Part shown: positions 1 through 64,000 of the stretch, piece by piece
Position numbering within the stretch: the first letter of the stretch is position 1
Layout of the letters: every line of letters starts with the position of its first letter
Source: an uncultured Candidatus Saccharibacteria bacterium
GTDB taxonomy: Bacteria; Patescibacteriota; Minisyncoccia; Phycocordibacterales; DATDWN01
Length of the DNA: 64,000 nucleotides
Direction: 5' to 3'
NCBI GenBank assembly: GCA_964608465.1
Contig: CAZSNI010000002.1
Location: 23,273-87,272, forward strand
Position numbers and translations under genes: made by a program
Notes under the pieces: generated by a model
What the model was told of the DNA's origin: nothing
Seen by the model: the letters and a program-made list of their open reading frames with translations, nothing else
Database searches by the model: none

Positions 1-851
1 TCACGGATAACCATTCCTAAGTCTACAGATGAGTCATTAGTCTTTGTCACTGGTTTATTACCCAAGAAATATTCTGAGGTATCCTCATCGTCTAAGCTAG
101 AGTCTTGAACATCACTTTCAAATACTCTATGAATGTTTGTGAGGAAGATATTTCCAGTTTCAGATACATTCTTAAGTTCATCTTGTAAGTGTAAAGTTAC
201 TTGAAAATCATCTTGCCAGTTTTGACCCATATAGCCATTGTCGGGAAGGACTGGGTCCGTAAAGAATATCTTGTTGCCAAGGAAGTCATTTTTAATTCTT
301 TCAAATACAATAACGTTAGGGGTAATTAGTAAGATGTTTTTGGAAAGTTTTGAACCATCTTCATATAATTTATGGAAATAAGCCCACGCAATTACAAGAC
401 TCATCACTTTTGTCTTACCGGCACCAGTAGCCATTTTAATAACTAGGCGTAGCCATTCCTCAGTAAACATTTGAGGACTCAGAACCCCTGTGGAGTTATA
501 ACGTATCAAATCATACTTATCTCTTACCTGAGCCACCTCATAAAGCCACACAACGGTCTCCAGAGCCTCTCTTTGAGAGAAATAGTATCTGAATGGGTAA
601 GATGAACCATCGGCATTATAGAGGATGTGCTCCTCCTTAAACCACCAAGTTAAAAGTGCCTTTGAAGTCTCACTTGCTCCTGCATAGTTGTTAGTTCTCC
701 ATTCCTGAACTTTTTTACGAAGCTCAGCTACAAGAGGAGGGATGAGTTTATCAAAACCTTTTTCTCTCAAATCCTCGGTAGCAGGAAACCATCTGATTTC
801 AGGATTAAGAATTGCGTAAGGGTCCCTTGGAAAGTCTTTGTGAAGTGCCAT
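1..851 (-). CDS. res: Type III restriction enzyme Res subunit (helicase-nuclease), N-terminal ~283 aa; gene continues beyond window start
   Basis: Own minus-strand translation from ATG 851-849: MALHKDFPRDPYAILNPEIRWF... Contains helicase motif I KMATGAGKTKVM, then NILLITPNVIVFE. Start lies 1 nt after the mod stop (mod-res order). Confidence 0.8.
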   Translation of the reverse strand, partial: MALHKDFPRDPYAILNPEIRWFPATEDLREKGFDKLIPPLVAELRKKVQEWRTNNYAGASETSKALLTWWFKEEHILYNADGSSYPFRYYFSQREALETVVWLYEVAQVRDKYDLIRYNSTGVLSPQMFTEEWLRLVIKMATGAGKTKVMSLVIAWAYFHKLYEDGSKLSKNILLITPNVIVFERIKNDFLGNKIFFTDPVLPDNGYMGQNWQDDFQVTLHLQDELKNVSETGNIFLTNIHRVFESDVQDSSLDDEDTSEYFLGNKPVTKTNDSSVDLGMVIR

Positions 852-852
852 A

Positions 853-3057
853 TTATATCTTTATAGGTATTACTCTAGTAGTGTCATTACCGAAAATATC
901 CACGACTTTTACAGCGATTTTATAGTCTCCCTTTGGTAATTCTTTTGGAGCGGAAATGAGTTCTAGGTTTCTATTCTTTTTTGTTCTGAAGCTTTGCCAT
1001 TCGTTATCAAAAATATAATCACCAGTCCAAACTTCTTTTTCTATATCATTTTCTATCACCTTAATTACTTCTTTTCTGTCCGCAAAGTCATAATCAACTG
1101 CCCAGTAATCAATCCAGTCACTCCACTTCTTTGTGAGAACTTCTCTTGAAACAAGTTCAGTATTTTTATCTTTACTCACTTTTATTACTTGACCATTTTC
1201 AATGATAACCTTTGATCTACCAGCTTTTAATTCTTCATCAATAGCATCATTATCTTGATTGTAGAAAACAGAGAAGTCTGTTAGTTCTATTGAAAGCTCC
1301 TTTGTATTACCTCTGCCTTTTGTTATTGGTTCTACACCAATATAGGCAACATCGTAAAAATTAACGTGACCCCTCTCTACAGCACGTTTATCAAAAACTT
1401 CACGAGGAATAATTTTGAAAGCAATATCCATACCTTGAGTCACAAACTCGTCAAATATAAGACCCATCTCATAATCAAAGCCGAGCACATCAACTTTTGT
1501 GACATTTTTCTCTTTTAGTTCATTAACAATCTCTTGAATAAACTTCTGAGATACAGGAAGATTAATCGGACCAACGGCAACAAGTCTATCTCGTTTCTTT
1601 CCTACAACATTAACAAAACTTTCAACAGTCTCTGCTTTGTATGCAGAAAGGATGAGCTTAATAAACTCTTGTTCTTTCCTTTGAGCTTGTTTTGCTTTCT
1701 CTTCAGCACGTAAATCATCATTTGTGTTCAGGAAACTTTCTCGCTCGTACCTACCAACATTGAGTATTTCAAATGCTCTAAAATCTTTACCGGCTTTTTT
1801 TAGTTCTCTTTGGACTCCTATCATTCTTTTTCTAGATGTATGAATACCAAACTTTCCAAGATCCGTGCCAATCCACTTTCTATTCATTTTCTCAGCTACA
1901 GCCAATGTTGTACCTGAGCCACAAAAGAAGTCTGCAATAAGGTCTCCTTCATTAGAAGATGCTTTTATTATTCTTTCAAAAAGTCCTTCTGGTTTTTGGG
2001 TTGGATAACCAAGATATTGTGAAGAGCCACTTATTAAAGGTTTGGTATAGTCACAATCCCAGACATCTCTTACGAAGACTTCAGAATAGTAACCATCAAA
2101 CAATTTATCCTTGAGGCTGTTTGGAAGACTTTTTCTATCTTTAATATACTCCTCAATTTTTTTGATATCTTTTTCAGTTAATTCATTAATTTTGCTTGGT
2201 TCAACAAGAGTGTCAATAAATGGTCCGTTGTACACATTCCTTTCCTTTTCTGGATTGAATATGTAGTTATCGGTTTTTTTGTAATATAGAATTGTATCGT
2301 GCTTTCTTGCCCAAAACTTTTTTCCGACTCCTTGTATCCTATAACCCCAAACTATTTCATTCTGAAAATTGTCTTTGCCAAAAATCTCATCCATTATTAA
2401 TCTCAAATAAGATGAGACTCTATAATCACAATGGACGTAAATACTTCCATCTTCAGCAAGTAGCTCACGCATTAACTTTAGTCGCTCATAAATCATAGCT
2501 ATAAAACTGTCCGCTCCTTTACCCCAAGTATCTCTATATGCAATTTCTTCAATCACAGAAGGTTTTTTTGTAAAACTTTCAGCTTCTTCACCATCTCCAA
2601 TCTCTATATCCATTGAAAAATCAGCTCCAACATCAAAAGGTGGGTCAATATAAATAAGCTTAAGACCTCCTTGAGCGTCTATTTCCTTTCTCATTGGACC
2701 ATTCTTAAGAGAGGATAGGATTAATTTATTGTCTCCCCAGATTAGTTTGTTGGTCCACCCAGTTATTTGTTTTCCCGACATATCAAAGAGTGTACCTCCA
2801 TCTCCAAACTCTTTTCCTTCTCTTGGTTCATCAATCTGTTCAATCACTTGAAAAGGCAGAACAACATTAGTTACCTCATTTGTTTTTCCATTCCACAAGA
2901 GTTCAACTTCACGATCATCTTTGAAAAGAAGAAAACGGTATTTTTCTGGCAAAGGCTTTCCGGCTTCCAAGTATTTCACAATATCTCGTTTCTCATTATC
3001 TGAAAGATTTAATGAGTTACTTTTCGCTGGTGTTTTTTTAGATTGTTCTTCTTTCAT
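853..3057 (-). CDS. mod: Type III R-M DNA methyltransferase Mod (beta-class N6A/N4C MTase)
   Basis: 734-aa ORF. Catalytic motif IYIDPPFDVG precedes AdoMet motif DFFCGSGTT (beta permutation). Immediately upstream of res on the same strand. Confidence 0.85.
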   Translation of the reverse strand: MKEEQSKKTPAKSNSLNLSDNEKRDIVKYLEAGKPLPEKYRFLLFKDDREVELLWNGKTNEVTNVVLPFQVIEQIDEPREGKEFGDGGTLFDMSGKQITGWTNKLIWGDNKLILSSLKNGPMRKEIDAQGGLKLIYIDPPFDVGADFSMDIEIGDGEEAESFTKKPSVIEEIAYRDTWGKGADSFIAMIYERLKLMRELLAEDGSIYVHCDYRVSSYLRLIMDEIFGKDNFQNEIVWGYRIQGVGKKFWARKHDTILYYKKTDNYIFNPEKERNVYNGPFIDTLVEPSKINELTEKDIKKIEEYIKDRKSLPNSLKDKLFDGYYSEVFVRDVWDCDYTKPLISGSSQYLGYPTQKPEGLFERIIKASSNEGDLIADFFCGSGTTLAVAEKMNRKWIGTDLGKFGIHTSRKRMIGVQRELKKAGKDFRAFEILNVGRYERESFLNTNDDLRAEEKAKQAQRKEQEFIKLILSAYKAETVESFVNVVGKKRDRLVAVGPINLPVSQKFIQEIVNELKEKNVTKVDVLGFDYEMGLIFDEFVTQGMDIAFKIIPREVFDKRAVERGHVNFYDVAYIGVEPITKGRGNTKELSIELTDFSVFYNQDNDAIDEELKAGRSKVIIENGQVIKVSKDKNTELVSREVLTKKWSDWIDYWAVDYDFADRKEVIKVIENDIEKEVWTGDYIFDNEWQSFRTKKNRNLELISAPKELPKGDYKIAVKVVDIFGNDTTRVIPIKI

Positions 3058-3080
3058 TTACATCTACATTAATTAATAAA

Positions 3081-3302
3081 TTATTTGTGTGGTGATTGTA
3101 CAAACTTTTCTAGGTCTTCTTTCTTATAACGCCTTACCTTTCTAATACCAATTCGTATCGCAGGCAATATGCCTTTTTTGTCCCATTGCCTCAGGGTGTT
3201 GGGATGGCATTTTAGGTATTTTGAAGCCTCATCAAGTGTTAAGAGTTCAGGTAAATCGGCATCTTTTTCAGCTGTTTTTTGTTTTGATTTCATACCTACC
3301 AT
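3081..3302 (-). CDS. Excisionase/MerR-family helix-turn-helix DNA-binding protein
   Basis: 73 aa. The stretch LLTLDEASKYLKCHPNTLRQWDKKGILPAIRIG..RRYKKEDLEKFV matches the excisionase-type HTH pattern. Divergent from the 3360 operon. Confidence 0.7.
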   Translation of the reverse strand: MVGMKSKQKTAEKDADLPELLTLDEASKYLKCHPNTLRQWDKKGILPAIRIGIRKVRRYKKEDLEKFVQSPHK

Positions 3303-3359
3303 TTGATAACATTATCATACACAACATTCACAATGTTCTCAATGTTCACTCTGTGAATT

Positions 3360-4310
3360 ATGAAAATGCATATGAAGAAGGTAAATACAAAAATCAAACT
3401 TGATGATTTAAGTGCTGGTCTATATGGTATACACCTTGATAGAAAAAATCATCGTATATGTAAAGTTATGCGTATCCTTATGTTACGAAAGGATTTTAAT
3501 GATTTTCTAGAGGAACTTGAAGAAAAAGGGCTTAAGCAAGATGATGTTGTGAGAAAAGATGGAAAAACTATAAAACTTTGGAATATAAACTTTAGTACAG
3601 CGGGTACTCTCATTAGAGGTTATTTAGAGAAAGTTATTCAAAGTGGTTATATAAAAAGACAAAATAGTGAATGGGTTCAAGAGTTTCTTCAAATTGCAGA
3701 AACTATTATCCTTCAGACCTATCTAGATGGTTATGCAAATAGAAGAAATAAAAACAATATCTTGAGTAATATTGTAATTTTTGATGACAGTTTGAACTAT
3801 CCAAACATAACTCAAGAGATATTTGATAGGGACACTTTTTGGAAGGTGTTTGATGATGCTTTTTATAGAAACGTTGAGCAAGTAAAGGAGAAATACGGAA
3901 AACATCCAAACTCAATCACAGTGGGAGGGGTTAAGTTTGATGATCTGCCTCATAACGAAAAGCTCACCCCTGACGATCCTAAAATATGCCAAATAGTCTT
4001 TGACGAAAACACAGGAAAACAAGAGCTAATTGATTATATTGATAAAAATTGGAACTCAATTGAAGAGTCACTTACAGCTTGGAGACCAAAGCGAAAAGAA
4101 AAAAGAATAACTAGCACAGCTAATTTTATAAGAGATACTGTTATTTTCAATAAATACCAGTCTTTTAAGGACGAGGGATATAAAAACCCTGATGTAAAAG
4201 TCTATATGTGGTTAATGTTAGACTCGGATTACAAAATAGAAATTGAGCCGAATACAGTTAGAAAGATTGTTTCTCTACTCAAATCCGAAGTTAATGAGAT
4301 AAATAAGTAA
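3360..4310 (+). CDS. Hypothetical protein (316 aa), mobile-element cargo
   Basis: Long ORF in AT-rich DNA followed by a terminator at 4382-4410. No motif recognised. Confidence 0.6.
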   Translation: MKMHMKKVNTKIKLDDLSAGLYGIHLDRKNHRICKVMRILMLRKDFNDFLEELEEKGLKQDDVVRKDGKTIKLWNINFSTAGTLIRGYLEKVIQSGYIKRQNSEWVQEFLQIAETIILQTYLDGYANRRNKNNILSNIVIFDDSLNYPNITQEIFDRDTFWKVFDDAFYRNVEQVKEKYGKHPNSITVGGVKFDDLPHNEKLTPDDPKICQIVFDENTGKQELIDYIDKNWNSIEESLTAWRPKRKEKRITSTANFIRDTVIFNKYQSFKDEGYKNPDVKVYMWLMLDSDYKIEIEPNTVRKIVSLLKSEVNEINK

Positions 4311-4381
4311 CTGCTTATAATTCACAAAATTGTGTTTTATAAGAACGGTTTAATAACCGAACGACAAGGTTAGTGGTCAGA

Positions 4382-4410
4382 AGTACGCTAAGGGCGTGCT
4401 TTTTGTTTTG
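4382..4410 (+). terminator. Rho-independent terminator
   Basis: AGTACGC-TAAGG-GCGTGCT stem (one G-U pair) followed by TTTTTGTTTT. Confidence 0.6.
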
Positions 4411-4447
4411 GTGAAAAAAGTACACATATTAATAATCACCAATAATA

Positions 4448-4741
4448 ATGCCTATGAATGAAAATGAACAAAGTCAAAGTTTTAAACCTTGTGATTGGGA
4501 TAGATATTTTGAGACTACAGACTTTGATTTATCAGTAACACTTGTTTGCAAGAATTATGTTCTTGAAAGCATTGAAACTGGTAAGGGTGGAAAATTAGTT
4601 TTTCTTTTTAACAAAGAGAAAGACATCGCCAGTGCGGTAGATGAGTATTGGTCAAATAAGATATTAGTAAACCCATTAGAGTTTACGAATGTCAGAAAAA
4701 ACTTGAAGTCTCGCATCTACGGAATGAAGAAGAATTATTAG
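4448..4741 (+). CDS. Hypothetical protein (97 aa)
   Basis: ORF opening a tightly packed operon (4448-6954, gaps of 2-8 nt). Confidence 0.5.
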   Translation: MPMNENEQSQSFKPCDWDRYFETTDFDLSVTLVCKNYVLESIETGKGGKLVFLFNKEKDIASAVDEYWSNKILVNPLEFTNVRKNLKSRIYGMKKNY

Positions 4742-4749
4742 TTAATCAA

Positions 4750-6135
4750 ATGAATATGCAAAATAATGAAGAAAAGAAGGAAAAACCAATACTGAAAACA
4801 TCTATTATTAGAGAGGATGCTTTATATGAAATGGTGTTTAATCGCATCACAAACAAAACATACTTCTTTAAGATGGATAAGTACGGAAGGCTTGAAAGTT
4901 TTCTTGAGGAGGTAGAAATAGAAGGTAGAAAATATAAACCATTACCACCAACTTACAATTTAGTGGATAAAAATGTAATTTTATTTCCATCTCTACCGGT
5001 TTCTTATACGAATGAGGAAGAGATACTCAAAGAAATACAGACATTTATACATAAATACCTTGATATTTCGGAAGTATTTGAGCCGATAGCGACTTATTAC
5101 GTCTTGTTTACTTGGATGTTTGATAGATTTAATGAAGTTCCATACCTAAGAGCAATTGGAGATTTTGGAAGTGGTAAATCTCGTTTCCTTCAGGTGATAG
5201 GTATTCTCTGTTACAAACCAGTATTTACTGGTGGAGCAACAACTCCAAGTCCAATCTTTCGGATTGTGAATGAGGTTCAAGGAACGCTGATTATAGACGA
5301 AGCTGATTTCAAGTTCTCAGATATGACTTCTGAGATTGTGAAAATATTAAATACTGGATACCAAAAAGGTACGCCGGTATTACGATCTGAAGGCAAAGGA
5401 ACATTTGAGGTAAAAGCTTATGATGTGTTTTGTCCAAAGATCGTTGCCACTCGCGAGACGTTTTCTGATAAGGCACTTGAGAGTCGTTTTCTAGTTGAGG
5501 AAATGGGTTCAGGAAAACTACGCACAGACATACCTAGAACACTTAATCAGAGTTTCTACCAAGAGGCAGAAGATATCAGAAATAAACTTCTGATGTGGCG
5601 ACTAAAAAATTACTTTGAACCTCTTGAAAAAAGAATGGAGGTTATTGAAGGTATCCACCCTAGGCTTAACCAGATCGCTATACCACTACTCTCCATCATT
5701 AAAGATGATGCGATAAGGGAAAACCTCAAGACTTTCATCATTAAATACAATGGTGAACTAATAGCGGATAGAGGTCTTACTTGGGAAAGTGATATTGTTT
5801 TTGCAATTCTTAAACTTGAATACGAGGACAATAAAAATGAGATAACCGTTAAAAAGATAACGGATGAAGTGAACAGAGAAAGTGATATCAGTGACGATAC
5901 CCTTCAGGCTCGCAAGGTGGGTTGGTACTTACGGGCAAAGCTACAACTTAAACCTTACAAGACAAGAAAAGGTTTTGTGCTCTCTTTCAAGGAAAACAAA
6001 AAGCGGTTGGATATGTGGAAAGAACGATTTGGAATTACTGATGCTGACATACGTGGTGAAGAAGTGAATGACGTGAATGTTGTGAACGTCCACGAGGACA
6101 TAGTAACAACTCAAGAATTATCTCTTAACAAATAA
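4750..6135 (+). CDS. P-loop NTPase (461 aa), possible replication or primase-helicase-associated protein of the element
   Basis: Walker A GDFGSGKSRF and Walker B LIIDEADF are visible. No further family assignment possible by eye. Confidence 0.6.
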   Translation: MNMQNNEEKKEKPILKTSIIREDALYEMVFNRITNKTYFFKMDKYGRLESFLEEVEIEGRKYKPLPPTYNLVDKNVILFPSLPVSYTNEEEILKEIQTFIHKYLDISEVFEPIATYYVLFTWMFDRFNEVPYLRAIGDFGSGKSRFLQVIGILCYKPVFTGGATTPSPIFRIVNEVQGTLIIDEADFKFSDMTSEIVKILNTGYQKGTPVLRSEGKGTFEVKAYDVFCPKIVATRETFSDKALESRFLVEEMGSGKLRTDIPRTLNQSFYQEAEDIRNKLLMWRLKNYFEPLEKRMEVIEGIHPRLNQIAIPLLSIIKDDAIRENLKTFIIKYNGELIADRGLTWESDIVFAILKLEYEDNKNEITVKKITDEVNRESDISDDTLQARKVGWYLRAKLQLKPYKTRKGFVLSFKENKKRLDMWKERFGITDADIRGEEVNDVNVVNVHEDIVTTQELSLNK

Positions 6136-6139
6136 AAAT

Positions 6140-6349
6140 ATGAATGACGAACAAGTTTTATTTGAGGTTCAATATATTAAAGAAGAAATACAAAGTTTCG
6201 CTGAAGCAAACTTTGGGCGTGAATTGACGGAAGATGAATTAAAAAGGTTTGAAGATTACATATGGGATGATGATGGAGTATCTTCCGCAAGGGACGAGCT
6301 ATTGTTGAGTGCTATTGAAGCAGTAATGAAGGGAGAAAATAACGATTAA
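6140..6349 (+). CDS. Hypothetical small acidic protein (69 aa)
   Basis: ORF packed between 4750-6135 and 6352-6954. Confidence 0.45.
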   Translation: MNDEQVLFEVQYIKEEIQSFAEANFGRELTEDELKRFEDYIWDDDGVSSARDELLLSAIEAVMKGENND

Positions 6350-6351
6350 CT

Positions 6352-6954
6352 ATGAGTAAAACTGAAGCCGATTGGTGTAAGAAAATTGAGATATGGTGGT
6401 TACTGAAGTCTATAAGAAAGAGTAACTCAATAGTTTCAAATCTTACAATTTGGTGGGGAGATAATGGAATAAATGGAAGCATTACTGCTGAGGTAACTAT
6501 TCAATCAGATAGAGATAAGTATGTGCGATTTATGTACTCTCAAACTAATGAAGATACAGGAGAGGATGAAAGCGTTGATTATAAAGTTCCGTTAATTGAG
6601 ACACCTTGTAATTACGGTGGCACACGTTACTGGTTTCAATGTCCTCTTATAAGAGATGGCAAAACTTGTAGCAGACGTGTCGGAGTTCTCTATAAAGCTG
6701 GTATTTACTTTGGTTGCCGACATTGTTACCAACTGACTTATAACTCAAGAAATGAGAACAAGAGAGTCTATGAGTCAAATCCAATACTTACTGCAATCGG
6801 GTTCGGCATAAAGATGGAAAAATTAGAAGAGACAGCTAAACGGTTTACTTATAAAGGTAAACCAACCAAGAAGAGGCAAAAAATAGAAAAACTACACAAT
6901 AAAACACTTGAATACCTTGAAAAAGCAGGTGTGAATGAAAGTGATTTGATCTAA
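6352..6954 (+). CDS. Zinc-ribbon protein (200 aa), unknown function
   Basis: Cys pattern CNYGGTRYWFQCP...CSRRVGVLY...GCRHCY (4-6 Cys in ribbon-like spacing); basic C-terminus. Confidence 0.55.
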   Translation: MSKTEADWCKKIEIWWLLKSIRKSNSIVSNLTIWWGDNGINGSITAEVTIQSDRDKYVRFMYSQTNEDTGEDESVDYKVPLIETPCNYGGTRYWFQCPLIRDGKTCSRRVGVLYKAGIYFGCRHCYQLTYNSRNENKRVYESNPILTAIGFGIKMEKLEETAKRFTYKGKPTKKRQKIEKLHNKTLEYLEKAGVNESDLI

Positions 6955-7167
6955 GACAATAAATTGATATGATGAGTAAGCTACACAACAAACCAATAAA
7001 CGATGACAATTTTGTACCTAAGGAGGGGCAACGTGGCTTGTTGTGTAGCAACAAAAAGTCGTTTCGTTGTCCCTCTTTTGGTATAAAAAATGATTATACA
7101 AATGAAGATGTCGCTATTGATTACTTGGGAAGTATTCTAGTAGAGGCATTTCTAATTAAAAAAACTT

Positions 7168-8715
7168 ATGAACATAACAAAAAATGTGAACACAAAAAAG
7201 GCAGTGATATATTGCAGAGTATCAACTAAAGAACAGGTAGATGAGGGTAATAGCTTAAGTACGCAAGAAAAAATATGTAAGGATTATTGTAGTCGTAACC
7301 AGTACGACATTGCGGAGATTTTCCGTGAACAAGGTGAGAGTGCAAAGACAGCAGATCGTACTGAACTTCAAAAACTCCTTACTTACTGTGCTGATAAAAA
7401 GAACGGGGTAAGAGCAGTTATTATTTATAAGCTGGACCGATTATCTCGCAATACTGATGATTACAGTCAACTACGCCTCCTATTGAAACGCTATGGGGTG
7501 GAGATAAAGTCTACATCAGAACACTTTGAGGATAATCCTGTTGGACGGTTTATGGAGAATACAATGGCTAACATTGCTCAGTTTGATAATGATATAAGAA
7601 GTGAGAGGTGTGCCGGCGGAATGAAAGATGCAATGAGAGACGGTAGATATGTTTGGATGGCTACAGTTGGCTATGACAATGTAAAGATTGGAGGAAAGGC
7701 AACTATCGCACAAAATCCAGTGATGGCTCCACTCATACTAGAAACTTTTGAACTCATTGCTAGAAATACATATCCAACTGAGGAGGTCCGTAGAATTATG
7801 ACCAAAAGAGGTTTGTTAAATAAAAAAGGTAAACCTTTTTCTAAAGGATACTTTTACAATATGCTTACAAACGAATTGTTTGCAGGTTGGATTGTAAAGT
7901 TTGGTGAGAGACATAAGGGCACATTTACACCAATTGTTTCGGAAGAACTATTTAATCAAGTTCAGAGAATACTCAAAAACAAAGGTAGAAAACATTCAGC
8001 ATATATTACAGATCACCCAGACTTTCCTTTGCGAAAGTTTGTAATAAACGCTTATGGAAAGAAATTGACTGGAAGCTGGTCCAAAGGAAGACAGAAAAGA
8101 TATCCGTTCTATCGTTTTGGAGGAAATCAATCAAACCACAATAGAGATAAGTTTGAGATGGAGTTTCAAGGCTTTATGGACCAATTTAGACTGGACGATA
8201 AGCACATTCAGAAACTAAAGAAGGCTGTGGAAGAACATCTAGTTATGGCTACAGCTGAACAACGAAAGCACGCAGAGCATTTAGAAAAATATATAAATCA
8301 ACTAACCGAAAAGCAATCAGCCATTATTAAGAAAAATCTTGATGGTGTCATTAGTGACACAGTTCTAAAACAACAACTTGAACTTATTGATAAGGAATTA
8401 ACTGAGGCAAACGCATCTTTGGCTAATCTACCTAAAACTGATACTGACTTTATGGAGATGCTTGGCTTTATGGAGAACTATCTAAAGAACCCTAGTCAGG
8501 TATGGAGAGAAGCACCAATAAACGTAAAAGTTAAGTTGCAATGGTTCCAATTTCCCCAAGGTTTGGTTTTTGAAAATGAGTTTTTTGGAACCACTGAAAT
8601 AGCTAGTATCTTCAAGACAAAAGACGCCTTTTCAGCGTCTTTGTCACCTAAGGTGGACCCGACAGGACTCGAACCTGCCACCCCATCATTGCAAATGATG
8701 TGCTCTACCAGATGA
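7168..8715 (+). CDS. Large serine recombinase (integrase), 515 aa
   Basis: N-terminal resolvase catalytic region AVIYCRVSTKEQ...LDRLSRN, plus a long C-terminal domain with a coiled-coil segment. The last ~20 codons are read from the complement of tRNA-Ala. Confidence 0.85.
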   Translation: MNITKNVNTKKAVIYCRVSTKEQVDEGNSLSTQEKICKDYCSRNQYDIAEIFREQGESAKTADRTELQKLLTYCADKKNGVRAVIIYKLDRLSRNTDDYSQLRLLLKRYGVEIKSTSEHFEDNPVGRFMENTMANIAQFDNDIRSERCAGGMKDAMRDGRYVWMATVGYDNVKIGGKATIAQNPVMAPLILETFELIARNTYPTEEVRRIMTKRGLLNKKGKPFSKGYFYNMLTNELFAGWIVKFGERHKGTFTPIVSEELFNQVQRILKNKGRKHSAYITDHPDFPLRKFVINAYGKKLTGSWSKGRQKRYPFYRFGGNQSNHNRDKFEMEFQGFMDQFRLDDKHIQKLKKAVEEHLVMATAEQRKHAEHLEKYINQLTEKQSAIIKKNLDGVISDTVLKQQLELIDKELTEANASLANLPKTDTDFMEMLGFMENYLKNPSQVWREAPINVKVKLQWFQFPQGLVFENEFFGTTEIASIFKTKDAFSASLSPKVDPTGLEPATPSLQMMCSTR

Positions 8716-8726
8716 GCTACGGGCCC
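8654..8726 (-). tRNA. tRNA-Ala (anticodon UGC), no encoded CCA
   Basis: Hand-folded cloverleaf of GGGCCCGTAGCTCATCTGGTAGAGCACATCATTTGCAATGATGGGGTGGCAGGTTCGAGTCCTGTCGGGTCCA. It has a 7-bp acceptor stem with the G3:U70 Ala identity pair, anticodon loop TTTGCAA and a GGTTCGAGTCC T-arm. Confidence 0.9.
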
Positions 8727-8770
8727 ATTAAATAATAGATTATCAAAATAGTAAGAAGTATACAAGTACT

Positions 8771-8796
8771 AAAAAACTGCCGTTTGGCAGTTTTTT
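8771..8796. terminator. Bidirectional rho-independent terminator
   Basis: AAAAAA-CTGCC-GTTT-GGCAG-TTTTTT. Confidence 0.7.
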
Positions 8797-8803
8797 AATG
8801 AGT

Positions 8804-8893
8804 TTATTTCTTTCCTGTCTGGCATCCGCATGTACAAGTACCATCTGAATTTGTGTGTACGTGAGTACACTGTTCACATTTTTGATCAGTCAT
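8804..8893 (-). CDS. Candidate micro-ORF, 29-aa Cys-rich peptide MTDQKCEQCTHVHTNSDGTCTCGCQTGKK
   Basis: Own translation. ATG at 8893-8891, TAA at 8806-8804, with the terminator 8771-8796 immediately downstream on this strand. Five Cys in CxxC...CxCxC spacing. No clear SD. Confidence 0.35.
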   Translation of the reverse strand: MTDQKCEQCTHVHTNSDGTCTCGCQTGKK

Positions 8894-8964
8894 ATTTTAT
8901 AGGTTATTTAATAATGCCTATTTGCTTATTACAGTTGTTACATAGTAAATACTTCTAAAAAGCG

Positions 8965-9052
8965 CATCCCTTGTGAGACAGTATACCTGCCTAGCAAGGG
9001 ATGGTGCAGTCGACGGGGGTTTAAGGAGGGTGGGGTGTACAGTCGAAAGCAC
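8965..9052 (+). other. GC-elevated two-hairpin element upstream of the VanW-like gene (candidate leader or sRNA)
   Basis: CATCCCTTG (8965-8973) pairs with CAAGGGATG (8995-9003). GTGC..TCGAC (9004-) pairs with GTCGA..GCAC (-9052) around a G-rich loop containing AAGGAGGG. Confidence 0.25.
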
Positions 9053-9116
9053 ATATATACTACCGTTCGTGTGTCGAAAATATTACAAGTGTAGTATTTC
9101 TTGCTATACTAATTGA

Positions 9117-10010
9117 ATGGATTCAAAGCACTCCACAAAAGTCACAGCGTATTTTCTTGTTTTTTCACTTTCAGTATTGTTTATTTACGGACTTATTAAT
9201 AGAAAAAAATTTAGAAATATTGTTAACGCAAATCCTACACCGGCCTTAGTTGTAGAGGCGGTTTTAGACCAACCTGTTTCCGTAGGAACAGACTTGCTTG
9301 GTAGAGCGCAGCTGGGATATGAGGGGGGGACAACTGGTAGGCACAAGAACATTGAGCTTGGAGTTTCTCGAATAGACGGGACGATTTTGCTCCCAGGTGA
9401 AGAATTTTCATTTAAAAAGGAGCTGGGTACAACAACTGTAGAGGATGGTTTCAGTGAGGAAAAAATTTTTCTAAATGGAGAAGTGACAAAGGGAGTTGGT
9501 GGTGGACTTTGCCAAGTTTCTACAGTTCTTTTTAGAACAGCTATGGCTTCTGCACTTCCAATAACCGAAAGAGCTAACCACAGTTTTACAGTTTCTCGTT
9601 ATGACGAAGGTTTGGATGCAACATACTCTGACCCTGGGCCAGACTTTAAGTTTGTAAATGATACTGCCAACCCAATCATGATAAAAGGGAAAACAGAAAA
9701 CCTTACAGCTATTTTTGAAATATATGGAACAAAAGATGGTCGTACAGCCAGTACCTCGCCTGTAGAGATTTCAAACATTAAAGACATTTTGCCAACAAAG
9801 TATGTATGGGTGCCAAAACTAGAAGAAGGTCAAACTAAATGTATCAATGCTCCACAAATTGGTTTTACCGCAAAACTTAAGTACGACATTGTCTATGCAG
9901 ACGGTAACGTTAAAGAAAAAGAATTTGTTTCTAAGTACAAACCTCTTCAAAGAATCTGTTATATAGTCGGGGATGAAATTAAAACCTTTGACATAAATAA
10001 AGTTAAATAA
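9117..10010 (+). CDS. VanW-domain protein (297 aa)
   Basis: N-terminal TM segment and the VanW-type core GGGLCQVSTVLFRTA. Confidence 0.75.
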   Translation: MDSKHSTKVTAYFLVFSLSVLFIYGLINRKKFRNIVNANPTPALVVEAVLDQPVSVGTDLLGRAQLGYEGGTTGRHKNIELGVSRIDGTILLPGEEFSFKKELGTTTVEDGFSEEKIFLNGEVTKGVGGGLCQVSTVLFRTAMASALPITERANHSFTVSRYDEGLDATYSDPGPDFKFVNDTANPIMIKGKTENLTAIFEIYGTKDGRTASTSPVEISNIKDILPTKYVWVPKLEEGQTKCINAPQIGFTAKLKYDIVYADGNVKEKEFVSKYKPLQRICYIVGDEIKTFDINKVK

Positions 10011-10076
10011 CAATAGACATAAACATTTTCCTTTTATAAACTAGTACGGGTTGTACACAAAACAGGAGTGAGTCGA

Positions 10077-10337
10077 ATGAACGATATCCCAGGAGAGAAG
10101 ACTCAGGGTGGTGAGGAAGCGGCACCACTTCAAGGTGAGAAGGTGGTGAGGCGTCTCCCGCAAGAGATGAATGGAGCCACAATCGAAACTATCGTCGAGA
10201 TAGTGGCGCGGAACACCCAACAATCCGTCACTTGGAGGGTCGTTGACGGTGAACCTACGGTTTTCACCACCGGCGACGTGTACGCTGTTCTGCGGGAGCT
10301 TCGGCACAAGCTTCCTCGCGAATATCGGCGAACATAG
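10077..10337 (+). CDS. GC-rich cassette A, ORF A1: hypothetical 86-aa protein
   Basis: ACAGGAG SD 8 nt before ATG 10077 (the ORF track starts at GTG 10068). G/C-ending codons contrast with the flanks. Confidence 0.55.
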   Translation: MNDIPGEKTQGGEEAAPLQGEKVVRRLPQEMNGATIETIVEIVARNTQQSVTWRVVDGEPTVFTTGDVYAVLRELRHKLPREYRRT

Positions 10338-10399
10338 ACGCTCCGACAATTTTTTCAGCCTCGATGCTACGTGCATCGGGGCTGTCGCTTTATAAACTA

Positions 10400-10427
10400 T
10401 TGACAGGAGAAATAATCGGTATATCAT
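10400..10427 (+). promoter_or_regulatory. Sigma70-type promoter of ORF A2
   Basis: TTGACA (10400-10405), 16 nt, TATCAT (10422-10427). Confidence 0.55.
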
Positions 10428-10457
10428 TTTTATGGGGTAACACAGGAGGGTAACGAT

Positions 10458-10700
10458 ATGTTTCGTGATGCGGATGTACGTCGTTCAGTCGCAAATGAGA
10501 TGTCAGTTCTCGCAATGCAGGGTCTTTCAACTTCGGATGCCGTTACTTTCGGCAACCGTAGTGCTCGACTCGCCATCGCAAGGACTGAAATCTGGAGTGG
10601 CGGAAGGGGTAACGGAACCCTGAACGTCGATCTCGACTGCACGGGGTGCATGCTCGTGAGTACGTGTCCTGGGGACAAATGTCCCCGTAAGGACTGCTAG
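10458..10700 (+). CDS. GC-rich cassette A, ORF A2: hypothetical 80-aa protein with Cys-rich C-terminus
   Basis: ACAGGAGGG SD 7 nt before the ATG. C-terminal sequence LDCTGCMLVSTCPGDKCPRKDC. Terminator follows. Confidence 0.55.
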   Translation: MFRDADVRRSVANEMSVLAMQGLSTSDAVTFGNRSARLAIARTEIWSGGRGNGTLNVDLDCTGCMLVSTCPGDKCPRKDC

Positions 10701-10719
10701 CTAGTCCGATTTTCGTTTT
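10691..10719 (+). terminator. Terminator of cassette A
   Basis: GGACT-GCTAGCT-AGTCC hairpin overlapping the A2 stop, then GATTTTCGTTTT. Confidence 0.55.
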
Positions 10720-10816
10720 CCGTGTTGGATGTTCCGTAAGTGTGATTAGGCGCGCTATCCCAGGCGTGCCTTCACTTTGCCCAAAATTTTTGCGAAAAAA
10801 CTTTTTTAAGAATAGA

Positions 10817-11305
10817 ATGAAATATATGTGGGAAAGAAATTTTACTAAATGGGTGGGGTCTAGAACTTCGGTTGTGTTACACACAATTTTTTTTCTCGCT
10901 ACATTCTCAATGATTTTGTTTGGCTTTAATACTGAGACTGTTTTACTCATACTTACCACCGTTGTTTCTCTTGAGGCAATTTATCTTTCTATTTTTATAC
11001 AGATGACAGTAAATCAGAACACAGAAAGTCTAGAAATAGTCGAGGAAGATCTGGAAGATATCGTAGAGGAAGTCGGGGAGATTTCAGAAGATATTGACGA
11101 GATTCAGCATGATGTGGATGAAATTCAGGAAGATGTTGAAGAGATTTCGGAAGATGTGGAGGAGATTCAGCACGATGTGGATGAAATTCAGGAAGACGGT
11201 GAGCAGGAGGATATTGAATCAAAAAAAGATAATCAGAAACTTGAAAATATTGAAATCATTTTGAAGAAGTTAATTGTGGAGATAGAAAACTTAAAGAAGA
11301 AATAA
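10817..11305 (+). CDS. DUF1003-like two-TM membrane protein with acidic repeat tail (162 aa from ATG 10817)
   Basis: WVGSRTSVVLHTIFF...VVSLEAIYLSIFIQMTVNQ resembles the DUF1003 core. The upstream part of track ORF 10742 lies in cassette A terminator DNA. Confidence 0.55.
   Translation: MKYMWERNFTKWVGSRTSVVLHTIFFLATFSMILFGFNTETVLLILTTVVSLEAIYLSIFIQMTVNQNTESLEIVEEDLEDIVEEVGEISEDIDEIQHDVDEIQEDVEEISEDVEEIQHDVDEIQEDGEQEDIESKKDNQKLENIEIILKKLIVEIENLKKK
11099..11200 (+). repeat. In-frame 63-nt tandem repeat (about 1.6 copies) encoding EIQHDVDEIQEDVEEISEDVE
   Basis: GAGATTCAGCATGATGTGGATGAAATTCAGGAAGA at 11099 recurs at 11162 with 1 mismatch in 35 nt. Confidence 0.8.
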
Positions 11306-11331
11306 ATTATATAGTTTGATATAATTTCAGA

Positions 11332-12168
11332 ATGAAAATTGTAAAAAAAGTTTTTCTTTCTCTGCTAGCAGTAATTATTTTGTTTGTTTTCTGGCAAGTT
11401 ACAAAAAAAGTTCCATTGGAGGGTGATTGGAAACAGCATTTAGATATTATTTCAAAGGCAGAGTTTAATGGCGACAAAGTAACAGTAAAGAATGTCAGAA
11501 ACTACCGCTATGGCCCTACAGAAGCAGATATGCATCCTGCATATTATGACAGAACTTATGACCTGAACGGCGTCAAAAAAATCTGGTACGTTACTGAACC
11601 TTTCAATGAGAATCAAATGGCGGCGCATACTTTTGTTTCATTTGAGTTTGATAATGGAGATTTTCTTGCGATAAGTATTGAAGCTAGAAAAACTAAATCT
11701 CAAGAATACAGTATTTGGAAAGGCGCAATGCGTACATATCCACTTGTGTATGTAGCTGCGGATGAAAGAGACGTCGTGCTTTTGCGCGCAAACCTCAGAA
11801 AAGACCAAGTGTATGTGTATCCTATAAAACTATCTAAACCAGAGAACGCTAGGTTGCTTTTGGTTGATATGCTCACCACTATGAACGAGCTAACAACAAC
11901 AAAACCACAATGGTATAACACTTTGTTTGCAAATTGTACTTCGGCAATTGCAAAACATGTAAATAAATTAAGTCCAGATAGAATTTCTAAGTTCTCATGG
12001 CAACTTTGGCTCACAGCATCTGCAGATGAACTTGCACTAAAGTCAGGGCTAATAGATACGGATTTGAGCATAGAAGAAGCAAGAAAGATGTATAATATAA
12101 ATGTTGCGTCTGAAAAAGCAGGGGATGTAGCCACATACTCGCAAGACATTAGAAAATTTAAAAAATAA
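11332..12168 (+). CDS. Membrane-anchored protein, DUF4105-like (278 aa)
   Basis: N-terminal TM segment and a KVTVKNVRNYRY motif reminiscent of DUF4105/Lnb N-terminal domain. Family call is tentative. Confidence 0.5.
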   Translation: MKIVKKVFLSLLAVIILFVFWQVTKKVPLEGDWKQHLDIISKAEFNGDKVTVKNVRNYRYGPTEADMHPAYYDRTYDLNGVKKIWYVTEPFNENQMAAHTFVSFEFDNGDFLAISIEARKTKSQEYSIWKGAMRTYPLVYVAADERDVVLLRANLRKDQVYVYPIKLSKPENARLLLVDMLTTMNELTTTKPQWYNTLFANCTSAIAKHVNKLSPDRISKFSWQLWLTASADELALKSGLIDTDLSIEEARKMYNINVASEKAGDVATYSQDIRKFKK

Positions 12169-12170
12169 AT

Positions 12171-12599
12171 ATGATCAACGAAAAAACAATGAAATTTATT
12201 AGAATATTTCTTTTAGTTCTAATAATTATCGGTATCGGTTTACTTTTAACTCAGAATACTTGGGTTCCAAAACTTACGAACTATATTTTAAAAGACGAGT
12301 TGTTGGCAAATAACACAAAGACTGGCTCACGATGGACTGGAAAAATTGATTCAGTAAAAACAGATTGCATATTCGACGGTATTTGTAGTGTGACTGTTTC
12401 TGGGGTTGAAGTTGTGGTTGTGCAAGGCATGGTTGCTTTGCAGGAGGGTGAAGAGGTGGGACAGTTGCGAGATGTTGAGTCAGTTTCCGATATGCAAAAG
12501 TATATAGGTAAAGAAGCAAATGTTTTTGCTAGAAAAATAAGTAGTAATTTATTCACACTTTACGGTAATCAAGAATTTTTCATAGAGCTGAAGAAGTAG
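12171..12599 (+). CDS. Hypothetical membrane-anchored protein (142 aa)
   Basis: ORF with an N-terminal TM segment; terminator follows. Confidence 0.55.
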   Translation: MINEKTMKFIRIFLLVLIIIGIGLLLTQNTWVPKLTNYILKDELLANNTKTGSRWTGKIDSVKTDCIFDGICSVTVSGVEVVVVQGMVALQEGEEVGQLRDVESVSDMQKYIGKEANVFARKISSNLFTLYGNQEFFIELKK

Positions 12600-12613
12600 C
12601 CACAATATATATT

Positions 12614-12644
12614 TTTAAAAATAGACAGAAATGTCTATTTTTTA
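12614..12644. terminator. Bidirectional terminator
   Basis: AAAAA-ATAGACA-GAAA-TGTCTAT-TTTTTT. Confidence 0.7.
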
Positions 12645-12647
12645 AAC

Positions 12648-12677
12648 TTGACTTTTTCATTCTATATGTGATATAAT
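12648..12677 (+). promoter_or_regulatory. Promoter of cassette B with extended -10
   Basis: TTGACT (12648-12653), 18 nt, TGATATAAT (TGn + TATAAT at 12672-12677). Confidence 0.6.
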
Positions 12678-12683
12678 TCGCGC

Positions 12684-12842
12684 AGTAAGGAACATTGAAA
12701 ACACATATCGGAACCTCCAATCCTCCATACAGGTCAGCAGTTGCTGGCACAGATGGAGGAGGGGGGCAATCTGATGTTAAGCAACATTGGACTGATTCTT
12801 GTCAGAATCAGCTAATAAAAAACCCACCTCTAAACCAAAGGT
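12684..12842 (+). promoter_or_regulatory. Structured ~160-nt leader of cassette B with SD-sequestering hairpin and 13-codon uORF
   Basis: CCTCCAT (12722-12728) pairs with ATGGAGG (12753-12759), part of GGAGGAGGGGGG. uORF ATG 12774 to TAA 12815 encodes MLSNIGLILVRIS. Hairpin CTGATTCT-TGTC-AGAATCAG lies inside the uORF. Confidence 0.4.
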
Positions 12843-13022
12843 ATGAAAATACTTCGAGTCATCGGGTTAGGGATGCTTATCATCACATTGAAGTTCCTGA
12901 CCCCAAAGATTTTCTCTGGGATCGAGAATACCCTTCTGGTGTTCTTTGATTCCATGCAGACTGTGCTAGAAAGAACAAGCACGTCGCAAACTGCCGGATT
13001 CTTCCCTGGACTCCCGCAGTAA
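12843..13022 (+). CDS. GC-elevated cassette B ORF: 59-aa small membrane protein
   Basis: Own translation: MKILRVIGLGMLIITLKFLTPKIFSGIENTLLVFFDSMQTVLERTSTSQTAGFFPGLPQ. One codon below the ORF-track cutoff. SD is weak (AAAGG). Terminator lies 9 nt downstream. Confidence 0.4.
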   Translation: MKILRVIGLGMLIITLKFLTPKIFSGIENTLLVFFDSMQTVLERTSTSQTAGFFPGLPQ

Positions 13023-13030
13023 CCCAAAGC

Positions 13031-13068
13031 AACCGGACGCTCATGCGTTCGGTTATTTGTTTGTCTTT
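13031..13068 (+). terminator. Terminator of cassette B
   Basis: AACCGGACGC-TCAT-GCGTTCGGTT followed by ATTTGTTTGTCTTT. Confidence 0.65.
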
Positions 13069-13187
13069 GTAAGGCATTTTGTTCTAAATCGTCTATATAA
13101 TGTAAGCCAAAGTGTGTGGATAATATTCCCTAAATGGACTTTTGGTTGTATAATTTTAAGGTAGAAATTACAAATTAAAAATCAAAA

Positions 13188-14069
13188 ATGAAAAAAATAT
13201 TACTAATGAGTTTTTTGGGTGTTTTATTCTTTAACACCGCTTCTGCACATGCGACTATTTTAGTTGAAGTGCCATCTACTTTTGTTTTAAAAGTTGGTGA
13301 GGGTGCTGGGGTTAAGAATTATCAAAACATGGAGATTGATTTTCAATCTATACAAAATGATGACAGTGAATGTAAAAAAGGCACAACACCATGTCCACTA
13401 GGAAATCCAGTAAACACATCAAACCCTAGAAAGGAGGTTGTACTTTATGTAACTACTCCGGGTGGTTGTGGACCTGACGCTGATTCTAGGTGTTTAGGTG
13501 CTCCAGGGTTTGCAAATACATTTACTATCAATGAAGGAGATAGTGAAGATGTTCTTGGGATTGAGATCTTTGTATCAAATGTAACAGACAACTCTGCAAC
13601 ATTTAGAATCGCAATGAAAACAAATGACTCAGATGATGATTCAGATGATAAAGTTATCAAGCCTATGCCTCCAGTGATAAAAGTCACTTCAGTTACTGGT
13701 GCACAAGGCACTATAAACCGTGTGGATAAAATTATCATTTGCCCAAACGGTGAAAGTGATGACAACTGTTCAGTTTGTTCAAAGGGTGAGTGTAAGCCAG
13801 AGACAACACCTGCTAGTCCACGAAAACTAGGTGAGCCAGTTAGCGTCACAAATCCTCCAGTTTTTGAACTTAAGGGCGACGAGACGCTTGTTTCAGCTGT
13901 TAAAGTGGAAGGAAATGCCAGTTCTACTGCTGGATATGAAATAAAAGCTAAAAGAAAAGCTAGACTACTGTTTTTGTTCCCAGTTAATCCAGAAATAAAA
14001 TATTCTGTAAATGCTAGTGGAACAGCGTCTGTATCGGCAAGACCTTGGTGGAACTTTCTAGCGTGGTAA
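13188..14069 (+). CDS. Secreted hypothetical protein (293 aa)
   Basis: Signal peptide MKKILLMSFLGVLFFNTASAHA, a Cys-containing mature part and a DSDDDSDD acidic linker. Confidence 0.6.
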   Translation: MKKILLMSFLGVLFFNTASAHATILVEVPSTFVLKVGEGAGVKNYQNMEIDFQSIQNDDSECKKGTTPCPLGNPVNTSNPRKEVVLYVTTPGGCGPDADSRCLGAPGFANTFTINEGDSEDVLGIEIFVSNVTDNSATFRIAMKTNDSDDDSDDKVIKPMPPVIKVTSVTGAQGTINRVDKIIICPNGESDDNCSVCSKGECKPETTPASPRKLGEPVSVTNPPVFELKGDETLVSAVKVEGNASSTAGYEIKAKRKARLLFLFPVNPEIKYSVNASGTASVSARPWWNFLAW

Positions 14070-14090
14070 GGCTAACTTAAATAGGTAAAC

Positions 14091-14118
14091 AAAAAACTGA
14101 CACAAGTGTCAGTTTTTT
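14091..14118. terminator. Bidirectional terminator between convergent genes
   Basis: AAAAAA-CTGACA-CAAG-TGTCAG-TTTTTT. Confidence 0.7.
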
Positions 14119-14119
14119 G

Positions 14120-14914
14120 TTATAGATACTTTTTAATGTTTCTTTTATGCTCCTCGTAGGTTTTAGCACAGTGAATTTGTCTTTTTTTATCGTGAAGATA
14201 AAACAAGCAAGAAGTCTTCTGAGGATTGTACGCGGCGTCTATAGCCGCGAGCCCAGGATTTGCTATTGCTGATGGCGGTAATCCTTCTTCGGCGTATGTG
14301 TTGTATGGAGAATCTATAAATTTATCTTTAGAGTATACCTGTTTCCACCATCCTTCTTCTTCGCTACCTTTGGCATACTGAAGTGTCGCGTCCATTTGTA
14401 GTTTCATGCCTATCCATAGTCTGTTCCAAATGATTCCGGAAATAAGCTTCATATCACTTTTTCCTCCTGCCTCTCTTTGTATAATTGAAGCGATTTTTAT
14501 CGCAGTGTCCTGGTTCACTACCTGCATAGTTTTCTGTTTTTTAATCGTAGAAGTTTCTTTACTAAATTGCTTTAGCATTTCTGCAGTTACTCCCATAGGG
14601 TCTTCATCTTTACTTAGTAAATAAGTTTTAGGGAAGTAGCGACCTTCTAGGTTTTCGCTGTTTAAAGCCAAGTGAGCATTAATAAAATAGTCTTTCTCTT
14701 TTTCGTTCCAACCAAGTTTGTCCGCCATCACTTCAGCGATCTCTTCTTTTCTTAGTCCTTCCTGTATTTTTACTATTCTGACTGTTGGATTTGCTAGGCT
14801 TTGATAAAAATCTAAAGAGCCAAGTAGTTTAAAATCTAAATTGTAGTAACTCATCATGCTAATCAAACCTCCCACAGACATTGTAAAAAATATAATAGTC
14901 GTTCTCCAAGACAT
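14120..14914 (-). CDS. mltG: Endolytic murein transglycosylase MltG/YceG-like (264 aa)
   Basis: YceG-type C-terminal motifs: LQMDATLQYA, DSPYNTYAEEGLPPSAIANPGLAAIDAAYNP and HCAKTYEEH. Confidence 0.75.
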   Translation of the reverse strand: MSWRTTIIFFTMSVGGLISMMSYYNLDFKLLGSLDFYQSLANPTVRIVKIQEGLRKEEIAEVMADKLGWNEKEKDYFINAHLALNSENLEGRYFPKTYLLSKDEDPMGVTAEMLKQFSKETSTIKKQKTMQVVNQDTAIKIASIIQREAGGKSDMKLISGIIWNRLWIGMKLQMDATLQYAKGSEEEGWWKQVYSKDKFIDSPYNTYAEEGLPPSAIANPGLAAIDAAYNPQKTSCLFYLHDKKRQIHCAKTYEEHKRNIKKYL

Positions 14915-15006
14915 ATGAATATTGTATCACATTTTTTGCATATTTTTGCACAAAAAACTCAAAATAATGTGGACTTCTGAATATTTTATTGATAATATGT
15001 GAATAT

Positions 15007-15231
15007 ATGTCAATAAAATCCTTTTTTATGAGAAAGTTACTTGCTTCAAAAATGCAAGGTGTGCCACAAGCAGAACAGGAGAAAGTTTTTGCAATGCTTG
15101 AAAAGAACCCACAGCTATTTGAAAAAATCGGACTGGAAGTGCAGGAAGAAATGAAAAAGGGCAAAGACCAAATGAAGGCAACTATGGAAGTTGTAAAAAA
15201 ATACGAAGCTGACCTAAAAGGTTTGATGTAG
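15007..15231 (+). CDS. Hypothetical small protein (74 aa)
   Basis: ORF taken from the internal ATG at 15007. Lys/Glu-rich helical sequence with no motif. Confidence 0.4.
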   Translation: MSIKSFFMRKLLASKMQGVPQAEQEKVFAMLEKNPQLFEKIGLEVQEEMKKGKDQMKATMEVVKKYEADLKGLM

Positions 15232-15272
15232 TGATTCTAGTTTTGTGTTCGATTCAATAATTTCTTTACATA

Positions 15273-15845
15273 ATGAAAAAAGTCTACATTCTTGCGGGAC
15301 ATCCAGATACACAAAGTATGTGTAACGATTTGGCAGCTGCGTATGGAAAGGGAGCTACTTCTACTGGAAATGAAGTTAGACTCACAAAACTTTCAGAAAT
15401 GAAGTTTGATCCAATACTTCACTGTGGTTATAGGTGCATCCAAGAACTAGAGCCGGACTTAAAAAAATTTCAGGAGGATGTTAGATGGTGTGATCACTTT
15501 GTTATCATCTACCCATCGTGGTGGTCTACTATGCCAGCATTACTAAAAGGACTTTTTGATCGTGTGTGGTTGCCTGGTTTTGCATATAAATTTTTACCAA
15601 ACGGTTTGGGGTGGAATAAGTTACTAAAGGGGAGAACTGCAAGAATTTTCGTTACTTCTGACTCGCTTCCTATACTTGCGAGGTTTCTTTTTGGTGATAA
15701 TACAAACGAAATACAAGATGGAATTCTTTGGTTTGCAGGTTTTAATGCAAAAGTTCATAAAGTAGGACCGATGAAGAAGATTTCAGAAGAAAAGAAGGGA
15801 CAGTGGGCTAAAAAGTTTGAGGCATTTGGTGAGAAAGTGTATTAA
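15273..15845 (+). CDS. NAD(P)H dehydrogenase (quinone)/flavodoxin-like fold protein (190 aa)
   Basis: MKKVYILAGHPD...HFVIIYPSWWSTMPALLKGLFDRV is typical of the Flavodoxin_2/KefF-like family. Confidence 0.7.
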   Translation: MKKVYILAGHPDTQSMCNDLAAAYGKGATSTGNEVRLTKLSEMKFDPILHCGYRCIQELEPDLKKFQEDVRWCDHFVIIYPSWWSTMPALLKGLFDRVWLPGFAYKFLPNGLGWNKLLKGRTARIFVTSDSLPILARFLFGDNTNEIQDGILWFAGFNAKVHKVGPMKKISEEKKGQWAKKFEAFGEKVY

Positions 15846-15864
15846 GTTTCTCCTATAAAAATAC

Positions 15865-15893
15865 TTGACAATCTAGTTTTAATATGATAGGGT
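15865..15893 (+). promoter_or_regulatory. Promoter of cassette C
   Basis: TTGACA (15865-15870), 17 nt, TAGGGT (15888-15893). The -10 element is weak. Confidence 0.4.
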
Positions 15894-15956
15894 TCTGTCA
15901 GAGTCACCAAGAATGGTGATGTCGATTCAGAGCCTAGAGGCTCATGGAGTGTTCAG

Positions 15957-16823
15957 ATGAAGATGTCCAGTTTCGTCATTGCGTTGGCCATGTTGGCTAC
16001 CGCAAGCGCCGCAAGCGCACAGTCGTCCGCGAAGATCGGTGACCTGGTTTCCGGAGTTCCGGTCGCTGGCGACCTCGTCGTCTGCAACTGGAACGGAAGC
16101 AACGTCGACGCCGACTACAAGATCGACAAGGCGGGTTCGCCCACCGTGTCGCTCCTCGTTTCGCCCAACACGTGCAAGAAGGCGGGCGAAGCTCCGACGC
16201 TCACGTTCGTCACCTTCACGGTGCAGAACATCGCGGCCGGACGGCAGGGGATGAGTCACCTCGCAACTGGCAACGGCCAGACGCAGGTCAACTTCCCCGG
16301 AAACGCTGTCTCGCTCACGATGAACTGCGCCAATGGCTTTCGGGTCATGGCGTCACACACCGTCACCGCGCTGACTGGTCCCGCCGGTCCGGCCGGCCCC
16401 CAGGGTCCGGCAGGTCCGACAGGCGCAACAGGTGCCACCGGTGCCACTGGCGCGAAAGGCGACCCGGGTGACGTTCTGACCTGGCCGACCATGGCTCCCG
16501 CATCCGTCGATTTGGGACTCCCGATGGTTCTTCCGAAGCCCTTGTCCCTGACCATTCCGAGACCGGAGGGCGTGCATGATCTGCTCTACTACTGGTCGCA
16601 GTACAGGGTGGCGATTCGTTGGAGCTTCAACCTCGATGGGTCAGTCAAGTGTCGACAGGTGGACTGGAGTTTTCATCCGGAACACGCCTTCGACACTCTC
16701 CAGGCCCTCACCATCGGTGTTCAGTGGTGGGACTCGAGTTCGGCGAAGGGTGGTCCCTGGCCGATTGCATGGAACGTCAACATTCCGTGCAACACTTCAC
16801 TCCTGACGCCAGGCAAGTACTAG
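15957..16823 (+). CDS. GC-rich cassette C ORF: secreted protein with collagen-like Gly-X-Y tract (288 aa)
   Basis: Signal peptide MKMSSFVIALAMLATASAASAQ. GPAGPAGPQGPAGPTGATGATGATGAKGDPGD is encoded at 16377-16472. GGAG lies 7 nt before the ATG. Hand count gives 39/60 GC at 16021-16080. Confidence 0.75.
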   Translation: MKMSSFVIALAMLATASAASAQSSAKIGDLVSGVPVAGDLVVCNWNGSNVDADYKIDKAGSPTVSLLVSPNTCKKAGEAPTLTFVTFTVQNIAAGRQGMSHLATGNGQTQVNFPGNAVSLTMNCANGFRVMASHTVTALTGPAGPAGPQGPAGPTGATGATGATGAKGDPGDVLTWPTMAPASVDLGLPMVLPKPLSLTIPRPEGVHDLLYYWSQYRVAIRWSFNLDGSVKCRQVDWSFHPEHAFDTLQALTIGVQWWDSSSAKGGPWPIAWNVNIPCNTSLLTPGKY

Positions 16824-16856
16824 CCTCGCGGCGCTCGCGCCGTTCGTTCATTCTTT

Positions 16857-16897
16857 CCGGCCCCGTGCAGCACATGCTGTAGGGGCCGGTTTTCTTT
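16857..16897 (+). terminator. Terminator of cassette C
   Basis: CCGGCCCC...GGGGCCGG 8-bp stem followed by TTTTCTTTT. Confidence 0.7.
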
Positions 16898-16925
16898 TAC
16901 ACAAAATATTTAGTATTATTAATAT

Positions 16926-17468
16926 ATGAATATCGAACTCAATCACATATTACTTTTTATTCATTTGGTTTCGCTTGTTATGGGATTTGGTGCAGTTATG
17001 GTTATAGATACATTTGGCCTGTTGTGGTTACTTAAAAAAGTAAAACTATCATTTGTTCAACAGGTGGCAAATACAACTCAACCTCTTATATGGATCGGAT
17101 GGTCACTACTTGTTTTAACCGGAATTCCTCTAATCGTTATGAAAGGTGGAGTGAGTGGACTTTCCATGATTAAAATATTTGCTGTACTTTTGCTTGGTGT
17201 GAATGGTGTATATTTGCACATAATTAAGAAGAGTATGGATAACATAAATGACAACTCTGTTATGCCTAGCTTGGCTAAATTCAGGATCACACTAGCTAGC
17301 TTTATTTCTCAGGCAGGATGGTGGACTGCAGTAGTAATTGGTTTTTTAAACAACAAACTAAAAGATAATGCTCCTAAAGTAGAGGACCCGTTTGTAATTA
17401 TAATTCCTGTCGTCATATTTGTTGTTTTTATTGCAACAGCTGGAGAATTGATTTTCCGAAAAAAATAA
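16926..17468 (+). CDS. Hypothetical polytopic membrane protein (180 aa)
   Basis: Four to five hydrophobic segments; host-like AT-rich codons. Confidence 0.6.
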   Translation: MNIELNHILLFIHLVSLVMGFGAVMVIDTFGLLWLLKKVKLSFVQQVANTTQPLIWIGWSLLVLTGIPLIVMKGGVSGLSMIKIFAVLLLGVNGVYLHIIKKSMDNINDNSVMPSLAKFRITLASFISQAGWWTAVVIGFLNNKLKDNAPKVEDPFVIIIPVVIFVVFIATAGELIFRKK

Positions 17469-17483
17469 GTCATATTAAGAAGC

Positions 17484-18482
17484 ATGAAATTATCCATAGG
17501 AATTGTTGGTCTTCCAAACGTCGGCAAATCGACGCTTTTTAATGCACTTACAAAAAAATCTGTTCCTGCAGAAAACTATCCATTCTGTACTATTGATCCC
17601 TCTGTAGGGATTGTTCCAGTTCCAGATGAGAGAGTGCAAAAACTTTCAGACTTTTCTAAATCAGCAAAAACTATTCCAGCAGTAATTGAGTTTGTTGATA
17701 TTGCAGGTCTGGTTAAAGGAGCTTCAGCAGGTGAAGGACTTGGAAACAAGTTTTTGTCTAATATTCGTGAAGTAGATGCAATACTAGAGATGGTAAGAGT
17801 GTTTGAAGACAAAGATATTTTGCATGTACACGGGGAAGTGAATCCGCTCTCTGACATTGATGTTATAAACTATGAGCTAATTTTGGCTGATTCAGAAACT
17901 ATCACAAAAAGAATCAGTAATTTGGGTAGAGAAGTAAAACAAGGGAAGAAAGAAGCAGTTTTTGAAAATGAAGTTTTAGAAAAAATTCTAGAAACACTGA
18001 AAACAGGAAAGCTGGCAAATACTCTTGCGTTGACTCCAGAAGAGAATGAAGTATTGAAAAGTATGCATTTGCTTACAGCAAAGCCAATTTTGTATGCACT
18101 CAATACTTCAGAAGCTAGTGTAAACAAACTAGATGTTGCTTCACAGGTTCCAGGACCATATGTGGTTATAGACCCTGTGTTCGAAAAGGGTTTTGAAGAT
18201 TTGATCAAAAAAGCTTATGAAACTTTGGGACTTATTACATATTTTACAACCGGAGAGGACGAAACAAGAGCATGGACTATTGAAAAAGGTTGGACAGCAC
18301 CGCTAGCAGGAACAGCGATACACACAGACTTTAAGGATAAGTTTATTCGTGCAGAAGTTGTTCACTGTGACGACTTACTAGATTCTGGCTCATACGGAGT
18401 AGCGAGAGAGAAGGGGAAGGTGAGAACTGAAGGAAAGGAATACATTGTTAAAGATGGAGATGTAATTGAGTTTAGAATTTAA
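17484..18482 (+). CDS. ychF: Redox-regulated ATPase YchF (Obg-family GTPase-like), 332 aa
   Basis: G1 motif GIVGLPNVGKSTLFNALT, FCTIDP, and DIAGLVKGAS. Confidence 0.85.
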   Translation: MKLSIGIVGLPNVGKSTLFNALTKKSVPAENYPFCTIDPSVGIVPVPDERVQKLSDFSKSAKTIPAVIEFVDIAGLVKGASAGEGLGNKFLSNIREVDAILEMVRVFEDKDILHVHGEVNPLSDIDVINYELILADSETITKRISNLGREVKQGKKEAVFENEVLEKILETLKTGKLANTLALTPEENEVLKSMHLLTAKPILYALNTSEASVNKLDVASQVPGPYVVIDPVFEKGFEDLIKKAYETLGLITYFTTGEDETRAWTIEKGWTAPLAGTAIHTDFKDKFIRAEVVHCDDLLDSGSYGVAREKGKVRTEGKEYIVKDGDVIEFRI

Positions 18483-18494
18483 TCCAAAGACTAC

Positions 18495-18523
18495 TTGACA
18501 GTTATTAAATATTAGTGTATACA
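18495..18523 (+). promoter_or_regulatory. Promoter of cassette D
   Basis: TTGACA (18495-18500), 17 nt, TATACA (18518-18523). Confidence 0.55.
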
Positions 18524-18543
18524 CAGACACAGGAGGATCATCG

Positions 18544-18828
18544 ATGGAAAGAACGTTTCCGATTTACTGGGACGCGGCAGTGTGTCACGTCTCCGACCCC
18601 AACAACCCGCACGTCGTCGGGAAGGGCGGCAGCATCGAAGCCGCAACAGGCGACCTGTACATTCAGATGTACGGAATCACGTTCAAAGACGTTACACCGT
18701 ACACACCGCTCGGTGACAACATCCCCGGAATTCTCGCCATCAAACAGCGGGAAAATGAAGAAGGTCAGGAGTTGCCTCCGTTGACGGTTCGGTACGGCGA
18801 TGAAGTCGAAGAAGAAGTCGCGGCCTAA
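18544..18828 (+). CDS. GC-rich cassette D ORF: hypothetical 94-aa acidic protein
   Basis: ACAGGAGGA SD 7 nt before the ATG. Hand count gives 38/60 GC at 18561-18620. G/C-ending codons. Confidence 0.6.
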   Translation: MERTFPIYWDAAVCHVSDPNNPHVVGKGGSIEAATGDLYIQMYGITFKDVTPYTPLGDNIPGILAIKQRENEEGQELPPLTVRYGDEVEEEVAA

Positions 18829-18843
18829 CTAAAGGTCGTGAAT

Positions 18844-18886
18844 GAGCCCAGCTATTTGTAGATTCAATCTATGAAAAGCTGGGCTC
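18844..18886 (+). terminator. Hairpin ending cassette D (no clear T-run)
   Basis: GAGCCCAGC (18844-18852) pairs with GCTGGGCTC (18878-18886) across a 25-nt loop. Confidence 0.4.
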
Positions 18887-18909
18887 TTAACGTATGCTAT
18901 AATTTAAAC

Positions 18910-19311
18910 ATGAAAAAAGGATACAATGACAACATAGAAACATTAACAAAAGAGAACACTAATTTTAGAAAAGTTTTGTATACAGGAGAGCAAAGCCAGT
19001 TAGTATTAATGTCACTATTGCCTGGTGAAGAAATCGGTAGTGAGGTACACGCAGATAACGACCAGTTTTTTAGATTTGAAGAGGGGGTTGGAAAGGTGGT
19101 AATTAATGATACTGAATATGAAGTTTCCGACGGCTCAGCTGTAGTTGTTCCAAAAGGAGCAACTCATAATGTAATTAATACGAGCGCTGACTCGGCATTA
19201 AAGTTATACACGATATATATGCCAGCTCACCATAAAGATGGTATAATTCGTAGTACAAAGGCCGAAGCAATGGCAAACGAAGAAGAGTTTGATGGTGTTA
19301 CAACCGAATAA
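18910..19311 (+). CDS. Cupin-domain protein (133 aa from ATG 18910)
   Basis: GEEIGSEVHADNDQFFRFEEG...VVVPKGATHNVIN gives the two cupin motifs. The track start at 18871 lies inside the cassette D hairpin. Confidence 0.7.
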   Translation: MKKGYNDNIETLTKENTNFRKVLYTGEQSQLVLMSLLPGEEIGSEVHADNDQFFRFEEGVGKVVINDTEYEVSDGSAVVVPKGATHNVINTSADSALKLYTIYMPAHHKDGIIRSTKAEAMANEEEFDGVTTE

Positions 19312-19346
19312 GGTAAATTTTATTTATCAACTTAAACTATAAACAC

Positions 19347-19922
19347 ATGAGTGAATTTATTAAAAAAAATCTTGTAGTACTTGCCGCTTTTGCTCTCCCA
19401 GTCATTCTAATTATCGTGGTAGCTTTAAGTGTGTATCTGCCTAGTCTTTTCGTAAGAACTGACTACAATTTTGTATATGCGATTTGTACTGACTCTAGCT
19501 ATTACTATGGATACGAGTGTAATAATTTGCTTCAGAAAAAATACACAGTAGTAAATGGTAAAATCATCACAAATAACGTAGATCTAACCGTAGATGCTTA
19601 TGGAAATAAGAGGCCAGGTGTGGGAACTTTCAACACAAGGATATTCCTTCACAACACAAAGACAAATGAAAGCAGAGAGATAAGCAGTAATGAAGAAATG
19701 CAGATCACTCTTAGCAGCAGCTTATACACTTCACCCGACGGCGTAACAATTTCTAGAGACTCATCTGGTGGTGACTACTTTATGTTTCCATTTGGTGGAA
19801 GTTCATACACATCTGGCTGGTATTTGACCAAAGGTGGAAGTAAAAAGAAAATGAATTTAATTAATGACAATGAAAGATATTATTATCAAGACAGTTTAAT
19901 GGTTTTGGGTTGGGTTAAATAA
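19347..19922 (+). CDS. Hypothetical membrane-anchored protein (191 aa)
   Basis: N-terminal TM segment with no motif. Confidence 0.55.
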   Translation: MSEFIKKNLVVLAAFALPVILIIVVALSVYLPSLFVRTDYNFVYAICTDSSYYYGYECNNLLQKKYTVVNGKIITNNVDLTVDAYGNKRPGVGTFNTRIFLHNTKTNESREISSNEEMQITLSSSLYTSPDGVTISRDSSGGDYFMFPFGGSSYTSGWYLTKGGSKKKMNLINDNERYYYQDSLMVLGWVK

Positions 19923-19929
19923 TAAAATT

Positions 19930-20901
19930 ATGAACAAAGATCAATTATTGCAAGAACTTAGTCTAAAAATTAGCACAGGTGAAATATCAAAAGAAGAAGT
20001 ACAAAGTAAGTTGGGCTTTTATCCTTCTGCTCCAGTGGTTCCAATAAAACCACAAGCAGAAAGTAAACACCTCACAATAAACAAAATACTTTATCTTATT
20101 GGTGCAGCGATAGTAGTTATTGGTATTGTAATTTTCGTTGGTCAAATTTGGGAAGATATTGGCACAGGTGGAAGAATTCTTGTTACTCTAGGGTTGGGAT
20201 TCGTTTTTGCTGGAATGGGCTCAGTTATGATGAATTCACGTCCAGATGATAAAATTGGACAAGTATTTCACGCTATTGGAGGAGTACTGATACCTAGTGG
20301 AGCGATGGTTCTACTTTATGAACTAAAAATTGAAGGTGCATGGCCAATTGCTATTACTTTCGGCTTTGTGGCTCTGTTCTACCTTCTGCTTAACTTTGCT
20401 CAAAAGAATGTTGTGCTTACTTTGTTTACTTTTGCTAATGCAACAGCATTTATCTATCTTGCTATAAATGCGATTCTCGGGGATTCGTTCTATAAATATG
20501 ATGATGTTTACGCATATCTTACTATGGTGATAGGTGCGAGTTATATTCTATTTGGTTATGCATTTAAAGATGGGTGGAATGCAAAACTTTCAGACTCTCT
20601 GTACGCGCTTGGCAGTCTCGGTGTTTTAGGAGCAACTTATTCTCGAGTTTTTGACTCAGGTTTCTGGCAGATGTTGTATTTCTTTATTGTCCTTGGGGGA
20701 ATTTACTTGTCAGTTTACATCAAGAATAGAAACGTACTAGTGCTAAGTACACTTTTTCTAGTGGCGCATGTTTCTTTCATCACTAGTAAATACTTTGCAG
20801 ATTCACTTGGTTGGCCTTTGTCACTTATACTTCTCGGAATGATATTTATTGGCCTAGGATATGCATCTATAAATATAAACAAAAAGTACATTGCTGAGTA
20901 A
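19930..20901 (+). CDS. Hypothetical polytopic membrane protein (323 aa)
   Basis: About eight hydrophobic segments after a short soluble N-terminus. Confidence 0.6.
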   Translation: MNKDQLLQELSLKISTGEISKEEVQSKLGFYPSAPVVPIKPQAESKHLTINKILYLIGAAIVVIGIVIFVGQIWEDIGTGGRILVTLGLGFVFAGMGSVMMNSRPDDKIGQVFHAIGGVLIPSGAMVLLYELKIEGAWPIAITFGFVALFYLLLNFAQKNVVLTLFTFANATAFIYLAINAILGDSFYKYDDVYAYLTMVIGASYILFGYAFKDGWNAKLSDSLYALGSLGVLGATYSRVFDSGFWQMLYFFIVLGGIYLSVYIKNRNVLVLSTLFLVAHVSFITSKYFADSLGWPLSLILLGMIFIGLGYASININKKYIAE

Positions 20902-20947
20902 ATGTAGTTTTGCAAGGATGCGAGATTTTAGGTAGTATAAGTTCTAT

Positions 20948-23299
20948 ATGAAGAAGGACTACAATCATCTAGTTATAGAAAAAAAATGGCAGAAAGAGTG
21001 GGCCAGAAAGAAAGCATTTAAGACTCAAGAAACATCGAAAAAAAAGAAGTACTACGTCCTAGACATGTTTCCTTATCCATCTGGTGAGGGGCTTCATGTC
21101 GGCCACCCAAAAGGTTATATTGCCACAGATATTATTTCTAGAATTAAAAGGATGCAGGGCATGAATGTCCTTCACCCTATGGGTTTTGACGCTTTTGGAC
21201 TTCCGGCAGAAAACTATGCAATTAAGAATAAAACCAATCCTCAAGTTGCTGTAAAAAAGAACGTTGCTAGATTTAAAAAACAATTAGAAATAATTGGTCT
21301 AGATTATGATTGGTCACGGGAGGTAAACACGACTGACCCAAAGTTCTACAAATGGACTCAGTGGATTTTTCTGAAACTACTGGAAAAAGGTCTAGCTTAT
21401 GAGTCTAATGAACCAGTGAACTGGTGCCCAGTAGATAAAACCGTTTTATCTAACGAGGATGTGGAAAATGGAAAATGTGAAAGATGTGGGAGCGTTGTTG
21501 AAAAGAAACCTATTCGTCAGTGGGTTTTGCGCATCACAGACTATGCTGAAAGACTTCTAGCTGATCTAGATCACCTAGATTGGCCTGAATCTATAAAGGA
21601 AAGCCAGAGAAACTGGATAGGGAAGTCTGTAGGTGCTGAAATTGATTTTGATGTTTGGCGAAGTAGTGAAAAAATTAAAGTATTTACCACTCGTCCAGAT
21701 ACTATTTTTGGGGCAACTTATGTTGTATTAGCTCCTGAGCATGAAGTTATTGAAAAACTTTGGTCGCAAATTGAAAATAAGGATGAAGTTGTAAAGTATT
21801 TCACTTCTATAAAGAATAAAACCGAAATTGATAGAACAAAGGATGAGAAAGACAAAACTGGTGTAGAGCTGAAGGGCATTCATGCTGTAAATCCTGCTAC
21901 AGATGAACAGATTCCTATTTGGGTGGCTGACTATGTACTAGCAACATATGGGACTGGAGCAATAATGGCAGTTCCCGCACACGATGATCGTGATGGTGAT
22001 TTTGCTAAAAAATATAACATCAAAGTAAAAAATGTTGTTATAAATGGGACTCTAGTTAATTCAGGAGATTTTACTGGGGTGCTGGCTGAAAAAGCAAGGG
22101 TAGACATAACACGTTTTGTAAAAGGTAAAATGGTTACAAAGTACAAACTTCGTGACTGGGTATTTAGTAGACAAAGATATTGGGGAGAACCAATTCCGGT
22201 TTTGCGAGATGGTTATAAAATAATTCCTTTAAAAGAGAAAGATCTTCCAGTAAAGCTCCCTAAGGTTAAGTCATATGAACCAACTGGAGAGGCAGAGTCA
22301 CCCCTTGCAGCGGTTACAAACTGGATGAATGTTAAAGTGAATGGAAAAGTTCTAAAAAGAGAAAGTAACACTATGCCTCAATGGGCAGGTTCATCATGGT
22401 ATTACTTACGATATATGGATCCTAACAATAAAAAGGCTTTGGTGGATAAAAAGAAAGATAAGTATTGGAATATGGTAGATCTTTATGTGGGTGGAGCAGA
22501 GCATGCAACAAGACACTTAATATACGCTAGATTCTGGCACAAATTTTTATATGACATTGGTGTGGTTTCAACAAAAGAGCCTTTCAAAAAGTTGCAAAGC
22601 GTTGGGCTAATTATTGCTTCTGATGGCAGAAAGATGTCAAAGCGCTTTGGAAATGTGATTAACCCAGATGAAATCGTTAAGAACTACGGTGCAGACACAT
22701 TACGCATGTATGAAATGTTCATGGGACCTTTTGACCAAACAGCGATATGGAACGAGGATAACATTTTTGGTGTAAGACGCTTTATCGAGAGAGTTTGGAG
22801 ACTTTCGGACAAGGTTACGAACAGTAAGGTGCCAGAAAAGTTTGAAATTCTTCTAAATAAAACAGTTAAAAAGGTTACTGACGACATAGAAACAATGAGT
22901 TTTAATACTTCTGTTTCAGCGATGATGATTTTATTAAACGAAATGGAAAAATTGGAATCTGTACCAAAGAAAAGTTTTGAAATATTCTTAAAAATTCTTT
23001 CACCGTTTGCACCTCATATCTCTGAAGAGATATGGCATAAATTAGGCAACAAAAAGTTACTTGTTCTAGAAAGCTGGCCAAAAGCAGATCCGAAGAAACT
23101 CCAAGAAGTAGAAGTTAGAATGGCTATTCAGATAAATGGAAAGGTAAGGGGAGAGTGCCTAGTAAATTTTGAAATGACTGAGGAGGAAATCGTCAAAGCG
23201 GCAAAAGACGCTCAAGGTGTGGATAAATGGCTAATTGGTAAGACAATTATTAAAGTTATTGTGGTTAAAAACCGACTTGTTAACTTTGTTACAAACTAA
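20948..23299 (+). CDS. leuS: Leucine--tRNA ligase
   Basis: HVGH (HIGH) motif in PYPSGEGLHVGHPKGY, KMSKR (KMSKS) motif, and the CP1 zinc motif CPVDKT...CERCG. Confidence 0.9.
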   Translation: MKKDYNHLVIEKKWQKEWARKKAFKTQETSKKKKYYVLDMFPYPSGEGLHVGHPKGYIATDIISRIKRMQGMNVLHPMGFDAFGLPAENYAIKNKTNPQVAVKKNVARFKKQLEIIGLDYDWSREVNTTDPKFYKWTQWIFLKLLEKGLAYESNEPVNWCPVDKTVLSNEDVENGKCERCGSVVEKKPIRQWVLRITDYAERLLADLDHLDWPESIKESQRNWIGKSVGAEIDFDVWRSSEKIKVFTTRPDTIFGATYVVLAPEHEVIEKLWSQIENKDEVVKYFTSIKNKTEIDRTKDEKDKTGVELKGIHAVNPATDEQIPIWVADYVLATYGTGAIMAVPAHDDRDGDFAKKYNIKVKNVVINGTLVNSGDFTGVLAEKARVDITRFVKGKMVTKYKLRDWVFSRQRYWGEPIPVLRDGYKIIPLKEKDLPVKLPKVKSYEPTGEAESPLAAVTNWMNVKVNGKVLKRESNTMPQWAGSSWYYLRYMDPNNKKALVDKKKDKYWNMVDLYVGGAEHATRHLIYARFWHKFLYDIGVVSTKEPFKKLQSVGLIIASDGRKMSKRFGNVINPDEIVKNYGADTLRMYEMFMGPFDQTAIWNEDNIFGVRRFIERVWRLSDKVTNSKVPEKFEILLNKTVKKVTDDIETMSFNTSVSAMMILLNEMEKLESVPKKSFEIFLKILSPFAPHISEEIWHKLGNKKLLVLESWPKADPKKLQEVEVRMAIQINGKVRGECLVNFEMTEEEIVKAAKDAQGVDKWLIGKTIIKVIVVKNRLVNFVTN

Positions 23300-23415
23300 A
23301 GTATCGGCTTCTTTGTGGGGTTTTGGTCAAGCCTTGACTTAAATTCAGTATAATGATACAAATAGACCATATAAGTCTAGGGCAATTATCAGAAATGTAG
23401 GCTTTTTATCAAAAT

Positions 23416-24453
23416 ATGAGCGAAAAAACACCAATTAAATTTAAACCAAAACAAGTGGTCAAAAGACTACTTGGGGTAGTTTCAGACAGATCTAGAGACG
23501 TTTTGGTCTCACGTTTTGGGCTAGGAGATGACACAAAAAGAATGACCCTAGAAGCAATAGGAAAAAAGTATAAAATCACTAGAGAGAGAGTGCGACAGAT
23601 CGAAAATTACTCAATAATTAACATAAGAAAGTCTAAAGAGTACGCAAAAGAAAAGGAGGCTTTTGATGAGCTTTTAAAACTTATAACTGATCTCGGCGCA
23701 ACTATACACGAAGATTCATTACTGAAGCATATTTCAAAGGACAAAGCTACTCAGAACCAGATACACTTTTTACTTGTTATTGGTGAGGATTTTACTAAAG
23801 AAAAAGAGGATAGTGAGTTTAAACACCGATGGTCAGTAGATAAAGATCTATCAAAGAAAATCCACCTATCACTTAGGGAACTATACTCTACACTTTCTGA
23901 TGACGAAATACTTTTAGAGTCAGATATGATAGAGAAATTCCTTGAGAATATTAAGGATGTTTCTGAGAAATACAAAAATGCTGAAATTGCAAAGCGATGG
24001 CTAGCACTTTCAAAACTGATCGATAAGAATCCACTAGGTGAATGGGGTAAGTCAAACTCTCAGAATATTAATGCAAAGGGAATGAGAGATTATGCATACC
24101 TTGTTATAAGACGACACGGTTCACCAATCCACTTTAGAGAAGTTGCGAAACTTATCACGGAACTTTTCAATAAGAAAGCTCATGTTGCAACTACTCACAA
24201 TGAACTTATTAAAGACCCTCGGTTTGTTCTAGTTGGAAGAGGATTGTATGCTCTTTCTGAGTGGGGTTATATGTCAGGAGTTGTAAGAGATGTGATTAAG
24301 GGAATCTTGGATAAAAACGGACCCCTTACAAAGGATGAGATCATAAAGAAAGTGCTGAAGGAAAGATATGTCAAAGAGAACACTATTATGGTAAACCTTC
24401 AGAATCCAAAGTTTTTCAAAAAATCAAAAGACGGAAAGTATAGTGCAGCTTAG
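23416..24453 (+). CDS. Sigma-70 region-4-like HTH protein with C-terminal extension (345 aa)
   Basis: TLEAIGKKYKITRERVRQIENYSI is a region 4.2-type HTH. No region 2 is visible. Confidence 0.55.
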   Translation: MSEKTPIKFKPKQVVKRLLGVVSDRSRDVLVSRFGLGDDTKRMTLEAIGKKYKITRERVRQIENYSIINIRKSKEYAKEKEAFDELLKLITDLGATIHEDSLLKHISKDKATQNQIHFLLVIGEDFTKEKEDSEFKHRWSVDKDLSKKIHLSLRELYSTLSDDEILLESDMIEKFLENIKDVSEKYKNAEIAKRWLALSKLIDKNPLGEWGKSNSQNINAKGMRDYAYLVIRRHGSPIHFREVAKLITELFNKKAHVATTHNELIKDPRFVLVGRGLYALSEWGYMSGVVRDVIKGILDKNGPLTKDEIIKKVLKERYVKENTIMVNLQNPKFFKKSKDGKYSAA

Positions 24454-24525
24454 GTAAAACAAAAAAACCATCAAGAAACTAACATCTCGGTGGTTTTTTT
24501 GTTGTGAGTTGGTATAATTAATTTT

Positions 24526-25836
24526 ATGCTTGATGCTTTTATAGACTTTGCGACTGGTCCTATTGGCCAAACCACATTAAAGTATGTACTTTACTCCTCT
24601 TATATTTGGATTCCTGGAATAGTTTTATTTATTGCTTGGGATTTGTGGGTTGTGTACGTAAGAGCGTATTTTCAGGCAAAGCAGACACATTTACTTTTGG
24701 AGGTGAGACTGCCAAGAGAAATATACAAGTCACCAAAAGCTGCTGAATTTTTTATTGCTTCACTTTATCAAACAGCAGGAGAAAAAAATTGGTATGAAAA
24801 ATTTTGGGAAGGAAAAGTGCGCGCGCACTTTTCTCTAGAAATTACTTCAATCGATGGTGAGGTTAGATTTTTTATTTGGACTAGAAAAGGTTTCAAGGCA
24901 AACATAGAAGCGAATTTATACTCTCAGTACCCTGGAATAGAAATAATTCAGGTAGAGGATTACACTCTTCCAATTGGTTATGATCCAGAAAAACTAACTT
25001 TCTGGGTTTCTGAGTTTGATTTAACAAAAGACGATGTGTTTCCGATTAAAACGTATGTGGACTATGGTATGGATAAGGATCCAAAAGAGGAGTTTAAAAT
25101 TGACCCAATGACTCCACTTATTGAGTTTCTTGGAAATCTAGACCCTCGACATCAGGTGTGGATACAGATAATCGTTCGTTCACATAAGCCGGAAGAAAAA
25201 GACCCTTCAAAAACATGGGCTAATGCAAAGATTTTTCAAACATTTAGACCAAAAGATATTTGGGATAGGTGGGAGAAAAAGGATTTACGTTGGAAGGAAG
25301 CAGCAAAAGCTGAGGTTGAGAAAATCATTGCAGGTACAAAAGGTGAAAAAGATAAAGAAGGTAAGCTTATTCCTGGTACTGGAAGACAACTAACTGATGT
25401 TGAAAAAGAAACCATTAATGCTCTTAACAGAAGTATTTCAAAAAGTGGTTTTGACGTTGGCATGAGGGCTATATACTTTGCTCCAAAGGATATTTTTGAT
25501 CCATCAAACCTAGGCGGAATAATTGGGGGTATAACTCACTTTAACTCTCAACTAAATGGTTTTAAACCTGCCAGAGGGTCAGATGAAAGATATAGTAATG
25601 TGTTTCTTGCTTGGATGAAAAGAAGTGATAAAGATAGAAATGATGAAAAGCAGGAGAAATTAGATGCTTACAAAAGAAGAGCGTACTACTATAAACCGTT
25701 TATTAGTCCGCATTTCATTCTCAACACAGAAGAATTGGCTACAATATTTCATTTTCCTGGTGTTGTGTCAGCTACGCCGAGCGTTAATAGAATTGAGTCA
25801 AAGAAAGCAGAGGCCCCTTCAAACCTTCCGGTATAG
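24526..25836 (+). CDS. Hypothetical membrane-anchored protein (436 aa)
   Basis: Long ORF with an N-terminal TM segment and no motif recognised. Confidence 0.55.
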   Translation: MLDAFIDFATGPIGQTTLKYVLYSSYIWIPGIVLFIAWDLWVVYVRAYFQAKQTHLLLEVRLPREIYKSPKAAEFFIASLYQTAGEKNWYEKFWEGKVRAHFSLEITSIDGEVRFFIWTRKGFKANIEANLYSQYPGIEIIQVEDYTLPIGYDPEKLTFWVSEFDLTKDDVFPIKTYVDYGMDKDPKEEFKIDPMTPLIEFLGNLDPRHQVWIQIIVRSHKPEEKDPSKTWANAKIFQTFRPKDIWDRWEKKDLRWKEAAKAEVEKIIAGTKGEKDKEGKLIPGTGRQLTDVEKETINALNRSISKSGFDVGMRAIYFAPKDIFDPSNLGGIIGGITHFNSQLNGFKPARGSDERYSNVFLAWMKRSDKDRNDEKQEKLDAYKRRAYYYKPFISPHFILNTEELATIFHFPGVVSATPSVNRIESKKAEAPSNLPV

Positions 25837-25844
25837 TAGATATT

Positions 25845-26828
25845 ATGAGGCAGGATTTCATTAAAAAATTTAAGGAACTACCACCCAAAAAGAGGTATTT
25901 ATATATCTCTGGGATTTTTGCATTTCTATTGTTTTGCGTGTATTTATCTATTCATACACCTCCTAAAAATTTCCCATTCAATGAGGTCATTACCATAACT
26001 CCTGGAGAATCTTTGCAGAACATAACAAATAATCTCTATGAGTCGAATGTAATTCGCTTTCCATTTATTTTTAGAACCACTGTTATTATGTTAGGAGGTG
26101 AAAGAAAAGTTATTGCCGGTGATTATTTATTGGATCAAAAAGTGGGCCCAATAGATATTGCAGTTAGGTTAATTAAAGGAAATTTCCATACTGAGTCAAA
26201 GAAAATTACGATTCCTGAAGGTTGGGATAATAAAGAAATAGCTGACTATCTTGAGAAAAACTTAGTTAGTTTTAATAAAAATGAGTTTCTAAAAATCGTT
26301 AAAGACAAGGAAGGTTATCTGTTTCCAGATACATATTTTATTGCCAACACCACGAGACCTCGAACTATCGTTAATTTAATGGAGAGTACTTTTGATTCAA
26401 AGATTAAAAGTGTTACAGGTCTAGCTACTTCAACACGAAGTCTGCACGAGATACTGACGATGGCTTCTATATTGGAAGGTGAGGCCCTTACAACTGTAGA
26501 TAGAAAACTTGTCGCTGGTATTCTATATAGAAGGATGGAAATCGGCATGCCTCTTCAGGTAGACGCTACATTTTCTTATGTGAATGGTAAATCTACTTTT
26601 GAACTTACACTGGATGATCTGAAAATTGACTCACCGTACAATACATACAAATATAAAGGTTTACCGCCGACTCCTATAAATAATCCAGGTCTAGATTCTA
26701 TAAACGCTGCACTATACCCAACAAAAACAAAGTATTTGTATTTCCTAACTAGTAAAAGTGGAAAAATGCATTACGCGAGGACCTTTGAAGAGCATAAAAA
26801 GAACAAACAGTTGCATTTGTATAATTAG
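25845..26828 (+). CDS. mltG: Endolytic murein transglycosylase MltG/YceG-like (327 aa), second paralog
   Basis: LQVDATFSYV, DSPYNTYKYKGLPPTPINNPGLDSINAALYP and HYARTFEEH. Confidence 0.75.
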   Translation: MRQDFIKKFKELPPKKRYLYISGIFAFLLFCVYLSIHTPPKNFPFNEVITITPGESLQNITNNLYESNVIRFPFIFRTTVIMLGGERKVIAGDYLLDQKVGPIDIAVRLIKGNFHTESKKITIPEGWDNKEIADYLEKNLVSFNKNEFLKIVKDKEGYLFPDTYFIANTTRPRTIVNLMESTFDSKIKSVTGLATSTRSLHEILTMASILEGEALTTVDRKLVAGILYRRMEIGMPLQVDATFSYVNGKSTFELTLDDLKIDSPYNTYKYKGLPPTPINNPGLDSINAALYPTKTKYLYFLTSKSGKMHYARTFEEHKKNKQLHLYN

Positions 26829-26854
26829 TTCTTCTGGTATAAATTAGTGTTTCA

Positions 26855-27937
26855 ATGAATAAAAATAAGAAAGTCTTTGTGGGGGTTTCGGGAGGAGTAG
26901 ACTCTTCTGTTTCTTTGGCGTTGTTACAGAAAGAAGGTTTTGATGTTACGGGAGTATTTTTGAAGGTTTGGTATCCGGACTTTATGCCTTGTGATTGGAA
27001 AGAGGAAAGACTTTCGGCTATGCGAGTGTGCGCAACTCTCAACGTTCCTTTTATTACTATTGATTGTGAAAAGGAATACAAACAAGAAGTAGTGGACTAC
27101 ATGATACGAGAGTACAGAGAAGGCAGAGTGCCTAATCCGGATGTTTTTTGTAACAAATATGTAAAGTTCGGTGTTTTCTTGGATAAAGCGAAAGAAATGG
27201 GTGCTGACTATGTTGCTACTGGACACTATGCTCAGGTTTTTGAAAAAGAAGGAAAATTCGTTCTTAGCGAGTCTAATGACAAGGAAAAAGATCAAAGTTA
27301 CTTCTTGTATACTCTAAATCAGGAGCAACTCAGTCACACGATGTTCCCGGTAGGGCATCTTACAAAACCAGAAGTGCGAAAGCTCGCAGAAGATTTTAAA
27401 CTGCCTACAGCAACAAAAAAAGATAGTCAGGGACTTTGTTTTATGGGTAATATTGATATTAAAGAGTTTTTATCTCATTTTATAGAGCCAAAGAGGGGAG
27501 ATGTCTTGAATGATCAAGGAGAAATTATTGGTTTTCATGAAGGTTCACAGTTCTTAACTATCGGACAAAGACATGGATTTACAATAACCCAAAAATCTCC
27601 GGAGGATCCTAGATTTTTTGTAATTAAAAAAGATTTGGATAAAAATACAGTAACTGTCGCTAGTAAAGCACACGAAGGTGATAAGGTTACAAGCATTAGA
27701 AGTTTTGTAGTTAAGAATCTGCACTTTATATCTGGAGCTGAGCCCAAATTTCCTCTAAAGACTACTGTCAGAATAAGGTACAGGCAAGAAAAAACCTTTT
27801 GTGTCATAAATAAAGCTGAAAATGTATTTGAAATTTCATTTGAGTCACCTCAGAATGCAATTGCTGTTGGTCAGTCTGCAGTTTTCTATGACGTTGACAC
27901 TTGCCTGGGCGGTGGAATCATCGAAAAAACAAACTAA
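26855..27937 (+). CDS. mnmA: tRNA-specific 2-thiouridylase MnmA
   Basis: PP-loop VGVSGGVDSSV, NPDVFCN, and KDQSYFL. Confidence 0.9.
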   Translation: MNKNKKVFVGVSGGVDSSVSLALLQKEGFDVTGVFLKVWYPDFMPCDWKEERLSAMRVCATLNVPFITIDCEKEYKQEVVDYMIREYREGRVPNPDVFCNKYVKFGVFLDKAKEMGADYVATGHYAQVFEKEGKFVLSESNDKEKDQSYFLYTLNQEQLSHTMFPVGHLTKPEVRKLAEDFKLPTATKKDSQGLCFMGNIDIKEFLSHFIEPKRGDVLNDQGEIIGFHEGSQFLTIGQRHGFTITQKSPEDPRFFVIKKDLDKNTVTVASKAHEGDKVTSIRSFVVKNLHFISGAEPKFPLKTTVRIRYRQEKTFCVINKAENVFEISFESPQNAIAVGQSAVFYDVDTCLGGGIIEKTN

Positions 27938-27978
27938 TTTTGCTCGAATAAGTTTATATGAGATAATGTCCTGTATAT

Positions 27979-28806
27979 ATGGGACCAATCTATGTAGTAA
28001 AAGCCGACGGAACAAAAGAACTTTTTGATGTTGAAAAGCTTGAGCGTTCACTTAAAAAAGCCGGCGCTTCAAGTAAAACAGTAGCTGAAATAATCGAACA
28101 CACAAAGGCACACCTTACTTCAGAAATCAGTACTCACGATTTGTATAAGCACGCTTTTGATTTACTTCATAAAGAAGAAAAGCCTATAGCACTTAAGTAC
28201 TCTTTAAAACGAGCAATTATGGAGCTCGGTCCCTCAGGTTTTCCGTTTGAAGACTTTGTTGCAGAGATATTTAGACAAAAAGGCTATACAGCTGAAACCG
28301 GCAAAATTGTTCGTGGTTTTTGTGTAGAACACGAAGTGGATGTGGTGGCGTGGAATGAAGATAAACTAATAATGGTAGAGGCCAAGTTTCATAATGAACT
28401 TGGAATTAAATCCGACCTCAAGATCGCACTCTATGTTAAAGCTCGTTTTGATGACTTGAGAAAAATGACTTTTAGATATGGAAAAGAAAGGCAGTTGGAT
28501 GAGGGTTGGCTTGTTACAAATACAAAATTTACCTCAACGGCTATTGAATACGGTTCTTGTCAAGGTGGGCTTCGAATGATCGGCTGGAACTATCCACCAG
28601 TCGGAAATCTTCACGACATGATACTCGAGTCTAAGCTTCATCCACTAACATGTTTACTTTCATTAAATGGTAGAGAAAAGAAGTTTCTACTAGAGAAAGG
28701 TGTTGTGCTCTGTAAAACTATTCTACTTAATCCTGACTTACTGCTTGAACTTGGTTTTAATTCTTCTAAAACACAGAAAGTTATCGAAGAAATAGAATCA
28801 CTCTAA
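27979..28806 (+). CDS. ATP-cone domain fused to a restriction-endonuclease-like (Mrr/PD-(D/E)xK-type) domain (275 aa)
   Basis: N-terminal IYVVKADGTKELFDVEKLERSLKKAG is ATP-cone-like. Later FEDFVAEIFRQKGY...EVDVVAW...MVEAKF resembles the Mrr catalytic core. Confidence 0.55.
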   Translation: MGPIYVVKADGTKELFDVEKLERSLKKAGASSKTVAEIIEHTKAHLTSEISTHDLYKHAFDLLHKEEKPIALKYSLKRAIMELGPSGFPFEDFVAEIFRQKGYTAETGKIVRGFCVEHEVDVVAWNEDKLIMVEAKFHNELGIKSDLKIALYVKARFDDLRKMTFRYGKERQLDEGWLVTNTKFTSTAIEYGSCQGGLRMIGWNYPPVGNLHDMILESKLHPLTCLLSLNGREKKFLLEKGVVLCKTILLNPDLLLELGFNSSKTQKVIEEIESL

Positions 28807-28808
28807 AT

Positions 28809-29417
28809 ATGAAAAAGAAAGTTGGTAAAAAAGTTACAAGTGAGTACAAAGACATCGCTAATTTTTTGTTTGAAGTTGGGATGCTAGCAAGAACACCCAG
28901 AAGTGGTTTTCATTTTTTAGGTACCGGTAAGCAGTCTGTTGCAGAACATGTTAACCGCACTGTTTTTATTGCATATACACTGGCTCAACTAGACGGAACT
29001 GTGGATACTTTGAAAGTTTTGAAAATGGCACTACTTCACGACATTTCAGAAACTCGCATTTCAGACTTAAATCATATTCATCAAAAATATGTAGAAAGAA
29101 AGGAACATAGTGCGGTACAAGACATCTCTGATTCTGTTCCTTTTGGAGTAGATATTTTAAACACACTAGGCGAGTATGAAAAAAGAGAGTCAAAAGAATC
29201 AATTTTAGTAAAAGACTCTGATATTCTTGAGTGGATAATATCACTAAAGGAGGAGATAGACATAGGCAACACTAGGGCTTTTGATAGAATAGACTACGCA
29301 ATAAGTTTATTAAAAACTCCAATTGCAAGGAAAATTGCAGGTACTATAATGACCACTGAGTCCAGTGATTGGTGGTCACCCGAAGATTCAGTTATTAGAA
29401 AGAAAAAATATCTTTAA
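28809..29417 (+). CDS. HD-domain phosphohydrolase (YfbR-like 5'-nucleotidase family)
   Basis: RSGFHFLG..SVAEHVNRT...ALLHDISETRISDL contains the H...HD motifs. Confidence 0.7.
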   Translation: MKKKVGKKVTSEYKDIANFLFEVGMLARTPRSGFHFLGTGKQSVAEHVNRTVFIAYTLAQLDGTVDTLKVLKMALLHDISETRISDLNHIHQKYVERKEHSAVQDISDSVPFGVDILNTLGEYEKRESKESILVKDSDILEWIISLKEEIDIGNTRAFDRIDYAISLLKTPIARKIAGTIMTTESSDWWSPEDSVIRKKKYL

Positions 29418-29421
29418 TTGT

Positions 29422-30033
29422 ATGACTTTAACACTAGAAGAAAAATTTGTGAAAATGCAGGAAGTTAGAGATGACATTTTGCAATTAAAGGAGTCTCCTC
29501 TGTACGAATATAGAGTTTCTAATAAGTATTTTCCAGTAGTAGGTGAGGGTAGTCATACCGCACATATATTGTTTATAGGAGAATCCCCTGGGAAAAATGA
29601 AGCGGAAACAGGCAGACCTTTTTGTGGTAAATCCGGAAAAGTTTTAGACAACATGCTTGAGTCTATTCACCTAAACAGAAGTGACGTGTATATTACAAAT
29701 ATAGTTAAGGATAGACCTCAAGAAAATAGAGACCCTACTGCAGAAGAAATTAAAATGTACGCACCATTTTTGGACAGACAGATCCAAATCATTCAACCCC
29801 AAGTTATCGCTACTCTAGGGAGGTTTTCAATGGATTACATTATGAACAAGTTCGGCCTGGTAGACCAAATAGGCACTATAGGTGAGCTACACGGCAAGGA
29901 ATTCATAGCCAAAACAGATTATGGCCCAGTGGTCATCATACCCCTTTACCACCCGGCTGTGGCCCTGTATGATGGCTCAAATAAGGAAACTATCCTTAAA
30001 GACTTCCAGGTACTAACTAAATACATAAAATAA
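29422..30033 (+). CDS. udg: Uracil-DNA glycosylase, family 4 (203 aa from ATG 29422)
   Basis: ILFIGESPGKNEAETGRPFCGKSGKVL and the C-terminal PLYHPA motif. Confidence 0.8.
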   Translation: MTLTLEEKFVKMQEVRDDILQLKESPLYEYRVSNKYFPVVGEGSHTAHILFIGESPGKNEAETGRPFCGKSGKVLDNMLESIHLNRSDVYITNIVKDRPQENRDPTAEEIKMYAPFLDRQIQIIQPQVIATLGRFSMDYIMNKFGLVDQIGTIGELHGKEFIAKTDYGPVVIIPLYHPAVALYDGSNKETILKDFQVLTKYIK

Positions 30034-30035
30034 AT

Positions 30036-31811
30036 ATGGCCAAGAATACTGCAAAAGGAATTAAAACAGAGTGGGATCTGGGTTTGTTATACAAGTCACC
30101 AAATGACCTACAAATAGACAAGGATATTGATGCTGCAGAAAAAGCATACACTGCTTTTGCTAAAAAATATTCCAAAAATTCAAAGTACTTAAATTCTGAT
30201 GTTGAACTTTCTAAAGCATTAAAAGATTATGAATATTTAAGTGCACTTCCTGCATCAAAAGCTGCATTCTATTTGCATTTAGCAGGAGACATTAATAGTT
30301 TTGACGAAAAGATAAAATCTAAAGCTAATTTAGTATCACAAAGACTTCAGAAAATTGGCAACTTAGTTTTATTCTTTGACATAAACCTTGCTAAAGTTCC
30401 CGCAAAGCAGCAAAAAGTTTTTTTAGGTAGTAAGAAGTTAGAAAAGTATAAGTACTTTCTTAAGAAGATATTTGAAAATAGTAAGTATTTGTTAACCGAG
30501 CCTGAGGAAAAAATATTGTCACTGAAATCCCTTACATCTAGTGGTATGTGGACTAAAGCAGTTGGAAACATAAAAAGTAAGAAAACTGTAGAGCACAAGG
30601 GCAAACAAATTTCGCTACCTGAAGCCGAGTCAACAATTAAAGAGCTTCCTTCTCAAAAGGAAAGATTTGATTTGCAAAACAAAGTGATGGAAGTTTACCA
30701 CTCTATAGCTGAAATTGCGGAGAGTGAACTTAATGCAATCGTTACTGATAAGAAAATCAATGATGAGCTAAGAGGTTTTAAAGAGGCCTATGACTCAACA
30801 ATTAAATCCTATGATAATGACCGAAGTACAGTTTTGAACCTAGTTCAGACTGTTTCAGAGAATTTCAAAATTTCTCATAAATTTTACAAACTTAAAGCAA
30901 AAATGCTTAAAGTTAACAAAATCAACTATTCTGACCGAGCTGTTCCAGTTGGAAAAACATATTCAAAATATACATATGAGACTTCGTACAAAGTTTTGTA
31001 TGAATTGTTTACCAAAATTGACCCAAAATTTGGTGAAATACTAAAGACATTTGTTGAAAATGGTCAAATAGACGCGCATCCAAAAGTTGGAAAAAGAGGC
31101 GGTGCTTATTGTTCGCCTCATTACAATGCACCAACATTCGTAATGCTAAACCACACTGACACAATGTACTCACTATCTACTTTCGCCCACGAAATGGGGC
31201 ATGCGATACACACAGAGTTTACAAAGACTCAACCGGTTTTTTACAGTGACTACTCAATGTCAACAGCAGAAGTAGCAAGTACGCTTTTTGAGTATTTCTT
31301 GTTTTATGATCTGTTTGAAAGAATGTCAGATGAAGAAAAAATTATTGCACTACACGATAAAATCCAAGACGATATCGCTACGATATTTAGACAGGTTGCT
31401 TGCTTTAATTACGAGCTGGAGATGCACAATACAATCAGAAAGACAGGAAATATGTCTAAAGAGGATCTTGCAAGTACAATGAACAAGCATATGAAAAGCT
31501 ATATGGGTGATGTTAACTTTGGAGATAAAGACGGATATTTCTTTGTTGGATGGCCGCATCTTAGATTTTTCTTCTATGTTTACTCATATGCATTTGGACA
31601 ACTAACAAGTAAAGTTCTTTATCAAAAATACAAAGAGGATAAAAACTATATAGAGAAGATCAAGCAATTCCTTTCTACAGGAAGTTCAATGTCACCAGAA
31701 GATACTTTTAAGGCAATAGGTCTAGATTTAAAAAACCCAGAGTTCTGGAAGAATGGAATGAAGGAAATTGAAAATGATATTAAGACTCTAGAAAAACTAA
31801 TTAACAAATAG
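30036..31811 (+). CDS. pepF: Oligoendopeptidase F (M3 family)
   Basis: 591 aa with zinc motif HEMGHAIH. Confidence 0.8.
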   Translation: MAKNTAKGIKTEWDLGLLYKSPNDLQIDKDIDAAEKAYTAFAKKYSKNSKYLNSDVELSKALKDYEYLSALPASKAAFYLHLAGDINSFDEKIKSKANLVSQRLQKIGNLVLFFDINLAKVPAKQQKVFLGSKKLEKYKYFLKKIFENSKYLLTEPEEKILSLKSLTSSGMWTKAVGNIKSKKTVEHKGKQISLPEAESTIKELPSQKERFDLQNKVMEVYHSIAEIAESELNAIVTDKKINDELRGFKEAYDSTIKSYDNDRSTVLNLVQTVSENFKISHKFYKLKAKMLKVNKINYSDRAVPVGKTYSKYTYETSYKVLYELFTKIDPKFGEILKTFVENGQIDAHPKVGKRGGAYCSPHYNAPTFVMLNHTDTMYSLSTFAHEMGHAIHTEFTKTQPVFYSDYSMSTAEVASTLFEYFLFYDLFERMSDEEKIIALHDKIQDDIATIFRQVACFNYELEMHNTIRKTGNMSKEDLASTMNKHMKSYMGDVNFGDKDGYFFVGWPHLRFFFYVYSYAFGQLTSKVLYQKYKEDKNYIEKIKQFLSTGSSMSPEDTFKAIGLDLKNPEFWKNGMKEIENDIKTLEKLINK

Positions 31812-31812
31812 T

Positions 31813-33030
31813 ATGTCTTATGTTCCATCCCAGAAAGTGCTTGAAAAGTACGCTAAAGTATTTGTAAACTTTGCACTTAATAGCGGGAAGGGTATTAAAA
31901 AGGGAGATACAGTCGTAGTGGTAGGATCAGAAGTCTCTAAACCACTTTATATAGAGATATTAAAAGCCATTTGGAAATCTGGTGGAAACGTAATTGAAAG
32001 ATATTCAGCCAATAATAACGAAACATTTAAATTTGATAGATATTTTTATGAAAATGCTAGTAAGGAACAGCTTGCTTTTTTTCCTGCAAAACTAATTAAG
32101 GGGCAAGTGGACGACGCAGATCATTATTTGAAGATTATTGCTGATACTGATCTTAAGTCTCTGGAAGGTATAGATTCAAAAAAAATAATGTTGAAGAATA
32201 AAACTTCTAAACTAGAGATGAAGTGGAGAGAACAAAAAGAGATTTCTGGCAAACTTACATGGACATTGGGTCTGTATGGGACGGAGGCTATGGCAAAGGA
32301 AGCAAATTTGAGCATAGAAGAATACTGGAATCAAATAATTAAAGCATGCTACTTAGACAAAAAAGATCCAATCAAAGAATGGAAGAATCTTTTTAAACTA
32401 ATTGAGAACTATCGAAGCAAGTTGAACAAACTTAAAATAGATCAAGTGCATATGAAGGGGCCAGATGTTGATCTGTGGATAAAAATTGGTGAAAAAAGAT
32501 CTTGGTTTGGTGGAAGTGGTAGAAACATCCCGAGCTTTGAAATATTTACTTCTCCAGACTGGAGAGGAACAAATGGATGGATAAAATTTAGCGAACCTTT
32601 GTACAGGTATGGAAACCTTATTGAAGGCATAGAACTAACTTTCAAAGATGGTTGCGTTGTAAAATCTAAAGCATCAAAAAATGAAAAAGTATTGAAGGCA
32701 ATGATCGCCACGGAAAATGCAAATAAGGTGGGGGAGTATTCGTTGACTGATAAAAGATTCTCTCGCATCACCAAGTTTATGGCAGAAACACTGTATGACG
32801 AAAATGTTGGTGGCCCAAATGGAAATAGTCATATTGCCCTTGGAAGTGCATACAAAGATTGTTATGAAGGAGATCCAAGTAAAGTTTCTGAAGAGGAATG
32901 GATCAGACTTGGGTACAATACATCATCTGTGCATACGGACATTGTTTCCACAACTCCTAGAACTGTTACGGCCCACCTTAAAAAGGGTAAGCAAGTGATA
33001 ATATATAAAAATGGGCAATTTGTGATATAA
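31813..33030 (+). CDS. Aminopeptidase, M29 (AmpS/PepS-like) family
   Basis: 405 aa. N-terminal LEKYAKVFVNFALNSGKGIKKGDTVVV and overall length fit M29. Confidence 0.65.
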   Translation: MSYVPSQKVLEKYAKVFVNFALNSGKGIKKGDTVVVVGSEVSKPLYIEILKAIWKSGGNVIERYSANNNETFKFDRYFYENASKEQLAFFPAKLIKGQVDDADHYLKIIADTDLKSLEGIDSKKIMLKNKTSKLEMKWREQKEISGKLTWTLGLYGTEAMAKEANLSIEEYWNQIIKACYLDKKDPIKEWKNLFKLIENYRSKLNKLKIDQVHMKGPDVDLWIKIGEKRSWFGGSGRNIPSFEIFTSPDWRGTNGWIKFSEPLYRYGNLIEGIELTFKDGCVVKSKASKNEKVLKAMIATENANKVGEYSLTDKRFSRITKFMAETLYDENVGGPNGNSHIALGSAYKDCYEGDPSKVSEEEWIRLGYNTSSVHTDIVSTTPRTVTAHLKKGKQVIIYKNGQFVI

Positions 33031-33032
33031 AT

Positions 33033-34793
33033 ATGAATATGGATTCAAAAGAAATACGTCATAGATTTCTAAAGTTTTTTGAAGAAAGGGGACACGCTAT
33101 TATCCCTTCGGCTTCGTTGGTGCCTGAGAATGACCCAAGTGTTCTATTCAACACCGCTGGTATGCAGCCACTTGTGCCGTATCTGCTCGGACAAGAGCAC
33201 CCAAAGGGTAAGCGCTTAGCTGATATTCAAAAATGCGTAAGAACAAATGATATTGATGAGGTAGGAGATAACACCCACCTGACTTTTTTTGAAATGATGG
33301 GGAACTGGTCACTAGGCGACTACTGGAAAAGTGAATCAATAAACTGGAGTTTCGATCTACTTACAAATAAAGACTACGGTTTTGGACTTGATCCACAAAG
33401 ACTTTATGTTACTTGTTTTGAAGGTGACGAAAACGCACCGCGAGACACAGAATCGGAAGTAATCTGGAGAGAAATTTTCTCAAAGCATGGAGTAACAGGA
33501 GAAAGAATATACTTTAGACCAAAAGAGAAAAACTGGTGGTCTGCTGGCCCAAACGGCCCTTGTGGCCCTGATACGGAAATGTTCTACGACCTTACTGGAG
33601 AACTTAATTCTGGGATGTCTCTAGATGAATATCTAAAAGCTGATGATGAGCAAAGAGTTGTAGAGATATGGAACAACGTTTTTATGCAGTTTCTGTCTAA
33701 AGATGGCAAAGTTGTAAGTGAACTTCCGAACAAAAATGTAGATACAGGCGCAGGCTTTGAAAGAATGGTGGCAGTGGTGCAGGGTAAAAGGAGTGTTTTT
33801 GAAACAGATATGTTTGTAGATGTTTTAAGTTTAACATCTTCACTTACTAGTAATTCTAAATCTCAAAGAATAATTGCAGACCATTTCAGAACGGCAGTAT
33901 TTATGATTGCAGACGGAGTAACACCTTCTAATACAGACAGAGGATACATACTACGTAGACTTTTAAGAAGAGCTGTGATTAAAACCGAAAAAAGATACAT
34001 AGATACACTGGCAGTATCTGAACTAGTTGATACATTTGCAAGTAAGTACGGAACTGGTTACCCAGAAATACTCAAAAATAAAGATTACATTATTAAAACT
34101 GTTAATGATGAATTAACAAAGTTTTCAAAGACACTAGAAGACGGCATTAAACAGTTCGAAAAAGGCGAAGATCCATTTGTTCTGTTTACTACATATGGTT
34201 TTCCACTAGAAATTACAAAAGAACTGGCTAAAGAAAAGGGGATTGAAATAAACGAAGAGAAATTCAAGGAGGATTTTAACAAGCATCAGGAACTTTCTCG
34301 CTCTGGATCAGAACAAAAGTTTAAAGGAGGACTTTCTGGTACTGGTGAAATGGAAACAAAATACCACACAGCAACTCATTTACTACACCAAGCCTTAAGA
34401 GATGTTTTGGGAGAGCCAGTTTCTCAAAAAGGAAGCAATATTACCTCTGAAAGACTTCGATTCGACTTCGCTTTCGAAAGAAAACTTACCGACGATGAGA
34501 AAAATAGGGTTGAACTACTCGTAAATGAAAAAATTGCTCTAAAGCTTCCAGTAAACAAGATTGTAATGAAGAAAGATGAGGCGGAGAAAACAGGTGCACT
34601 TCACTTTTTTGGAGAAAAGTATCCTGATGAAGTAAATGTGTACTATATTGGAGACAGTTTAGAAAGCGCTTACTCAAAAGAGTTTTGTGGAGGGCCACAC
34701 GTAGAAAACACTGGCGTACTAGGAACTTTTAAGATTCAGAAAGAAGAGGCGGTATCGGCAGGTGTAAGAAGAATAAAAGCCATACTAAATTAG
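33033..34793 (+). CDS. alaS: Alanine--tRNA ligase, short form (586 aa, no C-Ala domain)
   Basis: FLKFFEERGH, FNTAGMQP, GNWSLGDYWK, and the second-domain motif HTATHLLHQAL. Confidence 0.85.
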   Translation: MNMDSKEIRHRFLKFFEERGHAIIPSASLVPENDPSVLFNTAGMQPLVPYLLGQEHPKGKRLADIQKCVRTNDIDEVGDNTHLTFFEMMGNWSLGDYWKSESINWSFDLLTNKDYGFGLDPQRLYVTCFEGDENAPRDTESEVIWREIFSKHGVTGERIYFRPKEKNWWSAGPNGPCGPDTEMFYDLTGELNSGMSLDEYLKADDEQRVVEIWNNVFMQFLSKDGKVVSELPNKNVDTGAGFERMVAVVQGKRSVFETDMFVDVLSLTSSLTSNSKSQRIIADHFRTAVFMIADGVTPSNTDRGYILRRLLRRAVIKTEKRYIDTLAVSELVDTFASKYGTGYPEILKNKDYIIKTVNDELTKFSKTLEDGIKQFEKGEDPFVLFTTYGFPLEITKELAKEKGIEINEEKFKEDFNKHQELSRSGSEQKFKGGLSGTGEMETKYHTATHLLHQALRDVLGEPVSQKGSNITSERLRFDFAFERKLTDDEKNRVELLVNEKIALKLPVNKIVMKKDEAEKTGALHFFGEKYPDEVNVYYIGDSLESAYSKEFCGGPHVENTGVLGTFKIQKEEAVSAGVRRIKAILN

Positions 34794-34900
34794 TAAAATC
34801 ACCCCATCTTCATCGTTGCTGTTCAATTTTGCTCGTTCACCTTACTATTTGTAAGGCTTACTCACAAAATCTCCAGCGCCTTGAATCTGAAGTAATTTTA
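34794..34900 (+). repeat. ~107-nt imperfect-palindromic intergenic element, copy R1 (starts right after the alaS stop)
   Basis: Core CTCGTTCACCTTACTATTTGTAAGGCTTACTCA matches the reverse complement of 53899-54002. Terminal inverted pairing TAAAATCAC / GTAATTTTA. Confidence 0.65.
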
Positions 34901-34931
34901 TTAATTTACTAGAGGTGATAGAATATTAAAT

Positions 34932-36131
34932 ATGTTTTCTATTCTCAACTCTAACAAAGAACAAGTAGCTATTTTGATTGATATTGGGAATGGTAGCACT
35001 ACAGGCAGTGTTGTTGTTTATTCTAAAGATGCAAAACCTAAGTTTATCTATGTAGTAAAAAAGTTTTTTGTTATCAGTGACAAAGTGGATGGTTTAAAGC
35101 TAGAGGCAGAAATGAATTCTCTTTTGGAGCAAATGTTGGCAATACTCACTCAGAAGAGTTTTGAGCACAAGTATTGGCAAGGTAAGAAGAAAAAATTCGA
35201 CAAGATTCTCATTTCATTCTCTTCACCATGGTTTATTTCTAAGACTAAGAATATTCATTTAGAAAAAGACAAGGAATTTGTAATTTCTAAGAACTTTTTA
35301 GACGGAATAATGAATCAGGAGGTGGAGGTGTTAAAGAATGAACTGCACACTCAGAATCCAGAAGAAACTTTTGAAGTTATCGAGAGAAGTATTGTTCATA
35401 GCAAGATTAACGGCTATACACTGGATGATGCTATAGGTAAAAATACAAAGTCTTTCGATGCATCGCTGTATATGTCTGTTGTTAGCGATAACTTTATAGA
35501 AAAAATATTAGAAAATTTATACAAACACACCCACGTAACACATGACAATGTTTTAATTAACACTTTTCCTTTAATATCCTTTACTGTCATCCGAGATCTT
35601 TTTACAAAAGAGCAGAATTTTATAATTATGGATGTAACTGGTGAAGTAACTGACGTAACTATGGTAAAAGGGGATATTATCGTAGATACAGTCAGCATCC
35701 CTTCTGGAAGAAACTTTATAATTAGACAGATATCAAAAAACTTTAATGTATCTACTGAGATAGCGGAATCAACTCTAAAACTTTTCTTGTCTAAAAAACT
35801 AGAAGATGCAACGAGCAATCAGATGTCGGAACTCATGGTATCTGTGGAGAAGGAGTGGTCTATTTATTTTGAAAACGCTCTAACCGAACTAGCTCCAGAT
35901 ATGAACCTACCAAGCACGATGTTTCTAACTGCAGAAGGAGACACAGCGGACATTTATGTAGATTTTCTAAATATGCCTAAAACTGACACGACGAGTATCT
36001 TCAGAAAGAATTTAAAACTAAACTATATTAACCTTGAGAAAACGTCTTCTTTCTATGTAAATGAATCTGGCTTTGCTTTAGATGAATTTATTGTTTTGAT
36101 TGCTTTGTTTTACAAGAAAATCTCAAACTAG
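34932..36131 (+). CDS. Hypothetical protein, possibly actin-like ATPase fold (FtsA/PilM-like), 399 aa
   Basis: N-terminal VAILIDIGNGSTTGSVVVY resembles the phosphate-1 motif of actin-like ATPases. Otherwise unassigned. Confidence 0.45.
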   Translation: MFSILNSNKEQVAILIDIGNGSTTGSVVVYSKDAKPKFIYVVKKFFVISDKVDGLKLEAEMNSLLEQMLAILTQKSFEHKYWQGKKKKFDKILISFSSPWFISKTKNIHLEKDKEFVISKNFLDGIMNQEVEVLKNELHTQNPEETFEVIERSIVHSKINGYTLDDAIGKNTKSFDASLYMSVVSDNFIEKILENLYKHTHVTHDNVLINTFPLISFTVIRDLFTKEQNFIIMDVTGEVTDVTMVKGDIIVDTVSIPSGRNFIIRQISKNFNVSTEIAESTLKLFLSKKLEDATSNQMSELMVSVEKEWSIYFENALTELAPDMNLPSTMFLTAEGDTADIYVDFLNMPKTDTTSIFRKNLKLNYINLEKTSSFYVNESGFALDEFIVLIALFYKKISN

Positions 36132-36198
36132 TTTGCATTTGAAATTATCCACGTTTGTTAAATTTGCAAAAGACAGTGTTTGAGTTACAATTAAACAG

Positions 36199-37593
36199 AT
36201 GAAAAAAAATGTTGTACAAGATGTAGTTCCTCCTAAAAAATCTATTCGGAACGTAAAACTAACTGAAAGAAGAGAGGTTGATAAAGTTGTAAAAAGAGGA
36301 TCATATAAAGATGATGTTCCAAGAGAAACTCCACAGATGGATGAGGATTTTACTAGACCTGTTCCAATTGTAAAACAGGCTCTAATGCGAATTGAACCGT
36401 TAACAAAAACTCCTCCAGAGACTTTTAATTCTCCTAGTTATAAATATGAATTCAATGAGCCTAAAAAGTCTTCAAAAAAGCTTTTCTATTTTTCATCAGT
36501 AATACTTATTCTAGTAATTGCCTTTGCTGTTTCGTCTTTTTTCAAAAGTGGGACTGTAAAAGTATCTCCAAAACAGGAAGTGAAGAATCTTTCTGAAAGT
36601 TTTGTTGCAAAGAAAGATGTCGCTACTGGACTAAGTTTCCAGACAGTTACAGTAGCCAAAGATGTAGAAAAAACTGCGGTAGCATCTGGTCAAGAGAAAG
36701 TTGATAGAAAAAGCACAGGTAAAATCATCATTTATAACAATTTCAACAACCAAAGTCAGAAGTTGGTTGCCACAACTCGTTTCCAGACTCCAGAAGGCCT
36801 TATTTTTAGGCTAATCAGTCCAGCAACTGTACCAGGAAGAGAGGTGAAAGATGGTAAAACTGTTCCTGGAAGTGTGGAAGTCACTGTAGAGGCAGATAAA
36901 CCAGGAGTTTCATACAATATTGGGCTAAAGGATTTTACTATACCTGGTTTTAAAGGAGATCCAAAATACACCGCTATATATGCAAGGTCAAAAACAGAAA
37001 TGACCGGTGGATTCTCAGGAATGCAAAAAGTGGTTTCCAAAGAATCACTTGAAACGGCTGACAAGGAAATGAAGGCTGAACTTGAAGCGACTCTACTTAA
37101 AGATATTGAGGCTCAAATACCAGCAAATTTCGTATCATATAAAGATGGACTTTCATTCGCATTTGATGCAACTGTGCAGGTTCCAGACTCTACAAAGGAT
37201 GATGTTGTACTTAGAAAGAAAGCTAAGGTAACTGCTGTAATCATAGACAAAGGTTCGCTTACTAAAGCAATACTTGCAAAGGTTATGCCACAGGTAGAAT
37301 CAGAATCGGTTAAAATTTCGAACCTTTCTGAGCTTACTTTTAAGATTCTCCAACCTGCTGACATTGAAAAACAGATATCTTTCACTATATCGGGAGACGC
37401 AAATTTAGTATGGGTTTTTGATGAGAACAAACTAAAAACTGAACTATTAGGTCTATCGAAGAAGTCAGCTAAAGTAGTTATTAGTAATTATCCTGCAGTA
37501 AGTGAGGCCTGGATTGAAACTAAGCCATTTTGGAACCAGACTATCCCTAAGAACCCTGAAAAGGTCACTTTGACTAATACTTTCGGACAGTAG
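36199..37593 (+). CDS. Hypothetical membrane-anchored protein (464 aa)
   Basis: Single TM segment near residue 95 and a large extracytoplasmic region. No motif. Confidence 0.55.
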   Translation: MKKNVVQDVVPPKKSIRNVKLTERREVDKVVKRGSYKDDVPRETPQMDEDFTRPVPIVKQALMRIEPLTKTPPETFNSPSYKYEFNEPKKSSKKLFYFSSVILILVIAFAVSSFFKSGTVKVSPKQEVKNLSESFVAKKDVATGLSFQTVTVAKDVEKTAVASGQEKVDRKSTGKIIIYNNFNNQSQKLVATTRFQTPEGLIFRLISPATVPGREVKDGKTVPGSVEVTVEADKPGVSYNIGLKDFTIPGFKGDPKYTAIYARSKTEMTGGFSGMQKVVSKESLETADKEMKAELEATLLKDIEAQIPANFVSYKDGLSFAFDATVQVPDSTKDDVVLRKKAKVTAVIIDKGSLTKAILAKVMPQVESESVKISNLSELTFKILQPADIEKQISFTISGDANLVWVFDENKLKTELLGLSKKSAKVVISNYPAVSEAWIETKPFWNQTIPKNPEKVTLTNTFGQ

Positions 37594-37605
37594 GTGAAAG
37601 GGGCA

Positions 37606-37635
37606 TTGACTAAATACCCATAGTTCTGTTAGGAT
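37606..37635 (+). promoter_or_regulatory. Candidate promoter of the infA-ribosomal protein operon
   Basis: TTGACT (37606-37611), 18 nt, TAGGAT (37630-37635). Confidence 0.35.
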
Positions 37636-37705
37636 GTTACTTGTACAAATTTTTAGGTTTTATTGTTTATTTAATAGTTATTTTCCAAAAAAGATCAACA
37701 TAATA

Positions 37706-37927
37706 ATGCAGGATCAAAACAAAAAAGATGATGCTGTTTTAGCCCAGGTTACTGAGGCTCTCCCAAACACCTTTTTCAGAGTAAAAAGGCTTGATAATGG
37801 GGAAGAAATGCTGACTTATCTTTCTGGGAAAATGCGACTACATAGAATCAGAGTTCTAATTGGTGACAAAGTTACCGTAGAAATTGATCCGTATGGTGGA
37901 AAAGGTAGGATTGTAAAACGAGTATAG
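37706..37927 (+). CDS. infA: Translation initiation factor IF-1 (73 aa from ATG 37706)
   Basis: [58 protein letters not shown]. Confidence 0.9.
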
Positions 37928-37931
37928 CTTT

Positions 37932-38048
37932 ATGAAAGTTAAATCATCTGTAAAAAAAATCTGTCCAAGTTGCCAAGTAGTCCGAAGAAAGGGCTATGTT
38001 TATGTTGTATGTTCTGCAAACGCTAGACACAAGCAACGACAAGGATAA
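37932..38048 (+). CDS. rpmJ: 50S ribosomal protein L36
   Basis: Own translation: [38 protein letters not shown] (38 aa, below the ORF-track cutoff). Confidence 0.9.
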
Positions 38049-38080
38049 ACCGATAGAACAATTTTAAATATAATAAAAAA

Positions 38081-38458
38081 ATGAGAATACTTGGAATCAC
38101 AATACCAGAAGAGAAAAGAATCGAAATCGGACTAACTGTTCTATACGGTGTTGGTCGTTCACTTTCTCACACAATCCTAGACAAAGCCAAAGTAGATTAC
38201 GGAACAAAGCCTAAAGATATATCTATTGACCAAGAGAACGCTATTAGAAAAGTTATTGAGACTCTAAAAATTGAAGGAGACCTAAAACGAGACACTGCTT
38301 CAAATATTAAGCGATTGAAGGATATCAAAGCTTATAGAGGCACAAGACACTCTAGAAACCTTCCAGTGAGAGGCCAGAGAACAAAAACTAATGCCCGAAC
38401 TAAGAGAGGAGCGAAGAAAACTATGGGTACTGGTAGAAAGGTAGCCGATAAGAAATAA
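38081..38458 (+). CDS. rpsM: 30S ribosomal protein S13
   Basis: MRILGITIPEEKRIEIGLTVLYGVG...YRGTRHSRNLPVRGQRTKTNART. Confidence 0.9.
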   Translation: MRILGITIPEEKRIEIGLTVLYGVGRSLSHTILDKAKVDYGTKPKDISIDQENAIRKVIETLKIEGDLKRDTASNIKRLKDIKAYRGTRHSRNLPVRGQRTKTNARTKRGAKKTMGTGRKVADKK

Positions 38459-38476
38459 TCACACTTAACTAAATAT

Positions 38477-38905
38477 ATGGGTAAAAAAAGAATTGTAAAA
38501 ACAGAAGGCGGTGAGGGTGGAGCTAAATCAGCTCCAGTTTCTACTGTATCAAAAAAGAAAGTTGATGTTGGTATTTTGTACGTTCAATCTACATACAACA
38601 ACACTCAGATCGTTCTAACTGACACTAAAGGTAACGTTCTTTCAACTTCTTCTTCTGGTGCCATTGGTTTTAAAGGTGCTAAGAAGGGTACTCCTTTTGC
38701 AGCAGCTAAAGTTGGTGAAATCGTTGGTAGTAAGGCTGCTACTATGGGCATGAAAGAGGTTTCTGTTGTAGTTAAGGGAGTTGGATCTGGTAGAGAGTCT
38801 GGAATCAGAGGGTTTATTTCTAAAGGTATGAATATTAGTTCTATCAAAGACGTGACTCCAGTTCCTCACAATGGACCAAAGCCTAAGAAGCCACGAAGAG
38901 TATAG
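38477..38905 (+). CDS. rpsK: 30S ribosomal protein S11
   Basis: GILYVQSTYNNTQIVLTDTKGNVLSTSSSG..GFKGAKKGTPFAA. Confidence 0.9.
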   Translation: MGKKRIVKTEGGEGGAKSAPVSTVSKKKVDVGILYVQSTYNNTQIVLTDTKGNVLSTSSSGAIGFKGAKKGTPFAAAKVGEIVGSKAATMGMKEVSVVVKGVGSGRESGIRGFISKGMNISSIKDVTPVPHNGPKPKKPRRV

Positions 38906-38926
38906 CCTTAAATTAAATATAAAAAT

Positions 38927-39538
38927 ATGATCACAGGACCAAAATACAAAATAGCAAGAAGACTAGGAGCACCTATATTTGAGAAAACTCAAACTCAAAA
39001 GTACGCTCTTTCACTTGAGAAAAAACTTAAAAACAAGAGAGGTTTTTCTAAGCCAAAGTCTGAATTCGGAACTCAGCTAAACGAGAAACAAAAAGCTAGA
39101 TTTATTTACGGTCTTTCAGAGAAGCAATTTTCAAACTATGTGAAGGAAGCTATTTCAAAGAAAACTTCACACGCTCCACAGTTAATTTTTGATTTTTTAG
39201 AATCAAGACTAGATAACATTGTTTATAGACTAGGGTTCACAACTACACGGTCTGGAAGTCGACAAATGGTTACTCATGGACACATGAAAGTGAATGGAAG
39301 AAAGGTAGATGTTCCTTCAATGAGACTAAAAATAGGGGATAAAATAGAGATAAACGACAGATCTGCAAACAAACCTCTATTCAACGGTTTGGATGAGAAA
39401 ATGAAGAACGCATCAGTACCGTCATGGCTTAAGTTGGATGGTGCGAAAAGAATGGGTGAGGTACAAGGAAAGCCTATTTATACAAAAACAGATAATATGT
39501 TCGACCTCAACACAGTTATCGAGTTTTACAGCCGTTAA
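38927..39538 (+). CDS. rpsD: 30S ribosomal protein S4
   Basis: GPKYKIARRLG..., then RLDNIVYRLGF..TRSGSRQMVTHGH (S4 RNA-binding domain). Confidence 0.9.
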   Translation: MITGPKYKIARRLGAPIFEKTQTQKYALSLEKKLKNKRGFSKPKSEFGTQLNEKQKARFIYGLSEKQFSNYVKEAISKKTSHAPQLIFDFLESRLDNIVYRLGFTTTRSGSRQMVTHGHMKVNGRKVDVPSMRLKIGDKIEINDRSANKPLFNGLDEKMKNASVPSWLKLDGAKRMGEVQGKPIYTKTDNMFDLNTVIEFYSR

Positions 39539-39624
39539 TTAGGAGCTCGGTATTGATTAATTATTTGATTTAAGGTATACTATTAAACGCCAATTTATTA
39601 TAAAATTAACTAAAATTACCCTAT

Positions 39625-40578
39625 ATGTCTGACTACACAATCGTTATCCCATCTAAGCCAAAAATTGTCTCTGAAGTAGACTTTTCAGGTTCTTACGAAA
39701 TAGACGGTCTTTACCCTGGTTACGGCCACACTCTTGGTAACTCTCTAAGAAGAATCATACTTTCTTCTCTTCCTGGAGTTGCTGTTACTTCTGTTAAAAT
39801 CGAAGGAATCGATCATGAGTTTTCTACTATCCCAGGTGTTAAAGAGGACGCTATCACTATCCTACTTAACCTAAAAAGACTACGAATCAACATGGTTGGT
39901 AATGAGGCTCAAACTCTTACACTTAAAGTTAAGGGTGTTAAAGAAGTTAAAGCTTCAGATATCAAGCTTCCTGGAGGAGTAGAGGTTCTTAACCCAGATC
40001 TAGTTATTGCAAACCTTACAGACAAATCTGCAGATGTTTCTATGGAAATCACAGTTGAGAAGGGTCTTGGTTTCGTTTCAAAAGAAGTTCTACAAAAGAA
40101 CCGAGTTGATATCGGATCTATTACAGTTGATGCCATTTTCACACCGATTAGACGAGTTTCATACGAAGTAGAGAATATGCGAGTTGGAGACAGAACAGAT
40201 TTCAACAGACTAAAAATCTTTATTGAGACAGATGGAACAATCACTCCAAAAGAGGCGCTAGAAAAGAGTATCGAAACTATGATTACTCAACTTAAAGCTA
40301 TCATTGGTTTTAAAGAGGAAGATGTGATACTATCTAGCCCTGAAAGTGAAGGATCTTTTGCAAAAACAGCAACAGATGAAGATTCTCTAAAAACAAGAAT
40401 CGAGACTCTAAATCTTTCAGCAAGAACTCTTAACGCGCTTTCAAACGCAAACATCCGAACAGTTGGAGGTTTGGCAAGAAAGAAAGAGAAAGATCTTCTT
40501 GATATCGAAGGAATGGGAGCAAAAGGAGTATCTGAAATCAAAGAAGTTCTAGAAACTTTCGGAATATCACTTAAATAG
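39625..40578 (+). CDS. rpoA: DNA-directed RNA polymerase alpha subunit
   Basis: GYGHTLGNSLRRILLSSLPG, and a C-terminal domain with LNLSARTLNALSNANIRTVGGL. Confidence 0.9.
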   Translation: MSDYTIVIPSKPKIVSEVDFSGSYEIDGLYPGYGHTLGNSLRRIILSSLPGVAVTSVKIEGIDHEFSTIPGVKEDAITILLNLKRLRINMVGNEAQTLTLKVKGVKEVKASDIKLPGGVEVLNPDLVIANLTDKSADVSMEITVEKGLGFVSKEVLQKNRVDIGSITVDAIFTPIRRVSYEVENMRVGDRTDFNRLKIFIETDGTITPKEALEKSIETMITQLKAIIGFKEEDVILSSPESEGSFAKTATDEDSLKTRIETLNLSARTLNALSNANIRTVGGLARKKEKDLLDIEGMGAKGVSEIKEVLETFGISLK

Positions 40579-40587
40579 CATAAAAGT

Positions 40588-40935
40588 ATGAACCATAGCA
40601 AAGCAAACAGAAAATTTGGTAGAGTTAAGAAAGTTAGAAACGGACTAATGAAGTCTTTGGCTTTGGCTTTGGTTCTAGAAGGCAAAATTAAAACTACAGA
40701 CGCAAAGGCTAGAGAACTAAGACCTATGGTTGAAAAACTAATAACTACAGGTAGACTAGGAACAGTAGCGGCAAGAAGAAACCTTGTAGCACAGATAGGT
40801 ACTATTGGCGCAACTAAAATTGTTAAGGAAGTTTCTCCAAAGTACATGGACAGAAAGGGTGGTTATACAAGAATCACAAAACTTCCAGCAAGAGTTTCTG
40901 ACGGAAGTTTGATGGCAATTGTAGAGTTAGTATAA
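40588..40935 (+). CDS. rplQ: 50S ribosomal protein L17
   Basis: RKFGRVKKVRNGLMKSLALALV..GKIKTTDAKARELRPMVEKLIT. Confidence 0.85.
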   Translation: MNHSKANRKFGRVKKVRNGLMKSLALALVLEGKIKTTDAKARELRPMVEKLITTGRLGTVAARRNLVAQIGTIGATKIVKEVSPKYMDRKGGYTRITKLPARVSDGSLMAIVELV

Positions 40936-40955
40936 ATTTCAATAAAATTAAAGAT

Positions 40956-41300
40956 ATGAAATACACATTAGATGCAGAAAACAAAAGAATTGGAAGAATA
41001 GCTACAGAAGCTGCAGTTTTCCTAATGGGTAAAAACAAAGCAGATTTTGCCAGAAACGTTATTCCAAATGTTACAGTTGAGATAAAAAACACTTCAAAGG
41101 CACTTATCGACGACTCAAAGAGAAGTCAAAAAACTTACACTAGATACTCTGGTCACCCAGGAGGACTACGACAGCCAACTATGGAACAAGTAATCGCTAA
41201 AAAAGGTTATAGTGAACTTTTCAAAGAGGCGGTAAAAGGAATGCTTCCTAAAAATAAGCTTCGAACAAAGATGATGAACAACTTAAAAATTAGTGAATAA
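40956..41300 (+). CDS. rplM: 50S ribosomal protein L13 (short, 114 aa)
   Basis: IGRIATEAAVFLMGKNK...YTRYSGHPGGLRQ...KGMLPKNKL. Confidence 0.85.
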   Translation: MKYTLDAENKRIGRIATEAAVFLMGKNKADFARNVIPNVTVEIKNTSKALIDDSKRSQKTYTRYSGHPGGLRQPTMEQVIAKKGYSELFKEAVKGMLPKNKLRTKMMNNLKISE

Positions 41301-41314
41301 TTTGCAATAACCGT

Positions 41315-41716
41315 ATGGAAAAAACAAAGGCTGACAAATACATAGAGACAGTTGGACGAAGAAAAACTTCAGTAGCGCGTGTTCGACTTACTCCAGCATC
41401 AAAGACTTCTTTTGAAGTAAACGGCAAAGAACTGCAAGATTACTTCACTATCAAAGATATGCAAGCTATTGTTAAGCAACCTCTAGCAGATAATCCTGAA
41501 AAGTTTAAAATTACAGCTAAAATTGTTGGTGGAGGAATTCACTCACAATCAGAAGCTATGCGACACGGTATAGCAAGAGCACTTGTAGAGGGAGATGAAA
41601 TGCTGAGAAAAACTCTAAAGAAAGCTGGCTACCTAAAACGAGATCCTAGAGCTAAAGAGCGAAGAAAATTCGGTCTGAAAAAAGCGAGAAAGGCCCCACA
41701 GTGGTCGAAGAGATAG
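41315..41716 (+). CDS. rpsI: 30S ribosomal protein S9
   Basis: GRRKTSVARVRL...GGGIHSQSEAMRHGIARAL...LKRDPRAKERRKFGLKKARKAPQWSKR. Confidence 0.9.
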   Translation: MEKTKADKYIETVGRRKTSVARVRLTPASKTSFEVNGKELQDYFTIKDMQAIVKQPLADNPEKFKITAKIVGGGIHSQSEAMRHGIARALVEGDEMLRKTLKKAGYLKRDPRAKERRKFGLKKARKAPQWSKR

Positions 41717-41745
41717 AAAACAGCCCCTTTTATGGGGCTTTTTCT
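41717..41745. terminator. Terminator after rpsI (palindromic, usable from both strands)
   Basis: AGCCCC-TTTTAT-GGGGCT followed by TTTTTC, with an A-rich run upstream. Confidence 0.7.
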
Positions 41746-41889
41746 TTACTCTTCGAAGACGGAGCTATGTTTTGTTACCAAACAAAACAAGCGAGTCGGG
41801 GTCGAGGAATTTTGTGAGCGACGGCGAACAAAATATCCGTGACAAACGATAAACAAAATCTCCTTGTCGTTCATTGGTCGAAACGATTT

Positions 41890-41926
41890 TCCAATACGAA
41901 GAAACCGCCATCGTGTAGACTGGCGG
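41890..41926 (-). terminator. Terminator-like hairpin after ORF E1
   Basis: On the minus strand: CCGCCA-GTCTACACGA-TGGCGG followed by TTTCTTCGTATT. Confidence 0.5.
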
Positions 41927-41952
41927 AATCTATCCGCCGTCACGGTGACGGT

Positions 41953-42084
41953 TTAGAGCAGTGTCCAGCATACGAGCAAGATCGCCACTCCGATTGAGAG
42001 TATTCGAGCCAGTTCTCCCGTGCTGGGCGGTGGTGAGTCGAGTATTGGTGCTTTTAACATCTCATCTCCATTGATGCTGAACAA
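41953..42084 (-). CDS. GC-rich cassette E ORF E1: 43-aa peptide (35 aa if ATG 42060) with hydrophobic C-terminus
   Basis: Own translation: MFSINGDEMLKAPILDSPPPSTGELARILSIGVAILLVCWTLL. AAAGGAG lies 5 nt before TTG 42084, and GGAG lies 5 nt before the in-frame ATG 42060. Confidence 0.4.
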   Translation of the reverse strand: MFSINGDEMLKAPILDSPPPSTGELARILSIGVAILLVCWTLL

Positions 42085-42099
42085 GTGTACTCCTTTTAA

Positions 42100-42129
42100 T
42101 ATTTTGCACACTATAACTCACTCTGTCAA
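42100..42129 (-). promoter_or_regulatory. Promoter of cassette E (minus strand)
   Basis: Minus strand TTGACA (42129-42124), 18 nt, CAAAAT (42105-42100). It sits back-to-back with the grpE promoter. Confidence 0.4.
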
Positions 42130-42135
42130 CCTCCT

Positions 42136-42163
42136 TTGACCGCCTCAATTTTCGTGTTAAAAT
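42136..42163 (+). promoter_or_regulatory. Candidate grpE-dnaK promoter
   Basis: TTGACC (42136-42141), 16 nt, TAAAAT (42158-42163), 9 nt before the grpE ATG region. No CIRCE inverted repeat seen. Confidence 0.5.
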
Positions 42164-42172
42164 AGCAAAACT

Positions 42173-42778
42173 ATGACAGACGACACTAATAAAAACCTAC
42201 CTGATTTCGAGGAGGAAATATCAACCGATCACGGAGATGGTGATGTGGAAGACATAATCCTTGAAGACGTGCCAGAAAACCTCGCTCCTGAGGTTAAAGA
42301 CCGTACAGACAAACTGAAAGCTCAGATAAAGGAATTACAAAAGAAGAATGCTGAAATAATGGATGCTTGGCAGAGAGACAAGGCCGAGTTTATAAACACT
42401 AGAAAGCGAGACGAGGGTGACAAAGCAGAGTTTCTGAAATTTGCAAAAGCGGATCTTATTTCTGAAATCATTCCTGCACTAGACTCGTTTGATAATGCCA
42501 TGAGAAACAAGGAATCTTGGGAGTCTGTAGATAAAAACTGGAGAATAGGTATTGAGTACATAAGGACTCAGTTACTTACCTCGCTTCAAAACCACGGACT
42601 AAAAGTAATAAACCCCGTTGGAGAAATGTATAATAGTAGCAGGGATGAAGCGCTTGAAACAGTGAAAGTTGACGACAAAAAAGATGATGGTAAAATTCTG
42701 GAAGTTGTACAGGTAGGATATGAACTGAATGGAAAAGAAGTAAGAGCGCCACGAGTAAAAGTAGGTCATTTTGAATAA
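42173..42778 (+). CDS. grpE: Nucleotide exchange factor GrpE
   Basis: Coiled-coil N-terminus, then LDSFDNAM...G.....GE.YN...EA. Located upstream of dnaK. Confidence 0.85.
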   Translation: MTDDTNKNLPDFEEEISTDHGDGDVEDIILEDVPENLAPEVKDRTDKLKAQIKELQKKNAEIMDAWQRDKAEFINTRKRDEGDKAEFLKFAKADLISEIIPALDSFDNAMRNKESWESVDKNWRIGIEYIRTQLLTSLQNHGLKVINPVGEMYNSSRDEALETVKVDDKKDDGKILEVVQVGYELNGKEVRAPRVKVGHFE

Positions 42779-42779
42779 A

Positions 42780-43085
42780 ATGAATATAACCAGATCACAA
42801 GGGAATATTGTAGAAAAGGTACTCCGAGACAAGGAGGGTAAACTTATTCGTGCAAGATTTTTTGTGTATGAAAATGGCGGAAGAATCAAAGCTAGACTAC
42901 TAGATTTTGTATACTTAGCTGAGCAGACTTTAATTCAGAGTGCAAACTTTCTACTATCAACTCTTTCAAAAAATAAGGCAATAGTTACTAAGTTTTCAAG
43001 TGCTAAAACTTACACAACTCCTTTTTCAATTTTAGATGTTATTTCTTTTAGTGGTTCTAAGCCTCGCGCACCAACTTTAGTTTAA
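42780..43085 (+). CDS. Hypothetical protein (101 aa) between grpE and dnaK
   Basis: ATG lies 2 nt after the grpE stop. Host-like composition and no motif. Confidence 0.4.
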   Translation: MNITRSQGNIVEKVLRDKEGKLIRARFFVYENGGRIKARLLDFVYLAEQTLIQSANFLLSTLSKNKAIVTKFSSAKTYTTPFSILDVISFSGSKPRAPTLV

Positions 43086-43120
43086 TTTTGTTATTTTATT
43101 AACTTAATTAAATTAAAAAT

Positions 43121-45022
43121 ATGAGTAAAATTATTGGAATAGATCTTGGAACAACAAACTCTGCTGTCGCAATAATGGAAGCAGGACAACCTAAAATATT
43201 AGAGAACTCAGAAGGTGCAAGAACAACACCTTCTATAATCGCAGTGTCTAAAACTGGTGAAAGACTAGTTGGTCTACTGGCAAAAAGACAAGCAGTAACA
43301 AATCCAAAAAATACTGTTTTTGGAATTAAAAGATTTATCGGCCACACATTCGAAGACGAAGCAGTGCAAAAAGATAAAGGCATCGTACCTTTTGAAATTT
43401 CAAAATCATCAACAGGTGGAGTAAAAGTAAAAATGGGTGAAAAGGAATCTAGTCCTGAAGAAATTTCTGCGATGATTCTTTCTAAAATCAAGGCAGATGT
43501 TGAAGCAAAAATAGGAGAGAAAGTAACTCAGGCTATCATTACTGTGCCTGCTTACTTTAACGATGCACAAAGACAAGCAACAAAAGACGCTGGAGCAATC
43601 GCTGGTCTAGAAGTTCTAAGAATTATAAACGAACCAACAGCTGCAGCGCTTGCATACGGCTTTGATAAAGGAAAGAAAGAAGAAAAAATTGTTGTATTCG
43701 ACTTTGGAGGTGGAACTTTTGATGTTTCAGTTCTAGAAGTAGGGGACTCAGTTATAGAAGTAAAATCAACAGACGGAGACTCACACCTAGGAGGTAAAGA
43801 TATTGATCAAAAAATCATTAACTTCCTTGCTGATGAATTCAAAAAAGAATCAGGTATAGACCTTCGAGGGGACACGCTAGCACTACAAAGACTAGACGAA
43901 GCTGCAGAAAAAGCAAAGATAGAGCTTTCAACTGCAATGGAATCTGAGGTTAACATTCCATTCATTACATCAGATAGTAGTGGTCCAAGACACCTTCTTA
44001 TTAAAATTACTCGAGCAAAACTTGAAGAACTTACAGCTGAGTTTATTGACCGAGCAATGGCAATAACAAAGCGAGCGATGGACGCTTCTGGTTTCTCTAC
44101 TTCACAGATTAACGAAGTTATTCTAGTTGGAGGACAAACAAGAATGCCTAAAATGGCTGAAAAAGTAAAAGAGTACTTTGCTAAGGAACCAAACAAATCT
44201 ATCAACCCTGACGAAGTTGTGGCTCTAGGAGCGGCAATTCAAGGGGGGATACTAGCAGGGGACGTCAAAGATGTTCTACTTCTAGATGTTATTCCACTTT
44301 CTCTTGGTATTGAAACTATGGGAGGTGTGGCAACTAAACTAGTTGAGAGAAATACGACTATCCCAGCATCACGCTCACAAGTATTCTCTACTGCAGCAGA
44401 CAACCAGACATCTGTAGAAATACATATCGTTCAAGGTGAAAGAGCAATGGCAAGTGACAACAAGTCTCTTGGAAGATTTATCTTAGACGGTATTCCACCT
44501 GCACCACGAGGTATGCCTCAAGTAGAGGTTATGTTTGACGTGGACGCTAACGGAATCCTATCAGTTAAAGCAAAAGATAAAGCAACAAACAAAGAGCAAT
44601 CTATTAGAATTGAAGCAAGATCTAGTCTATCCAAAGAAGAGATTGAGAAGATGCAAAAAGATGCAGAAATGCACGCACAAGACGACTTGAAGAAAAAGGA
44701 TCTTGTTGAAGCTAAGAATATCGGTGAACAACTTATCTACACAGCTGAAAAAGCTATGAAAGATGCGGGAGACAAAATTACTCCAGAAATAAGAACTGGT
44801 GTAGAGAACAAAGTAACTGATCTTAAAAACGTATTAGCAAATACATCTGCAGATCTAGAAGCTATTAAGAAAGCTACTGTTGAGCTTTCAAACGAGACAT
44901 CTAAGATCGGTGAAGCTATAAACAAGGCAAATACGGACGCTGGCACACAAACTCCGCCAAATACAGAAAACCCTGTGAGAGACGCCGACTTCGAAGAAAA
45001 GAAACCTGAAGAAGGAAAATAG
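43121..45022 (+). CDS. dnaK: Molecular chaperone DnaK (Hsp70)
   Basis: [20 protein letters not shown], and [11 protein letters not shown]. Confidence 0.95.
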
Positions 45023-45032
45023 TATATGACAA

Positions 45033-45062
45033 AGCCCGCGGGAGCGTGCTCCATCACGGGCT
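45033..45062. terminator. GC-rich hairpin between the dnaK stop and the end of cassette F
   Basis: AGCCCG...CGGGCT outer stem with inner GGAGC-GT-GCTCC. T-run is poor on both strands. Confidence 0.4.
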
Positions 45063-45092
45063 GAATATGTACCCTTGAAAACAGTTGCCGAA

Positions 45093-45359
45093 CTAGAGAC
45101 CAGCCTCTTTCCGGGCTATGTACCACGCGTTATCGTGCGGGAACTTGTTCTGACGCCGCATCTGGAAGTAAAGACGTCTTGCGACATCCAGGCGGTCGCG
45201 ACGAATGATCTTCCGCACGGTGTAGTCGCAGGCGGGACACTTTGCCTCGATGAGCCTGGCTTCGGGAACTTCCGAAGGTGTGTTGGTTGCAGACGTTCGA
45301 CTAGAAACATCGAAGGCAAAACGGCAGTTCGGGCAATCAAATCGCATAGCTTTCATCAT
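45093..45359 (-). CDS. GC-rich cassette F ORF F2: 88-aa zinc-ribbon protein
   Basis: MMKAMRFDCPNCRF...AKCPACDY (CxxC...CxxC). The ATG overlaps the F1 stop (ATGA). GAGGAAG SD upstream. Confidence 0.6.
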   Translation of the reverse strand: MMKAMRFDCPNCRFAFDVSSRTSATNTPSEVPEARLIEAKCPACDYTVRKIIRRDRLDVARRLYFQMRRQNKFPHDNAWYIARKEAGL

Positions 45360-45688
45360 CTTCCTCTCTGTTTGAGACGAACCATCATCTTGGCGAAACC
45401 CAGTGACTCCAAGGGCCCTTTGCCTGAGGCGAGAGCCTCTGCAACATGAGCCCTCATTGCCCTACGATCATCCACACGAGCGGGCAACTGCTGTCTGTGC
45501 TGAGCGATGATGGTCGCACCACAGAATTCAGACTGGCATTTGACCCTAACGATGATCGTCAGGATACCAAGCATGTAGTCTCTGTCCTCGTGCAGTTCTG
45601 TAACATCTCGCTCGGCGAGCAACGTGGTCCGGCACCTCTCGCAGTGGAGCTGAATGGGGAAGCTCAAACTTGCAAGTTGCTGATACAC
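45356..45688 (-). CDS. GC-rich cassette F ORF F1: ~110-aa zinc-ribbon protein
   Basis: AGGAG lies 7 nt before GTG 45688 (track ORF starts at TTG 45724). Cys pattern HCERCR...KCQSEFC. Confidence 0.55.
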   Translation of the reverse strand: MYQQLASLSFPIQLHCERCRTTLLAERDVTELHEDRDYMLGILTIIVRVKCQSEFCGATIIAQHRQQLPARVDDRRAMRAHVAEALASGKGPLESLGFAKMMVRLKQRGR

Positions 45689-45735
45689 AGCCTGGCTCCT
45701 AGAATAAGGGTTTGACGGAAACAAATTCCACTCTT

Positions 45736-45764
45736 AGACTACATTATTGTCAATATCTGGTCAA
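45736..45764 (-). promoter_or_regulatory. Promoter of cassette F (minus strand)
   Basis: Minus strand TTGACC (45764-45759), 17 nt, TAGTCT (45741-45736). Confidence 0.4.
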
Positions 45765-45801
45765 CTGTACTAAAAACTTAAAATCCTTATAATAAACCCA
45801 T

Positions 45802-46872
45802 ATGAAAGACTATTACAACGTGTTAGGAGTCGACAAAAAAGCGAACAAAGACGAAATCAAAAAGGCATTTCGAACTTTGGCGCATAAGTATCACCCGGAC
45901 AAGAAAACTGGCGATGATGCCAAGTTCAAAGAGATAAACGAGGCATACTCGGTTCTTTCTGATGACCAGAAACGTGCACAGTACGACCAGTTTGGCTCTG
46001 CGGGTCCAAATATGGGTGGAGGAGGATTCGGCGGTGGTTTTGAAGGATTTGATTTCTCACAGTTCACACAAGGTAATGCAAATGGTTTTGAGTTCGACTT
46101 CGGAGACATCTTCGGTGATGTTTTTGGTGGAGGTGGAAGAAGACAAGCCAAAAGAGGTAGAGACATCTCCATAGACATTGAAATATCATTTGAAGACTCA
46201 GTATTCGGCGTTGAAAGAACTGTTCTGCTTAATAAAGTATCTAAATGTGATACATGTAGTGGAACAGGTGGAGAGAAAGGAAGTGAGCAAATAACCTGCT
46301 CAAAGTGTAACGGTAAAGGAAATATACGAGAAGTAAAAAGAACGTTCTTTGGACAGTTTGAGACACAGGCTACTTGTGATACTTGCCATGGTAGTGGCAA
46401 AGTGCCAAAGAACAAATGCTCAACATGTCATGGCGAAGGCGTTTTAAAGCGAGAAACGGAGATAAAAGTAAAGATTCCTGCAGGTATTGAGAGCGGTGAA
46501 ATGATCCGCCTGTCTGGGGCAGGGGAAGCTATTGCCACTGGTCAGGCAGGGGATTTGTATATCAAAACATATGTCAAAAAACATAACTTGTTTAGGAAAG
46601 AGGGTGAGAATCTAGTTATGGACTTACCTGTACTACTTACAGATGCCCTACTAGGAGGGGAAGTCAGTGTTAAGACACTAGACGGAGATATAACTCTGAA
46701 AATCCCAGAAGGACTTAAGCACGGTGAGATTTTGCGAATAAAAGGCAAAGGTGTAGCCATAGAGAGGGGACATAGAGGAGATATACTAGTAAAAACTGCC
46801 ATAATTATGCCTACAAAACTCTCAAAAGGAGTAAAAAAGGCAATTGAGGATCTAAAAAAGGAAGGGCTGTAG
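45802..46872 (+). CDS. dnaJ: Molecular chaperone DnaJ
   Basis: J-domain YHPDK, a G/F-rich region, and four CxxCxGxG zinc motifs. Confidence 0.95.
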   Translation: MKDYYNVLGVDKKANKDEIKKAFRTLAHKYHPDKKTGDDAKFKEINEAYSVLSDDQKRAQYDQFGSAGPNMGGGGFGGGFEGFDFSQFTQGNANGFEFDFGDIFGDVFGGGGRRQAKRGRDISIDIEISFEDSVFGVERTVLLNKVSKCDTCSGTGGEKGSEQITCSKCNGKGNIREVKRTFFGQFETQATCDTCHGSGKVPKNKCSTCHGEGVLKRETEIKVKIPAGIESGEMIRLSGAGEAIATGQAGDLYIKTYVKKHNLFRKEGENLVMDLPVLLTDALLGGEVSVKTLDGDITLKIPEGLKHGEILRIKGKGVAIERGHRGDILVKTAIIMPTKLSKGVKKAIEDLKKEGL

Positions 46873-46900
46873 AAAAAAACTAAATATTTAACAAAGAATT

Positions 46901-46930
46901 ACCACAAGTTGCAAAATTTGTGGTTTTCTT
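46901..46930 (+). terminator. dnaJ terminator
   Basis: ACCACAA-GTTGCAAAAT-TTGTGGT followed by TTTCTT. Confidence 0.6.
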
Positions 46931-47010
46931 GTCTGATATTTTTTGACATTATATGGCTATAAATATAGGTATTATCGGACTTGCTAGGGGTCAAAATTCG
47001 TTGTATTGTA

Positions 47011-47064
47011 TTGACAATCGGATTCAGATATGCTATTATATACCTAACTCAGTAGATCTGAGTT
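47011..47064 (+). promoter_or_regulatory. Consensus promoter followed at once by a terminator-like hairpin (leader or attenuator of 47148 gene, or short RNA)
   Basis: TTGACA (47011-47016), 17 nt, TATTAT (47034-47039). Then AACTCAG-TAGAT-CTGAGTT + TTTCC (47046-47069), then a GGGCC-TTCG-GGCTC hairpin. Confidence 0.45.
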
Positions 47065-47147
47065 TTTCCGTTCCAACCGGGGCCTTCGGGCTCTTACAGA
47101 ATTAAAATCTAAAAATATAAATTATTTTAAATTTCACAGCCGTTAGT

Positions 47148-47606
47148 TTGTTTATGGTTCTTTCCACATTTACAGGTACTACTACGCCAAACGTAAAAGT
47201 ACTCCCAAAAATAGAGAACTCTTCTTACAAGGTTGTAAAAGAGATATCACCTAAAGAGGTAGAGAACATGCTGAGTACAGAACAATACGTTCGACAGTAT
47301 TTCAAAGATATCCCTATTATGATCCAAATTGCTCGTTGTGAATCTACATTTAGACATTTAGATGACGACGGGGAAATTCATAGAGGTAGAGTGAATAATG
47401 CTGACGTTGGAGTTATGCAAATCAACGAGTATTACCACCTAGAAACTTCTGAAAAGAAGGGTCTAGACATTCACACTATTGAAGGGAATACTGCTTATGC
47501 GCGTGACCTATATGAAAGACAAGGCGTTCAGCCATGGAGTTCATCTAAGCCATGTTGGGGTAAGTACCTAAATGATGGAAGTAATCAAATAGCTTTAAAC
47601 AAATAA
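47148..47606 (+). CDS. Lysozyme-like/transglycosylase-like domain protein (152 aa; start uncertain)
   Basis: IARCESTFRH...DVGVMQINEYYH pattern is typical of small transglycosylase-like domains. Tentative. Confidence 0.5.
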   Translation: MFMVLSTFTGTTTPNVKVLPKIENSSYKVVKEISPKEVENMLSTEQYVRQYFKDIPIMIQIARCESTFRHLDDDGEIHRGRVNNADVGVMQINEYYHLETSEKKGLDIHTIEGNTAYARDLYERQGVQPWSSSKPCWGKYLNDGSNQIALNK

Positions 47607-47614
47607 CAAAAAAA

Positions 47615-47651
47615 CAAAAAACCACTTAATCGAAAGACTGAGTGGTTTTTT
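47615..47651 (+). terminator. Rho-independent terminator
   Basis: AAAAA-ACCACT...AGTGGT-TTTTTT. Confidence 0.7.
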
Positions 47652-47672
47652 GTCGCCTGTGGAAAACTCTAC

Positions 47673-47737
47673 TTGTTTACATTCTGCACGGGTGTATACT
47701 AATTAGACAAATGGCCCGCAAGGGCTATTTGTATTTT
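47673..47737 (+). ncRNA. Orphan promoter-plus-terminator mini-unit (predicted ~35-nt RNA)
   Basis: TTGTTT (47673-47678), 16 nt, TATACT (47695-47700). Then AAATGGCCC-GCAA-GGGCTATTT (47709-47730) followed by GTATTTT. Confidence 0.3.
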
Positions 47738-47782
47738 AGGGATAAAATACAAAACTATTTATAAAGTTTATACAAAACGAAC

Positions 47783-47812
47783 CCCCGCCCAAAGACTAGT
47801 CTTTGGGCGGGG
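47783..47812 (-). terminator. Terminator of cassette G (perfect 14-bp palindrome containing the stop codon)
   Basis: CCCCGCCCAAAGAC-TA-GTCTTTGGGCGGGG. On the minus strand it is followed by GTTCGTTTTGT. Confidence 0.65.
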
Positions 47813-48128
47813 CAAACTCGTAGTTGACTGTGGACTCAGGACGTTCTGAGACGTACAAGAGTTTACAGGTGTTGATGATACCGATAGCGCGTTCGACATA
47901 CGAAGCACCATCAAGTTCACCGTAAATACCAAGCCACTCGGGTCGAAAAAAATGACAGAGCCTATTGAAGAGTTTTTCATCGCTTCTGCAGTACTCGATT
48001 TGATTCAGAGCAATCATTTCGAGTTCATCCTTGGCTCTGTGGTGATCGTGCGCAGACCTCCAGTTCAAGTCGCTGATGAGGTGGTCTAATGACCTGCGCA
48101 TGAACATGATGTTCGAATCGAAATACAT
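47796..48128 (-). CDS. GC-rich cassette G ORF: hypothetical ~110-aa protein (start uncertain, up to 48182)
   Basis: 128-codon open frame. First ATG is at 48128 and no convincing SD is present. G/C-ending codons. Promoter and terminator bracket it. Confidence 0.5.
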   Translation of the reverse strand: MYFDSNIMFMRRSLDHLISDLNWRSAHDHHRAKDELEMIALNQIEYCRSDEKLFNRLCHFFRPEWLGIYGELDGASYVERAIGIINTCKLLYVSERPESTVNYEFAPPKD

Positions 48129-48210
48129 GATGTTGCAAATTTTCCAAAATGCCAATTTCAGAGTCCTCCATAGAAGGGCCAAAAAGAGGTAAAATCCAAG
48201 TCCATTGTTC

Positions 48211-48238
48211 AGTATAGTTATTTTGAAATCTATATCAA
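48211..48238 (-). promoter_or_regulatory. Promoter of cassette G (minus strand)
   Basis: Minus strand TTGATA (48238-48233), 16 nt, TATACT (48216-48211). Confidence 0.5.
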
Positions 48239-48592
48239 GTCCGCAGGGAATATGTAGAATTTTTTAGCAGAAATTTATTAATTATTAATCTATTGTTTTT
48301 TAAAGTTTAGAGTTAGTTTGTTAGAGGGGAGGAGTATATAAGCGTGTCGCACAATATATCTTTTGGGTATAGTACCTAAGGGGGTTTACTAGAAAAGCTC
48401 TTTTAATTTATTCTGTTTAAAATCGGTTTATTTGATTGCCGTTAAATATGTACGACATATTAGTGCCACTTTTATGGCCTTCGGCTTCCTCTTTTCTAGG
48501 TACCTAGATAGCACCCCTTTTAACTATTGAGGTCATTATTTTGACCGTATTTTTTGTTCCCTAAAATAGGGAAGTCCCCTGCCCTTATTTAT

Positions 48593-48796
48593 CTAGAAAA
48601 ATTTTGTTCGCGCATAATTATCTACCCAGTTGTAGAAGTCCTTAATCATAGTCCAAATCCAGCCAACGTACTTTTGGCCACTTGGGGAGTTGTACCAGGC
48701 AACGATATCTATATCAAAATAGTATTTAACGAAAATTAGCGCTATCACGATTATAACTATTCTCATTATAAAACCTTGGTTCTTTGAAGCTTTCAT
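48593..48796 (-). CDS. Small membrane protein (67 aa)
   Basis: One TM segment (IMRIVIIVIALIFV) and a Trp/Tyr-rich tail. Host-like composition. Confidence 0.5.
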   Translation of the reverse strand: MKASKNQGFIMRIVIIVIALIFVKYYFDIDIVAWYNSPSGQKYVGWIWTMIKDFYNWVDNYARTKFF

Positions 48797-48826
48797 ATGA
48801 ATATTTGTACCCAGTATTATATCAAA

Positions 48827-50113
48827 TTATGAAGGGAAATATGCTAGTGGATCTAGGTAAGCTTTAATGTCAGCAAGTGGGAGAGTCGCCTCCTTACATC
48901 CCCTACTGTTTACATATTTTTCAATTCGCACACCTTGAGTTGCATAAACAGAAATGTGAAGGTGTGGACCAGTTGAGTATCCAGTGTTTCCAGAGAAACC
49001 AATAGTTTCTCCAGTCTTTATTTTTTGACCCATTTGAGTGCTTATAACAGAAAGGTGTCCGTATATAGTGGACAAACCATTGTCGTGTTTTACCATAACC
49101 CAACGACCAAAAGAGTAGCATCCTCTATACAAATCTGTATCTCCCTGACCAACAACTTCACCGTCTAAAACATTCTTAACTTTTGTACCCACAGGCGCTC
49201 TAAAGTCCACACCATTATGTGAACCTGATGTATATAGTTTCTGTGCTCCAACTGTTCTACCGAACTTTTGTGTTACAAAAACGTTGTCCAGTGGCCACGA
49301 CAAAATACCAGTTTTACCTTTCGGGTAACTGTTTGGGTCAATAAGATATTTCAGCTGTGACTCATATTCAAAGAGTTCTTTTTCAAACTGCTCCTTTTGT
49401 TGCTGTTTTGTTTTAAGTAGTTCTTTGTATGTTTGTTCTTTATTCTTTGTCTGAGTTAGTATCGTAGCTTTTTCTTGTACGGTATATTCTACAGCCTGTT
49501 TCTTACCAGACAAGTCTTGCTTCAGGGTAATCAGGTTAGTTTTTTCACCTTTCAAATCCCCTTGTTTATACTCCATATTATTTTTTAGAGAGTCTAGCTC
49601 GATCGTCTTTACACGGATGGCTTCACGAACTTGTTCGATGTCATCTACATCGCCCCATATGTCACCTAGACTTCTTTTAGCCAAAACCATACTAATAAAG
49701 TTCGTTCCATCTAGATACTGTCTGTTTTTCAGAGCATCTCGTATTGCTTGTTTGTTTACGTCAATTTTTTCTTTTGCTACATCTATCTCTTGGTCTAGTT
49801 GTTCTATGGTCAGAGTAGTTTTTGTTATCTTGTTTTCTGTGAGGGAAATATCTGTAGTAATTTTCTTCTTTGTTAGATCCAAAGTCTTCAGTGTACTTTG
49901 TAGAGTCTGGGCTTGCTTACTCGCTGTCTCTACTTCTTTGTTGTAGATTTTAATTTCCTCTTCAAGTTGTTTTATCTGATTGTTTCTTTCGTCAATCTTA
50001 GTTTTCAATACTTCCGTTGTGGTCGCAGTCTGAGCAATAGCAACACTACTTACAGATAAACTGATTAGTGAAATTAGTATGCTTTTGAGTATGTATTTTT
50101 GCCATCTCATCAT
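48827..50113 (-). CDS. M23 family metallopeptidase with N-terminal coiled coil (EnvC-like)
   Basis: Signal/TM segment, a long coiled coil, then HNGVDF...GPHLHISVY. Confidence 0.8.
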   Translation of the reverse strand: MMRWQKYILKSILISLISLSVSSVAIAQTATTTEVLKTKIDERNNQIKQLEEEIKIYNKEVETASKQAQTLQSTLKTLDLTKKKITTDISLTENKITKTTLTIEQLDQEIDVAKEKIDVNKQAIRDALKNRQYLDGTNFISMVLAKRSLGDIWGDVDDIEQVREAIRVKTIELDSLKNNMEYKQGDLKGEKTNLITLKQDLSGKKQAVEYTVQEKATILTQTKNKEQTYKELLKTKQQQKEQFEKELFEYESQLKYLIDPNSYPKGKTGILSWPLDNVFVTQKFGRTVGAQKLYTSGSHNGVDFRAPVGTKVKNVLDGEVVGQGDTDLYRGCYSFGRWVMVKHDNGLSTIYGHLSVISTQMGQKIKTGETIGFSGNTGYSTGPHLHISVYATQGVRIEKYVNSRGCKEATLPLADIKAYLDPLAYFPS

Positions 50114-50121
50114 TATGATTT

Positions 50122-51582
50122 CTAGCCTATTTTTTCTATAGCGATTTTTATCCTGTTTGTACTTTCAGCCTTACCGAAAACAGAAAGTAGTTGGAAAGGA
50201 TCAGGACTTTTTTCTAGGCCTGAAAGTGAAACTCGTAGAGGCCAAAGCACATTTCCTCGTCCTTGTTCTGTTGCATAGTCAAAAATATGACCTTTGATTT
50301 TTTCTGCACTTTCAAATTCTGAATCATCCAGACTAGAAATTTTCTCTAGGACCCACTCTAGGTGTTTTTTAGAATTTGAGATATCATCCCCTTTCCATGA
50401 AAGCAGGGGAGCTTCGTATGCAGGAATATCAAAGTAAAATGCTAACTCCCCTGCCCCAGCCATAGTGTCTATGTCACCCCATTTTGAAATGTGATCTAAA
50501 ACAATATTTGCTATTTTATCTGCAAAATTTTTGTCACTTAGCTTATCTCCTCCCACTCCACTACTTTTTAGACGACTTACGACTTCCTCTCTTACAGATT
50601 CTATTGGCAATCTGCGAATATGCTCCTTGTTTACCCAGTCTAGTTTCTCTTCGTTGAAAGCACCTCCAGCTTTCTGAATTTTTGTAATATCAAACGCTTT
50701 AATTAGTTCCTCTTTGGAAAATATTTCTTGTTCAGTGCCTGGATTCCATCCAATAAATGCAAGAAAGTTTACCATGGCCTCTGGAAGATAGCCCTCCTTT
50801 CTGTATTCAAGTATGTCTTTTGCACCGTCTCTTTTACCAAGTTTTTTTGTTCTATCGTCACGAAGTATAGGAGGAAGAGTTACAAAAGTTGGGTAAGGGA
50901 TTTCTAGCGCGTCGTAAAGTGAAAGAAACTTTGGTGTGCTGGAAATAAATTCATCTCCACGCATTATGTGTGTCACACCCATGTTTAGGTCATCTATAAT
51001 ATGCGCTAAGTTATATGTAGGATAGCCATCTGACTTTATCAAAATAAAATCGTCAAGCGCTTCCTCTCCGGCCTCCAGATCACCGCGCACTGTGTCATTC
51101 CATTTGTATCTTTTTATTTCAGGAACTTTGAGTCGCAAAGGTTTTGTACCGTCCCAAGTTTCAAAAGTTTCTGGCCTGTGGTCGCGATACAAAAAAGGTC
51201 GTTTCTCTTCTTCTGCTTTTTTTCTAAAAGCATCCAGCTCTTCTTGTGTGTAAGGATCAGGATATGCCAAACCTTTTGCAATCAGCTTTTCCGCATACTC
51301 TTTATATGTAGCAAGTCTTTCTGACTGAATAACAGAACCAAAATCTCCAGGTTTGTCTGGACCAATATCCCAATCAATACCAAGCCATTTTAGTGACTCT
51401 TGTATGTGAGCAATAGAACCTTCTACCTCTCGAGCTTTATCAGTATCTTCTATGCGCAAGATAAAAGTACCTCCCATTTTCTTTGCAAAAAGATAAGCAA
51501 AAAGTGCCGTGCGAACACCGCCTATGTGCATAAAACCTGTTGGACTTGGTGCAAATCTTGTTACTACTTTTTTATCGTTCAT
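50122..51582 (-). CDS. gltX: Glutamate--tRNA ligase
   Basis: RFAPSPTGFMHIGGVRTAL (HIGH-type motif) and KLGKRDG (KMSKS-type motif). Confidence 0.9.
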   Translation of the reverse strand: MNDKKVVTRFAPSPTGFMHIGGVRTALFAYLFAKKMGGTFILRIEDTDKAREVEGSIAHIQESLKWLGIDWDIGPDKPGDFGSVIQSERLATYKEYAEKLIAKGLAYPDPYTQEELDAFRKKAEEEKRPFLYRDHRPETFETWDGTKPLRLKVPEIKRYKWNDTVRGDLEAGEEALDDFILIKSDGYPTYNLAHIIDDLNMGVTHIMRGDEFISSTPKFLSLYDALEIPYPTFVTLPPILRDDRTKKLGKRDGAKDILEYRKEGYLPEAMVNFLAFIGWNPGTEQEIFSKEELIKAFDITKIQKAGGAFNEEKLDWVNKEHIRRLPIESVREEVVSRLKSSGVGGDKLSDKNFADKIANIVLDHISKWGDIDTMAGAGELAFYFDIPAYEAPLLSWKGDDISNSKKHLEWVLEKISSLDDSEFESAEKIKGHIFDYATEQGRGNVLWPLRVSLSGLEKSPDPFQLLSVFGKAESTNRIKIAIEKIG

Positions 51583-51586
51583 ATAT

Positions 51587-52720
51587 TTATCTTTCGTGCT
51601 GCAAGCCGATTGCGATTAGTTCTTCTGCTATGAGTCTTGCCGAATCTCTTCTAGAGAAAAGTTTTGCCGCTGTCTGCATTTTCTCTTTTTCAGTTGTTGT
51701 TGCTCTTTCTATCTCAGCTAAAAGTATTCCTGGTGCAAGGTTTTTCTCTTCAATAACAAACGCCGCACCACTTCGCGCATATGAATATGCGTTTGTCTTT
51801 TGGTCATGACTTGTTGGTTCAGGTATTGGAATAATAATACTTGCTCTGCCCCAAGATGCGATTTCAAAAATCGTTGAACCAGCTCTAGAAACAATAACGT
51901 CCGCAGCGCCTGCCGCCATACGAAGTGTAAGCGCGTTCAAGTATGGTATTGGGAGATATCTATCTTTATGTTGGCTATTTAGCAAAACTACAGCAGAAGT
52001 TTCCTTGATAACAGAAATATTATTTATTCCTGTTTGATGGATAACTTGATATCTTTTAACTAGCTCTGGAAGAGCGTCCATGATCGCACTGTTTATAAAC
52101 CTAGCTCCTTGTGACCCACCGATAATAAATATAGTTGGAATATCTTTAGTAAACTTGAAAAATTCGTGTGAACCAGAAACTTGAGGATCTTCAATCTCTT
52201 TTCGAATTGGGTTACCAGTATATGCAGTTTTTTCAGGTTTAAAATATGATGCAGCATCTGGATACGATACCGCAATTTTTTGTGCAAACTTTCCAGCCCA
52301 AGCATTTACTTTTCCAGGCTTGCTATCTGACTCGTGGATCACAACAGGAATCCCTAGAATCCTCGCAGCAAAAAGTGCTGGGAAACTCACATAACCACCC
52401 TTTCCGAAAACAACATCAGGATAAATTATAAACATTTTCCAGATAGCCGACAGAACTCCTACAAAAGTAGAAAATAAGTCACCGAAATTTAGTATGAGGT
52501 TTGGCAAACTTTTTTCTCGCCTGATTTTACCTGCACTAACTTTTATAAATGTAATACTGTTTTCATATAGCAAATTCTCATCAAAAGGGTCTGTCGACAT
52601 GTAGTAAAGTTCAGGTTTCAGTAACCTGTTTTCCTTTGCCAACTCGTTAAGTTTTTGAGCTACGGCAATAAGCGGATAGAAATGTCCAGCACTACCTCCA
52701 CCTGAGAGTATTATTTTCAT
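51587..52720 (-). CDS. murG: UDP-N-acetylglucosamine--N-acetylmuramyl-(pentapeptide) pyrophosphoryl-undecaprenol GlcNAc transferase MurG
   Basis: MKIILSGGGSAGHFYPLIAV..., IIGGSQGA. Located in the ftsW-murG neighbourhood. Confidence 0.85.
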   Translation of the reverse strand: MKIILSGGGSAGHFYPLIAVAQKLNELAKENRLLKPELYYMSTDPFDENLLYENSITFIKVSAGKIRREKSLPNLILNFGDLFSTFVGVLSAIWKMFIIYPDVVFGKGGYVSFPALFAARILGIPVVIHESDSKPGKVNAWAGKFAQKIAVSYPDAASYFKPEKTAYTGNPIRKEIEDPQVSGSHEFFKFTKDIPTIFIIGGSQGARFINSAIMDALPELVKRYQVIHQTGINNISVIKETSAVVLLNSQHKDRYLPIPYLNALTLRMAAGAADVIVSRAGSTIFEIASWGRASIIIPIPEPTSHDQKTNAYSYARSGAAFVIEEKNLAPGILLAEIERATTTEKEKMQTAAKLFSRRDSARLIAEELIAIGLQHER

Positions 52721-53817
52721 TTATTTTTTCTATTTTTGGATATATTGAGGACGATTCCGACCTCAGCCAGAGTCATAAACAATGCCGTTCCTCCATGACT
52801 AATAAAGGGCAAGGTAATGCCAGAGAGTGGCAGAACCCCTACCATGGCCCCTATGTTCACAAAGGCTTGGGATGAGATCATTATAACAATTCCAACCACC
52901 ATTAGTCTACCGAAGGCATCGGGCACATTTGAAGCTATTTTGAGCCCCCTGACGGCAAAGAATATGAATATAAGTATTATCCCAGTAGCGCCCACAAAAC
53001 CGAATTCTTCGGCAGCAACTGCAAAAATTGAGTCCCCGATAGGTTCTGGCAATACGTTAAATTTTTGAATACTTTGACCAAAACCACGCCCAAACATTCC
53101 TCCACTTCCTATAGCAATAAGTGACTGCTGAATCTGGTAACCCTTTCCAAGAGAGTCCGCTGCTGGGTTAATGAAAGTCATTATTCTACTTTTCACGTAT
53201 GGCCTAGTCATGGCAAGAACTCCTATACCTAAAACACAACAAATTCCCAGAACCAATATATGTTTCCACTTTCCGCCACTAGAAAGATATATAGCCAGAC
53301 CAGCAAAAATAGTAATCATGAAAGTATCTGTGTCGGGCTGAATAAGTAGAGCAATGCCTACAATTCCAGAAAGAACCATAAACGGAAGAAGACCGTACTT
53401 GAACTGTTTTACTCTATCTTTAACACTAGCAAACCAAGCCGACAAGAAAATCACATAACCTATTTTCAAAAACTCTGAAGGTTGAAATGAAAAAGTCCCA
53501 ATACGTATCCACCTATGTGCGCCACCGTGTGAGAAACCAAGACCAGGAACAAAAACCAAGAAAGTTAATATAAGTGCAACCACAAGAAGAGGAAATGCAA
53601 ATTTTCTGTATATTTTGTAGTCAATTTTTGAAGTAACAAAACAAGCTATTGAGCCTAGGATAAGTCCAAACACAGTTTGATTGAAAGCAACACCAGCGTA
53701 TTTCACAGATTGTTTAGAAAGTAGTCCGAGTGACGCAGAACGAAATATCAAATATCCTCCTATAACTAGGATTAATACAGATATTAAAAAAGGTATATCA
53801 ACTTTGAGTTTTTTCAC
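52717..53817 (-). CDS. ftsW: FtsW/RodA/SpoVE-family peptidoglycan polymerase
   Basis: About 10 TM segments, SEFLKI and PEPIGDSIFAV.AEE.GF motifs. GTG start. 4-nt overlap with murG. Confidence 0.85.
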   Translation of the reverse strand: MKKLKVDIPFLISVLILVIGGYLIFRSASLGLLSKQSVKYAGVAFNQTVFGLILGSIACFVTSKIDYKIYRKFAFPLLVVALILTFLVFVPGLGFSHGGAHRWIRIGTFSFQPSEFLKIGYVIFLSAWFASVKDRVKQFKYGLLPFMVLSGIVGIALLIQPDTDTFMITIFAGLAIYLSSGGKWKHILVLGICCVLGIGVLAMTRPYVKSRIMTFINPAADSLGKGYQIQQSLIAIGSGGMFGRGFGQSIQKFNVLPEPIGDSIFAVAAEEFGFVGATGIILIFIFFAVRGLKIASNVPDAFGRLMVVGIVIMISSQAFVNIGAMVGVLPLSGITLPFISHGGTALFMTLAEVGIVLNISKNRKNK

Positions 53818-53898
53818 AGTTTTTTCGTCTTACAAGACAAAATTATATCACAAAAAGTCACTTTTTTATGAGAAAACTGTTGAAAAAACTAATAAGTT

Positions 53899-54002
53899 AA
53901 ATTTGAATGAAATCCGACGTGAGAAATTAAAAATTTGAGAAGCCTTACAAGTAGTAAGGTGACGAGAAATTTTAATTTGGGAACGAGAAGTTCGTCAAAT
54001 TT
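53899..54002 (-). repeat. ~104-nt imperfect-palindromic intergenic element, copy R2 (starts at the mraY stop)
   Basis: Minus-strand reading ...CTCGTCACCTTACTACTTGTAAGGCTTCTCA... matches R1 (34794-34900). Terminal pairing AAATTTGA / TCAAATTT. Confidence 0.65.
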
Positions 54003-55056
54003 AACTGATTAGGGAGATAATAACGCCGGATATCGCGCAAACTACAGAAATAATCCAATACCTCATTACAATCTTTGATCTACTCCAACCTAGTGCTTCA
54101 AAATGATGATGCAATGGTGCAACTTTAAAAACTCTTTTTTTATTAAAATATTTGTAGCCAATTATTTGAATAACCACTGAAAGCGATGTCGCAACAAGCG
54201 GAAGAGCAATAAGTGGCAAAACGAGAACTGTGTCAGTAAGAAATGCTATTACAGAAAGTGTTACAGTCAGTCCTAGTATCCCCGTTTCTCCCATATAAAA
54301 CCTTGCCGGTGGAATATTGAACCACAGAAAAGCCAGTATTCCACCGGCGATTACCGCACAAAGTGCCGCGATATCTACCTGATTGTTTGAAAAAGCTATA
54401 ACTGAATATGCTGTAAAGACTACAGACATTACTCCCCCGGAAAGACCATCCATACCGTCGATGACACTTCCAGAAAAAACTCCGAGCATCACTACAACTA
54501 AAAACGGTATAAACCACAGACCCAGTTCTAATTGTCCATCGAATGGAATATGGATTGTAGTTAACTCAAGTTTGTCATAGAACCAAAAGCCTACAAGAAT
54601 ACCTATAATGCAGATAAAGAAAATTTTTACCTTTCTGTAGATAAGCGGGTCGCGTGCATATTCCCCTTTTCCAAATATCTGCATCAAGTCGTCTGCCAAA
54701 CCAATAAGTGAAGCTAAAACCAATGTTCCGATAGGAATATATGTCTGACTTCTACTCCAAAAATTTAGTTTCTCTGTCAGGTCGTTAGGAAAAAATTTTG
54801 AAAGAAGGTAAATCAATACCACTGCAAGCAAAACAGAAACCCAAATAATAACTCCCCCAACTCTAGGGGTAGATAGTTCTTCTGTTGTGTTGTGTGTTTC
54901 TGCAAAGTCTTTAGAAACTCCATCTGCGTTGTTTATTCGTGCAGATTTCTTCCACATTTTGTACTTGTAGAAAAAGTTTGTGAAGAAAGGAGTTATCCCA
55001 ATACCGATAAGAAAAGTAAGAACTGAAGGTATTACAACTTTTAGAACGTCTGTCAT
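54001..55056 (-). CDS. mraY: Phospho-N-acetylmuramoyl-pentapeptide transferase MraY
   Basis: Polytopic protein with DDL..I, N..DG.DGL and APLHHHFE motifs. Confidence 0.9.
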   Translation of the reverse strand: MTDVLKVVIPSVLTFLIGIGITPFFTNFFYKYKMWKKSARINNADGVSKDFAETHNTTEELSTPRVGGVIIWVSVLLAVVLIYLLSKFFPNDLTEKLNFWSRSQTYIPIGTLVLASLIGLADDLMQIFGKGEYARDPLIYRKVKIFFICIIGILVGFWFYDKLELTTIHIPFDGQLELGLWFIPFLVVVMLGVFSGSVIDGMDGLSGGVMSVVFTAYSVIAFSNNQVDIAALCAVIAGGILAFLWFNIPPARFYMGETGILGLTVTLSVIAFLTDTVLVLPLIALPLVATSLSVVIQIIGYKYFNKKRVFKVAPLHHHFEALGWSRSKIVMRYWIISVVCAISGVIISLIS

Positions 55057-55059
55057 AGA

Positions 55060-56910
55060 TTAAATAGTGATTTTCTTAGATATATAAACATCATACCACA
55101 ATGCAAGCATGAGGAGTGTGTAAATCTTTCTTGAATTTTCAGCTTTCTTGTCTAAATGATCACTAATTATTTTCTGAATTCTATAAACATTCATATGAGT
55201 TTTTATGTACTCGTTTTCCAAAATAGTATCAAATACATCCATTCTTTCGTGAGTAAACCAATCCTTTACCGGAGTTGGGAAACCAAGTTTTCTTCTATTT
55301 CTAGCAGACTCAGGAATAATATTTTTGAAAGCTTCTCGCAAAAGATACTTTGTAACCTTTCCTTTCCATTTGAATTTGTCTGGTAGCGTGCCGGCAAGTT
55401 TTGCCACCTCAGTGTCTAGAAATGGAACACGAAGTTCAAGTGAGTTTGCCATGGTCATTTTGTCTGCTTTTGCCAGAATATCCCCCACTAGCCAAGTGTT
55501 TATATCGATATGTTGCATAGTTGTAGAGTCGCTCAAACCTTTTGCTTGTTTGAAAAGTGAGCCAAGAGACATAAACTTTTCGTTGCCACCGTTCCACAAG
55601 TCTTTGATTTCTTGATGGGTAAATATTGAACCATTAAAATATTTCTGTCCTATATACCAGTCTTCCAGTTTCATACTTACTCTACGTATATAGTTTTTAC
55701 CATAAAACTCAAATGGAATATTGGTTAGCATTTTTAGAATTCCTTTTGGAATCCAAAGCATTTTTTGAGAGTCAAAAGGAGTAAGGTAAATATTGTATCC
55801 GCCAAAAAGTTCATCAGATCCTTCACCAGATAGTACAACTTTCACATGCTTTCTTGCTTCTTCCGCAACAAAGTAAAGTCCTACAGCAGAAGGATCTGCA
55901 ATAGGTTCGTCAAAGTGATATACAACTTTTGGTAGTACGGAAAAGTATTCTTCAGGACCAATGTTTAGTTCGGTGTGATCTGTACCGAGGAAGCTTGCAG
56001 TTTCTGCAGCCTCTTTTCCTTCAGTCAAAGTATTGAAACCAACTGTGAAAGTTTTGATTTTCTTTTCACCTCGTATTTCCTGCATAAGTGTTGTGATAAT
56101 ACTACTGTCGATACCACCAGAGAGAAAAGCTCCCACGGGAACGTCAGCGATCATATGGTGATCCACAGAATCCTTCATTGTTTCTAGGATTTTGTTTGCT
56201 GTAGTAAATTCTTCCAATGTTTCGTCTTGGACGAACTCCATATTCCAGTATTTCTTTATCTCGATTTTATTTTCTTCAGGATCTATAGACAGGAAGTGTG
56301 CCGGTGGAAGTTTGTAAACGTTTTTAAAAAATGTTTCCACGAGTGGGTTGTACTGGTACGAAAGATAGTTCACTACTGCAGAATCGTTGACCTCCATTTT
56401 AAAACCTGGAAAGTTTTCAAAAGATTTTATCTCGGAAGAGAAAGCTACAATGTTGTCATCCTGTATCAAATAGTAAAGTGGCTTGATGCCAAAAAAATCT
56501 CGTGCGATAAACAAATGTTTCGTTTCAGTATTGTAAATACAGAAGGTAAACATACCTCGTAGTCGTGGCAACATCTCTTCACCATACTCTACATACATTT
56601 TTAGAATAACTTCCGTGTCAGATGTAGTGCTGAAATTGTGACCCTTTGAAATGAGTTCACTTTTTAACTCCTTATAGTTGTAGATTTCTCCGTTAAAAAA
56701 GATTACGAGTTTACCGTCTTCTGTTGTGATAGGTTGTCTACCAGTTTTAAGATCAATAATAGCAAGGCGTCTCATACCTAGACCTACTGTTTTGTCTACG
56801 TAAAAACCGTCATCGTCAGGACCTCTGTGGGTTATCTTGCCCACCATACCGCCTATAATACCCTCTTTATTCTCTAGATTTTGGCCTATAACGCCTGATA
56901 TTCCACACAT
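55060..56910 (-). CDS. asnB: Asparagine synthase (glutamine-hydrolysing)
   Basis: N-terminal MCGI nucleophile and PP-loop FLSGGIDSS. Confidence 0.9.
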   Translation of the reverse strand: MCGISGVIGQNLENKEGIIGGMVGKITHRGPDDDGFYVDKTVGLGMRRLAIIDLKTGRQPITTEDGKLVIFFNGEIYNYKELKSELISKGHNFSTTSDTEVILKMYVEYGEEMLPRLRGMFTFCIYNTETKHLFIARDFFGIKPLYYLIQDDNIVAFSSEIKSFENFPGFKMEVNDSAVVNYLSYQYNPLVETFFKNVYKLPPAHFLSIDPEENKIEIKKYWNMEFVQDETLEEFTTANKILETMKDSVDHHMIADVPVGAFLSGGIDSSIITTLMQEIRGEKKIKTFTVGFNTLTEGKEAAETASFLGTDHTELNIGPEEYFSVLPKVVYHFDEPIADPSAVGLYFVAEEARKHVKVVLSGEGSDELFGGYNIYLTPFDSQKMLWIPKGILKMLTNIPFEFYGKNYIRRVSMKLEDWYIGQKYFNGSIFTHQEIKDLWNGGNEKFMSLGSLFKQAKGLSDSTTMQHIDINTWLVGDILAKADKMTMANSLELRVPFLDTEVAKLAGTLPDKFKWKGKVTKYLLREAFKNIIPESARNRRKLGFPTPVKDWFTHERMDVFDTILENEYIKTHMNVYRIQKIISDHLDKKAENSRKIYTLLMLALWYDVYISKKITI

Positions 56911-56965
56911 AGAGAAAGTATACCCTAACCCCCAAAAAGTGTCTAAACTAAGTTTAATACTATAC

Positions 56966-56995
56966 TTGACTATCTGACATTTATTGTGTTATTAT
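56966..56995 (+). promoter_or_regulatory. Promoter of cassette H with extended -10
   Basis: TTGACT (56966-56971), 18 nt, TGTTATTAT (TGn + TATTAT at 56990-56995). Confidence 0.55.
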
Positions 56996-57012
56996 GCTGT
57001 TGGAGTAACAGC

Positions 57013-57153
57013 ATGAAAAGCGACATTAAAGCAGGGATTTTTATCGTTCTGGTAGTGATCAGTTTCCAGCTTGCGTACATCGCATCGGACCTCAACAAGA
57101 TCGTCGGGATGATGAAGTCTGGGCAGGCACAACAAACCACTTCGCAGAAGTAG
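57013..57153 (+). CDS. GC-rich cassette H ORF H1: 46-aa single-TM peptide
   Basis: Own translation: MKSDIKAGIFIVLVVISFQLAYIASDLNKIVGMMKSGQAQQTTSQK. GGAG lies in the loop of hairpin GCTGT-TGGAGTA-ACAGC, 7 nt before the ATG. Confidence 0.5.
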   Translation: MKSDIKAGIFIVLVVISFQLAYIASDLNKIVGMMKSGQAQQTTSQK

Positions 57154-57161
57154 GAGGGCAG

Positions 57162-57437
57162 ATGGGACTCGTGAGTCTGAATCCGCTCCTCATGGAGCCA
57201 GGACGTAAGAACATGGGACTTCGGGTCCTGTGCGCGCTTCTCAGCCTGGTTCTTCCGGGCGTCGTGCTCTACTTCGTGCCAGTTCTACTGTACGGGGTTG
57301 TGGCTCTCGGAATGCTCGTCGCCATGCTGACATACAGCTGGCTGGCTGGCATCGTAGCGCTTCCGGTGATTTATCTCTCGTTCACTACAGTCACCTGGAT
57401 GATGCTCCAATTTCTCATGAAGAAGTACAAGCTCTAG
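57162..57437 (+). CDS. GC-rich cassette H ORF H2: 91-aa three-TM membrane protein
   Basis: TAGGAGGG SD (overlapping the H1 stop) 3-4 nt before the ATG. Hydrophobic segments LRVLCALLSLVLPGVVLYFVPVLLYGVVALGMLVAML... Confidence 0.6.
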   Translation: MGLVSLNPLLMEPGRKNMGLRVLCALLSLVLPGVVLYFVPVLLYGVVALGMLVAMLTYSWLAGIVALPVIYLSFTTVTWMMLQFLMKKYKL

Positions 57438-57451
57438 TAGCTGTACTCCTC

Positions 57452-57500
57452 GGTCGATACGATCAGGTCCCACAGACCATCGTGTCGGCCTTTTCGTTTA
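57452..57500 (+). terminator. Terminator of cassette H
   Basis: GGTCGATACGAT (57452-57463) pairs with ATCGTGTCGGCC (57479-57490) with two G-U pairs, then TTTTCGTTT. Confidence 0.6.
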
Positions 57501-57517
57501 TCTAAGAAGTTGAGTTT

Positions 57518-58459
57518 CTACTGGTTAAGATACTCAAGGGTTGTCTGAACAAGAGTCTGAACATCTTCAAATCTACCTTCTTGTGTGGAACCTAAAACAG
57601 TAACAATAATCGGTTTTCCAAGACTTGGATCAAAAGCAATAACAAGATTCCCTCCGGCCATATCTGTGTATCCAGTTTTAGATGCAAATAACCCAGGAAT
57701 AGAATTTATTATGTCGTTTGTATTTTTTGCATTGTGCTTCTTACTATTTGAATCAATGCTTATATTTGTGTATTTTGTAGCTTCCAGAACTTCTGGCTGA
57801 TTTCTAATCATGTACTTCATTAAGTTGTTTACATCAACTGCAGAACCATAGCCTCCACTAACATTACCGACATCTAGACCAGTCTCATTGACGAAAAATG
57901 TCTGTGCCAAGCCAAGTTCTTTTGCACGATTATTCATTTTTTCTATAAAGTCTTTTCTTCCCAAGTCGTAGTCTTTTGAATTTAGTTTTACAGCGCCGAT
58001 TACGGATGCAACAGAACGCGCACCATCGTTAGATGAAGTAACTAGAGAAAAATCGAGTAATTCTTTAAGGTTCCATGACTCGTTAGCCAACAAACCTGAA
58101 TCCCCCTCTTCTCTAAGGAACTCACTTTTAACTGTTATGTTTGAATTCTTTGGCAAAAGTTCTGTTGCCACAAGAGCCGTCATTAGCTTAGTTATTGATG
58201 CAAGTGGCAATTGAACTCCTTCATTTTTTGCATACAAAACTCTTTTATCTGCCACATCGTAAACCATAACCGATTTAGCTTTCACATTTACATTTTCAAA
58301 TACAGCCAAACTTTTCTTTTCGACTTTTGCTTCTACGATTTTCTGTTGTTTACTTTGCTCTGAATTCTGAAGCAAAAGAAACGTCATAAAAATAACTGCC
58401 AAAACAAGTAGAATATTGAATATAAATAATTGTCTAGAAATTTTTTGTTCGTGCTCCAT
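57518..58459 (-). CDS. D-alanyl-D-alanine carboxypeptidase (S11 family PBP)
   Basis: SxxK ASITKLMT, SxN SSNDGA, and KTG SKTGYT. Confidence 0.85.
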   Translation of the reverse strand: MEHEQKISRQLFIFNILLVLAVIFMTFLLLQNSEQSKQQKIVEAKVEKKSLAVFENVNVKAKSVMVYDVADKRVLYAKNEGVQLPLASITKLMTALVATELLPKNSNITVKSEFLREEGDSGLLANESWNLKELLDFSLVTSSNDGARSVASVIGAVKLNSKDYDLGRKDFIEKMNNRAKELGLAQTFFVNETGLDVGNVSGGYGSAVDVNNLMKYMIRNQPEVLEATKYTNISIDSNSKKHNAKNTNDIINSIPGLFASKTGYTDMAGGNLVIAFDPSLGKPIIVTVLGSTQEGRFEDVQTLVQTTLEYLNQ

Positions 58460-58463
58460 ACAT

Positions 58464-59000
58464 TTATTCCTCTATGTCTTCGTTTGTATTTTCTTCAATC
58501 TCTAGAGTCTTGTTCATTTCTTCATATTCAGGAAGATCTGTAATTTTTGTTAACCCTAGAAATCTTATTGTATCAGATGTAACTGTGTAAACCACCTTGC
58601 CATCCACACCCGTACCTCGCTCTATTAACCCACGTAGGAGGAGATTTCGTATTGCATACTGAGAGTTAACCCCTCTTATGTATTCTATCTCTTTTTTAGA
58701 TATTGGACCCTTGTAAGCGACAATGGTGAGTGTTTCTAAGCCAGCACGACCGAGCTCCCTTTCTCTTTCTTCTTTTATAAGTTTTTCAATAAGCCCTGCA
58801 AACTCTGGCGAAGTAACTAGCGAAACTTCCTCGTTATGCTCAACAAGTTTAACTCCCCTGTCTTTCAAGCTTAGACTTAAGTTTTCCAGAGCCCCTTTAA
58901 CTACATCAATTTTAACCTCTAAAGTTTTTGCGAGGAAACTAACCTTCACAGGTTCTGCTGTGTAAAAAAGTATCGCCTCAATTTTCTTTTCTAATTCCAT
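58464..59000 (-). CDS. scpB: Segregation and condensation protein B
   Basis: EAILFYTAEPV...TLTIVAYKGPISKKEIEYIRGVNS...RNLLLRGLI. Confidence 0.85.
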   Translation of the reverse strand: MELEKKIEAILFYTAEPVKVSFLAKTLEVKIDVVKGALENLSLSLKDRGVKLVEHNEEVSLVTSPEFAGLIEKLIKEERERELGRAGLETLTIVAYKGPISKKEIEYIRGVNSQYAIRNLLLRGLIERGTGVDGKVVYTVTSDTIRFLGLTKITDLPEYEEMNKTLEIEENTNEDIEE

Positions 59001-59149
59001 TTATACGTATTATATATCAAATTTCTTTCTCACCATAACTTTTCTGGAAACAGAATAATTTTCTGGTGAAAATTTTCTTCGCGCTCAGCTTTTCACAGCT
59101 TCCGCGATGTTCCATAAAAATTATGATTCAACGAAATTTTCGTAACACT

Positions 59150-59269
59150 ACCTTTTCTGAGACCCCGCAGACCCAAAGCTTGGTTCCGTCAAGGCATTCC
59201 ATCTTGACGGATTTGGGTTGAGGACAAAGTGAACGAAACGCAGGCGTAGTGAACGGTCTTAGAAAAGGT
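59150..59269 (+). ncRNA. 120-nt nested-helix element inside the unusually long scpA-scpB spacer (strand uncertain)
   Basis: 15-bp closing helix ACCTTTTCTGAGACC (59150-59164) / GGTCTTAGAAAAGGT (59255-59269). Inner helices are ACCCAAA/TTTGGGT (59171-77/59212-18) and CCGTCAAG/CTTGACGG (59186-93/59203-10). Confidence 0.4.
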
Positions 59270-59283
59270 ATGTGTGGAGGAAA

Positions 59284-60012
59284 TTAGTACCTAGGCACAC
59301 CAACAGATTGTGTCTCCATTTCAATATCTTGAAAATCAGAATCCTGTCTCACATTTATTATCCCCTGTTTGACTAGCTCTAGCATGGCGAGGAAACTAAC
59401 TATCACATTTACCTTGTCTGCCTTGCCGTGACCTGAGAAATCTTTGAAACTCATCTTGAAACTTTTTGTGATTCTCTCTGACAGACTGTCCATCATTTCT
59501 TCCAAAGAAATAACTTTCTGCACAATCGCTTTTGGCACAAGCTCTTTCTTTGGTAAGTTTTGAATAAGTATCTTAACTGTTTCAAACATTCTATCTACTT
59601 TGGTGTTTCTGTCTGGTGTAAAAACTATTTTCTTTTCTTTACTTGGAAGTCGTAGATACTCAACGTGTATACCAAACCTTTCTTTCAAGTGACCGCTAAG
59701 TGCCTTGTACTTTTGGTATTGCTTCAGTCTATCCTCCAAGTCGTGAATGTTTTCTTCTTCTTCTGGAGTTAGTTGCAAGTCTGGCAAAAGTGACTTTGAT
59801 TTTATAAGAACCAGTGTGGAAGCGATAAGAATAAAGTGCGAAGAGTCAGCAATAGGAAAATCTTCTAGACTTTTTATATAGCTAATGTAGTCGTCCGCAA
59901 CTTGAGCAAGAGAGATATCGTTTATAAAAAGTTTTCTTTTCTCAATAAGTGAAAGAAGTGTGTCGAGTGGTCCCTCGAAAATATGTGTTTTAACTAGATA
60001 TTCATCCGGCAT
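59284..60012 (-). CDS. scpA: Segregation and condensation protein A
   Basis: FEGPLDTLLSLIEKRKLFINDISLAQVADDY... and the C-terminal FLAMLELVKQG. Confidence 0.85.
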   Translation of the reverse strand: MPDEYLVKTHIFEGPLDTLLSLIEKRKLFINDISLAQVADDYISYIKSLEDFPIADSSHFILIASTLVLIKSKSLLPDLQLTPEEEENIHDLEDRLKQYQKYKALSGHLKERFGIHVEYLRLPSKEKKIVFTPDRNTKVDRMFETVKILIQNLPKKELVPKAIVQKVISLEEMMDSLSERITKSFKMSFKDFSGHGKADKVNVIVSFLAMLELVKQGIINVRQDSDFQDIEMETQSVGVPRY

Positions 60013-60064
60013 TTTTTAATCATAACAGTTATACATAAAAGTATGTATAACTTTCTTAACAGAT

Positions 60065-60093
60065 TTGACATTATATGATTTGTATAGTAGTAT
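60065..60093 (+). promoter_or_regulatory. Promoter of cassette J1
   Basis: TTGACA (60065-60070), 17 nt, TAGTAT (60088-60093). Same register relative to the conserved leader as the J2 promoter. Confidence 0.55.
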
Positions 60094-60102
60094 TATTTCA
60101 AA

Positions 60103-60162
60103 GGTAGACCTGTGTACCTATATTCACCGGTCGTCCGAAAAGACGAAAAACTTGGAGTGGCG
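60103..60162 (+). promoter_or_regulatory. Conserved 5' leader, copy 1 (J1)
   Basis: GGTAGACCTGTGTACCTATATTCACCGGTCGTCCGAAAAGACGAAAAACTTGGAG is about 44/54 identical by eye to 60706-60759. Confidence 0.6.
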
Positions 60163-60570
60163 ATGTTTAACATGGATCAGATGGTTCCTGTAGTGGCACT
60201 CGTGATCATAACGAGCCTCGTTACGTGGATCGTGAGCACTTCTCTGGCAAAGCGTCGGGCAGAACAGCAGTCTGGCACCGACAACAAGCTGAAAGAGCGA
60301 AAGGTCTACGAGATCACCACGCTCAGACAGATACGTTGGAAGTTCTACGCTCTCACCGCTTGGAGCGATAACTTGCTAGCCTATGAGACGTCAGACGACA
60401 ACGCGAGTTACCTCAGAGTAGTGAACTCGAAAGGTGACGTACTCAGTAGTGTAACGTGTGATGCACGGCAGGAAGCGATCACTGTTCTGAACCATCCCGG
60501 CCAAGACTTCCGAGCCTTCCACATTCGATCCGTGGAAGATGTCGTTAGGTTCTTGGTCTTTGGAGAGTAA
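60163..60570 (+). CDS. GC-rich cassette J1 ORF: 135-aa N-terminally anchored protein
   Basis: GGAG lies 5 nt before ATG 60163 (track ORF starts at GTG 60112 inside the leader). TM segment VPVVALVIITSLVTWIV, then a ~100-aa soluble part. Confidence 0.6.
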   Translation: MFNMDQMVPVVALVIITSLVTWIVSTSLAKRRAEQQSGTDNKLKERKVYEITTLRQIRWKFYALTAWSDNLLAYETSDDNASYLRVVNSKGDVLSSVTCDARQEAITVLNHPGQDFRAFHIRSVEDVVRFLVFGE

Positions 60571-60588
60571 GACCTCCCCCACCACCGC

Positions 60589-60637
60589 CCCGACGGGTTG
60601 CGCACAGCAACTCGTCGGGTGTTTTTTATACCAAAGT
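60589..60637 (+). terminator. Terminator of J1 (conserved module)
   Basis: CCCGACG-G-GTTGC-GCACA-GCAAC-T-CGTCGGG followed by TGTTTTTT. The block 60580-60625 is 45/46 identical to 61248-61293. Confidence 0.75.
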
Positions 60638-60667
60638 TTTATATTAATATTAGCACTTTGACAAACA

Positions 60668-60696
60668 ACCTATTTTATGATATACTTTAATAAGTG
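60668..60696 (+). promoter_or_regulatory. Promoter of cassette J2
   Basis: TTGACA (60668-60673), 17 nt, TATACT (60691-60696). Confidence 0.65.
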
Positions 60697-60705
60697 GTAA
60701 ACCGG

Positions 60706-60757
60706 TGTACCCTCATTCATCGGTCGTCTGTAAAGACGCAAAACTAGGAGAACTGAA
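60706..60757 (+). promoter_or_regulatory. Conserved 5' leader, copy 2 (J2)
   Basis: GGTAAACCGGTGTACCCTCATTCATCGGTCGTCTGTAAAGACGCAAAACTAGGAG, which aligns with the J1 leader. Confidence 0.6.
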
Positions 60758-61240
60758 ATGGTTAGCTTCAATGAATCGCAGTGGGTCGTGGTGATCGGGC
60801 TCCTCTTCATCACCTTCATCGCAGCCTGGACTATGTCCATGCACTTCGAGAGGGCTAGAGAGGTGCGCCGCAAGATGGAACTTGAAGCCAGTCGCAAGAA
60901 AAATGAGGAGGTCGAAGATCTTCTCGAAAAGAAGCGGCGCAGAAGGATCGATCACGAAATCAACACCCTCGGCCAACTGGCAAACCTGATCGCGAAGGTA
61001 AAGGTCTCACGCCTCAGCACCGAATCATGGCCAAGTGACGGCAAGCTTGCAGGCAAAAGCCATATTCGCCTTATCTACAAAGGAACCCTCGCCTGCAAAA
61101 TATTCTGTGACGCTGAATTGAAAAAGCTCATAGTACTTGACCAGGTAGTGGGCGGCATGAGTGAATGTGACATCGATCAGGCTCCTCGGGCCGTAGACCT
61201 GGCTCTACAGAAGCTGAGCGACTGGGACTATCTCCTCTAG
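60758..61240 (+). CDS. GC-rich cassette J2 ORF: 160-aa N-terminally anchored protein
   Basis: TAGGAG SD 7 nt before the ATG. TM segment WVVVIGLLFITFIAAW, a charged coiled segment, then a soluble part. No similarity to J1 seen by eye. Confidence 0.65.
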   Translation: MVSFNESQWVVVIGLLFITFIAAWTMSMHFERAREVRRKMELEASRKKNEEVEDLLEKKRRRRIDHEINTLGQLANLIAKVKVSRLSTESWPSDGKLAGKSHIRLIYKGTLACKIFCDAELKKLIVLDQVVGGMSECDIDQAPRAVDLALQKLSDWDYLL

Positions 61241-61256
61241 ATTTCAGCACCATCGC

Positions 61257-61297
61257 CCCGACGGGTTGCGCACAGCAACTCGTCGGGTGTTTTATTT
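61257..61297 (+). terminator. Terminator of J2 (conserved module), convergent with the GNAT gene
   Basis: Same CCCGACGGGTTGCGCACAGCAACTCGTCGGG hairpin followed by TGTTTTATTTT. Confidence 0.75.
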
Positions 61298-61836
61298 TAT
61301 AGCAGACTTTTATCTAGTTTCATTTCCATCTCAGGCATCATTGCACCACTTTTCATTCTGAAATTTTCATCAGTCCATCTTCTACCTGTGTCTATAAAAC
61401 CTAGTTTTTTATAAAAAGAAATTGCTTTTTCATTGTATTCAGCAACTTCTACATATACATCTTTTTCTTTATCAAAAAAGTTTCTACCCTTTTCCCATAT
61501 TTTTGTCCCTATTCCTCCACCTTGATACTCTGGTAAAATATAAATAGCTTGTAGCTGATTCTTGTTTTCTTCTTTTGTGAGAAAACAAAATGCAACTACA
61601 TTTTCTCCATCTTTTGCGACAAGTATTCTTTCATTCTCACCCTGCTCCTTTATTGCTTTTATTCTTTTCTCCAGTTTCTTTCCACTAAATGCATCTCTAT
61701 ACCTATCTTCAATATCTTCACGCGTAATACCCACCTTCTCGTTTGGATAGGTTTCCAGCCAAGTTTTATACTGAACTTCTATTGTGCCAAGTGCATCAGA
61801 AACTTCTGCAACAGAAACAACAATGTTATTATTCAT
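61297..61836 (-). CDS. GNAT-family N-acetyltransferase
   Basis: LQAIYILPEYQGGGIGTKIW (acetyl-CoA-binding Q/RxxGxG/A motif); 179 aa. Confidence 0.75.
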   Translation of the reverse strand: MNNNIVVSVAEVSDALGTIEVQYKTWLETYPNEKVGITREDIEDRYRDAFSGKKLEKRIKAIKEQGENERILVAKDGENVVAFCFLTKEENKNQLQAIYILPEYQGGGIGTKIWEKGRNFFDKEKDVYVEVAEYNEKAISFYKKLGFIDTGRRWTDENFRMKSGAMMPEMEMKLDKSLL

Positions 61837-61837
61837 T

Positions 61838-63232
61838 CTATTTCTTCAAAGTTTTTATATTCAACTCAAGTAGTTGCTCGTCTGAAATCTCAGATGGAGA
61901 ATCCATCATAGGATCCTTACCTTCCCCTGTTTTAGCAAAAGGAATAACTTCTCGAATGTTTGGTTCGTTTTGAAGTAGCATAACTAGTCTATCTAGCCCC
62001 CACGCAATACCTCCATGTGGTGGAGTTCCTAGTGAAAAGGCAGAAAGCATGTGACCAAAGTTTGCCTTGATACCTTCGATACTGTGACCCATAACTTCAA
62101 ATACTTTTTCTAGAGCTTTTGGATCGTGGTTTCTTATACTTCCTCCTCCGATTTCAAATCCGTTTAAAGCAACATCATATTGTGTAGTTAGTATTTCACC
62201 AATGTTCTCTTTTTTCATTAGCCACTCAACATGTTCTGGTTTTGGTCGTGAAAAAGGGTTGTGTGTAAATGTCCATGCTCCAGTGTCAGTTTTCTCAAAG
62301 AAAGGAAAATCTATCACCCAACAGAATGCTAACAAGTTTGGATCTGTTTTGTCTTCTCGTAAGTCTGGCTTGTCGTTGCCATATTTCTCCATTGCTTCTG
62401 CATATGTAAGTCGTGGGAATGGAACGGTCTGGATTTTCTTTTCAGGATAAAGTTTTGTTACAAGTTCAATAAGAAGTCTCTCGTTTAGCTCCATTACATC
62501 CTCTCTTTGTACAAAAGAGAGTTCCATATCTAACTGTGTAAACTCTGGCTGTCTGTCTCCACGAGTATCTTCGTCACGCATACATCGGGCAATCTGGAAG
62601 TATCTCTCAACACCCGCTGTCATCAGTAGTTGTTTGTACTGCTGTGGTGACTGTGGAAGCGCGTAAAACTTTCCTGGGTAAAGTCTAGCTGGAACAACGT
62701 AATCTCGAGAACCTTCTGGAGTAGATTTTGTTAGCATAGGAGTTTCCACCTCGATAAAGTTTTCTGAGTCTAGAAAATCTCTAATGTATTTTATTATTTT
62801 GTGTCTGACACGAATATTTTTCTGCATTCTGTCAGAACGTAAGTCAACGTATCTGTATTTTAGTCTTACTTCTTCGTTGATTTCTTTTGTGTCTCCTGAA
62901 ATATCAAAAGGAATAGTATCTGACTTGTTTAAAACTTCTATACCAGTTATCTCTAGTTCAATATCGCCGTTTAGCACTCCAGCTTTTACGTTTCTTTCTG
63001 GTCTTTTGTTTACTATTCCAGTAACAGCCAAAACCCACTCAGTTCTAACTTCTTTTACTGCCTCAATAGCTTCAGTGTGGTTTGGAAGTACAACTCCCTG
63101 GACCTTGCCAGACATATCTCGCATATCCATAAAAACCATTTTCCCTTGGTCTCGACGAACATCCACCCAGCCTTTAATTACGACCTCCTGCCCTACGTTT
63201 TGCGCCAAATCCTTTATATAAGTTCTTTTCAT
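61838..63232 (-). CDS. aspS: Aspartate--tRNA ligase, bacterial-type core without the GAD insertion (464 aa)
   Basis: FYALPQSPQQYKQLLM, YFQIARCMRDEDTRGDRQPEFTQLDMELSF, and GGGSIRNH. Confidence 0.85.
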   Translation of the reverse strand: MKRTYIKDLAQNVGQEVVIKGWVDVRRDQGKMVFMDMRDMSGKVQGVVLPNHTEAIEAVKEVRTEWVLAVTGIVNKRPERNVKAGVLNGDIELEITGIEVLNKSDTIPFDISGDTKEINEEVRLKYRYVDLRSDRMQKNIRVRHKIIKYIRDFLDSENFIEVETPMLTKSTPEGSRDYVVPARLYPGKFYALPQSPQQYKQLLMTAGVERYFQIARCMRDEDTRGDRQPEFTQLDMELSFVQREDVMELNERLLIELVTKLYPEKKIQTVPFPRLTYAEAMEKYGNDKPDLREDKTDPNLLAFCWVIDFPFFEKTDTGAWTFTHNPFSRPKPEHVEWLMKKENIGEILTTQYDVALNGFEIGGGSIRNHDPKALEKVFEVMGHSIEGIKANFGHMLSAFSLGTPPHGGIAWGLDRLVMLLQNEPNIREVIPFAKTGEGKDPMMDSPSEISDEQLLELNIKTLKK

Positions 63233-63251
63233 AAAAAAAATATATCATAAG

Positions 63252-63280
63252 TTGTCAAAATTATCTATAAAACATATACT
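63252..63280 (+). promoter_or_regulatory. Promoter of cassette K
   Basis: TTGTCA (63252-63257), 17 nt, TATACT (63275-63280). Confidence 0.55.
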
Positions 63281-63297
63281 GCCTTCGGAGGCCTCAC

Positions 63298-63495
63298 ATG
63301 AACCCCGACCTGCGTTTTGTCCCTCGGACTGATGTAAAGACTATCGAGGTATTCGTCGAAGAAGCGTACCTCGCAGACATAACCAAGGACGGCCAAAACT
63401 TCACAATCAACAATATCGCCCTGACAACTGAAGATATAGAGGCGATATTGGAAAAGATGAAGGAGTTAAAAAGACTAAAAGAGGCCAAGAAGTGA
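63298..63495 (+). CDS. GC-rich cassette K ORF: hypothetical 65-aa protein
   Basis: GGAGG lies 6 nt before the ATG and sits partly inside hairpin GCCT-TCGG-AGGC. Acidic core with a KELKRLKEAKK tail. Confidence 0.55.
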   Translation: MNPDLRFVPRTDVKTIEVFVEEAYLADITKDGQNFTINNIALTTEDIEAILEKMKELKRLKEAKK

Positions 63496-63511
63496 AGCCC
63501 TGCAGGTCGAA

Positions 63512-63556
63512 CGCTCGGAAAGAAATCTCTCTTTGCCGGGCGATTTCTTATTTCTT
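63512..63556. terminator. Terminator shared by cassette K and the convergent methyltransferase gene
   Basis: CGCTCGGAAAG (63512-63522) pairs with CTTTGCCGGGCG (63531-63542) with one bulge, then ATTTCTTATTTCTT. Confidence 0.55.
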
Positions 63557-64000
63557 AAAACCATAACAAATCTGCAGTTCTTCCTCCAAAACAAACTCCT
63601 GTCTATCACCAAGCTTACTAGTCATTATTTTTGTTAGTTCAGTAGCAAAACTATCTTTTTCCGTACCACTTAATTTCCCGAACGCTGATGCAGTTTTCAT
63701 AAGTCCGACATATTCTTCAACATTGTATTTTACAACTGTAGGAATTCTATGAGTATCCGCCCCTTCAAGTTCGTGATCCATAAAAAATTCTGATATGTAT
63801 TCTAAATCTCTTAACTCATTAGGAACTTTTTCCCAATTATATTTCGATAGAAAATCCCAAGGAATCGAGTCCTCGTCAGGAACATCCTTCACTGTTAGAG
63901 TCCAGAATACAAATAGCGTTCCTCTTGGTTTTAGCACTCTTTTAATTTCATCGATTGACTGTTTATTTACAAACCAATGAAATGCAGTCCCAACAGTTAC
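63548..64000 (-). CDS. Class I SAM-dependent methyltransferase, C-terminal part (gene continues past window end)
   Basis: Own translation of 64000-63938 extends the track ORF upstream: VTVGTAFHWFVNKQSIDEIKRVLKPRGTLFVF (post-motif II/III region of the Methyltransf_11-type fold). Confidence 0.65.
   Translation of the reverse strand, partial: VTVGTAFHWFVNKQSIDEIKRVLKPRGTLFVFWTLTVKDVPDEDSIPWDFLSKYNWEKVPNELRDLEYISEFFMDHELEGADTHRIPTVVKYNVEEYVGLMKTASAFGKLSGTEKDSFATELTKIMTSKLGDRQEFVLEEELQICYGFKK

Follow-up and report, generated by a model that had tools for sequence, protein, structure and literature searches.

The window, i.e. the whole 64-kb stretch of DNA analysed here, comes from a Parcubacteria-type (CPR/Patescibacteria) bacterium and carries eleven GC-rich islands, which are probably fast-evolving accessory cassettes that are exchanged by recombination and whose GC content would be kept high by a force bounded by the transcript or by an unsampled reservoir. 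The set appears to be lineage-specific and resident in the chromosome, and GC-richness would be an enduring feature of the transcription unit, not the fading mark of a recent import. The cassettes use a restricted number of slots, all in intergenic gaps that separate core genes, and their patchy presence among relatives shows gain and loss.

Composition and anatomy of the GC-rich units

GC, GC3 and window profiles located all eleven islands where a sequence-only reading had placed them. Each was above the richest 400-nt window of host DNA, with GC contents of 0.455–0.613 versus a host maximum of 0.4475 (mean 0.366, sd 0.028, n = 1072), and the remainder of the window had a GC of 0.364. The island values were 0.523 (A), 0.455 (B), 0.613 (C), 0.534 (D), 0.470 (E), 0.539 (F), 0.461 (G), 0.523 (H), 0.517 (J1), 0.518 (J2) and 0.471 (K). 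GC3 was 0.53–0.75 in cassette ORFs and 0.295 ± 0.036 in host ORFs (maximum 0.358, n = 45), G+C at four-fold sites was 60% versus 19% in host genes, and the composition was alien at codon positions 1, 2 and 3 and in amino-acid usage. Earlier hand counts of G+C were reproduced at 16021–16080 (39/60), 18561–18620 (38/60) and 20101–20160 (21/60), but not at 17001–17060, which has 17/60 instead of 21/60. The boundaries are sharp: GC rises within 20 nt past the -10 box and drops within 20 nt past the terminator stem, the mean being 0.22–0.30 in the promoter, 0.44–0.56 starting with the 20 nt that follow the -10 box, 0.65 within the stem of the terminator and 0.25 in the 20 nt beyond it. The units are as follows, promoters and terminators being known here as consensus matches.

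10043–10384, plus strand: cassette A1; ORF 10077–10337 (86 aa), AGGAG SD, hairpin 10356–10384; weak promoter-like site 10014–10042
10400–10769, plus strand: cassette A2; promoter TTGACA-16-TATCAT (10400–10427), AGGAGG SD, ORF 10458–10700 (80 aa, Cys-rich C-terminus), hairpin 10748–10769
12648–13054, plus strand: cassette B; promoter TTGACT-18-TATAAT (12648–12677), long leader with a 13-codon mini-ORF (12774–12815), ORF B1 12843–13022 (59 aa, one TM helix), terminator 13031–13054
15865–16899, plus strand: cassette C; promoter TTGACA-17-TAGGGT (15865–15893), ORF 15957–16823 (288 aa), terminator 16857–16889 with T-run
18495–18886, plus strand: cassette D; promoter TTGACA-17-TATACA (18495–18523), AGGAGG SD, ORF 18544–18828 (94 aa), terminator 18844–18886
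41760–41850, plus strand: structured two-hairpin RNA-like element inside island E, separate from the E1 cassette
41885–42129, minus strand: cassette E; promoter TTGACA-17-CAAAAT (42129–42101), ORF E1 42060–41953 (35 aa, C-terminal TM helix), 3' hairpin/terminator module about 41950–41885
45034–45753, minus strand: bicistronic cassette F; promoter TTGACA-17-TGGAAT (45753–45725), F1 45688–45356 (110 aa, CxxC...CxxxxC), F2 45359–45093 (88 aa, zinc ribbon), terminator 45061–45034
47783–48238, minus strand: cassette G; promoter TTGATA-16-TATACT (48238–48211), no clear SD, ORF 48128–47796 (110 aa), terminator 47812–47783
56966–57490, plus strand: bicistronic cassette H; promoter TTGACT-18-TATTAT (56966–56995), H1 57013–57153 (46 aa, TM helix), H2 57162–57437 (91 aa, polytopic membrane protein), terminator 57452–57490
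60065–60625, plus strand: cassette J1; promoter TTGACA-17-TAGTAT (60065–60093), conserved structured leader 60102–60162, ORF 60163–60570 (135 aa, N-terminal TM anchor), terminator 60589–60619
60658–61293, plus strand: cassette J2; promoter TTGACA-17-TATACT (60658–60686), leader 60696–60757, ORF 60758–61240 (160 aa, paralogue of J1 with 26% aa identity), terminator 61257–61287
63252–63540, plus strand: cassette K; promoter TTGTCA-17-TATACT (63252–63280), ORF 63298–63495 (65 aa, acidic), terminator 63514–63540

A typical unit would thus begin with a near-consensus sigma70-type promoter and a short, sometimes structured leader; an SD and then one or two small ORFs would follow, and an intrinsic terminator would close it. 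When a sigma70-like site was defined by at least 10 of 12 matched consensus positions, the window contained 31, eight of which were situated at most 130 nt upstream of the first ORF of a cassette on the correct strand, with 0.38 expected (binomial P 3e-9), and this enrichment bears out the near-consensus promoters noticed earlier ahead of most islands. Cassettes C, D and F have TTGACA plus a weaker -10 box, and the best match for A1 reaches only 9/12, in keeping with the remark that the first ORF of A had no clear promoter. As had also been described, a strong G+C-rich hairpin closes every unit; most have a T-rich tail after it, and that of D is weak. The view of these islands as autonomous promoter-SD-ORF-terminator cassettes of alien composition, with a moron-like architecture, is supported. 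All ten host intergenic gaps of at least 400 nt contain an island, including the 1220-nt gap of G, and K is located in a gap of 315 nt; the remaining nine gaps of at least 100 nt measure 116–390 nt and have a GC of 0.28–0.40. The spacing is not the roughly one cassette per 5 kb proposed before, since the units cluster at 10–19 kb, 41.7–48.2 kb and 57–63.6 kb.

Coding status, products and the RNA-like element

To judge from sequence, the cassette ORFs are real genes. The A1 allele of strain L001 encodes a protein 61% identical to that of the window between an identical 5'UTR and terminator, and the differences per codon position (16/18/44), together with an in-frame indel, indicate that the ORF is coding. 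Small protein families were found for J, F1, G, K, A1, A2 and D; members include P0128 and P0132 for A1 (HMMER scan), P0126 (96%) and P0141 (43%) for A2, P0127, P0129, P0137 and P0139 for G, and P0130, P0133, P0138 and P0140 for K. Searches of Pfam, PHROG, PADLOC and NCBIfam gave no family above cut-off for any cassette ORF, and no fold match emerged either, which agrees with the first reading, where no protein family had been recognised. About half of the ORFs are predicted to encode envelope or secreted products, namely C, a collagen-like fibre with a signal peptide, J1 and J2, which are TM-anchored, and the small hydrophobic peptides B1, E1, H1 and H2; the others would be small cytosolic proteins of zinc-ribbon or acidic type. 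In C, whose protein was identical on three independent contigs, the signal peptide is followed by an N-terminal domain, collagen G-x-y repeats and a C-terminal domain. An AF2 model of J2 (pLDDT 84.6) consists of a TM helix, a long helix and a small alpha/beta domain, and had no PDB match.

Island E, taken at first for a single cassette, does contain a minus-strand 35-codon cassette but proved to be composite, with the plus-strand structured RNA-like element (about 41760–41850) beside it. This element shares 90% identity with the same locus in L018, occurs in two copies near tRNA-Ala in L004, and shows compensatory changes in 9 of 31 predicted pairs; an Rfam search returned no match for it or for any island. 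The 3' module of cassette E is conserved in L016, L017, L020, L021 and L022, with compensating stem changes apparent by eye, and the minus-strand ORFs that precede it vary from one of these species to another. Mean folding z-scores were -1.8 for cassette ORFs and -1.0 for host segments, and because the former are only slightly lower, they offer no strong evidence that RNA structure is selected over and above what composition brings with it.

Slots and composition in related genomes

Three independent assemblies (L001–L003) carry the same sequence, L001 having an assembly gap exactly at the position of D, and orthologous cassettes are present in other species and samples; the island junctions are therefore real. 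Across related species a slot may be empty, or hold a fast-evolving orthologue, an unrelated ORF or a mosaic. Empty sites were seen in L004 (VanW|DUF948 gap of 3 nt, YchF|cupin gap of 134 nt), L050 (S11|asnB, 154 nt), L052 (GNAT|scpA, 11 nt) and L015 (rpsI|grpE, 71 nt), so that several of these neighbourhoods are indeed compact in relatives (3–154 nt). The H slot is empty in L050 (ScpA 96% identical), L052, L058, L062 and L064; L066 has an H2 orthologue (79% aa) with the same terminator, yet another ORF upstream. D is absent from L004, and the gap occupied by F holds an unrelated ORF family of 57–76 aa in L018, L020 and L021. Non-synonymous evolution of cassette orthologues was 3–6 times faster than that of their neighbours. 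Conserved ends accompany a divergent or swapped ORF in A1, in the J leader and terminator, in the E terminator module and in H2 with its terminator, and one family may occupy different loci, examples being a J-type cassette in L070 and one of the A2-type in L076, where P0141 adjoins tRNA genes. ORFs with outlying GC3 were frequent in the near clade only and were missing from the majority of distant Parcubacteria loci.

Several orthologues occupy the same locus. Those of C in L004 (GC 0.56) and L014 (GC 0.59) have domains that are mosaic among three species, and the N-terminal half has a dS of 0.44 versus at least 1.4 in host genes. F1/F2 orthologues (42%/31%) adjoin dnaJ in L071/L072 with GC3 of 0.75 and 0.62, a D homologue (P0142, 45%; GC3 0.60) immediately precedes the cupin gene of L075, and P0138 of the K family (47%) is directly beside aspS in L073/L074 (GC3 0.51 versus 0.19–0.29 in host genes there). 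The J1 orthologue P0136 (L079) is 34% identical in protein with a near-identical leader and terminator; that of J2 in L069, likewise placed at J|GNAT|aspS as in the window, has 42% protein identity, the core of its structured leader is identical, and its terminator stem, judged by eye, has compensating changes. In species pairs with a syntenic neighbour, protein identities were 31–66% for cassettes (H2 79%) and 68–92% for neighbours, and synonymous sites of the cassettes were mostly saturated (dS 0.8–3.5 or undefined). Cassette GC3 was nevertheless 0.51–0.78 in both species of every pair, flanking host genes having 0.17–0.35, and GC was family-specific and similar between orthologues, in comparison sets as small as 2–6 sequences per family. 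Two exceptions were noticed: the G homologue P0139, which adjoins a homologue of the 47148–47606 gene in L077, has a host-like GC3 of 0.35, and in L004, where positions 8000–8221 at the same locus match the B1 region with 73% nucleotide identity, an annotated 64-aa ORF overlapping that stretch has 0.32. Conservation of locus and composition, which the earlier reading would have taken to mean ancient genes rather than insertions, was thus found for C, D, F, J, K and H2, although the patchy presence still denotes gain and loss. Having been GC-rich over long evolutionary time, the cassettes are not simply fresh high-GC imports. Same-locus orthologues could be independent replacements instead of vertical descendants, which would weaken this argument from stationarity.

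HMMER searches of 1.84 billion representative proteins yielded only 22 matches for nine ORFs, 1–4 for each, and revealed neither a large donor family nor donor homologues; alternative reading frames of the islands likewise gave no donor homologues, and 50,697 phage records and IMG/VR contigs contained no phage or viral relatives. Among nine contigs covering eight distant relatives, the surroundings of the cassette gene were AT-rich on eight, and none was GC-rich beyond the cassette. Recognisable neighbours identified the same slot on five (J2, F1, K, D and G); two had the gene elsewhere, one duplicated the G contig and one was a 627-nt fragment, so that five of the seven distant family members on long-enough contigs share the slot, each in a relative that is AT-rich.

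Origin of the cassettes and maintenance of their GC content

For resident cassettes, the sequence patterns suggest that alleles and modules are swapped by homologous recombination via conserved flanks, leaders, terminators or internal repeats, and the products may act at the cell surface, in contact with a host or in conflict, where selection would be diversifying or frequency-dependent. Our preferred guess for GC maintenance is that G/C has a slight advantage at each site of the whole transcript, possibly because it makes short mRNAs more stable or gives them more structure; with a population-scaled coefficient of about 2, GC4 could already shift from 0.2 to 0.6. The main alternative is that copies are replaced time and again out of a GC-rich gene pool that has escaped sampling. 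In its full form, with the families carried by a GC-rich phage, plasmid or partner organism that repeatedly replaces chromosomal copies through conserved ends, this would need no special force for stable GC and would account for the replacements in A1, in the N-terminal half and domains of C and in H, as well as for single families at differing loci; we regard it as unlikely, given the nine distant-relative contigs without GC-richness outside the cassette and the lack of matches among the phage and IMG/VR sequences. Phages and plasmids are usually AT-richer than their hosts, not 15–25 points GC-richer (cf. PMC6519830). Serial acquisition from a foreign high-GC donor, as first proposed, is not supported: a one-off import of each cassette, e.g. 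from the host of an episymbiont, not yet ameliorated, would fit the alien composition at all codon positions, the presence/absence differences and a GC-rich ADK-family kinase of the same cassette architecture in L004, which implies that recognisable enzyme families can also take this format, but it is quite improbable in view of the missing donor homologues, the slots shared with AT-rich relatives, the family-specific GC alike in orthologues, GC3 kept despite saturated synonymous sites, and the same-locus, same-composition orthologues already found for most cassettes.

GC-biased gene conversion, in which cassettes would be recombination hot spots where biased mismatch repair raises G+C and speeds protein change, would join the clear signs of recombination with fast evolution and GC-richness at a required population-scaled bias of only about 2 (calculated from four-fold-site values). 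It is nonetheless a poor candidate, as GC changes stepwise at the -10 box and terminator, the homologous flanks, expected most often in heteroduplex, show no GC rise, and 33%-divergent alleles are unable to pair base by base within the ORF. That the islands are not genes at all, being structured non-coding RNAs (GC-rich in AT-rich genomes) or assembly chimeras, is hardly credible and already largely refuted: the RNA-like element of island E, with its compensatory changes, and the conserved structured 5'UTR of J would suit it, and long chance ORFs in several frames are expected of GC-rich DNA, but Rfam matched no island, junctions are identical in independent assemblies and species, and coding is backed by the codon-position signal, by indels that keep the frame and by the conservation of protein families, with a signal peptide and collagen repeats in C.

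Composition, anatomy and coding signal of the islands

Within the 64-kb window, which is the part of the host genome covered by the analysis, the mean GC content was 0.379, and 0.364 outside the reported islands. Host windows of 400 nt had a mean GC of 0.366 (sd 0.028; maximum 0.4475; n = 1072), and all eleven of the GC-rich intergenic islands (A to K) exceeded this maximum, with values of 0.455-0.613; the alien composition claimed in the sequence-only reading was thus borne out by computed GC. Three of its four hand counts were exact, and 17001-17060 gave 17/60 instead of 21/60. The GC3 of 45 host ORFs was 0.295 ± 0.036 (maximum 0.358) versus 0.53-0.75 for the island ORFs. At four-fold degenerate sites, the cassettes (the promoter-SD-ORF-terminator genes of the islands) had A 0.17, C 0.34, G 0.27 and T 0.22, and the host genes A 0.39, C 0.08, G 0.11 and T 0.42, with cassette amino-acid usage moved in the same direction (K, I, F, Y and N down; A, R, P, C and M up). 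An island was present in every host intergenic gap of at least 400 nt (10/10, including a 1,220-nt gap containing G), and K was located in a 315-nt gap; the remaining nine gaps of at least 100 nt were 116-390 nt long with a GC of 0.28-0.40. ORFs exceeding the local median GC3 by 0.2 or more numbered 10 in the 64 kb of the window, 5 in L004 (a related species), 4 in L021 and 3 each in L068, L073 and L020; they were common in the window and its near relatives, and most of the more distant Parcubacteria loci had zero.

Scanning of the whole window for sites with at least 10 of the 12 sigma70 consensus positions revealed 31 sites, eight of which were located no more than 130 nt upstream of the first ORF of a cassette on the correct strand (expected 0.38; P about 3e-9). 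In cassettes C, D and F, TTGACA was perfect and the -10 box weaker, and only a 9/12 site was found for A1. Every unit was closed by a strong G+C-rich hairpin with, in most, a T-rich tail, which was weak in D. Alignment of the units on the -10 box gave a mean GC of 0.22-0.30 in the promoter, 0.44-0.47 over the 60 nt directly downstream and 0.50-0.56 deeper; with alignment on the terminator, GC was 0.65 in the stem and 0.25 over the following 20 nt. The step at the -10 box and the drop past the terminator indicate that the GC-rich domain has the same extent as the predicted transcription unit. The proposal of self-contained promoter-ORF-terminator units is therefore supported by the enrichment of sigma70 sites (as consensus matches), the hairpins and the GC boundaries.

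Comparison of A1 between the window and strain L001 revealed identical 5′UTR, terminator and downstream promoter, with 89 differing alignment columns in the ORF, counting gaps; by codon position, the substitutions were distributed 16/18/44, an indel of 9 nt was in frame, and the proteins were 61% identical. The C protein had a signal peptide, G-x-y collagen repeats and two end domains, and its structure model was unusable (pLDDT 30). Conserved positions were present in the J family alignment, and the J2 model, a confident one (pLDDT 84.6), comprised two helices, one of them TM and the other long, plus a small alpha/beta domain; no fold match for this model was found in the PDB. B1, E1 and H1 were small hydrophobic peptides; a type I toxin-antitoxin locus would pair a toxin of such a type with an overlapping antisense RNA. 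Searching the island ORFs against Pfam, PHROGs, PADLOC and NCBIfam gave nothing above cut-off, and ten alternative-frame island ORFs, considered as possible scrambled foreign genes, had no match in Pfam. The islands were also considered as structured non-coding RNAs. Rfam, at gathering and permissive E-value thresholds, and ARAGORN identified only a tRNA-Ala, and RNA-structure-like behaviour was limited to one element within E and the J-cassette leader; the conserved protein families and the codon-position signal indicate that the islands are not merely structured RNA, and this candidate was rejected.

Three independent contigs (NCBI GCA_020049755.1, Logan SRR12762303 and Logan SRR12762304) encoded exactly the same C protein. 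In one of them, an 8.9-kb stretch including A, B and C matched the window with 100% identity, and another represented a strain with 97.6% identity over 9.7 kb, in which the junctions were unchanged. Orthologous cassettes were also carried by further species from different samples.

Several minor features were noticed in and near the islands:

Window 10458-10700: A2, second gene of island A
Window 12684-12842: leader of cassette B, about 160 nt
Window 12774-12815: 13-codon mini-ORF in this leader, upstream of B1
Window 18470-18907: region corresponding to a 100-N scaffold gap in the NCBI sister-strain assembly (L001 9668-9767), exactly at the slot of cassette D
Window 41760-41850 (+): two-hairpin element of about 90 nt, just past the rpsI terminator
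L018 9709-9834: the same element at the same locus, 90% identical
L004 5355-5459 (+) and 4945-5039 (-): two further copies, near tRNA-Ala
Window 59001-59283: scpA-scpB gap of 283 nt, with a GC-richer part at 59132-59283 (GC 0.47) and a hairpin at 59185-59211

A2 and P0141, its 43% homologue on contig L076, both carried the Cys-rich motif LDCT.C....CPGDKCPR at the C-terminus, preceded by Gly-rich sequence and reminiscent of the precursors of modified peptides or bacteriocins; the A2-type cassette of L076 was directly followed by a second promoter and a GC-rich ORF. In the leader of cassette B, a strong GGAGGAGGGGGG SD precedes the mini-ORF, an arrangement that may represent a leader peptide or attenuation; the leader was not conserved in L004, where B1 was. 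The two-hairpin element had compensatory changes in 9 of 31 predicted pairs, its G-U pairs favoured the plus strand, and it had no match in Rfam; it may represent a small RNA or a mobile hairpin element. The N gap in L001 suggests a strain polymorphism or a coverage break at the D slot. Since the scpA-scpB gap ranges from 23 to 490 nt among relatives, it may be a further variable slot, one not listed in the sequence-only reading. In island A, automatic annotation made no call for either A1 or A2 in L001, and in L002, an independent assembly of this island, the ORFs it called were on the wrong strand, suggesting that cassette genes are likely under-annotated in public CPR genomes.

Occupancy of the slots and the search for a donor

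GrpE relatives in GTDB genomes were from MAGs labelled Parcubacteria group, Zambryskibacteria, Paceibacteria or generic "Saccharibacteria", the closest being 85% identical. Three gene orders were conserved: 1) the ribosomal-protein operon, rpsI, grpE, dnaK, dnaJ and M23, 2) VanW, DUF948, YceG, flavodoxin, YchF, cupin, DUF5671 and LeuRS, and 3) aspS, GNAT, scpA, scpB, S11 and asnB. In L004, the VanW-DUF948 gap was 3 nt versus the 805-nt island A of the window, and the YchF-cupin gap, which holds island D in the window, was 134 nt. Other relatives had short gaps at rpsI-grpE (about 70 nt in L015 and L023), dnaK-dnaJ (42 nt in L024), S11-asnB (154 nt in L050, whose ScpA was 96% identical, and 20-54 nt in L052, L058, L062 and L064) and GNAT-scpA (11 nt in L052). 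The occupants varied as well. The dnaK-dnaJ slot held the F1-F2 zinc-ribbon pair in the window and L071/L072, and an unrelated family of 57-76 aa ORFs in L018, L020 and L021. In six species, the rpsI-grpE slot contained differing minus-strand ORFs, each upstream of one conserved 3′ hairpin-terminator module, the stem pairing of which was kept, as judged by eye, through compensating changes. At the H slot of L066, H2 (79% aa identity) and the terminator were retained and a different ORF replaced H1. The C family was mosaic, with the N-terminal domain common to the window and L004, the C-terminal domain common to L004 and L014, and the collagen repeats forming the junction. Hence the suggestion of moron-like autonomous units in core-gene gaps agrees with both the anatomy and the variability observed, the gaps being empty in L004, L015, L050 and L052.

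For possible donors, nine concatenated island ORFs were used as the query in a full HMMER scan of 1.84 billion representative proteins. Only 22 hits were obtained, comprising self or near-self matches and one to four distant relatives each for A1, A2, D, F1, G, J1, J2 and K. A word-indexed search of 5.8 billion proteins with concatenated queries gave no match, its prefilter probably dropping short distant relatives in a long query. Nine contigs were fetched for eight distant family members (the contexts exclude P0127, P0129, P0130, P0132, P0133, P0137 and P0140 of the scan), and the same slot was occupied in five of the nine.

Contexts of distant cassette relatives
L069: J2 homologue (42%), adjoins GNAT-aspS; same slot
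L071/L072: F1 and F2 homologues, adjoin dnaJ; same slot
L073: K homologue (47%), adjoins aspS; same slot
L075: D homologue (45%), upstream of cupin gene; same slot
L077: G homologue, adjoins homologue of the window 47148 gene; same slot
L070: J-type cassette; other locus
L076: A2-type cassette; other locus
L079 (627-nt fragment): J1 homologue (34%), downstream of an apparent scpA start (by eye), opposite strand
L078: ninth contig, duplicate of the G context

None of the nine was GC-rich outside the cassette, and eight were clearly AT-rich around it. No match was found for the C family, F1 or the J-leader pattern in IMG/VR, or by tblastn against phage records; the J alignment was too variable for a scan of this kind. 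The earlier statement that no family was recognised held with respect to family cut-offs, but for the foreign origin attached to it no donor homologues of matching composition were found.

Comparison of the islands for shared att-like flanks or target duplications revealed only the repeat of the J1 and J2 terminators. The two J proteins were 26% identical, with about 85% identity in the 60-nt leader and 98% in the 46-nt terminator region. The leader was located in five sequences:

Window 60102-60162: J leader
Window 60696-60757: J leader
L069 206-268: J leader, core identical (protein 42%)
L070 314-376: J leader, core varies
L079 119-181: J leader, core nearly identical (protein 34%)

Conserved to a much higher degree than its ORF, the leader is compatible with a possible small pseudoknot (GGUR/YACC, ACCNGUG/CAYNGGU), with a CGUC/GACG hairpin between it and the SD; the pairing of this fold is suggestive only, 2 of 15 pairs having compensatory changes in the five sequences and 17 of 500 shuffles doing equally well; the leader could be a novel cis-regulatory RNA. 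A covariance model of the leader matched only J cassettes and no other cassette, indicating that the conserved ends are family-specific and not a universal recombination site.

Persistence of the GC-rich composition

Species pairs with a syntenic neighbouring gene were compared; the cassette families are small. Host neighbours had a protein identity of 68-92%, a dS of 1.2-2.3 or undefined, and a GC3 of 0.17-0.35, and cassette orthologues had a protein identity of 31-66% (H2 79%), a dN 3-6 times that of the neighbours and a dS that was also largely saturated. The GC3 values of the orthologues were 0.77/0.65/0.74 for C, 0.65/0.58 for J2, 0.63/0.75 for F1, 0.62/0.61 for F2, 0.66/0.63 for D, 0.70/0.73 for H2 and 0.58/0.51 for K. 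Amelioration would leave old orthologues host-like; for C, D, F1, F2, H2, J2 and K, GC3 was 0.51-0.78 in both species. Exceptions were the G homologue in L077 (GC3 0.35) and an annotated ORF overlapping the B1-matching stretch of L004 (0.32). GC3 was alike within a family and differed between families, which does not match stages of amelioration. The dS of the N-terminal half of C (0.44) was below that of the neighbours, indicating exchange after speciation. As the alien composition outlasts saturating divergence, the amelioration clock appears to be broken here, a case that bears on the routine use of composition to date and detect gene transfer.

With donor families, viral matches and alternative-frame remnants absent and the composition persistent, serial acquisition from a foreign high-GC donor, as put forward in the sequence-only reading, was not borne out. 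The same observations favour reading the islands as resident, fast-evolving accessory cassettes exchanged by recombination, the GC of which would be actively maintained or continually renewed. The cause may be a transcript-level advantage or an unsampled GC-rich pool. By calculation, a population-scaled per-site bias of about 2 would suffice to move four-fold GC from 0.19 (host) to 0.60 (cassette). GC-biased gene conversion would offer such a force, as in the mouse Fxy gene of the pseudoautosomal region, a GC-biased conversion island; Fxy-type islands similarly have a sharp local rise in GC3 and faster protein evolution in a GC-poorer genome, but the boundaries here are step-like and follow the transcription unit, not recombination tracts, with homologous flanks unaffected, so that the fit is poor. 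Selection for specific RNA structure was not evident, the mean folding z of cassette ORFs (-1.8) being only marginally lower than that of host segments (-1.0); composition alone gives the cassette mRNAs about 50% greater folding stability per nucleotide. DGR-type mutagenesis was disfavoured: the A1 substitutions showed no adenine specificity (G>A 18, C>T 11, A>G 11), no template repeat was matched in the window, and no reverse transcriptase was present among the window ORFs scanned.

Returning to resident, recombining cassettes, it is conceivable, although we regard it as somewhat doubtful, that this Parcubacteria clade maintains two compositional equilibria within one small genome, with a four-fold GC of about 0.6 inside fast-evolving accessory units and about 0.2 elsewhere, the boundaries being the transcription start and the terminator. 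If so, one of three things would follow: 1) a G/C-favouring force bounded by the transcript, e.g. selection on short mRNAs, 2) a transcription-coupled GC-biased repair or mutation process, or 3) fixed chromosomal expression slots with conserved promoter, leader and terminator, the ORFs of which are continually renewed from a hidden GC-rich gene pool. To our knowledge, none of these three mechanisms is a described system. Literature searches turned up no description of this pattern, PMC12455944 included. The case offers a natural system for what sets local bacterial G+C content. In CPR/Patescibacteria, which have tiny genomes, the cassette genes would be candidate interaction or conflict factors, being renewable, strongly promoted, located in core-gene gaps and of secreted, membrane or zinc-ribbon type.

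Comparison with known cassette systems

Phage morons, known from the work of Hendrix and colleagues, are autonomous promoter-ORF-terminator units between conserved phage genes. The cassettes resemble them in having their own promoter, a small ORF and an intrinsic terminator, in leaving conserved neighbours undisrupted, in their atypical composition and in being present or absent between relatives. Unlike morons, they reside in a cellular housekeeping chromosome (rpsI, grpE, dnaK, dnaJ, ychF, aspS, scpAB) and not in a phage or prophage, PHROG hits being confined to the collagen repeats, and they are conserved in place long-term with their composition maintained. The cassettes also resemble integron cassettes, as small single-ORF units with an imperfect-hairpin end and variable ORF content at a fixed position, but each has its own promoter, they are scattered and not arrayed, and intI, attI and a shared attC consensus are absent. 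Their 3′ hairpins, with T-runs and G-U pairs, look like RNA terminators, and no integrase family was matched among the window ORFs scanned, a subset of all.

Another comparison concerns the chromosomal hot spots of HGT, or genomic islets lying between core genes, that Oliveira and colleagues are reported to have described in 2017. As in these, a few core-gene intervals concentrate variable accessory content, with turnover via homologous flanks; rpsI-grpE, dnaK-dnaJ, S11-asnB and GNAT-scpA are each core-gene intervals with differing accessory content. The cassettes differ in being single genes of 0.3-1 kb with their own expression signals, in lacking integrases and mobility genes, in having leaders and terminators conserved while the ORF changes, and in that all occupants are GC-richer than the host.

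Cassette C alone is similar to the collagen-like surface fibres or adhesins Scl, Lcl and BclA and to phage tail fibres, with a signal peptide, a G-x-y triple-helix segment, a variable globular end and domains exchanged across the repeat. In contrast to these, it had only repeat scores, all sub-cut-off (Pfam 24 bits; NCBIfam 19-23 bits), carried no LPXTG or other anchor motif, and its end domains had no known relatives.

It was also noticed that L004 contains, at 2386-3093, an ADK/AAA_17-family kinase gene with a GC of 0.49 and a GC3 of 0.52 (host GC3 about 0.20). Its TTGACT-17-TATAAT promoter, GGAGG SD and terminator give the gene the architecture of a cassette, in this case around a product of a recognisable enzyme family, and it would be well suited to tracing origins.

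Follow-up and report, generated by a model that had tools for sequence, protein, structure and literature searches.

Introduction

Type I toxin-antitoxin systems are defined by an antisense RNA antitoxin that overlaps or adjoins the toxin gene and has its own promoter (PMC8594479). The toxin mRNAs aapA1, hok and timP combine a long-distance interaction between leader and coding region with an early hairpin (PMC6733600, PMC5416894, PMC13000454, PMC8594479), and in H. pylori aapA1/IsoA1, in hok/Sok and in timP/timR early local hairpins are later replaced (PMC6733600, PMC5416894, PMC9841398, PMC13000454). The locus presented here resembles these three systems insofar as a small hydrophobic peptide is encoded by a monocistronic, highly structured mRNA with long-distance pairing. 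However, in the three toxin systems pairing masks a Shine-Dalgarno (SD) sequence, the locus includes an antisense antitoxin and activation proceeds through processing, whereas here no SD lies near the AUG and an antisense promoter is not conserved. Moreover, type I toxin mRNAs pair their 5' end with their 3' end; in our case the leader pairs with codons 11-19, and the gene, unlike those of type I toxin systems, is a single-copy, widely conserved chromosomal one.

The maturation (A-protein) gene of RNA phage MS2 is under kinetic control via a long-distance leader interaction. As in MS2, the upstream leader described here pairs with a remote stretch of the message, which would accordingly be open only during its synthesis, and the order of folding matters. 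The MS2 interaction closes the ribosome-binding site of a phage gene, whereas here pairing in a cellular gene involves nt +33 to +55, and predicted accessibility of the start is not reduced. In fourU and ROSE thermometers, as in anti-SD hairpins, the SD is held 5-10 nt from the start codon that it controls. Our hairpin P1 likewise pairs a pyrimidine/U-rich strand with a GGAGG-like strand and contains several G-U wobbles, but its G-run lies 76 nt from the AUG and is followed by no start codon in homologues. Finally, like the cis-regulatory leaders and riboswitches of Rfam, the locus has a conserved, covarying 5' UTR directly 5' of one gene family; unlike them it matches no model, and its structure lies partly inside the coding sequence.

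The genomes of Patescibacteria (CPR) are tiny and encode few known regulators, and hardly any regulatory RNA has been characterised in the group. Our literature searches returned nothing on type I toxins or on SD and leaderless usage in CPR, and none of the papers listed on riboswitches and structured RNAs mentions Parcubacteria.

Results

Organization of the locus

The window, by which we mean the whole 64,000-nucleotide stretch of DNA analysed, derives from a patescibacterial genome (Paceibacteria/Parcubacteria-type), and an exact look-up returned the identical contig L001 as sole match. The locus (Table 1) is shown by its sequence to be monocistronic, framed by a promoter and a terminator of its own. 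The preliminary description, made from the letters of the window, had reported an extended -10 promoter, a GC-elevated leader, a heavily structured mRNA and a good terminator after the ORF, and these four elements were confirmed. Of 25 homologous loci, 19 have a promoter of the same type that was scored 147-182 nt 5' of the ATG, and transcription in the window probably starts near 12684-12685. The rise in leader GC is modest. The whole transcript folds far better than its shuffles (z = -7.6). The terminator begins 8 nt past the ORF stop codon, and in most homologues the stop codon is followed by a hairpin and a T-run. Upstream, a gap of ~50 nt is occupied by the terminator of the preceding gene, whose 142-aa product, used as a synteny query, had no relatives in GTDB genomes. 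In 16 loci yceG lies nearby on the opposite strand, and the position beside yceG is often kept.

Table 1. Features of the locus, in window coordinates.
Feature	Position	Strand	Details
Promoter, TTGACT, 18-nt spacer, TG-extended TATAAT	12648..12677	+	score 11/12 plus TG
Conserved 5'-terminal motif GUAAGGAACAUUGAAAAC	12685..12702	+	consensus GUARG..AC-N-UUGAWA; homologue comparison
Closing helix, 5' strand GGAAC	12710..12714	+	pairs with GUUCC 12893-12897
P1 hairpin	12715..12766	+	pyrimidine strand 12715-12728 (CCUCCAAUCCUCCAU) paired with G-rich strand 12753-12766 (AUGGAGGAGGGGGG)
Long-range (LR) helix, leader strand CAAUCUGAUGUUAAGCA	12767..12783	+	pairs with ORF nt 33-48
P2 local hairpin	12773..12788	+	GAUGUU-AAGC-AACAUU in window
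13-codon uORF (MLSNIGLILVRIS)	12774..12815	+	window and identical contig L001
P3 hairpin CUGAUUCU-UGUC-AGAAUCAG	12792..12811	+	8-bp; stem varies
Pyrimidine C-element CCCACCUCU	12823..12831	+	consensus CUUCUCUC; conserved, 12-20 nt 5' of AUG
ORF, 59 codons (MKILRVIGLGMLIITLKFLTPKIFSGIENTLLVFFDSMQ...)	12843..13022	+	small protein, hydrophobic N-terminal segment
ORF strand	12875..12897	+	LR nt 33-48 (codons 11-16); GUUCC nt 51-55 (codons 17-19)
In-ORF hairpin GGGAUCGAGAAUAC / GUGUUCUUUGAUUCC	12918..12953	+	codons 26-37
Intrinsic terminator	13031..13064	+	10-bp stem 13031-13054, 6 G-C pairs, then T-run

The small protein

The 59-codon ORF for a hydrophobic peptide, also proposed earlier, proved to be conserved well beyond chance. 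Homologues occur in ~80 fetched loci, in which frame, start and length (56-64 aa) are kept, and a family profile matched 175 clusters, all of them small proteins. Indels in the C-terminal part stay in frame, synonymous changes predominate at conserved residues, and synonymous variation is free at G8, P21, G26, L19, L42 and P61. A median dN/dS of 0.19 (313 pairs) indicates purifying selection, which extends over a wide clade. The conserved core reads K-F-L-x-P ... E-x-T-L-L-x-F-F. The gene, which is single-copy, is thus real, and on the comparative evidence encodes a predicted 59-residue membrane protein conserved across Patescibacteria; in standard annotation this small protein is frequently overlooked or given the wrong start. 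Searches of phage, plasmid and viral collections did not find the gene.

The window protein matched nothing in Pfam, NCBIfam, PADLOC or PDB, and other family members gave scattered matches alone in protein-family and structure databases (E above 0.006). Identity with TisB was rejected as noise, the Pfam match being restricted to 1 of 41 members at E = 0.067. The segment F-L-T-P-K-I-F of the small protein resembles F-G-P-K-K-L-P, which we take to be the hinge of TatA; the resemblance was dropped since Pfam TatA was not matched at E up to 1. AlphaFold models the 59-aa protein as a helix over residues 2-48 (mean pLDDT 79), and a single long predicted helix is uninformative on function.

A conserved structured leader

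Comparison of homologues shows a conserved leader of ~160 nt with three covarying hairpins, P1, P2 and P3, and without a match in Rfam 15. The covariance model R1 matches the window once, at 12707-12848 (80 bits), and of 50 metagenome loci fetched independently 45 have a match directly 5' of the ATG. Across 53 sequences 90.9% of the cells in P1, P2 and P3 are paired, whereas slid controls reach 51-55%, and changes on both sides were counted in 435 cells, against 75-121, whereby counts in alignment A9 are biased toward the structure because that alignment was model-fitted. In the same number of sequences P1 is 91% paired with compensatory changes in 16 of 20 pairs, P3 90.5% paired with compensation in 9/9, and all 5 pairs of P2 are compensatory. 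The leader consequently has the two marks of a conserved cis-regulatory structure, compensatory changes and a position tied to one gene family. At gathering score tRNA-Ala was the sole Rfam 15 match in the window; between 12400 and 13300, with E up to 10, the best was patAB (26 bits, where the gathering score is 92), which falls in the AT-rich promoter and terminator region. The preliminary description had named a pure non-coding RNA and a known RNA family as the outcomes that would speak against it. Homologues do keep the structure in the absence of the uORF, but they keep the 59-codon ORF as well, and no Rfam family was matched.

P1 carries a variable apical stem-loop at about 12732-12748. 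Its duplex measures at least 20 bp and conserves tandem U-G wobble pairs, and together with P1a it forms a long, nearly perfect duplex (93% paired, both-sided changes in 8 pairs). P3 corresponds to an 8-bp hairpin noticed before in the leader, now found to be conserved well beyond chance, and its loop contains GUC in nearly all homologues. A pairing partner for the 5'-terminal motif was looked for, and none was consistent among sequences. The C-element resembles the 5' strand of P1. Candidate partners are codons 6-10 (in a hairpin termed P4) and the G-run, and its pairing was not separable from controls. An alternative to P1 in which the G-run pairs with the C-element was dropped, as the signal does not exceed that of composition (91% pairable versus 92% in the slid control). 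We likewise dropped a parallel pyrimidine triplex between the C-element and P1, which on inspection suits L061 and the consensus but fails in L026, L027, L029 and L052. P4, which pairs positions -25..-8 upstream with codons 4-10 and places the AUG in the apical loop, appears in most single-sequence folds, but its register shifts among sequences and fixed-column support is weak (50-73%).

No support for Shine-Dalgarno sequestration or a functional uORF

The leader had been read as a hairpin that sequesters a very strong SD. The pairing exists, as P1, but the supposed SD is the 3' strand of that hairpin. The G-run ends 76 nt 5' of the ORF AUG; in homologues no start codon follows it, and no SD lies near the AUG in any of them. 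Among the window genes an SD-like motif was found at 5 of 48, which is chance level; most are without SD and many look leaderless. Sequestration is unsupported, because a near-AUG SD is lacking in the homologues and the genome hardly uses SDs. Given that most genes are without SD and many apparently leaderless, a structured leader of 160 nt is exceptional in this genome.

The 13-codon uORF reported earlier does exist, but it is confined to this strain and does not exceed chance. Its ATG arises by substitution in a conserved hairpin loop (UAAUUAG to UGUUAAG), and is absent in the closest relatives (L044, L004, L009) and in the other fetched loci inspected. A 27-nt gap separates it from the ORF, without overlap. 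To judge from this distribution the uORF is probably non-functional, and the hok/mok-type coupling of leader and ORF that had been suggested is unsupported, since the uORF is confined to the window and the identical contig and does not overlap the ORF.

Pairing between the leader and codons 11-19

The sequences flanking P1 are shown by the alignments to be complementary to the gene's own codons 11-19. The closing helix is 98.6% paired in 28 sequences, with a compensatory G-C to A-U change in L029 and L031. The LR helix is 85% paired, with 8 of 13 pairs compensatory (pair counts from a MAFFT alignment and scripts), and in the window 14/14 pairs are canonical. In a fixed register over 53 sequences, pairing amounts to 69.5%, compared with 62.6 +/- 1.2% when leaders are combined with non-cognate ORFs. 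Duplexes of cognate strands average -14.8 kcal/mol; with non-cognate partners the mean is -9.5, with shuffled ones -7.4. In many distant members a divergent leader strand is still complementary to its own ORF. The RNAalifold consensus includes the LR helix, and unconstrained minimum-energy folds hold it in 21-22 of 25 transcripts. From the full-length predicted fold of the window it is absent; the LR fold (-140.9 kcal/mol) and the alternative (-141.5 kcal/mol) are nearly isoenergetic there. Synonymous sites are frozen at K17 (AAG in 22/22) and F18 (TTC in 25/27), and the frozen sites coincide exactly with the paired ORF positions. Together, the closing and LR helices are predicted to form a three-way junction, inside which lie P3, the start codon and codons 1-10.

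Two mutually exclusive predicted folds

P2 and the LR helix use the same nucleotides and are mutually exclusive, and both covary. In most relatives P2 reads CUGG-UAAUUAG-CCAG; the shifted register of the window was read by hand from the sequence. P2 is 87% paired, with compensatory changes in 3 of 5 pairs. Nascent folds, as predicted before the ORF strand exists, contain P2 in 16 of 25 sequences, and with 60 nt of the ORF added the LR helix is predicted in 24 of 25. In the window P2 was absent from the minimum-energy folds at all transcript lengths tested. Compensatory changes preserve each of these two helices although they compete for nucleotides, and it therefore seems that both folds are under selection.

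The predicted accessibility of the region -12..+12 around the AUG is 0.44, versus 0.50 +/- 0.14 in 47 control genes. Simple occlusion of the start codon is consequently unsupported, as accessibility is no lower than in controls and the LR helix, at nt +33 to +55, lies beyond the normal initiation footprint. An internal promoter yielding a leaderless transcript was also discarded, inspection revealing no conserved -10 box 6-10 nt 5' of the ATG.

Discussion

The likeliest reading of these data, to which we give slightly better than even chances, is that the mRNA refolds and thereby gates the production of the conserved small membrane protein. According to this model P1, P2 and P3 would form first during transcription. 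The emerging codons 11-19 would then invade P2, with its loop serving as toehold, and the invasion would trap the 5' region of the mRNA in a closed fold. This fold would reduce the yield of the small protein or set its timing, possibly because translation is confined to the nascent or open form, or because the fold governs whether ribonucleases or helicases gain access. The G-rich strand would be a structural element and not a ribosome-binding site, and the uORF of the window an accident of the strain. The wider proposition, an undescribed Patescibacteria-wide RNA switch between P2 and the leader-coding junction whose protein product is an unnamed envelope component, we hold somewhat more tentatively, at a little under even chances. 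If true, the switch is built from the 5' leader of the small-membrane-protein gene together with codons 1-19, and expression is gated in bacteria that lack SD-based initiation and have mostly leaderless mRNAs. Comparative data that speak so clearly for alternative folds, and for codons constrained by RNA structure, are unusual; a real switch would make the locus a tractable model of post-transcriptional control without SD-dependent initiation.

The type I toxin-like layout put forward in the preliminary description is borne out as far as the small (59 aa), hydrophobic product and the structured mRNA are concerned, and a monocistronic unit with strong promoter and terminator, as well as the leader-coding long-distance interaction and early local hairpin shared with the aapA1, hok and timP mRNAs, would suit a membrane toxin whose folded mRNA stays untranslated until processed and whose antisense RNA antitoxin went unrecognised. 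The toxin label itself we consider quite unlikely to be right. The antisense promoter that the earlier description proposed to search for was not found within the transcript (scan of positions 12000-13600), nor is any minus-strand promoter conserved within -300..+400 across 25 loci, whereas the plus-strand promoter was scored in 19 of the same 25; the only recurring minus-strand match, TGTGATAAT, is weak and confined to 4 loci. An antitoxin encoded in trans at a distant site may nevertheless exist. The upstream gap of ~50 nt is filled by the terminator of the neighbouring gene, and there is no SD to sequester. A single-copy gene near yceG (opposite strand, 16 loci), belonging to a wide family under purifying selection with a specific conserved motif and absent from the mobile-element collections searched, also argues against a toxin, and the TisB match was noise. 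The outcome corrects an attractive yet unsupported call. Even further from the data is a non-coding structured RNA with an incidental 59-codon frame: the whole-transcript z of -7.6, other open frames in the region and the part of ORF nucleotide conservation that RNA pairing explains would all accord with it, but it is effectively refuted by the dominance of synonymous changes at conserved residues (median dN/dS 0.19), by the frame, start and 56-64-codon length kept in ~80 loci, and by the in-frame C-terminal indels.

Two other explanations accept the structure and the protein and assign the fold a different task. The leader could be a sensor, that is a riboswitch or a protein- or RNA-binding element that shifts the balance between P2 and the LR helix and turns the gene on or off, with the site for the ligand or factor at the three-way junction, the P3 GUC loop or the 5' motif. 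Mutually exclusive, covarying helices are consistent with such a device, as are the tandem U-G wobbles of P1 and three conserved unpaired elements without an assigned partner, the 5' motif, the P3 GUC loop and the C-element. It is nevertheless an unlikely explanation in our view: ORF pairing already accounts for most of the conserved "loop" nucleotides, no pocket-like junction with invariant purines is evident, no Rfam family was matched even at E up to 10, and the regulated gene lacks a family annotation that could hint at a ligand. Alternatively, the fold may mainly control the lifetime or processing of the mRNA rather than translation, for instance with P1 or the LR helix as an RNase III site, or with a closed 5' domain that opposes 5'-end-dependent decay. 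The long, nearly perfect duplex of P1 and P1a, the extreme structure of the transcript (z = -7.6) and the unreduced accessibility of the start site point in that direction. Such a role leaves unexplained why a competing hairpin, P2, is conserved by covariation and why the partner strand lies inside the ORF, and we regard it as improbable.

Structure within the ORF also extends beyond the long-range pairing. The hairpin over codons 26-37 folds with z = -5.9 in the window and a mean of -2.1 over 68 homologues. Its loop reads CCUUCUG in the window, where most relatives have CCUCCUC; at the base of the stem the sequence differs among relatives and pairing is kept. Synonymous sites in this hairpin are frozen at E28, N29, L31, V33, F34 and F35.

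The transcription unit and its structured leader

Every element listed in the preliminary description (promoter, hairpins, both open reading frames and terminator) is present in the sequence, and a promoter scan of 12000-13600 returned no other strong promoter-like site. The 389-nt transcript is far more structured than its dinucleotide shuffles (-142.6 kcal/mol vs -101.4 ± 5.4; z = -7.6), and Rfam returned 0 families for the region, whether at the gathering score or with E relaxed to 10. Two more -10-like boxes, tcgtctatataatg and ggttgtataatttt, lie at 13085-13160, past the terminator and ahead of the next gene (13188); L004 and L009, both closely related, share the former.

Features of the locus and, in their conserved order, the forms found in homologues
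Feature	Position	Strand	In the window	In homologues
Promoter	12648-12677	+	TTGACT, 18-nt spacer, TG-extended TATAAT; score 11/12	extended -10 promoter, then 5' motif GUARG..AC-N-UUGAAA, then GGAAC
P1 hairpin	12715-12766		CCUCCAAUCCUCCAU (12715-12728) paired with AUGGAGGAGGGGGG (12753-12766), small apical stem between	CCUCUUUUCUUC paired with GAAGAGGGGGG; apical stem variable
P2 hairpin	12773-12788			CAGYCUGRUAAUUAGYCAG, local hairpin
uORF	12774-12815		13 codons	
P3 hairpin	12792-12811		8 bp	stem variable, loop YNGUCN
C-element	12823-12831			pyrimidine CUUCUCUC, then A/U-rich 12-20 nt
Main ORF	12843-13022		59 codons	AUG, ORF
Terminator	13031-13054		10-bp stem, then T-run	terminator

The full architecture was found again, with its parts in the same order, in 28 aligned full-length homologues. 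R1, a covariance model built on the leader, matched the 64-kb window at exactly one site (12707-12848, 80 bits); of 50 metagenome loci fetched via the protein only, 45 had a match immediately 5' of the ATG. Five metagenome loci (L049/L050, L061/L062 and L066) encode the family protein downstream of regions with no R1 match; their leader is either divergent or lost. In 53 sequences 90.9% of cells were paired, vs 51-55% with partners slid, and changes on both sides fell in 435 cells vs 75-121 in the slid controls, with compensatory changes at 16/20 pairs of P1, 5/5 of P2 and 9/9 of P3. This alignment had been fitted to the covariance model; an unfitted MAFFT alignment gave the same picture. Sequence comparison marks the leader as a structured RNA under conservation, though of another design than first described. 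Four successive U-G wobble pairs are conserved in P1, and the GUC of the P3 loop is conserved without an assigned partner. A partner sought for the 5' motif was not found, and the candidate partners of the C-element, the 3' strand of P1 (the G-run) or codons 6-10, were not separable from controls.

The preliminary description had taken the G-run for a very strong Shine-Dalgarno sequence (SD), sequestered by a hairpin and preceding an upstream ORF (uORF) coupled to the main ORF in mok-like fashion. The tract is a structural strand whose end lies 76 nt from the true AUG; in the other homologues no start codon follows it, and no SD was seen ahead of the AUG among the homologues inspected. The uORF ATG is the product of a UAAUUAG to UGUUAAG change within the P2 loop and is already absent from its nearest relatives (L044, L004 and L009); rather than a design element, the uORF is an accident of this strain. 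Since the uORF is not conserved, the AUG has no SD and SD-like motifs occur at just 5 of the 48 window genes checked, both SD sequestration and mok-like coupling are unsupported. Many window genes have a TATAAT-type box 6-10 nt 5' of the ATG (e.g. 11332, 14914 on the minus strand, 24526, 33033 and 45802), which suggests that mRNAs here are predominantly leaderless. Set against these 48 genes, a leader of 160 nt is exceptional for this genome.

A conserved small membrane protein

Among 5.8 billion protein clusters searched, the 59-codon ORF has 12 homologues (48-73 aa, 57-92% identity), one of them annotated from a Candidatus Paceibacterota MAG. Pattern searches added 23 loci from GTDB species representatives (Zambryskibacteria, Paceibacteria and "Parcubacteria group", several labelled Saccharibacteria) and the 50 metagenome loci, 38 of them distinct. 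When 1.84 billion cluster representatives were searched with a profile, 175 proteins, each 46-140 aa long, matched at E up to 1e-3; inspected hit coordinates restrict the match in the longer ones to the C-terminal part, pointing to mis-called starts.

The alignment looks protein-like, with conserved MKILRV..G.G, K-F-L-x-P-K-I-F-x-G-x-E-N-T-L-L-V-F-F and Q39, a variable C-terminus and indels in frame. Conserved residues are encoded by varied codons (all four at G8, G26 and G54, five at L19, six at L42, and three or four each at P21 and P61), and the median dN/dS is 0.19 (313 pairs). By these measures the ORF encodes a protein, one of a family that belongs to a broad clade and evolves under purifying selection. 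AlphaFold predicts a single long helix (residues 2-48, mean pLDDT 79), and sequence searches of Pfam, NCBIfam, PADLOC and PDB gave 0 matches. The product is a small membrane protein that is unannotated and widely conserved in Patescibacteria. The TPA records of many GTDB representatives with the gene (among L009-L031) are titled "uncultured Candidatus Saccharibacteria bacterium"; that title seems generic or wrong, because the contigs are syntenic with those of Zambryskibacteria and Paceibacterota and the gene is of the Paceibacteria type.

Pairing of the leader with the coding region

In full transcripts, RNAalifold paired GGAAC (12710-12714) with GUUCC (12893-12897; the G of the K17 codon, the F18 codon and the C of the L19 codon), and the nucleotides directly 3' of P1 with codons 12-16. 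The former, closing helix is 98.6% paired; in L029 A-U compensates for G-C (AAAAC with GUUUU), and in part it does so in L031. For the latter, long-range helix (LR; 12767-12783 with ORF nt 33-48), duplexes of the 17 nt after the G-run averaged -14.8 kcal/mol with the own ORF, -9.5 with ORFs of other members and -7.4 with shuffled ones. LR is 85% paired in fixed columns, with compensatory changes at 8/13 pairs; in a single fixed register across the 53 sequences, 69.5% is paired vs 62.6 ± 1.2% (maximum 65.7%) with permuted ORFs. Distant members have widely differing leader strands (GUUGGAUUACCGAC, CUUGCACAUAGCAAGCG, CAGAUCAAAAUUAUUGAUC), many of them complementary to their own codons 9-16. The unconstrained minimum-energy fold contains LR in 21-22 of 25 transcripts; in the window all 14 of 14 pairs are canonical, and the fold with LR enforced lies at most 0.6 kcal/mol from the minimum. 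This apparent pairing of leader with coding region is a new finding, and LR, the closing helix and P1 are predicted to form a three-way junction around P3 and the C-element, together with the AUG and roughly the first 10 codons.

Where ORF segments are paired, synonymous sites are frozen: in the LR/closing region (K17 AAG 22/22, F18 TTC 25/27) and in a second, in-ORF hairpin of codons 26-37 (E28 GAG 25/27, L31 CTC 23/27, V33 GTG 21/21, F34 TTC 26/26, F35 TTT 26/27). Unlike these, F24 codons are split 11 to 16.

Alternative folds and alternative explanations

P2 and LR use common 5' nucleotides and are mutually exclusive, and each covaries separately at its own columns. When RNAs of increasing length were folded, P2 was predicted in 16 of 25 sequences for RNA ending at the AUG; LR appeared in 0 before +30, in 15/25 at +45 and in 24/25 at +60. 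In the window itself P2 was in none of the predicted folds, and LR was present at +60 and +120 and absent at full length. P2 followed by LR is the order expected of a designed refolding pathway: the local hairpin P2 would form first, the newly made ORF strand would displace it to give LR, and this refolding, we infer, could gate protein expression. Because predicted accessibility at -12..+12 is 0.44, vs 0.50 ± 0.14 in 47 control genes, and LR (+33..+55) lies past the initiation footprint, a fold that controls how the mRNA decays or is processed and a factor-dependent switch are both live alternatives to gating. The locus is a structured, self-pairing mRNA, a cis-acting structure with predicted alternative folds, for which the libraries searched gave no Rfam, Pfam or literature match.

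That the locus is a type I toxin, as the preliminary description proposed, is unlikely. Its layout is akin to the aapA1, hok and timP mRNAs (PMC6733600, PMC5416894, PMC13000454); however, an antisense antitoxin is the defining part of type I systems (PMC8594479), and none was found here. No conserved minus-strand promoter was present in 25 loci scanned, in 19 of which the same scan did score the sense promoter where it was expected; the sole recurring minus-strand match, a weak TGTGATAAT shared by 4 loci, rests on a Thr codon. There is no space upstream for a divergent small RNA. The gene is single-copy within the window, lies near an oppositely oriented yceG (mltG) in 16 loci (YceG identity 58-100%), and has no family member in the phage, plasmid and IMG/VR collections searched; broad distribution and purifying selection also speak against a toxin. 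What was first observed is real apart from the uORF and SD, and the architecture drawn from it survives in part, without the toxin label.

Other observations in the window

The tRNA-Ala(TGC) gene at 8652-8726 (-) overlaps the 3' end of a mechanically listed opposite-strand ORF (7168-8715), so the end or the reality of that ORF needs checking. A GC-rich island at 10040-10740 (45-57% GC; genome about 35%) may be foreign DNA, and perhaps corresponds to a "cassette A" of the preliminary description. It holds two small ORFs (86 aa, 10077-10337; 80 aa, 10458-10700) with 0 Pfam matches, both preceded by SD-like AGGAG or GGAGG, unusual in this genome, and the second also by a promoter-like site, TTGACA...TATATCAT. 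The ORF at 15957-16823 (288 aa, 65% GC) looks horizontally acquired. Its N-terminus resembles a signal peptide and its GPAGPAGPQGPAGPTGATGATGATGAKGDPG repeat resembles collagen (Pfam Collagen, E = 3e-5); the ORF also carries an SD-like motif.

Follow-up and report, generated by a model that had tools for sequence, protein, structure and literature searches.

Several bacterial collagen-like proteins provide a frame for the locus described here. In Legionella pneumophila, Lcl is a trimer that combines a collagen stalk with a C-terminal head and an N-terminal surface anchor, and its head has been proposed to nucleate the helix (PMC11162425). The N-CLR-C organisation is general in prokaryotic collagen-like proteins, and the stability of BclA-type naps is driven by their C-terminal domain (PMC8968730). 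Finally, the obligate associate Pasteuria ramosa carries polymorphic collagen-like proteins, the Pcl7/PCL family, which have been proposed to determine attachment in the course of host-parasite coevolution (PMC7743900, PMC10987987, PMC13233619).

During this work, we analysed a gene with a similar predicted layout in a stretch of 64,000 nucleotides (hereafter the window) and compared it with its counterparts in related Patescibacteria. To our knowledge, partner recognition and attachment by ultra-small CPR/Patescibacteria are largely unknown beyond a few cultivated Saccharibacteria. From the comparisons presented below, we are highly confident that the gene encodes a real secreted protein with a collagen tract and that it belongs to a resident, recombining cassette.

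Layout of the gene and of its transcription unit

The features of the cassette are, from 5' to 3':

15865..15893, forward strand: promoter, with TTGACA at 15865-15870, a 17-nt spacer ending in TG-n (TG at 15885-15886) and the -10 box TAGGGT at 15888-15893
15894..15956, forward strand: 5' leader, with hairpins at about 15903-15920 and about 15927-15947 and a GGAG Shine-Dalgarno (SD) sequence at 15946-15949
15957..16823, forward strand: coding sequence (CDS) of the predicted collagen-like secreted protein, 288 aa plus stop, ATG start
15957..16022, forward strand: predicted Sec-type signal peptide (aa 1-22, ending ...ASAASAQ), with a basic n-region, a hydrophobic core and an AxA-type site, by inspection
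16001..16022, forward strand: conserved 22-nt linker, CGCAAGCGCCGCAAGCGCACAG, at the end of the signal peptide; 5' crossover zone of the N module
16023..16376, forward strand: N module of type N_A (aa 23-140; Cys 43, 73 and 124), beta-rich and possibly Ig-like
16377..16469, forward strand: collagen-like tract of 10 Gly-X-Y triplets, GPAGPAGPQGPAGPTGATGATGATGAKGDPG (aa 141-171), putative triple-helix stalk; also the internal crossover zone
16470..16820, forward strand: C module of type C_X (aa 172-288), Trp-rich (Cys 232 and 278), putative trimerising/ligand-binding head
16828..16898, forward strand: 3' trailer, with a small hairpin at 16828-16843, the terminator hairpin at 16857-16889 and a T-run at 16890-16898

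The 288-aa protein leads from a signal peptide through a Cys-containing N module and the Gly-X-Y triplets to a C module with 8 Trp in 117 residues, its cysteines lying at positions 43, 73, 124, 232 and 278. The signal-peptide-like N-terminus, MKMSSFVIALAMLATASAASAQ, has equivalent leaders in all alleles, with ...AQ endings. The original prediction that this ORF is real was borne out, since homologues exist and the ORF is hence not spurious, and since the signal peptide, the Cys-bearing N module and the Trp-rich C module are all present. At the sequence level, we thus regard the gene as real and its product as a probable secreted protein with a short collagen-like stalk. The anchor motifs LPXTG, a C-terminal TM segment with charged tail and a lipobox are all absent from the protein.

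The modules themselves are under purifying selection. For the N module shared by the window and its relative L001, dN is 0.035-0.07 and dS 0.47-0.63, and two C modules of another type (C_Z, in L013 and L036) are 89% identical as proteins with four-fold sites near saturation.

A promoter and a strong terminator of the gene's own had also been predicted; both are present and, like the SD, are conserved in 9/9 complete loci. The TTGACA-17(..TGn)-TAnnnT architecture has just three strict matches in the 64 kb, the cassette promoter among them; a generic promoter scanner gave no call at 15865-15893, and the promoter was read directly from the sequence. The fold of the leader has z = -1.5 in the window and -2.0 to -2.7 in L001, L009 and L013, and the hairpin preceding the SD is conserved among loci. 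At the 3' end, the terminator hairpin with arms CCGGCCCC...GGGGCCGG has a predicted energy of -37.9 kcal/mol (z = -5.7), and homologous two-hairpin trailers are found in L001 (z = -7.9) and L013 (z = -6.6). An Rfam E-value search with leader and trailer gave no match. The cassette is monocistronic, with a strong promoter, a structured leader, a single ORF and a strong terminator.

The predicted tract of 10 Gly-X-Y triplets is uninterrupted and unique in the window, where the pattern (GGN N6)x10 GG occurs once (0/100 dinucleotide shuffles). Ten triplets make a short helix, and hydroxyproline is absent. The protein scores 24.0 bits with Pfam PF01391 Collagen, below the gathering cutoff of 27.2 because the tract is half as long as the 60-residue model; among the other alleles, that of L014 passes at 29.5 bits and the rest reach 20.8-24.3. 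In most alleles the tract is 9-12 triplets long; a single allele reaches 19, with an interruption. The suggestion that nonamer repeats serve as a slippage substrate did not survive: the TRF repeats are weak, with scores of 33-38 at 66-90% matches (e.g. a 9-mer x2 at 16000-16018), and no slippage-driven length variation was seen, alleles being identical across many contigs and samples. Slippage polymorphism was accordingly dropped, the apparent variant P0124 being only an alternative start call. Several contigs end within the gene, which leads us to expect more than one allele per population.

Outside the tract, homology is confined to close quarters. N_A is 87% identical in amino acids and 86% in nucleotides to its counterpart in L001 (protein P0001), with flanks at 72-75% nucleotide identity, and its four-fold-site identity to L001 is 0.64 observed versus 0.28 expected. 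It gives a weak match to the Ig I-set repeats of P0123 and no match in Pfam and PDB sequence searches. The sole relatives of C_X are the C_W modules of L026, L040 and L025 (BLASTP E = 2e-5, 31% over 59 aa), and Pfam, PHROG, NCBIfam and PDB gave no match to it. A relationship of C_X with types C_Y and C_Z is not demonstrable (hhalign P = 0.11 and 0.6), whereas that between C_Y and C_Z is supported (P = 9e-4); a single diverged fold for all C types found no support, C_X/W versus C_Y/Z being at control level. A match of the C module to a common family of the same lineage with similar GC had been named as a refuting result. Relatives do come from the same lineage only, and they are distant; they share the gene's high GC and not that of the genome. 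AF2 pLDDT values are too poor for reading a fold (30 for the full protein with a 3-sequence alignment, 43 for the C module).

Wider searches matched the collagen tract and little else. With six alleles, Pfam gave nothing beyond Collagen at E <= 1; matches in Pfam, NCBIfam and PHROGs were confined to the collagen tract; PDB sequence searches returned nothing under E = 0.3; and none of 120 'collagen' database matches had a non-collagen module in common with any allele. The NCBIfam models of the described systems behave alike: adhesin_Lcl, with a cutoff of 500 bits, scores 19.2 and aligns to nothing but aa 140-169, with no DUF1566, and the Scl1/Scl2 models, whose cutoffs are 325 and 400 bits, score 22.6 and 22.8, again within the collagen tract alone. 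The C1q/TNF-like domain BclA_C has neither a Pfam nor a PDB sequence match in the cassette protein. Word-index searches with the N and C modules alone found nothing and are uninformative, as they also missed P0001, which is 87% identical. An exhaustive HMMER search, with a profile whose collagen columns were forced to insert states, gave three weak repetitive matches (E >= 6e-6), its power being limited by a library without the family's own modules. Given these word-index misses and this library, the lack of homologues elsewhere, i.e. of matches outside the tract to phage, BclA, Scl, Lcl, Pfam or PDB sequences, is weak evidence.

These searches bear on a possible phage ancestry, in which the gene would be what is left of a prophage or would have been domesticated from a gene for a tail fibre or receptor-binding protein. 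Phage fibres commonly contain collagen-like tracts and exchange their heads as modules, and many PHROG tail-fibre families match the protein. All of these matches, however, cover the Gly-X-Y tract only (about aa 130-175), lying within about aa 87-180 and centred on 140-172. Scanning IMG/VR viral contigs with C_X, C_Y, N_A and the 22-nt linker revealed no relatives, and tblastn against phage (INPHARED) and plasmid sequences gave no match. Moreover, the neighbours are housekeeping genes in every locus, and the gene has a Sec signal peptide, a promoter and a terminator of its own. A phage origin, as initially entertained, is therefore very improbable.

Residence in one slot and exchange of modules

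The cassette sits between two AT-rich genes that mark its chromosomal slot:

15273..15845, forward strand: upstream slot marker, flavodoxin-like (Flavodoxin_2/FMN_red) gene, Pfam E = 4e-28, AT-rich and of normal composition
16926..17468, forward strand: downstream slot marker, AT-rich gene for a multi-pass membrane protein of 180 aa, whose 5' end is co-transferable with the C module

The order flavodoxin-like gene, cassette and 180-aa membrane protein is common to the relatives, and the flavodoxin-like gene adjoins the cassette in every locus that reaches that far. In at least 12 related Patescibacteria backgrounds, the same slot holds a cassette, in 13 distinct alleles (window, L001-L008, L009, L013, L014, L024-L026, L035-L038 and L040-L045). 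The slot is empty in L015 only, which is nested inside the carriers in the flank tree and placed outside them in just 7% of bootstraps. The flanks contain yceG, the flavodoxin-like gene, the membrane protein gene, ychF, a cupin gene and leuS in every locus, and their four-fold sites are saturated (identity 0.37-0.48 observed versus 0.34-0.41 expected; GC4 0.04-0.23). No integrase, repeats or tRNA were found at the cassette borders. The hallmarks of an island, absence from relatives at the same site together with mobility features at the borders, are thus not what this locus displays, and the view of a single-gene island recently acquired had to be abandoned. Comparison of these loci rather shows that the cassette has long resided in a single chromosomal slot across a clade of Patescibacteria with AT-rich genomes (Parcubacteria group), and that it is the hypervariable locus of its neighbourhood.

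This variability follows a modular logic. The alleles are built from three N types (A, B and a short Cys-rich one) and four C types (X, W, Y and Z), in the combinations A+X, A+Y, B+Y, B+Z, B+W and short+Z, which are discordant with the flank tree. The 22-nt linker shows 100% identity among the window, L001 and L009, even though L009 has another N module. Between the window and L001, a block of 82-95% identity is bounded by this linker and by mid-collagen, the two sequences being common at 16419-16441 and diverging thereafter. In L036 and L040, the N modules are 100% identical in nucleotides, the C classes are different and the flanks are 93% identical, with the crossover again falling in mid-collagen. 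Finally, the strains L036 and L037 are near-identical except for a tract that begins in mid-collagen and extends through about the first 300 nt of the downstream gene, which is AT-rich; as the imported tract brought an AT-rich flank along, its donor was a clade member. These alignments show that modules are reassorted by homologous recombination between clade members. Crossovers occur in three conserved zones, of which the first lies where the signal peptide ends, the second in the collagen tract, and the third in the 3' UTR and the beginning of the gene that follows.

Programmed variation of the C-terminal domain, by a DGR or another system, would be a different source of such diversity. DGRs are common in CPR genomes and the variability of the cassette is concentrated in its terminal modules. 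Against this, no part of the gene recurs in the 64 kb, as a template-like repeat or otherwise; modules are replaced whole, together with flanking sequence, and are not diversified by adenine-targeted point changes; and alleles are identical across many samples. Together, these results make such a system extremely improbable here.

GC content of the transcribed unit

The cassette stands out by its composition. The CDS has a GC of 0.619, peaking at 0.67 in 300-nt windows, and a GC3 of 0.751, whereas the 55 other ORFs of the window average 0.374 (sd 0.034) and 0.308 (sd 0.071), i.e. z = 7.3 for GC and 6.2 for GC3. The extreme atypicality announced by the original prediction (about 65% versus 35%) is thus confirmed, and only its value of 65% was slightly too high for a CDS with a mean of 62%. 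G- and C-ending codons are both favoured (CCG 61%, AAG 91%, CAG 100%), CTA, TTA, ATA, GTA and CAA are absent, and codon usage is what one expects of an organism with high GC. With or without the collagen tract, the protein is GARP-rich and FYMINK-poor. Across loci, mean GC rises from 0.17-0.26 to 0.51 directly after the -10 box and drops from 0.64 to 0.14 at the T-run of the terminator. GC-richness coincides exactly with the transcribed unit and with nothing outside it. Among alleles, GC3 ranges from 0.65 to 0.89, in genomes with a GC3 of about 0.3.

A single foreign gene, recently acquired from a genome of about 60-65% GC and not yet ameliorated, would account for this extreme composition, the donor-like codon usage and the sharp compositional edges, and could be reconciled with the one relative with an empty slot and with an excess of S>W changes in one N_A copy. 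Such an acquisition is nevertheless improbable, considering that at least 12 backgrounds, their flanks being saturated, carry the cassette in this very slot, that the borders lack mobility features, and that no GC-rich homologue appeared in the database searches. Module pairs saturated at four-fold sites (C_Y, N_B and C_Z) still have a GC4 of 0.53-0.86 and are GC-rich in both lineages, and the imported tract of L036/L037 carried an AT-rich flank of the clade. The claim of a foreign gene also conflicts with the conservation of the native AT-rich promoter, the leader, the signal peptide and the trailer with its 3' hairpins, and with the fact that an AT-rich clade member was the source of one module import or more. 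An acquisition that is recent and specific to the window genome is largely refuted.

Since GC-richness persists between alleles that are saturated at four-fold sites, it looks maintained, and its edges point to a maintaining force that acts on the transcript or the cassette. Two simple forces were discarded. Translational selection as the cause of the high GC3 was rejected, as G- and C-ending codons are both enriched and genes of the ribosomal-protein region are not GC-rich. Simple biased gene conversion is disfavoured, because the co-transferred AT-rich flank stays AT-rich and because the GC edges are those of the transcript and not of recombination tracts.

The alternative to maintenance is that modules are repeatedly imported from an unseen reservoir of high GC, such as a mobile element, a host or a relative with a GC-rich genome; they would enter GC-rich, spread in the clade, decay towards AT and be replaced before amelioration. 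The wide span of GC3 among alleles and the GC-type amino-acid composition are in line with it, as is the presence of GC-rich relatives of the clade (L032 is at 62% GC). S>W exceeds W>S in the N_A of L001 (16 to 4) and in the C_Z of L014 (11 to 3), indicating for L001 that some copies decay towards AT; this excess fits import with amelioration as well as maintenance. In C_Z of L013 versus L036, however, the changes are roughly symmetric (12 to 9) at a GC3 of 0.86-0.89. No reservoir sequence appeared in any search, within the limited power of the homology searches, and the sole fully resolved transfer came from an AT-rich clade member. The GC block moreover is the transcript, including a leader and a trailer that are both conserved within the clade. 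Altogether, we consider repeated import rather unlikely.

A cassette at its own compositional equilibrium, with the transcribed unit actively held at a GC3 of about 0.8 in genomes with a neutral equilibrium of about 0.2-0.3, is a reading that we put forward tentatively. Selection might act on the RNA, for its stability against AU-specific RNases or toxins or for a translation rate paced to export and trimer assembly; other candidates are selection for transferability and a transcription- or recombination-linked bias. If GC is maintained and not re-imported, the reasoning that atypical GC means recent HGT fails at this cassette, and an unrecognised selective or mutational force would be at work in reduced genomes. 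Besides, two further small GC-enriched genes, bounded by a promoter and a terminator, lie at 60.1-61.3 kb in the window, a hint of a possible class of 'GC-insulated' transcripts in these CPR genomes.

Putative function and comparison with known collagen-like proteins

Taken together, the best explanation overall, which we hold to be fairly probable, is a resident, shuffled cassette for a lollipop surface fibre with exchangeable heads. The protein would be exported by Sec as an N module, a short collagen stalk and a C-terminal head, and three chains may form a trimeric 'lollipop' fibre by analogy with other bacterial collagen-like proteins. Trimerisation and folding of the 10-triplet triple helix would start from the head, which would also determine binding specificity, and the N module would keep the fibre attached to the cell surface. 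That the protein acts as a fibre or resembles an adhesin, as originally suggested, is a reasonable inference; for the more precise role of a trimeric surface recognition or adhesion fibre, we see about even chances. Such shuffling is the pattern typically seen in molecules that serve surface recognition and are subject to diversifying or frequency-dependent selection. From this pattern, candidate roles are attachment to a partner or host cell or to a substrate, or escape from phages that use the fibre as a receptor. The episymbiotic life evoked by the original prediction is an assumption for this Parcubacteria-group organism.

The protein might also be a structural coat or spacer without adhesive function, e.g. 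a nap associated with an S-layer. It would then bind nothing specifically, and its variability would stem only from the evasion of phages or predators. With its strong consensus promoter, stabilising hairpins in the leader and strong terminator, the gene is similar to those for abundant surface proteins; the cassette was lost in one lineage, and BclA-type naps are structural (PMC8968730). Purifying selection with discrete module types fits specific interactions at least as well. We judge the coat to be unlikely, while the present data favour neither it nor an adhesin.

Under the preferred reading of a fibre with exchangeable heads, the locus is a candidate recognition locus in CPR bacteria, consisting of one cassette that is easy to find. 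Even strains that are nearly identical can carry different heads, and head types could be correlated with co-occurring organisms in metagenomes. It also offers a clean natural example of module shuffling at defined linkers, in which the collagen tract doubles as a recombination joint.

Compared with known systems, the cassette resembles phage tail fibres in its collagen tract linking exchangeable modules and in recombination at conserved linkers; unlike them, it has a predicted Sec-exported product, a chromosomal residence, no phage context and no sequence relationship beyond the Gly-X-Y tract. The naps of Bacillus BclA and Clostridioides BclA1-3 share the N-CLR-C architecture and Thr-rich GPT/GAT-type triplets, but BclA belongs to spores, lacks a Sec signal peptide and has a C1q/TNF-like CTD and a CLR of highly polymorphic length, whereas the host of the cassette is a CPR bacterium. 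Streptococcus Scl1/Scl2 (SclA/SclB) likewise combine a signal peptide, a hypervariable non-collagen domain that differs between strains and a collagen-like region. In Scl proteins, a V domain is found at the N-terminus only, anchoring is by LPXTG, and the CL regions are long and vary; the cassette protein lacks LPXTG and has variable modules on both sides of its tract. Lcl is similar in being secreted, with an N-terminal region for surface association, a collagen-like stalk and a C-terminal head, which form a 'lollipop' trimer in Lcl. Its head, however, is a DUF1566 domain conserved at >97% between strains, and Lcl varies in repeat number, while the cassette heads are orphan domains that are swapped wholesale on a tract of nearly fixed length. 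Finally, the PCLs of Pasteuria, for which no compositional anomaly is reported, form a large multigene family, whereas the cassette is present once per genome, in a fixed slot, and diversifies by module exchange between lineages.

The collagen-tract gene and its transcribed unit

The predicted gene for a protein with a signal peptide, a cysteine-containing N-domain, ten Gly-X-Y triplets and a Trp-rich C-domain is borne out by the following features of the window.

Features of the cassette
15865-15870 and 15888-15893, + strand: promoter, TTGACA and TAGGGT with a 17-nt spacer ending in TG-n
15957..16823, + strand: ORF of the collagen-like protein, 288 aa
16377-16469, + strand: Gly-X-Y tract, ten triplets without interruption
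16857-16889, + strand: terminator hairpin, followed by a T-run (fold -37.9 kcal/mol, z = -5.7)

The product has a Sec-type leader (MKMSSFVIALAMLATASAASAQ), three cysteines (Cys43, Cys73 and Cys124) in its N-terminal region and eight tryptophans among the 117 residues of its C-terminal region. Its triplet pattern is found at a single place in the window, and none of 100 shuffles reproduced it. The nonamer repeats of the original prediction were detected as well, but are weak. Composition sets the cassette CDS apart from the 55 other ORFs of the window, with a GC of 0.619 and a GC3 of 0.751 against means of 0.374 and 0.308 (z = 7.3 and 6.2, respectively). Its codons are chosen as in a high-GC organism (CCG 61%, AAG 91%, CAG 100%; no CTA, TTA, ATA, GTA or CAA codon), and its amino acids outside the collagen tract give GARP 0.27 and FYMINK 0.21 (comparison values 0.20 and 0.325). 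The many overlapping ORFs of 46-105 aa in the other frames and on the opposite strand of 15942-16882 were rejected as genes, being by-products of GC-rich sequence poor in stop codons. The collagen-tract gene itself is real, selected and monocistronic, and its product is secreted.

The expression frame is conserved in related loci. All nine complete loci have a TTGACA without mismatch and, beyond 17 nt of spacer with TG-n at its end, a -10 box of the form TAnnnT; their leaders of 43-81 nt place hairpins ahead of the Shine-Dalgarno sequence, and the cassette ORFs are followed by a small hairpin and then a very stable terminator (z = -5.7 to -7.9). Mean GC, 0.17-0.26 in the promoter, steps up to 0.51 immediately past the -10 box, and at the T-run of the terminator it falls from 0.64 to 0.14; the GC-rich block thus corresponds to the transcribed unit.

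A conserved slot with exchangeable modules

The window comes from a Patescibacterium; among its close relatives, only 'Parcubacteria bacterium C7867-003' is named. The first protein search gave only two true relatives of the 288-aa protein, P0001 and P0003, encoded at the same location as the window cassette in the order yceG (minus strand), small ORF, flavodoxin-like gene, cassette, 180-aa membrane protein, ychF. Further loci came to light when the conserved 180-aa membrane protein was used as a probe of genomes and metagenomes, and additional contigs were obtained via the 90%-identity YchF cluster. The cassette had been described as a single-gene island; it is no one-off, as cassettes fill the same slot in at least 12 related backgrounds and amount to 13 distinct alleles (window, identical to L010-12; L001-8, L009, L013, L014, L024, L025, L026, L035, L036, L037, L038, L040-42 and L043-45). 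All alleles have a GC of 0.56-0.63 and a GC3 of 0.65-0.89 on contigs of 34-39% GC. The L038 allele (3299-4339; N_B, mixed collagen and C_Y-like modules) is intact, with 346 aa and a GC3 of 0.79, and absent from the gene calls of its source annotation; GC-rich genes may be under-called in these AT-rich genomes. In L015, the slot is empty and the flanking genes are separated by only 15 nt. Since the flank tree nests L015 among cassette carriers, with a position outside them in just 7% of bootstraps, loss of the cassette is the parsimonious reading. Several independent metagenome contigs (L024, L025, L026, L037 and L039) terminate within or beside the cassette, as expected if co-existing population alleles break the assembly graph; a GC-related coverage drop could also be the cause.

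Module types and the loci that carry them
N_A: window, L001
N_B: L009, L013, L026, L035, L036, L038, L040
Short Cys-rich N module: L014, L043
C_X: window
C_W: L025, L026, L037, L040
C_Y: L001, L009, L024, L035, L038
C_Z: L013, L014, L036, L043

The collagen tracts between N and C modules come in two flavours, Pro/Thr-rich and Lys/Arg-Asp, and count 9-12 triplets in most alleles (interrupted 10+9 in L043). Kinship is supported between C_X and C_W (E = 2e-5) and between C_Y and C_Z (hhalign P = 9e-4), while comparisons of C_X/C_W with C_Y/C_Z scored at control level only. The combinations seen (A+X, A+Y, B+Y, B+Z, B+W and short+Z) conflict with the flank tree, where the window groups with L013 and L001 with L014. 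Among these four loci, the flank genes disagree as well: L013 is nearest to the window by yceG (91%) and to L001 by the membrane protein (85%) and ychF (95%), which indicates that recombination breakpoints cluster around the slot.

Within this conserved slot, defined linkers are the sites of module exchange, which extends to near-identical strains. Identity between the window and L001 rises from 60-78% to 82-95% between ~15,990 and 16,425, falls to 20-40% across the C module and returns to ~73% past the terminator. The 5' edge of the high-identity block is a 22-nt stretch (16001-16022) that the window shares without a mismatch with L001 and with L009, despite the N_B module of the latter; the 3' edge of the block lies mid-collagen. 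Four-fold-site identity of N_A in this pair is 0.64 (0.28 expected), with dS ~0.5 and dN/dS of 0.06-0.15, whereas the flanks are saturated (0.37-0.48 observed, 0.34-0.41 expected). L036 and L040, whose flanks are 93% identical, share 521 identical nt from promoter to mid-collagen and then continue into C_Z and C_W, respectively. The YchF proteins of L036 and L037 are the same, and these two loci hardly differ over 3.5 kb starting ~300 nt into the membrane-protein gene; from mid-collagen up to that point, their C class differs and 33 substitutions fall within an AT-rich stretch of 400 nt (GC 0.32). This divergent tract was imported from another AT-rich member of the clade.

A 293-aa ORF (13188-14069, + strand) directly upstream of yceG gave no Pfam hit; L001 lacks a counterpart, and L010, L035, L036 and L038 have ORFs of 287-308 aa at this position. 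This ORF could represent a second variable gene close to the slot.

GC-richness of the transcript

GC-richness bounded by the transcript persists through saturating divergence. Three module pairs are GC-rich in both lineages despite four-fold saturation: C_Y of L001 and L009 (identity 0.26 observed, 0.25 expected; GC4 0.53 and 0.64), N_B of L009 and L013 (0.33 and 0.34; GC4 0.76 and 0.82) and C_Z of L013 and L014 (0.36 and 0.31; GC4 0.86 and 0.64). The flanks have a GC4 of 0.04-0.23. The C_Z modules of L013 and L036, 89% identical as proteins, have a four-fold identity of 0.40 (0.33 expected) and a GC3 of 0.86-0.89, with 12 changes from G/C to A/T and 9 in the reverse direction. With saturated pairs still GC-rich and donors lying within the AT-rich clade, the simplest reading is that GC-richness is maintained on the cassette. 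Decay combined with re-import from an unseen GC-rich reservoir is possible, given the excess of G/C to A/T changes in some copies (16 to 4 in the N_A of L001) and the spread of allele GC3 from 0.65 to 0.89. Translational selection is an unlikely source of the high GC3, because G- and C-ending codons are both enriched. Simple biased gene conversion is disfavoured, since GC edges track the transcript and not recombination tracts, and co-transferred flank remains AT-rich.

Two small ORFs rank next in GC3 within the window; in both, a TM segment is predicted at the N-terminus and the tail is charged.

Small ORFs of the 60065-61300 region
60112-60570: ORF, 152 aa, GC3 0.60
60758-61240: ORF, 160 aa, GC3 0.65

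Each is served by a promoter of its own, of the form TTGACA-17-TAnnnT (60065 and 60658), the two leaders resemble each other (GGTA[GA]ACC.GTGTACC..ATTCA.CGG), and at ~61250-61290 there is a strong terminator; they may be further GC-enriched transcripts bounded by promoter and terminator. Elsewhere, an 800-bp patch of ~50% GC (10021-10820), holding no convincing gene and no Pfam or Rfam hit, is missing from the syntenic position of L001; it is also where the window and L010 (98-100% identical elsewhere) diverge most. Patches of 48-51% GC also occur in intergenic or small-ORF regions at 18461-18900 (~300 bp longer than the corresponding L001 spacer), 44901-45780 (containing a zinc-ribbon-like 88-aa ORF, 45093-45359, minus strand) and 57001-57540, with no noteworthy Rfam family at E <= 1.

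Likeness to known collagen-like proteins

Outside its Gly-X-Y tract, the 288-aa protein matched nothing in Pfam, NCBIfam, PHROGs or PDB sequences, nor in phage genomes, plasmids or viral contigs. An exhaustive search with collagen masked returned just three weak and repetitive hits, one of which spans Ig I-set repeats; as a lead, N_A may be an Ig-like sandwich. AF2 models were of low confidence (pLDDT 30 for the full protein, 43 for the C module). The literature searched contained no paper linking collagen-like proteins to Patescibacteria.

Lcl, Scl and BclA, among other prokaryotic collagen-like proteins, form lollipop-shaped trimers: the helix is nucleated by a globular domain, and anchoring and binding are supplied by the ends (PMC8968730, PMC11162425). 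By analogy, we infer that the window protein forms a surface fibre of three chains, with exchangeable heads that evolve under diversifying selection; the fibre would serve in recognition of a partner or substrate, or in evasion of phage. The overall architecture of the window protein is like that of Lcl, Scl and BclA, and the polymorphism of the cassette resembles that of the Pasteuria collagen-like attachment proteins (PMC7743900, PMC10987987, PMC13233619). The sequence features that define these families are, for each of them, lacking in the protein, which is thus an analogue and not a member.
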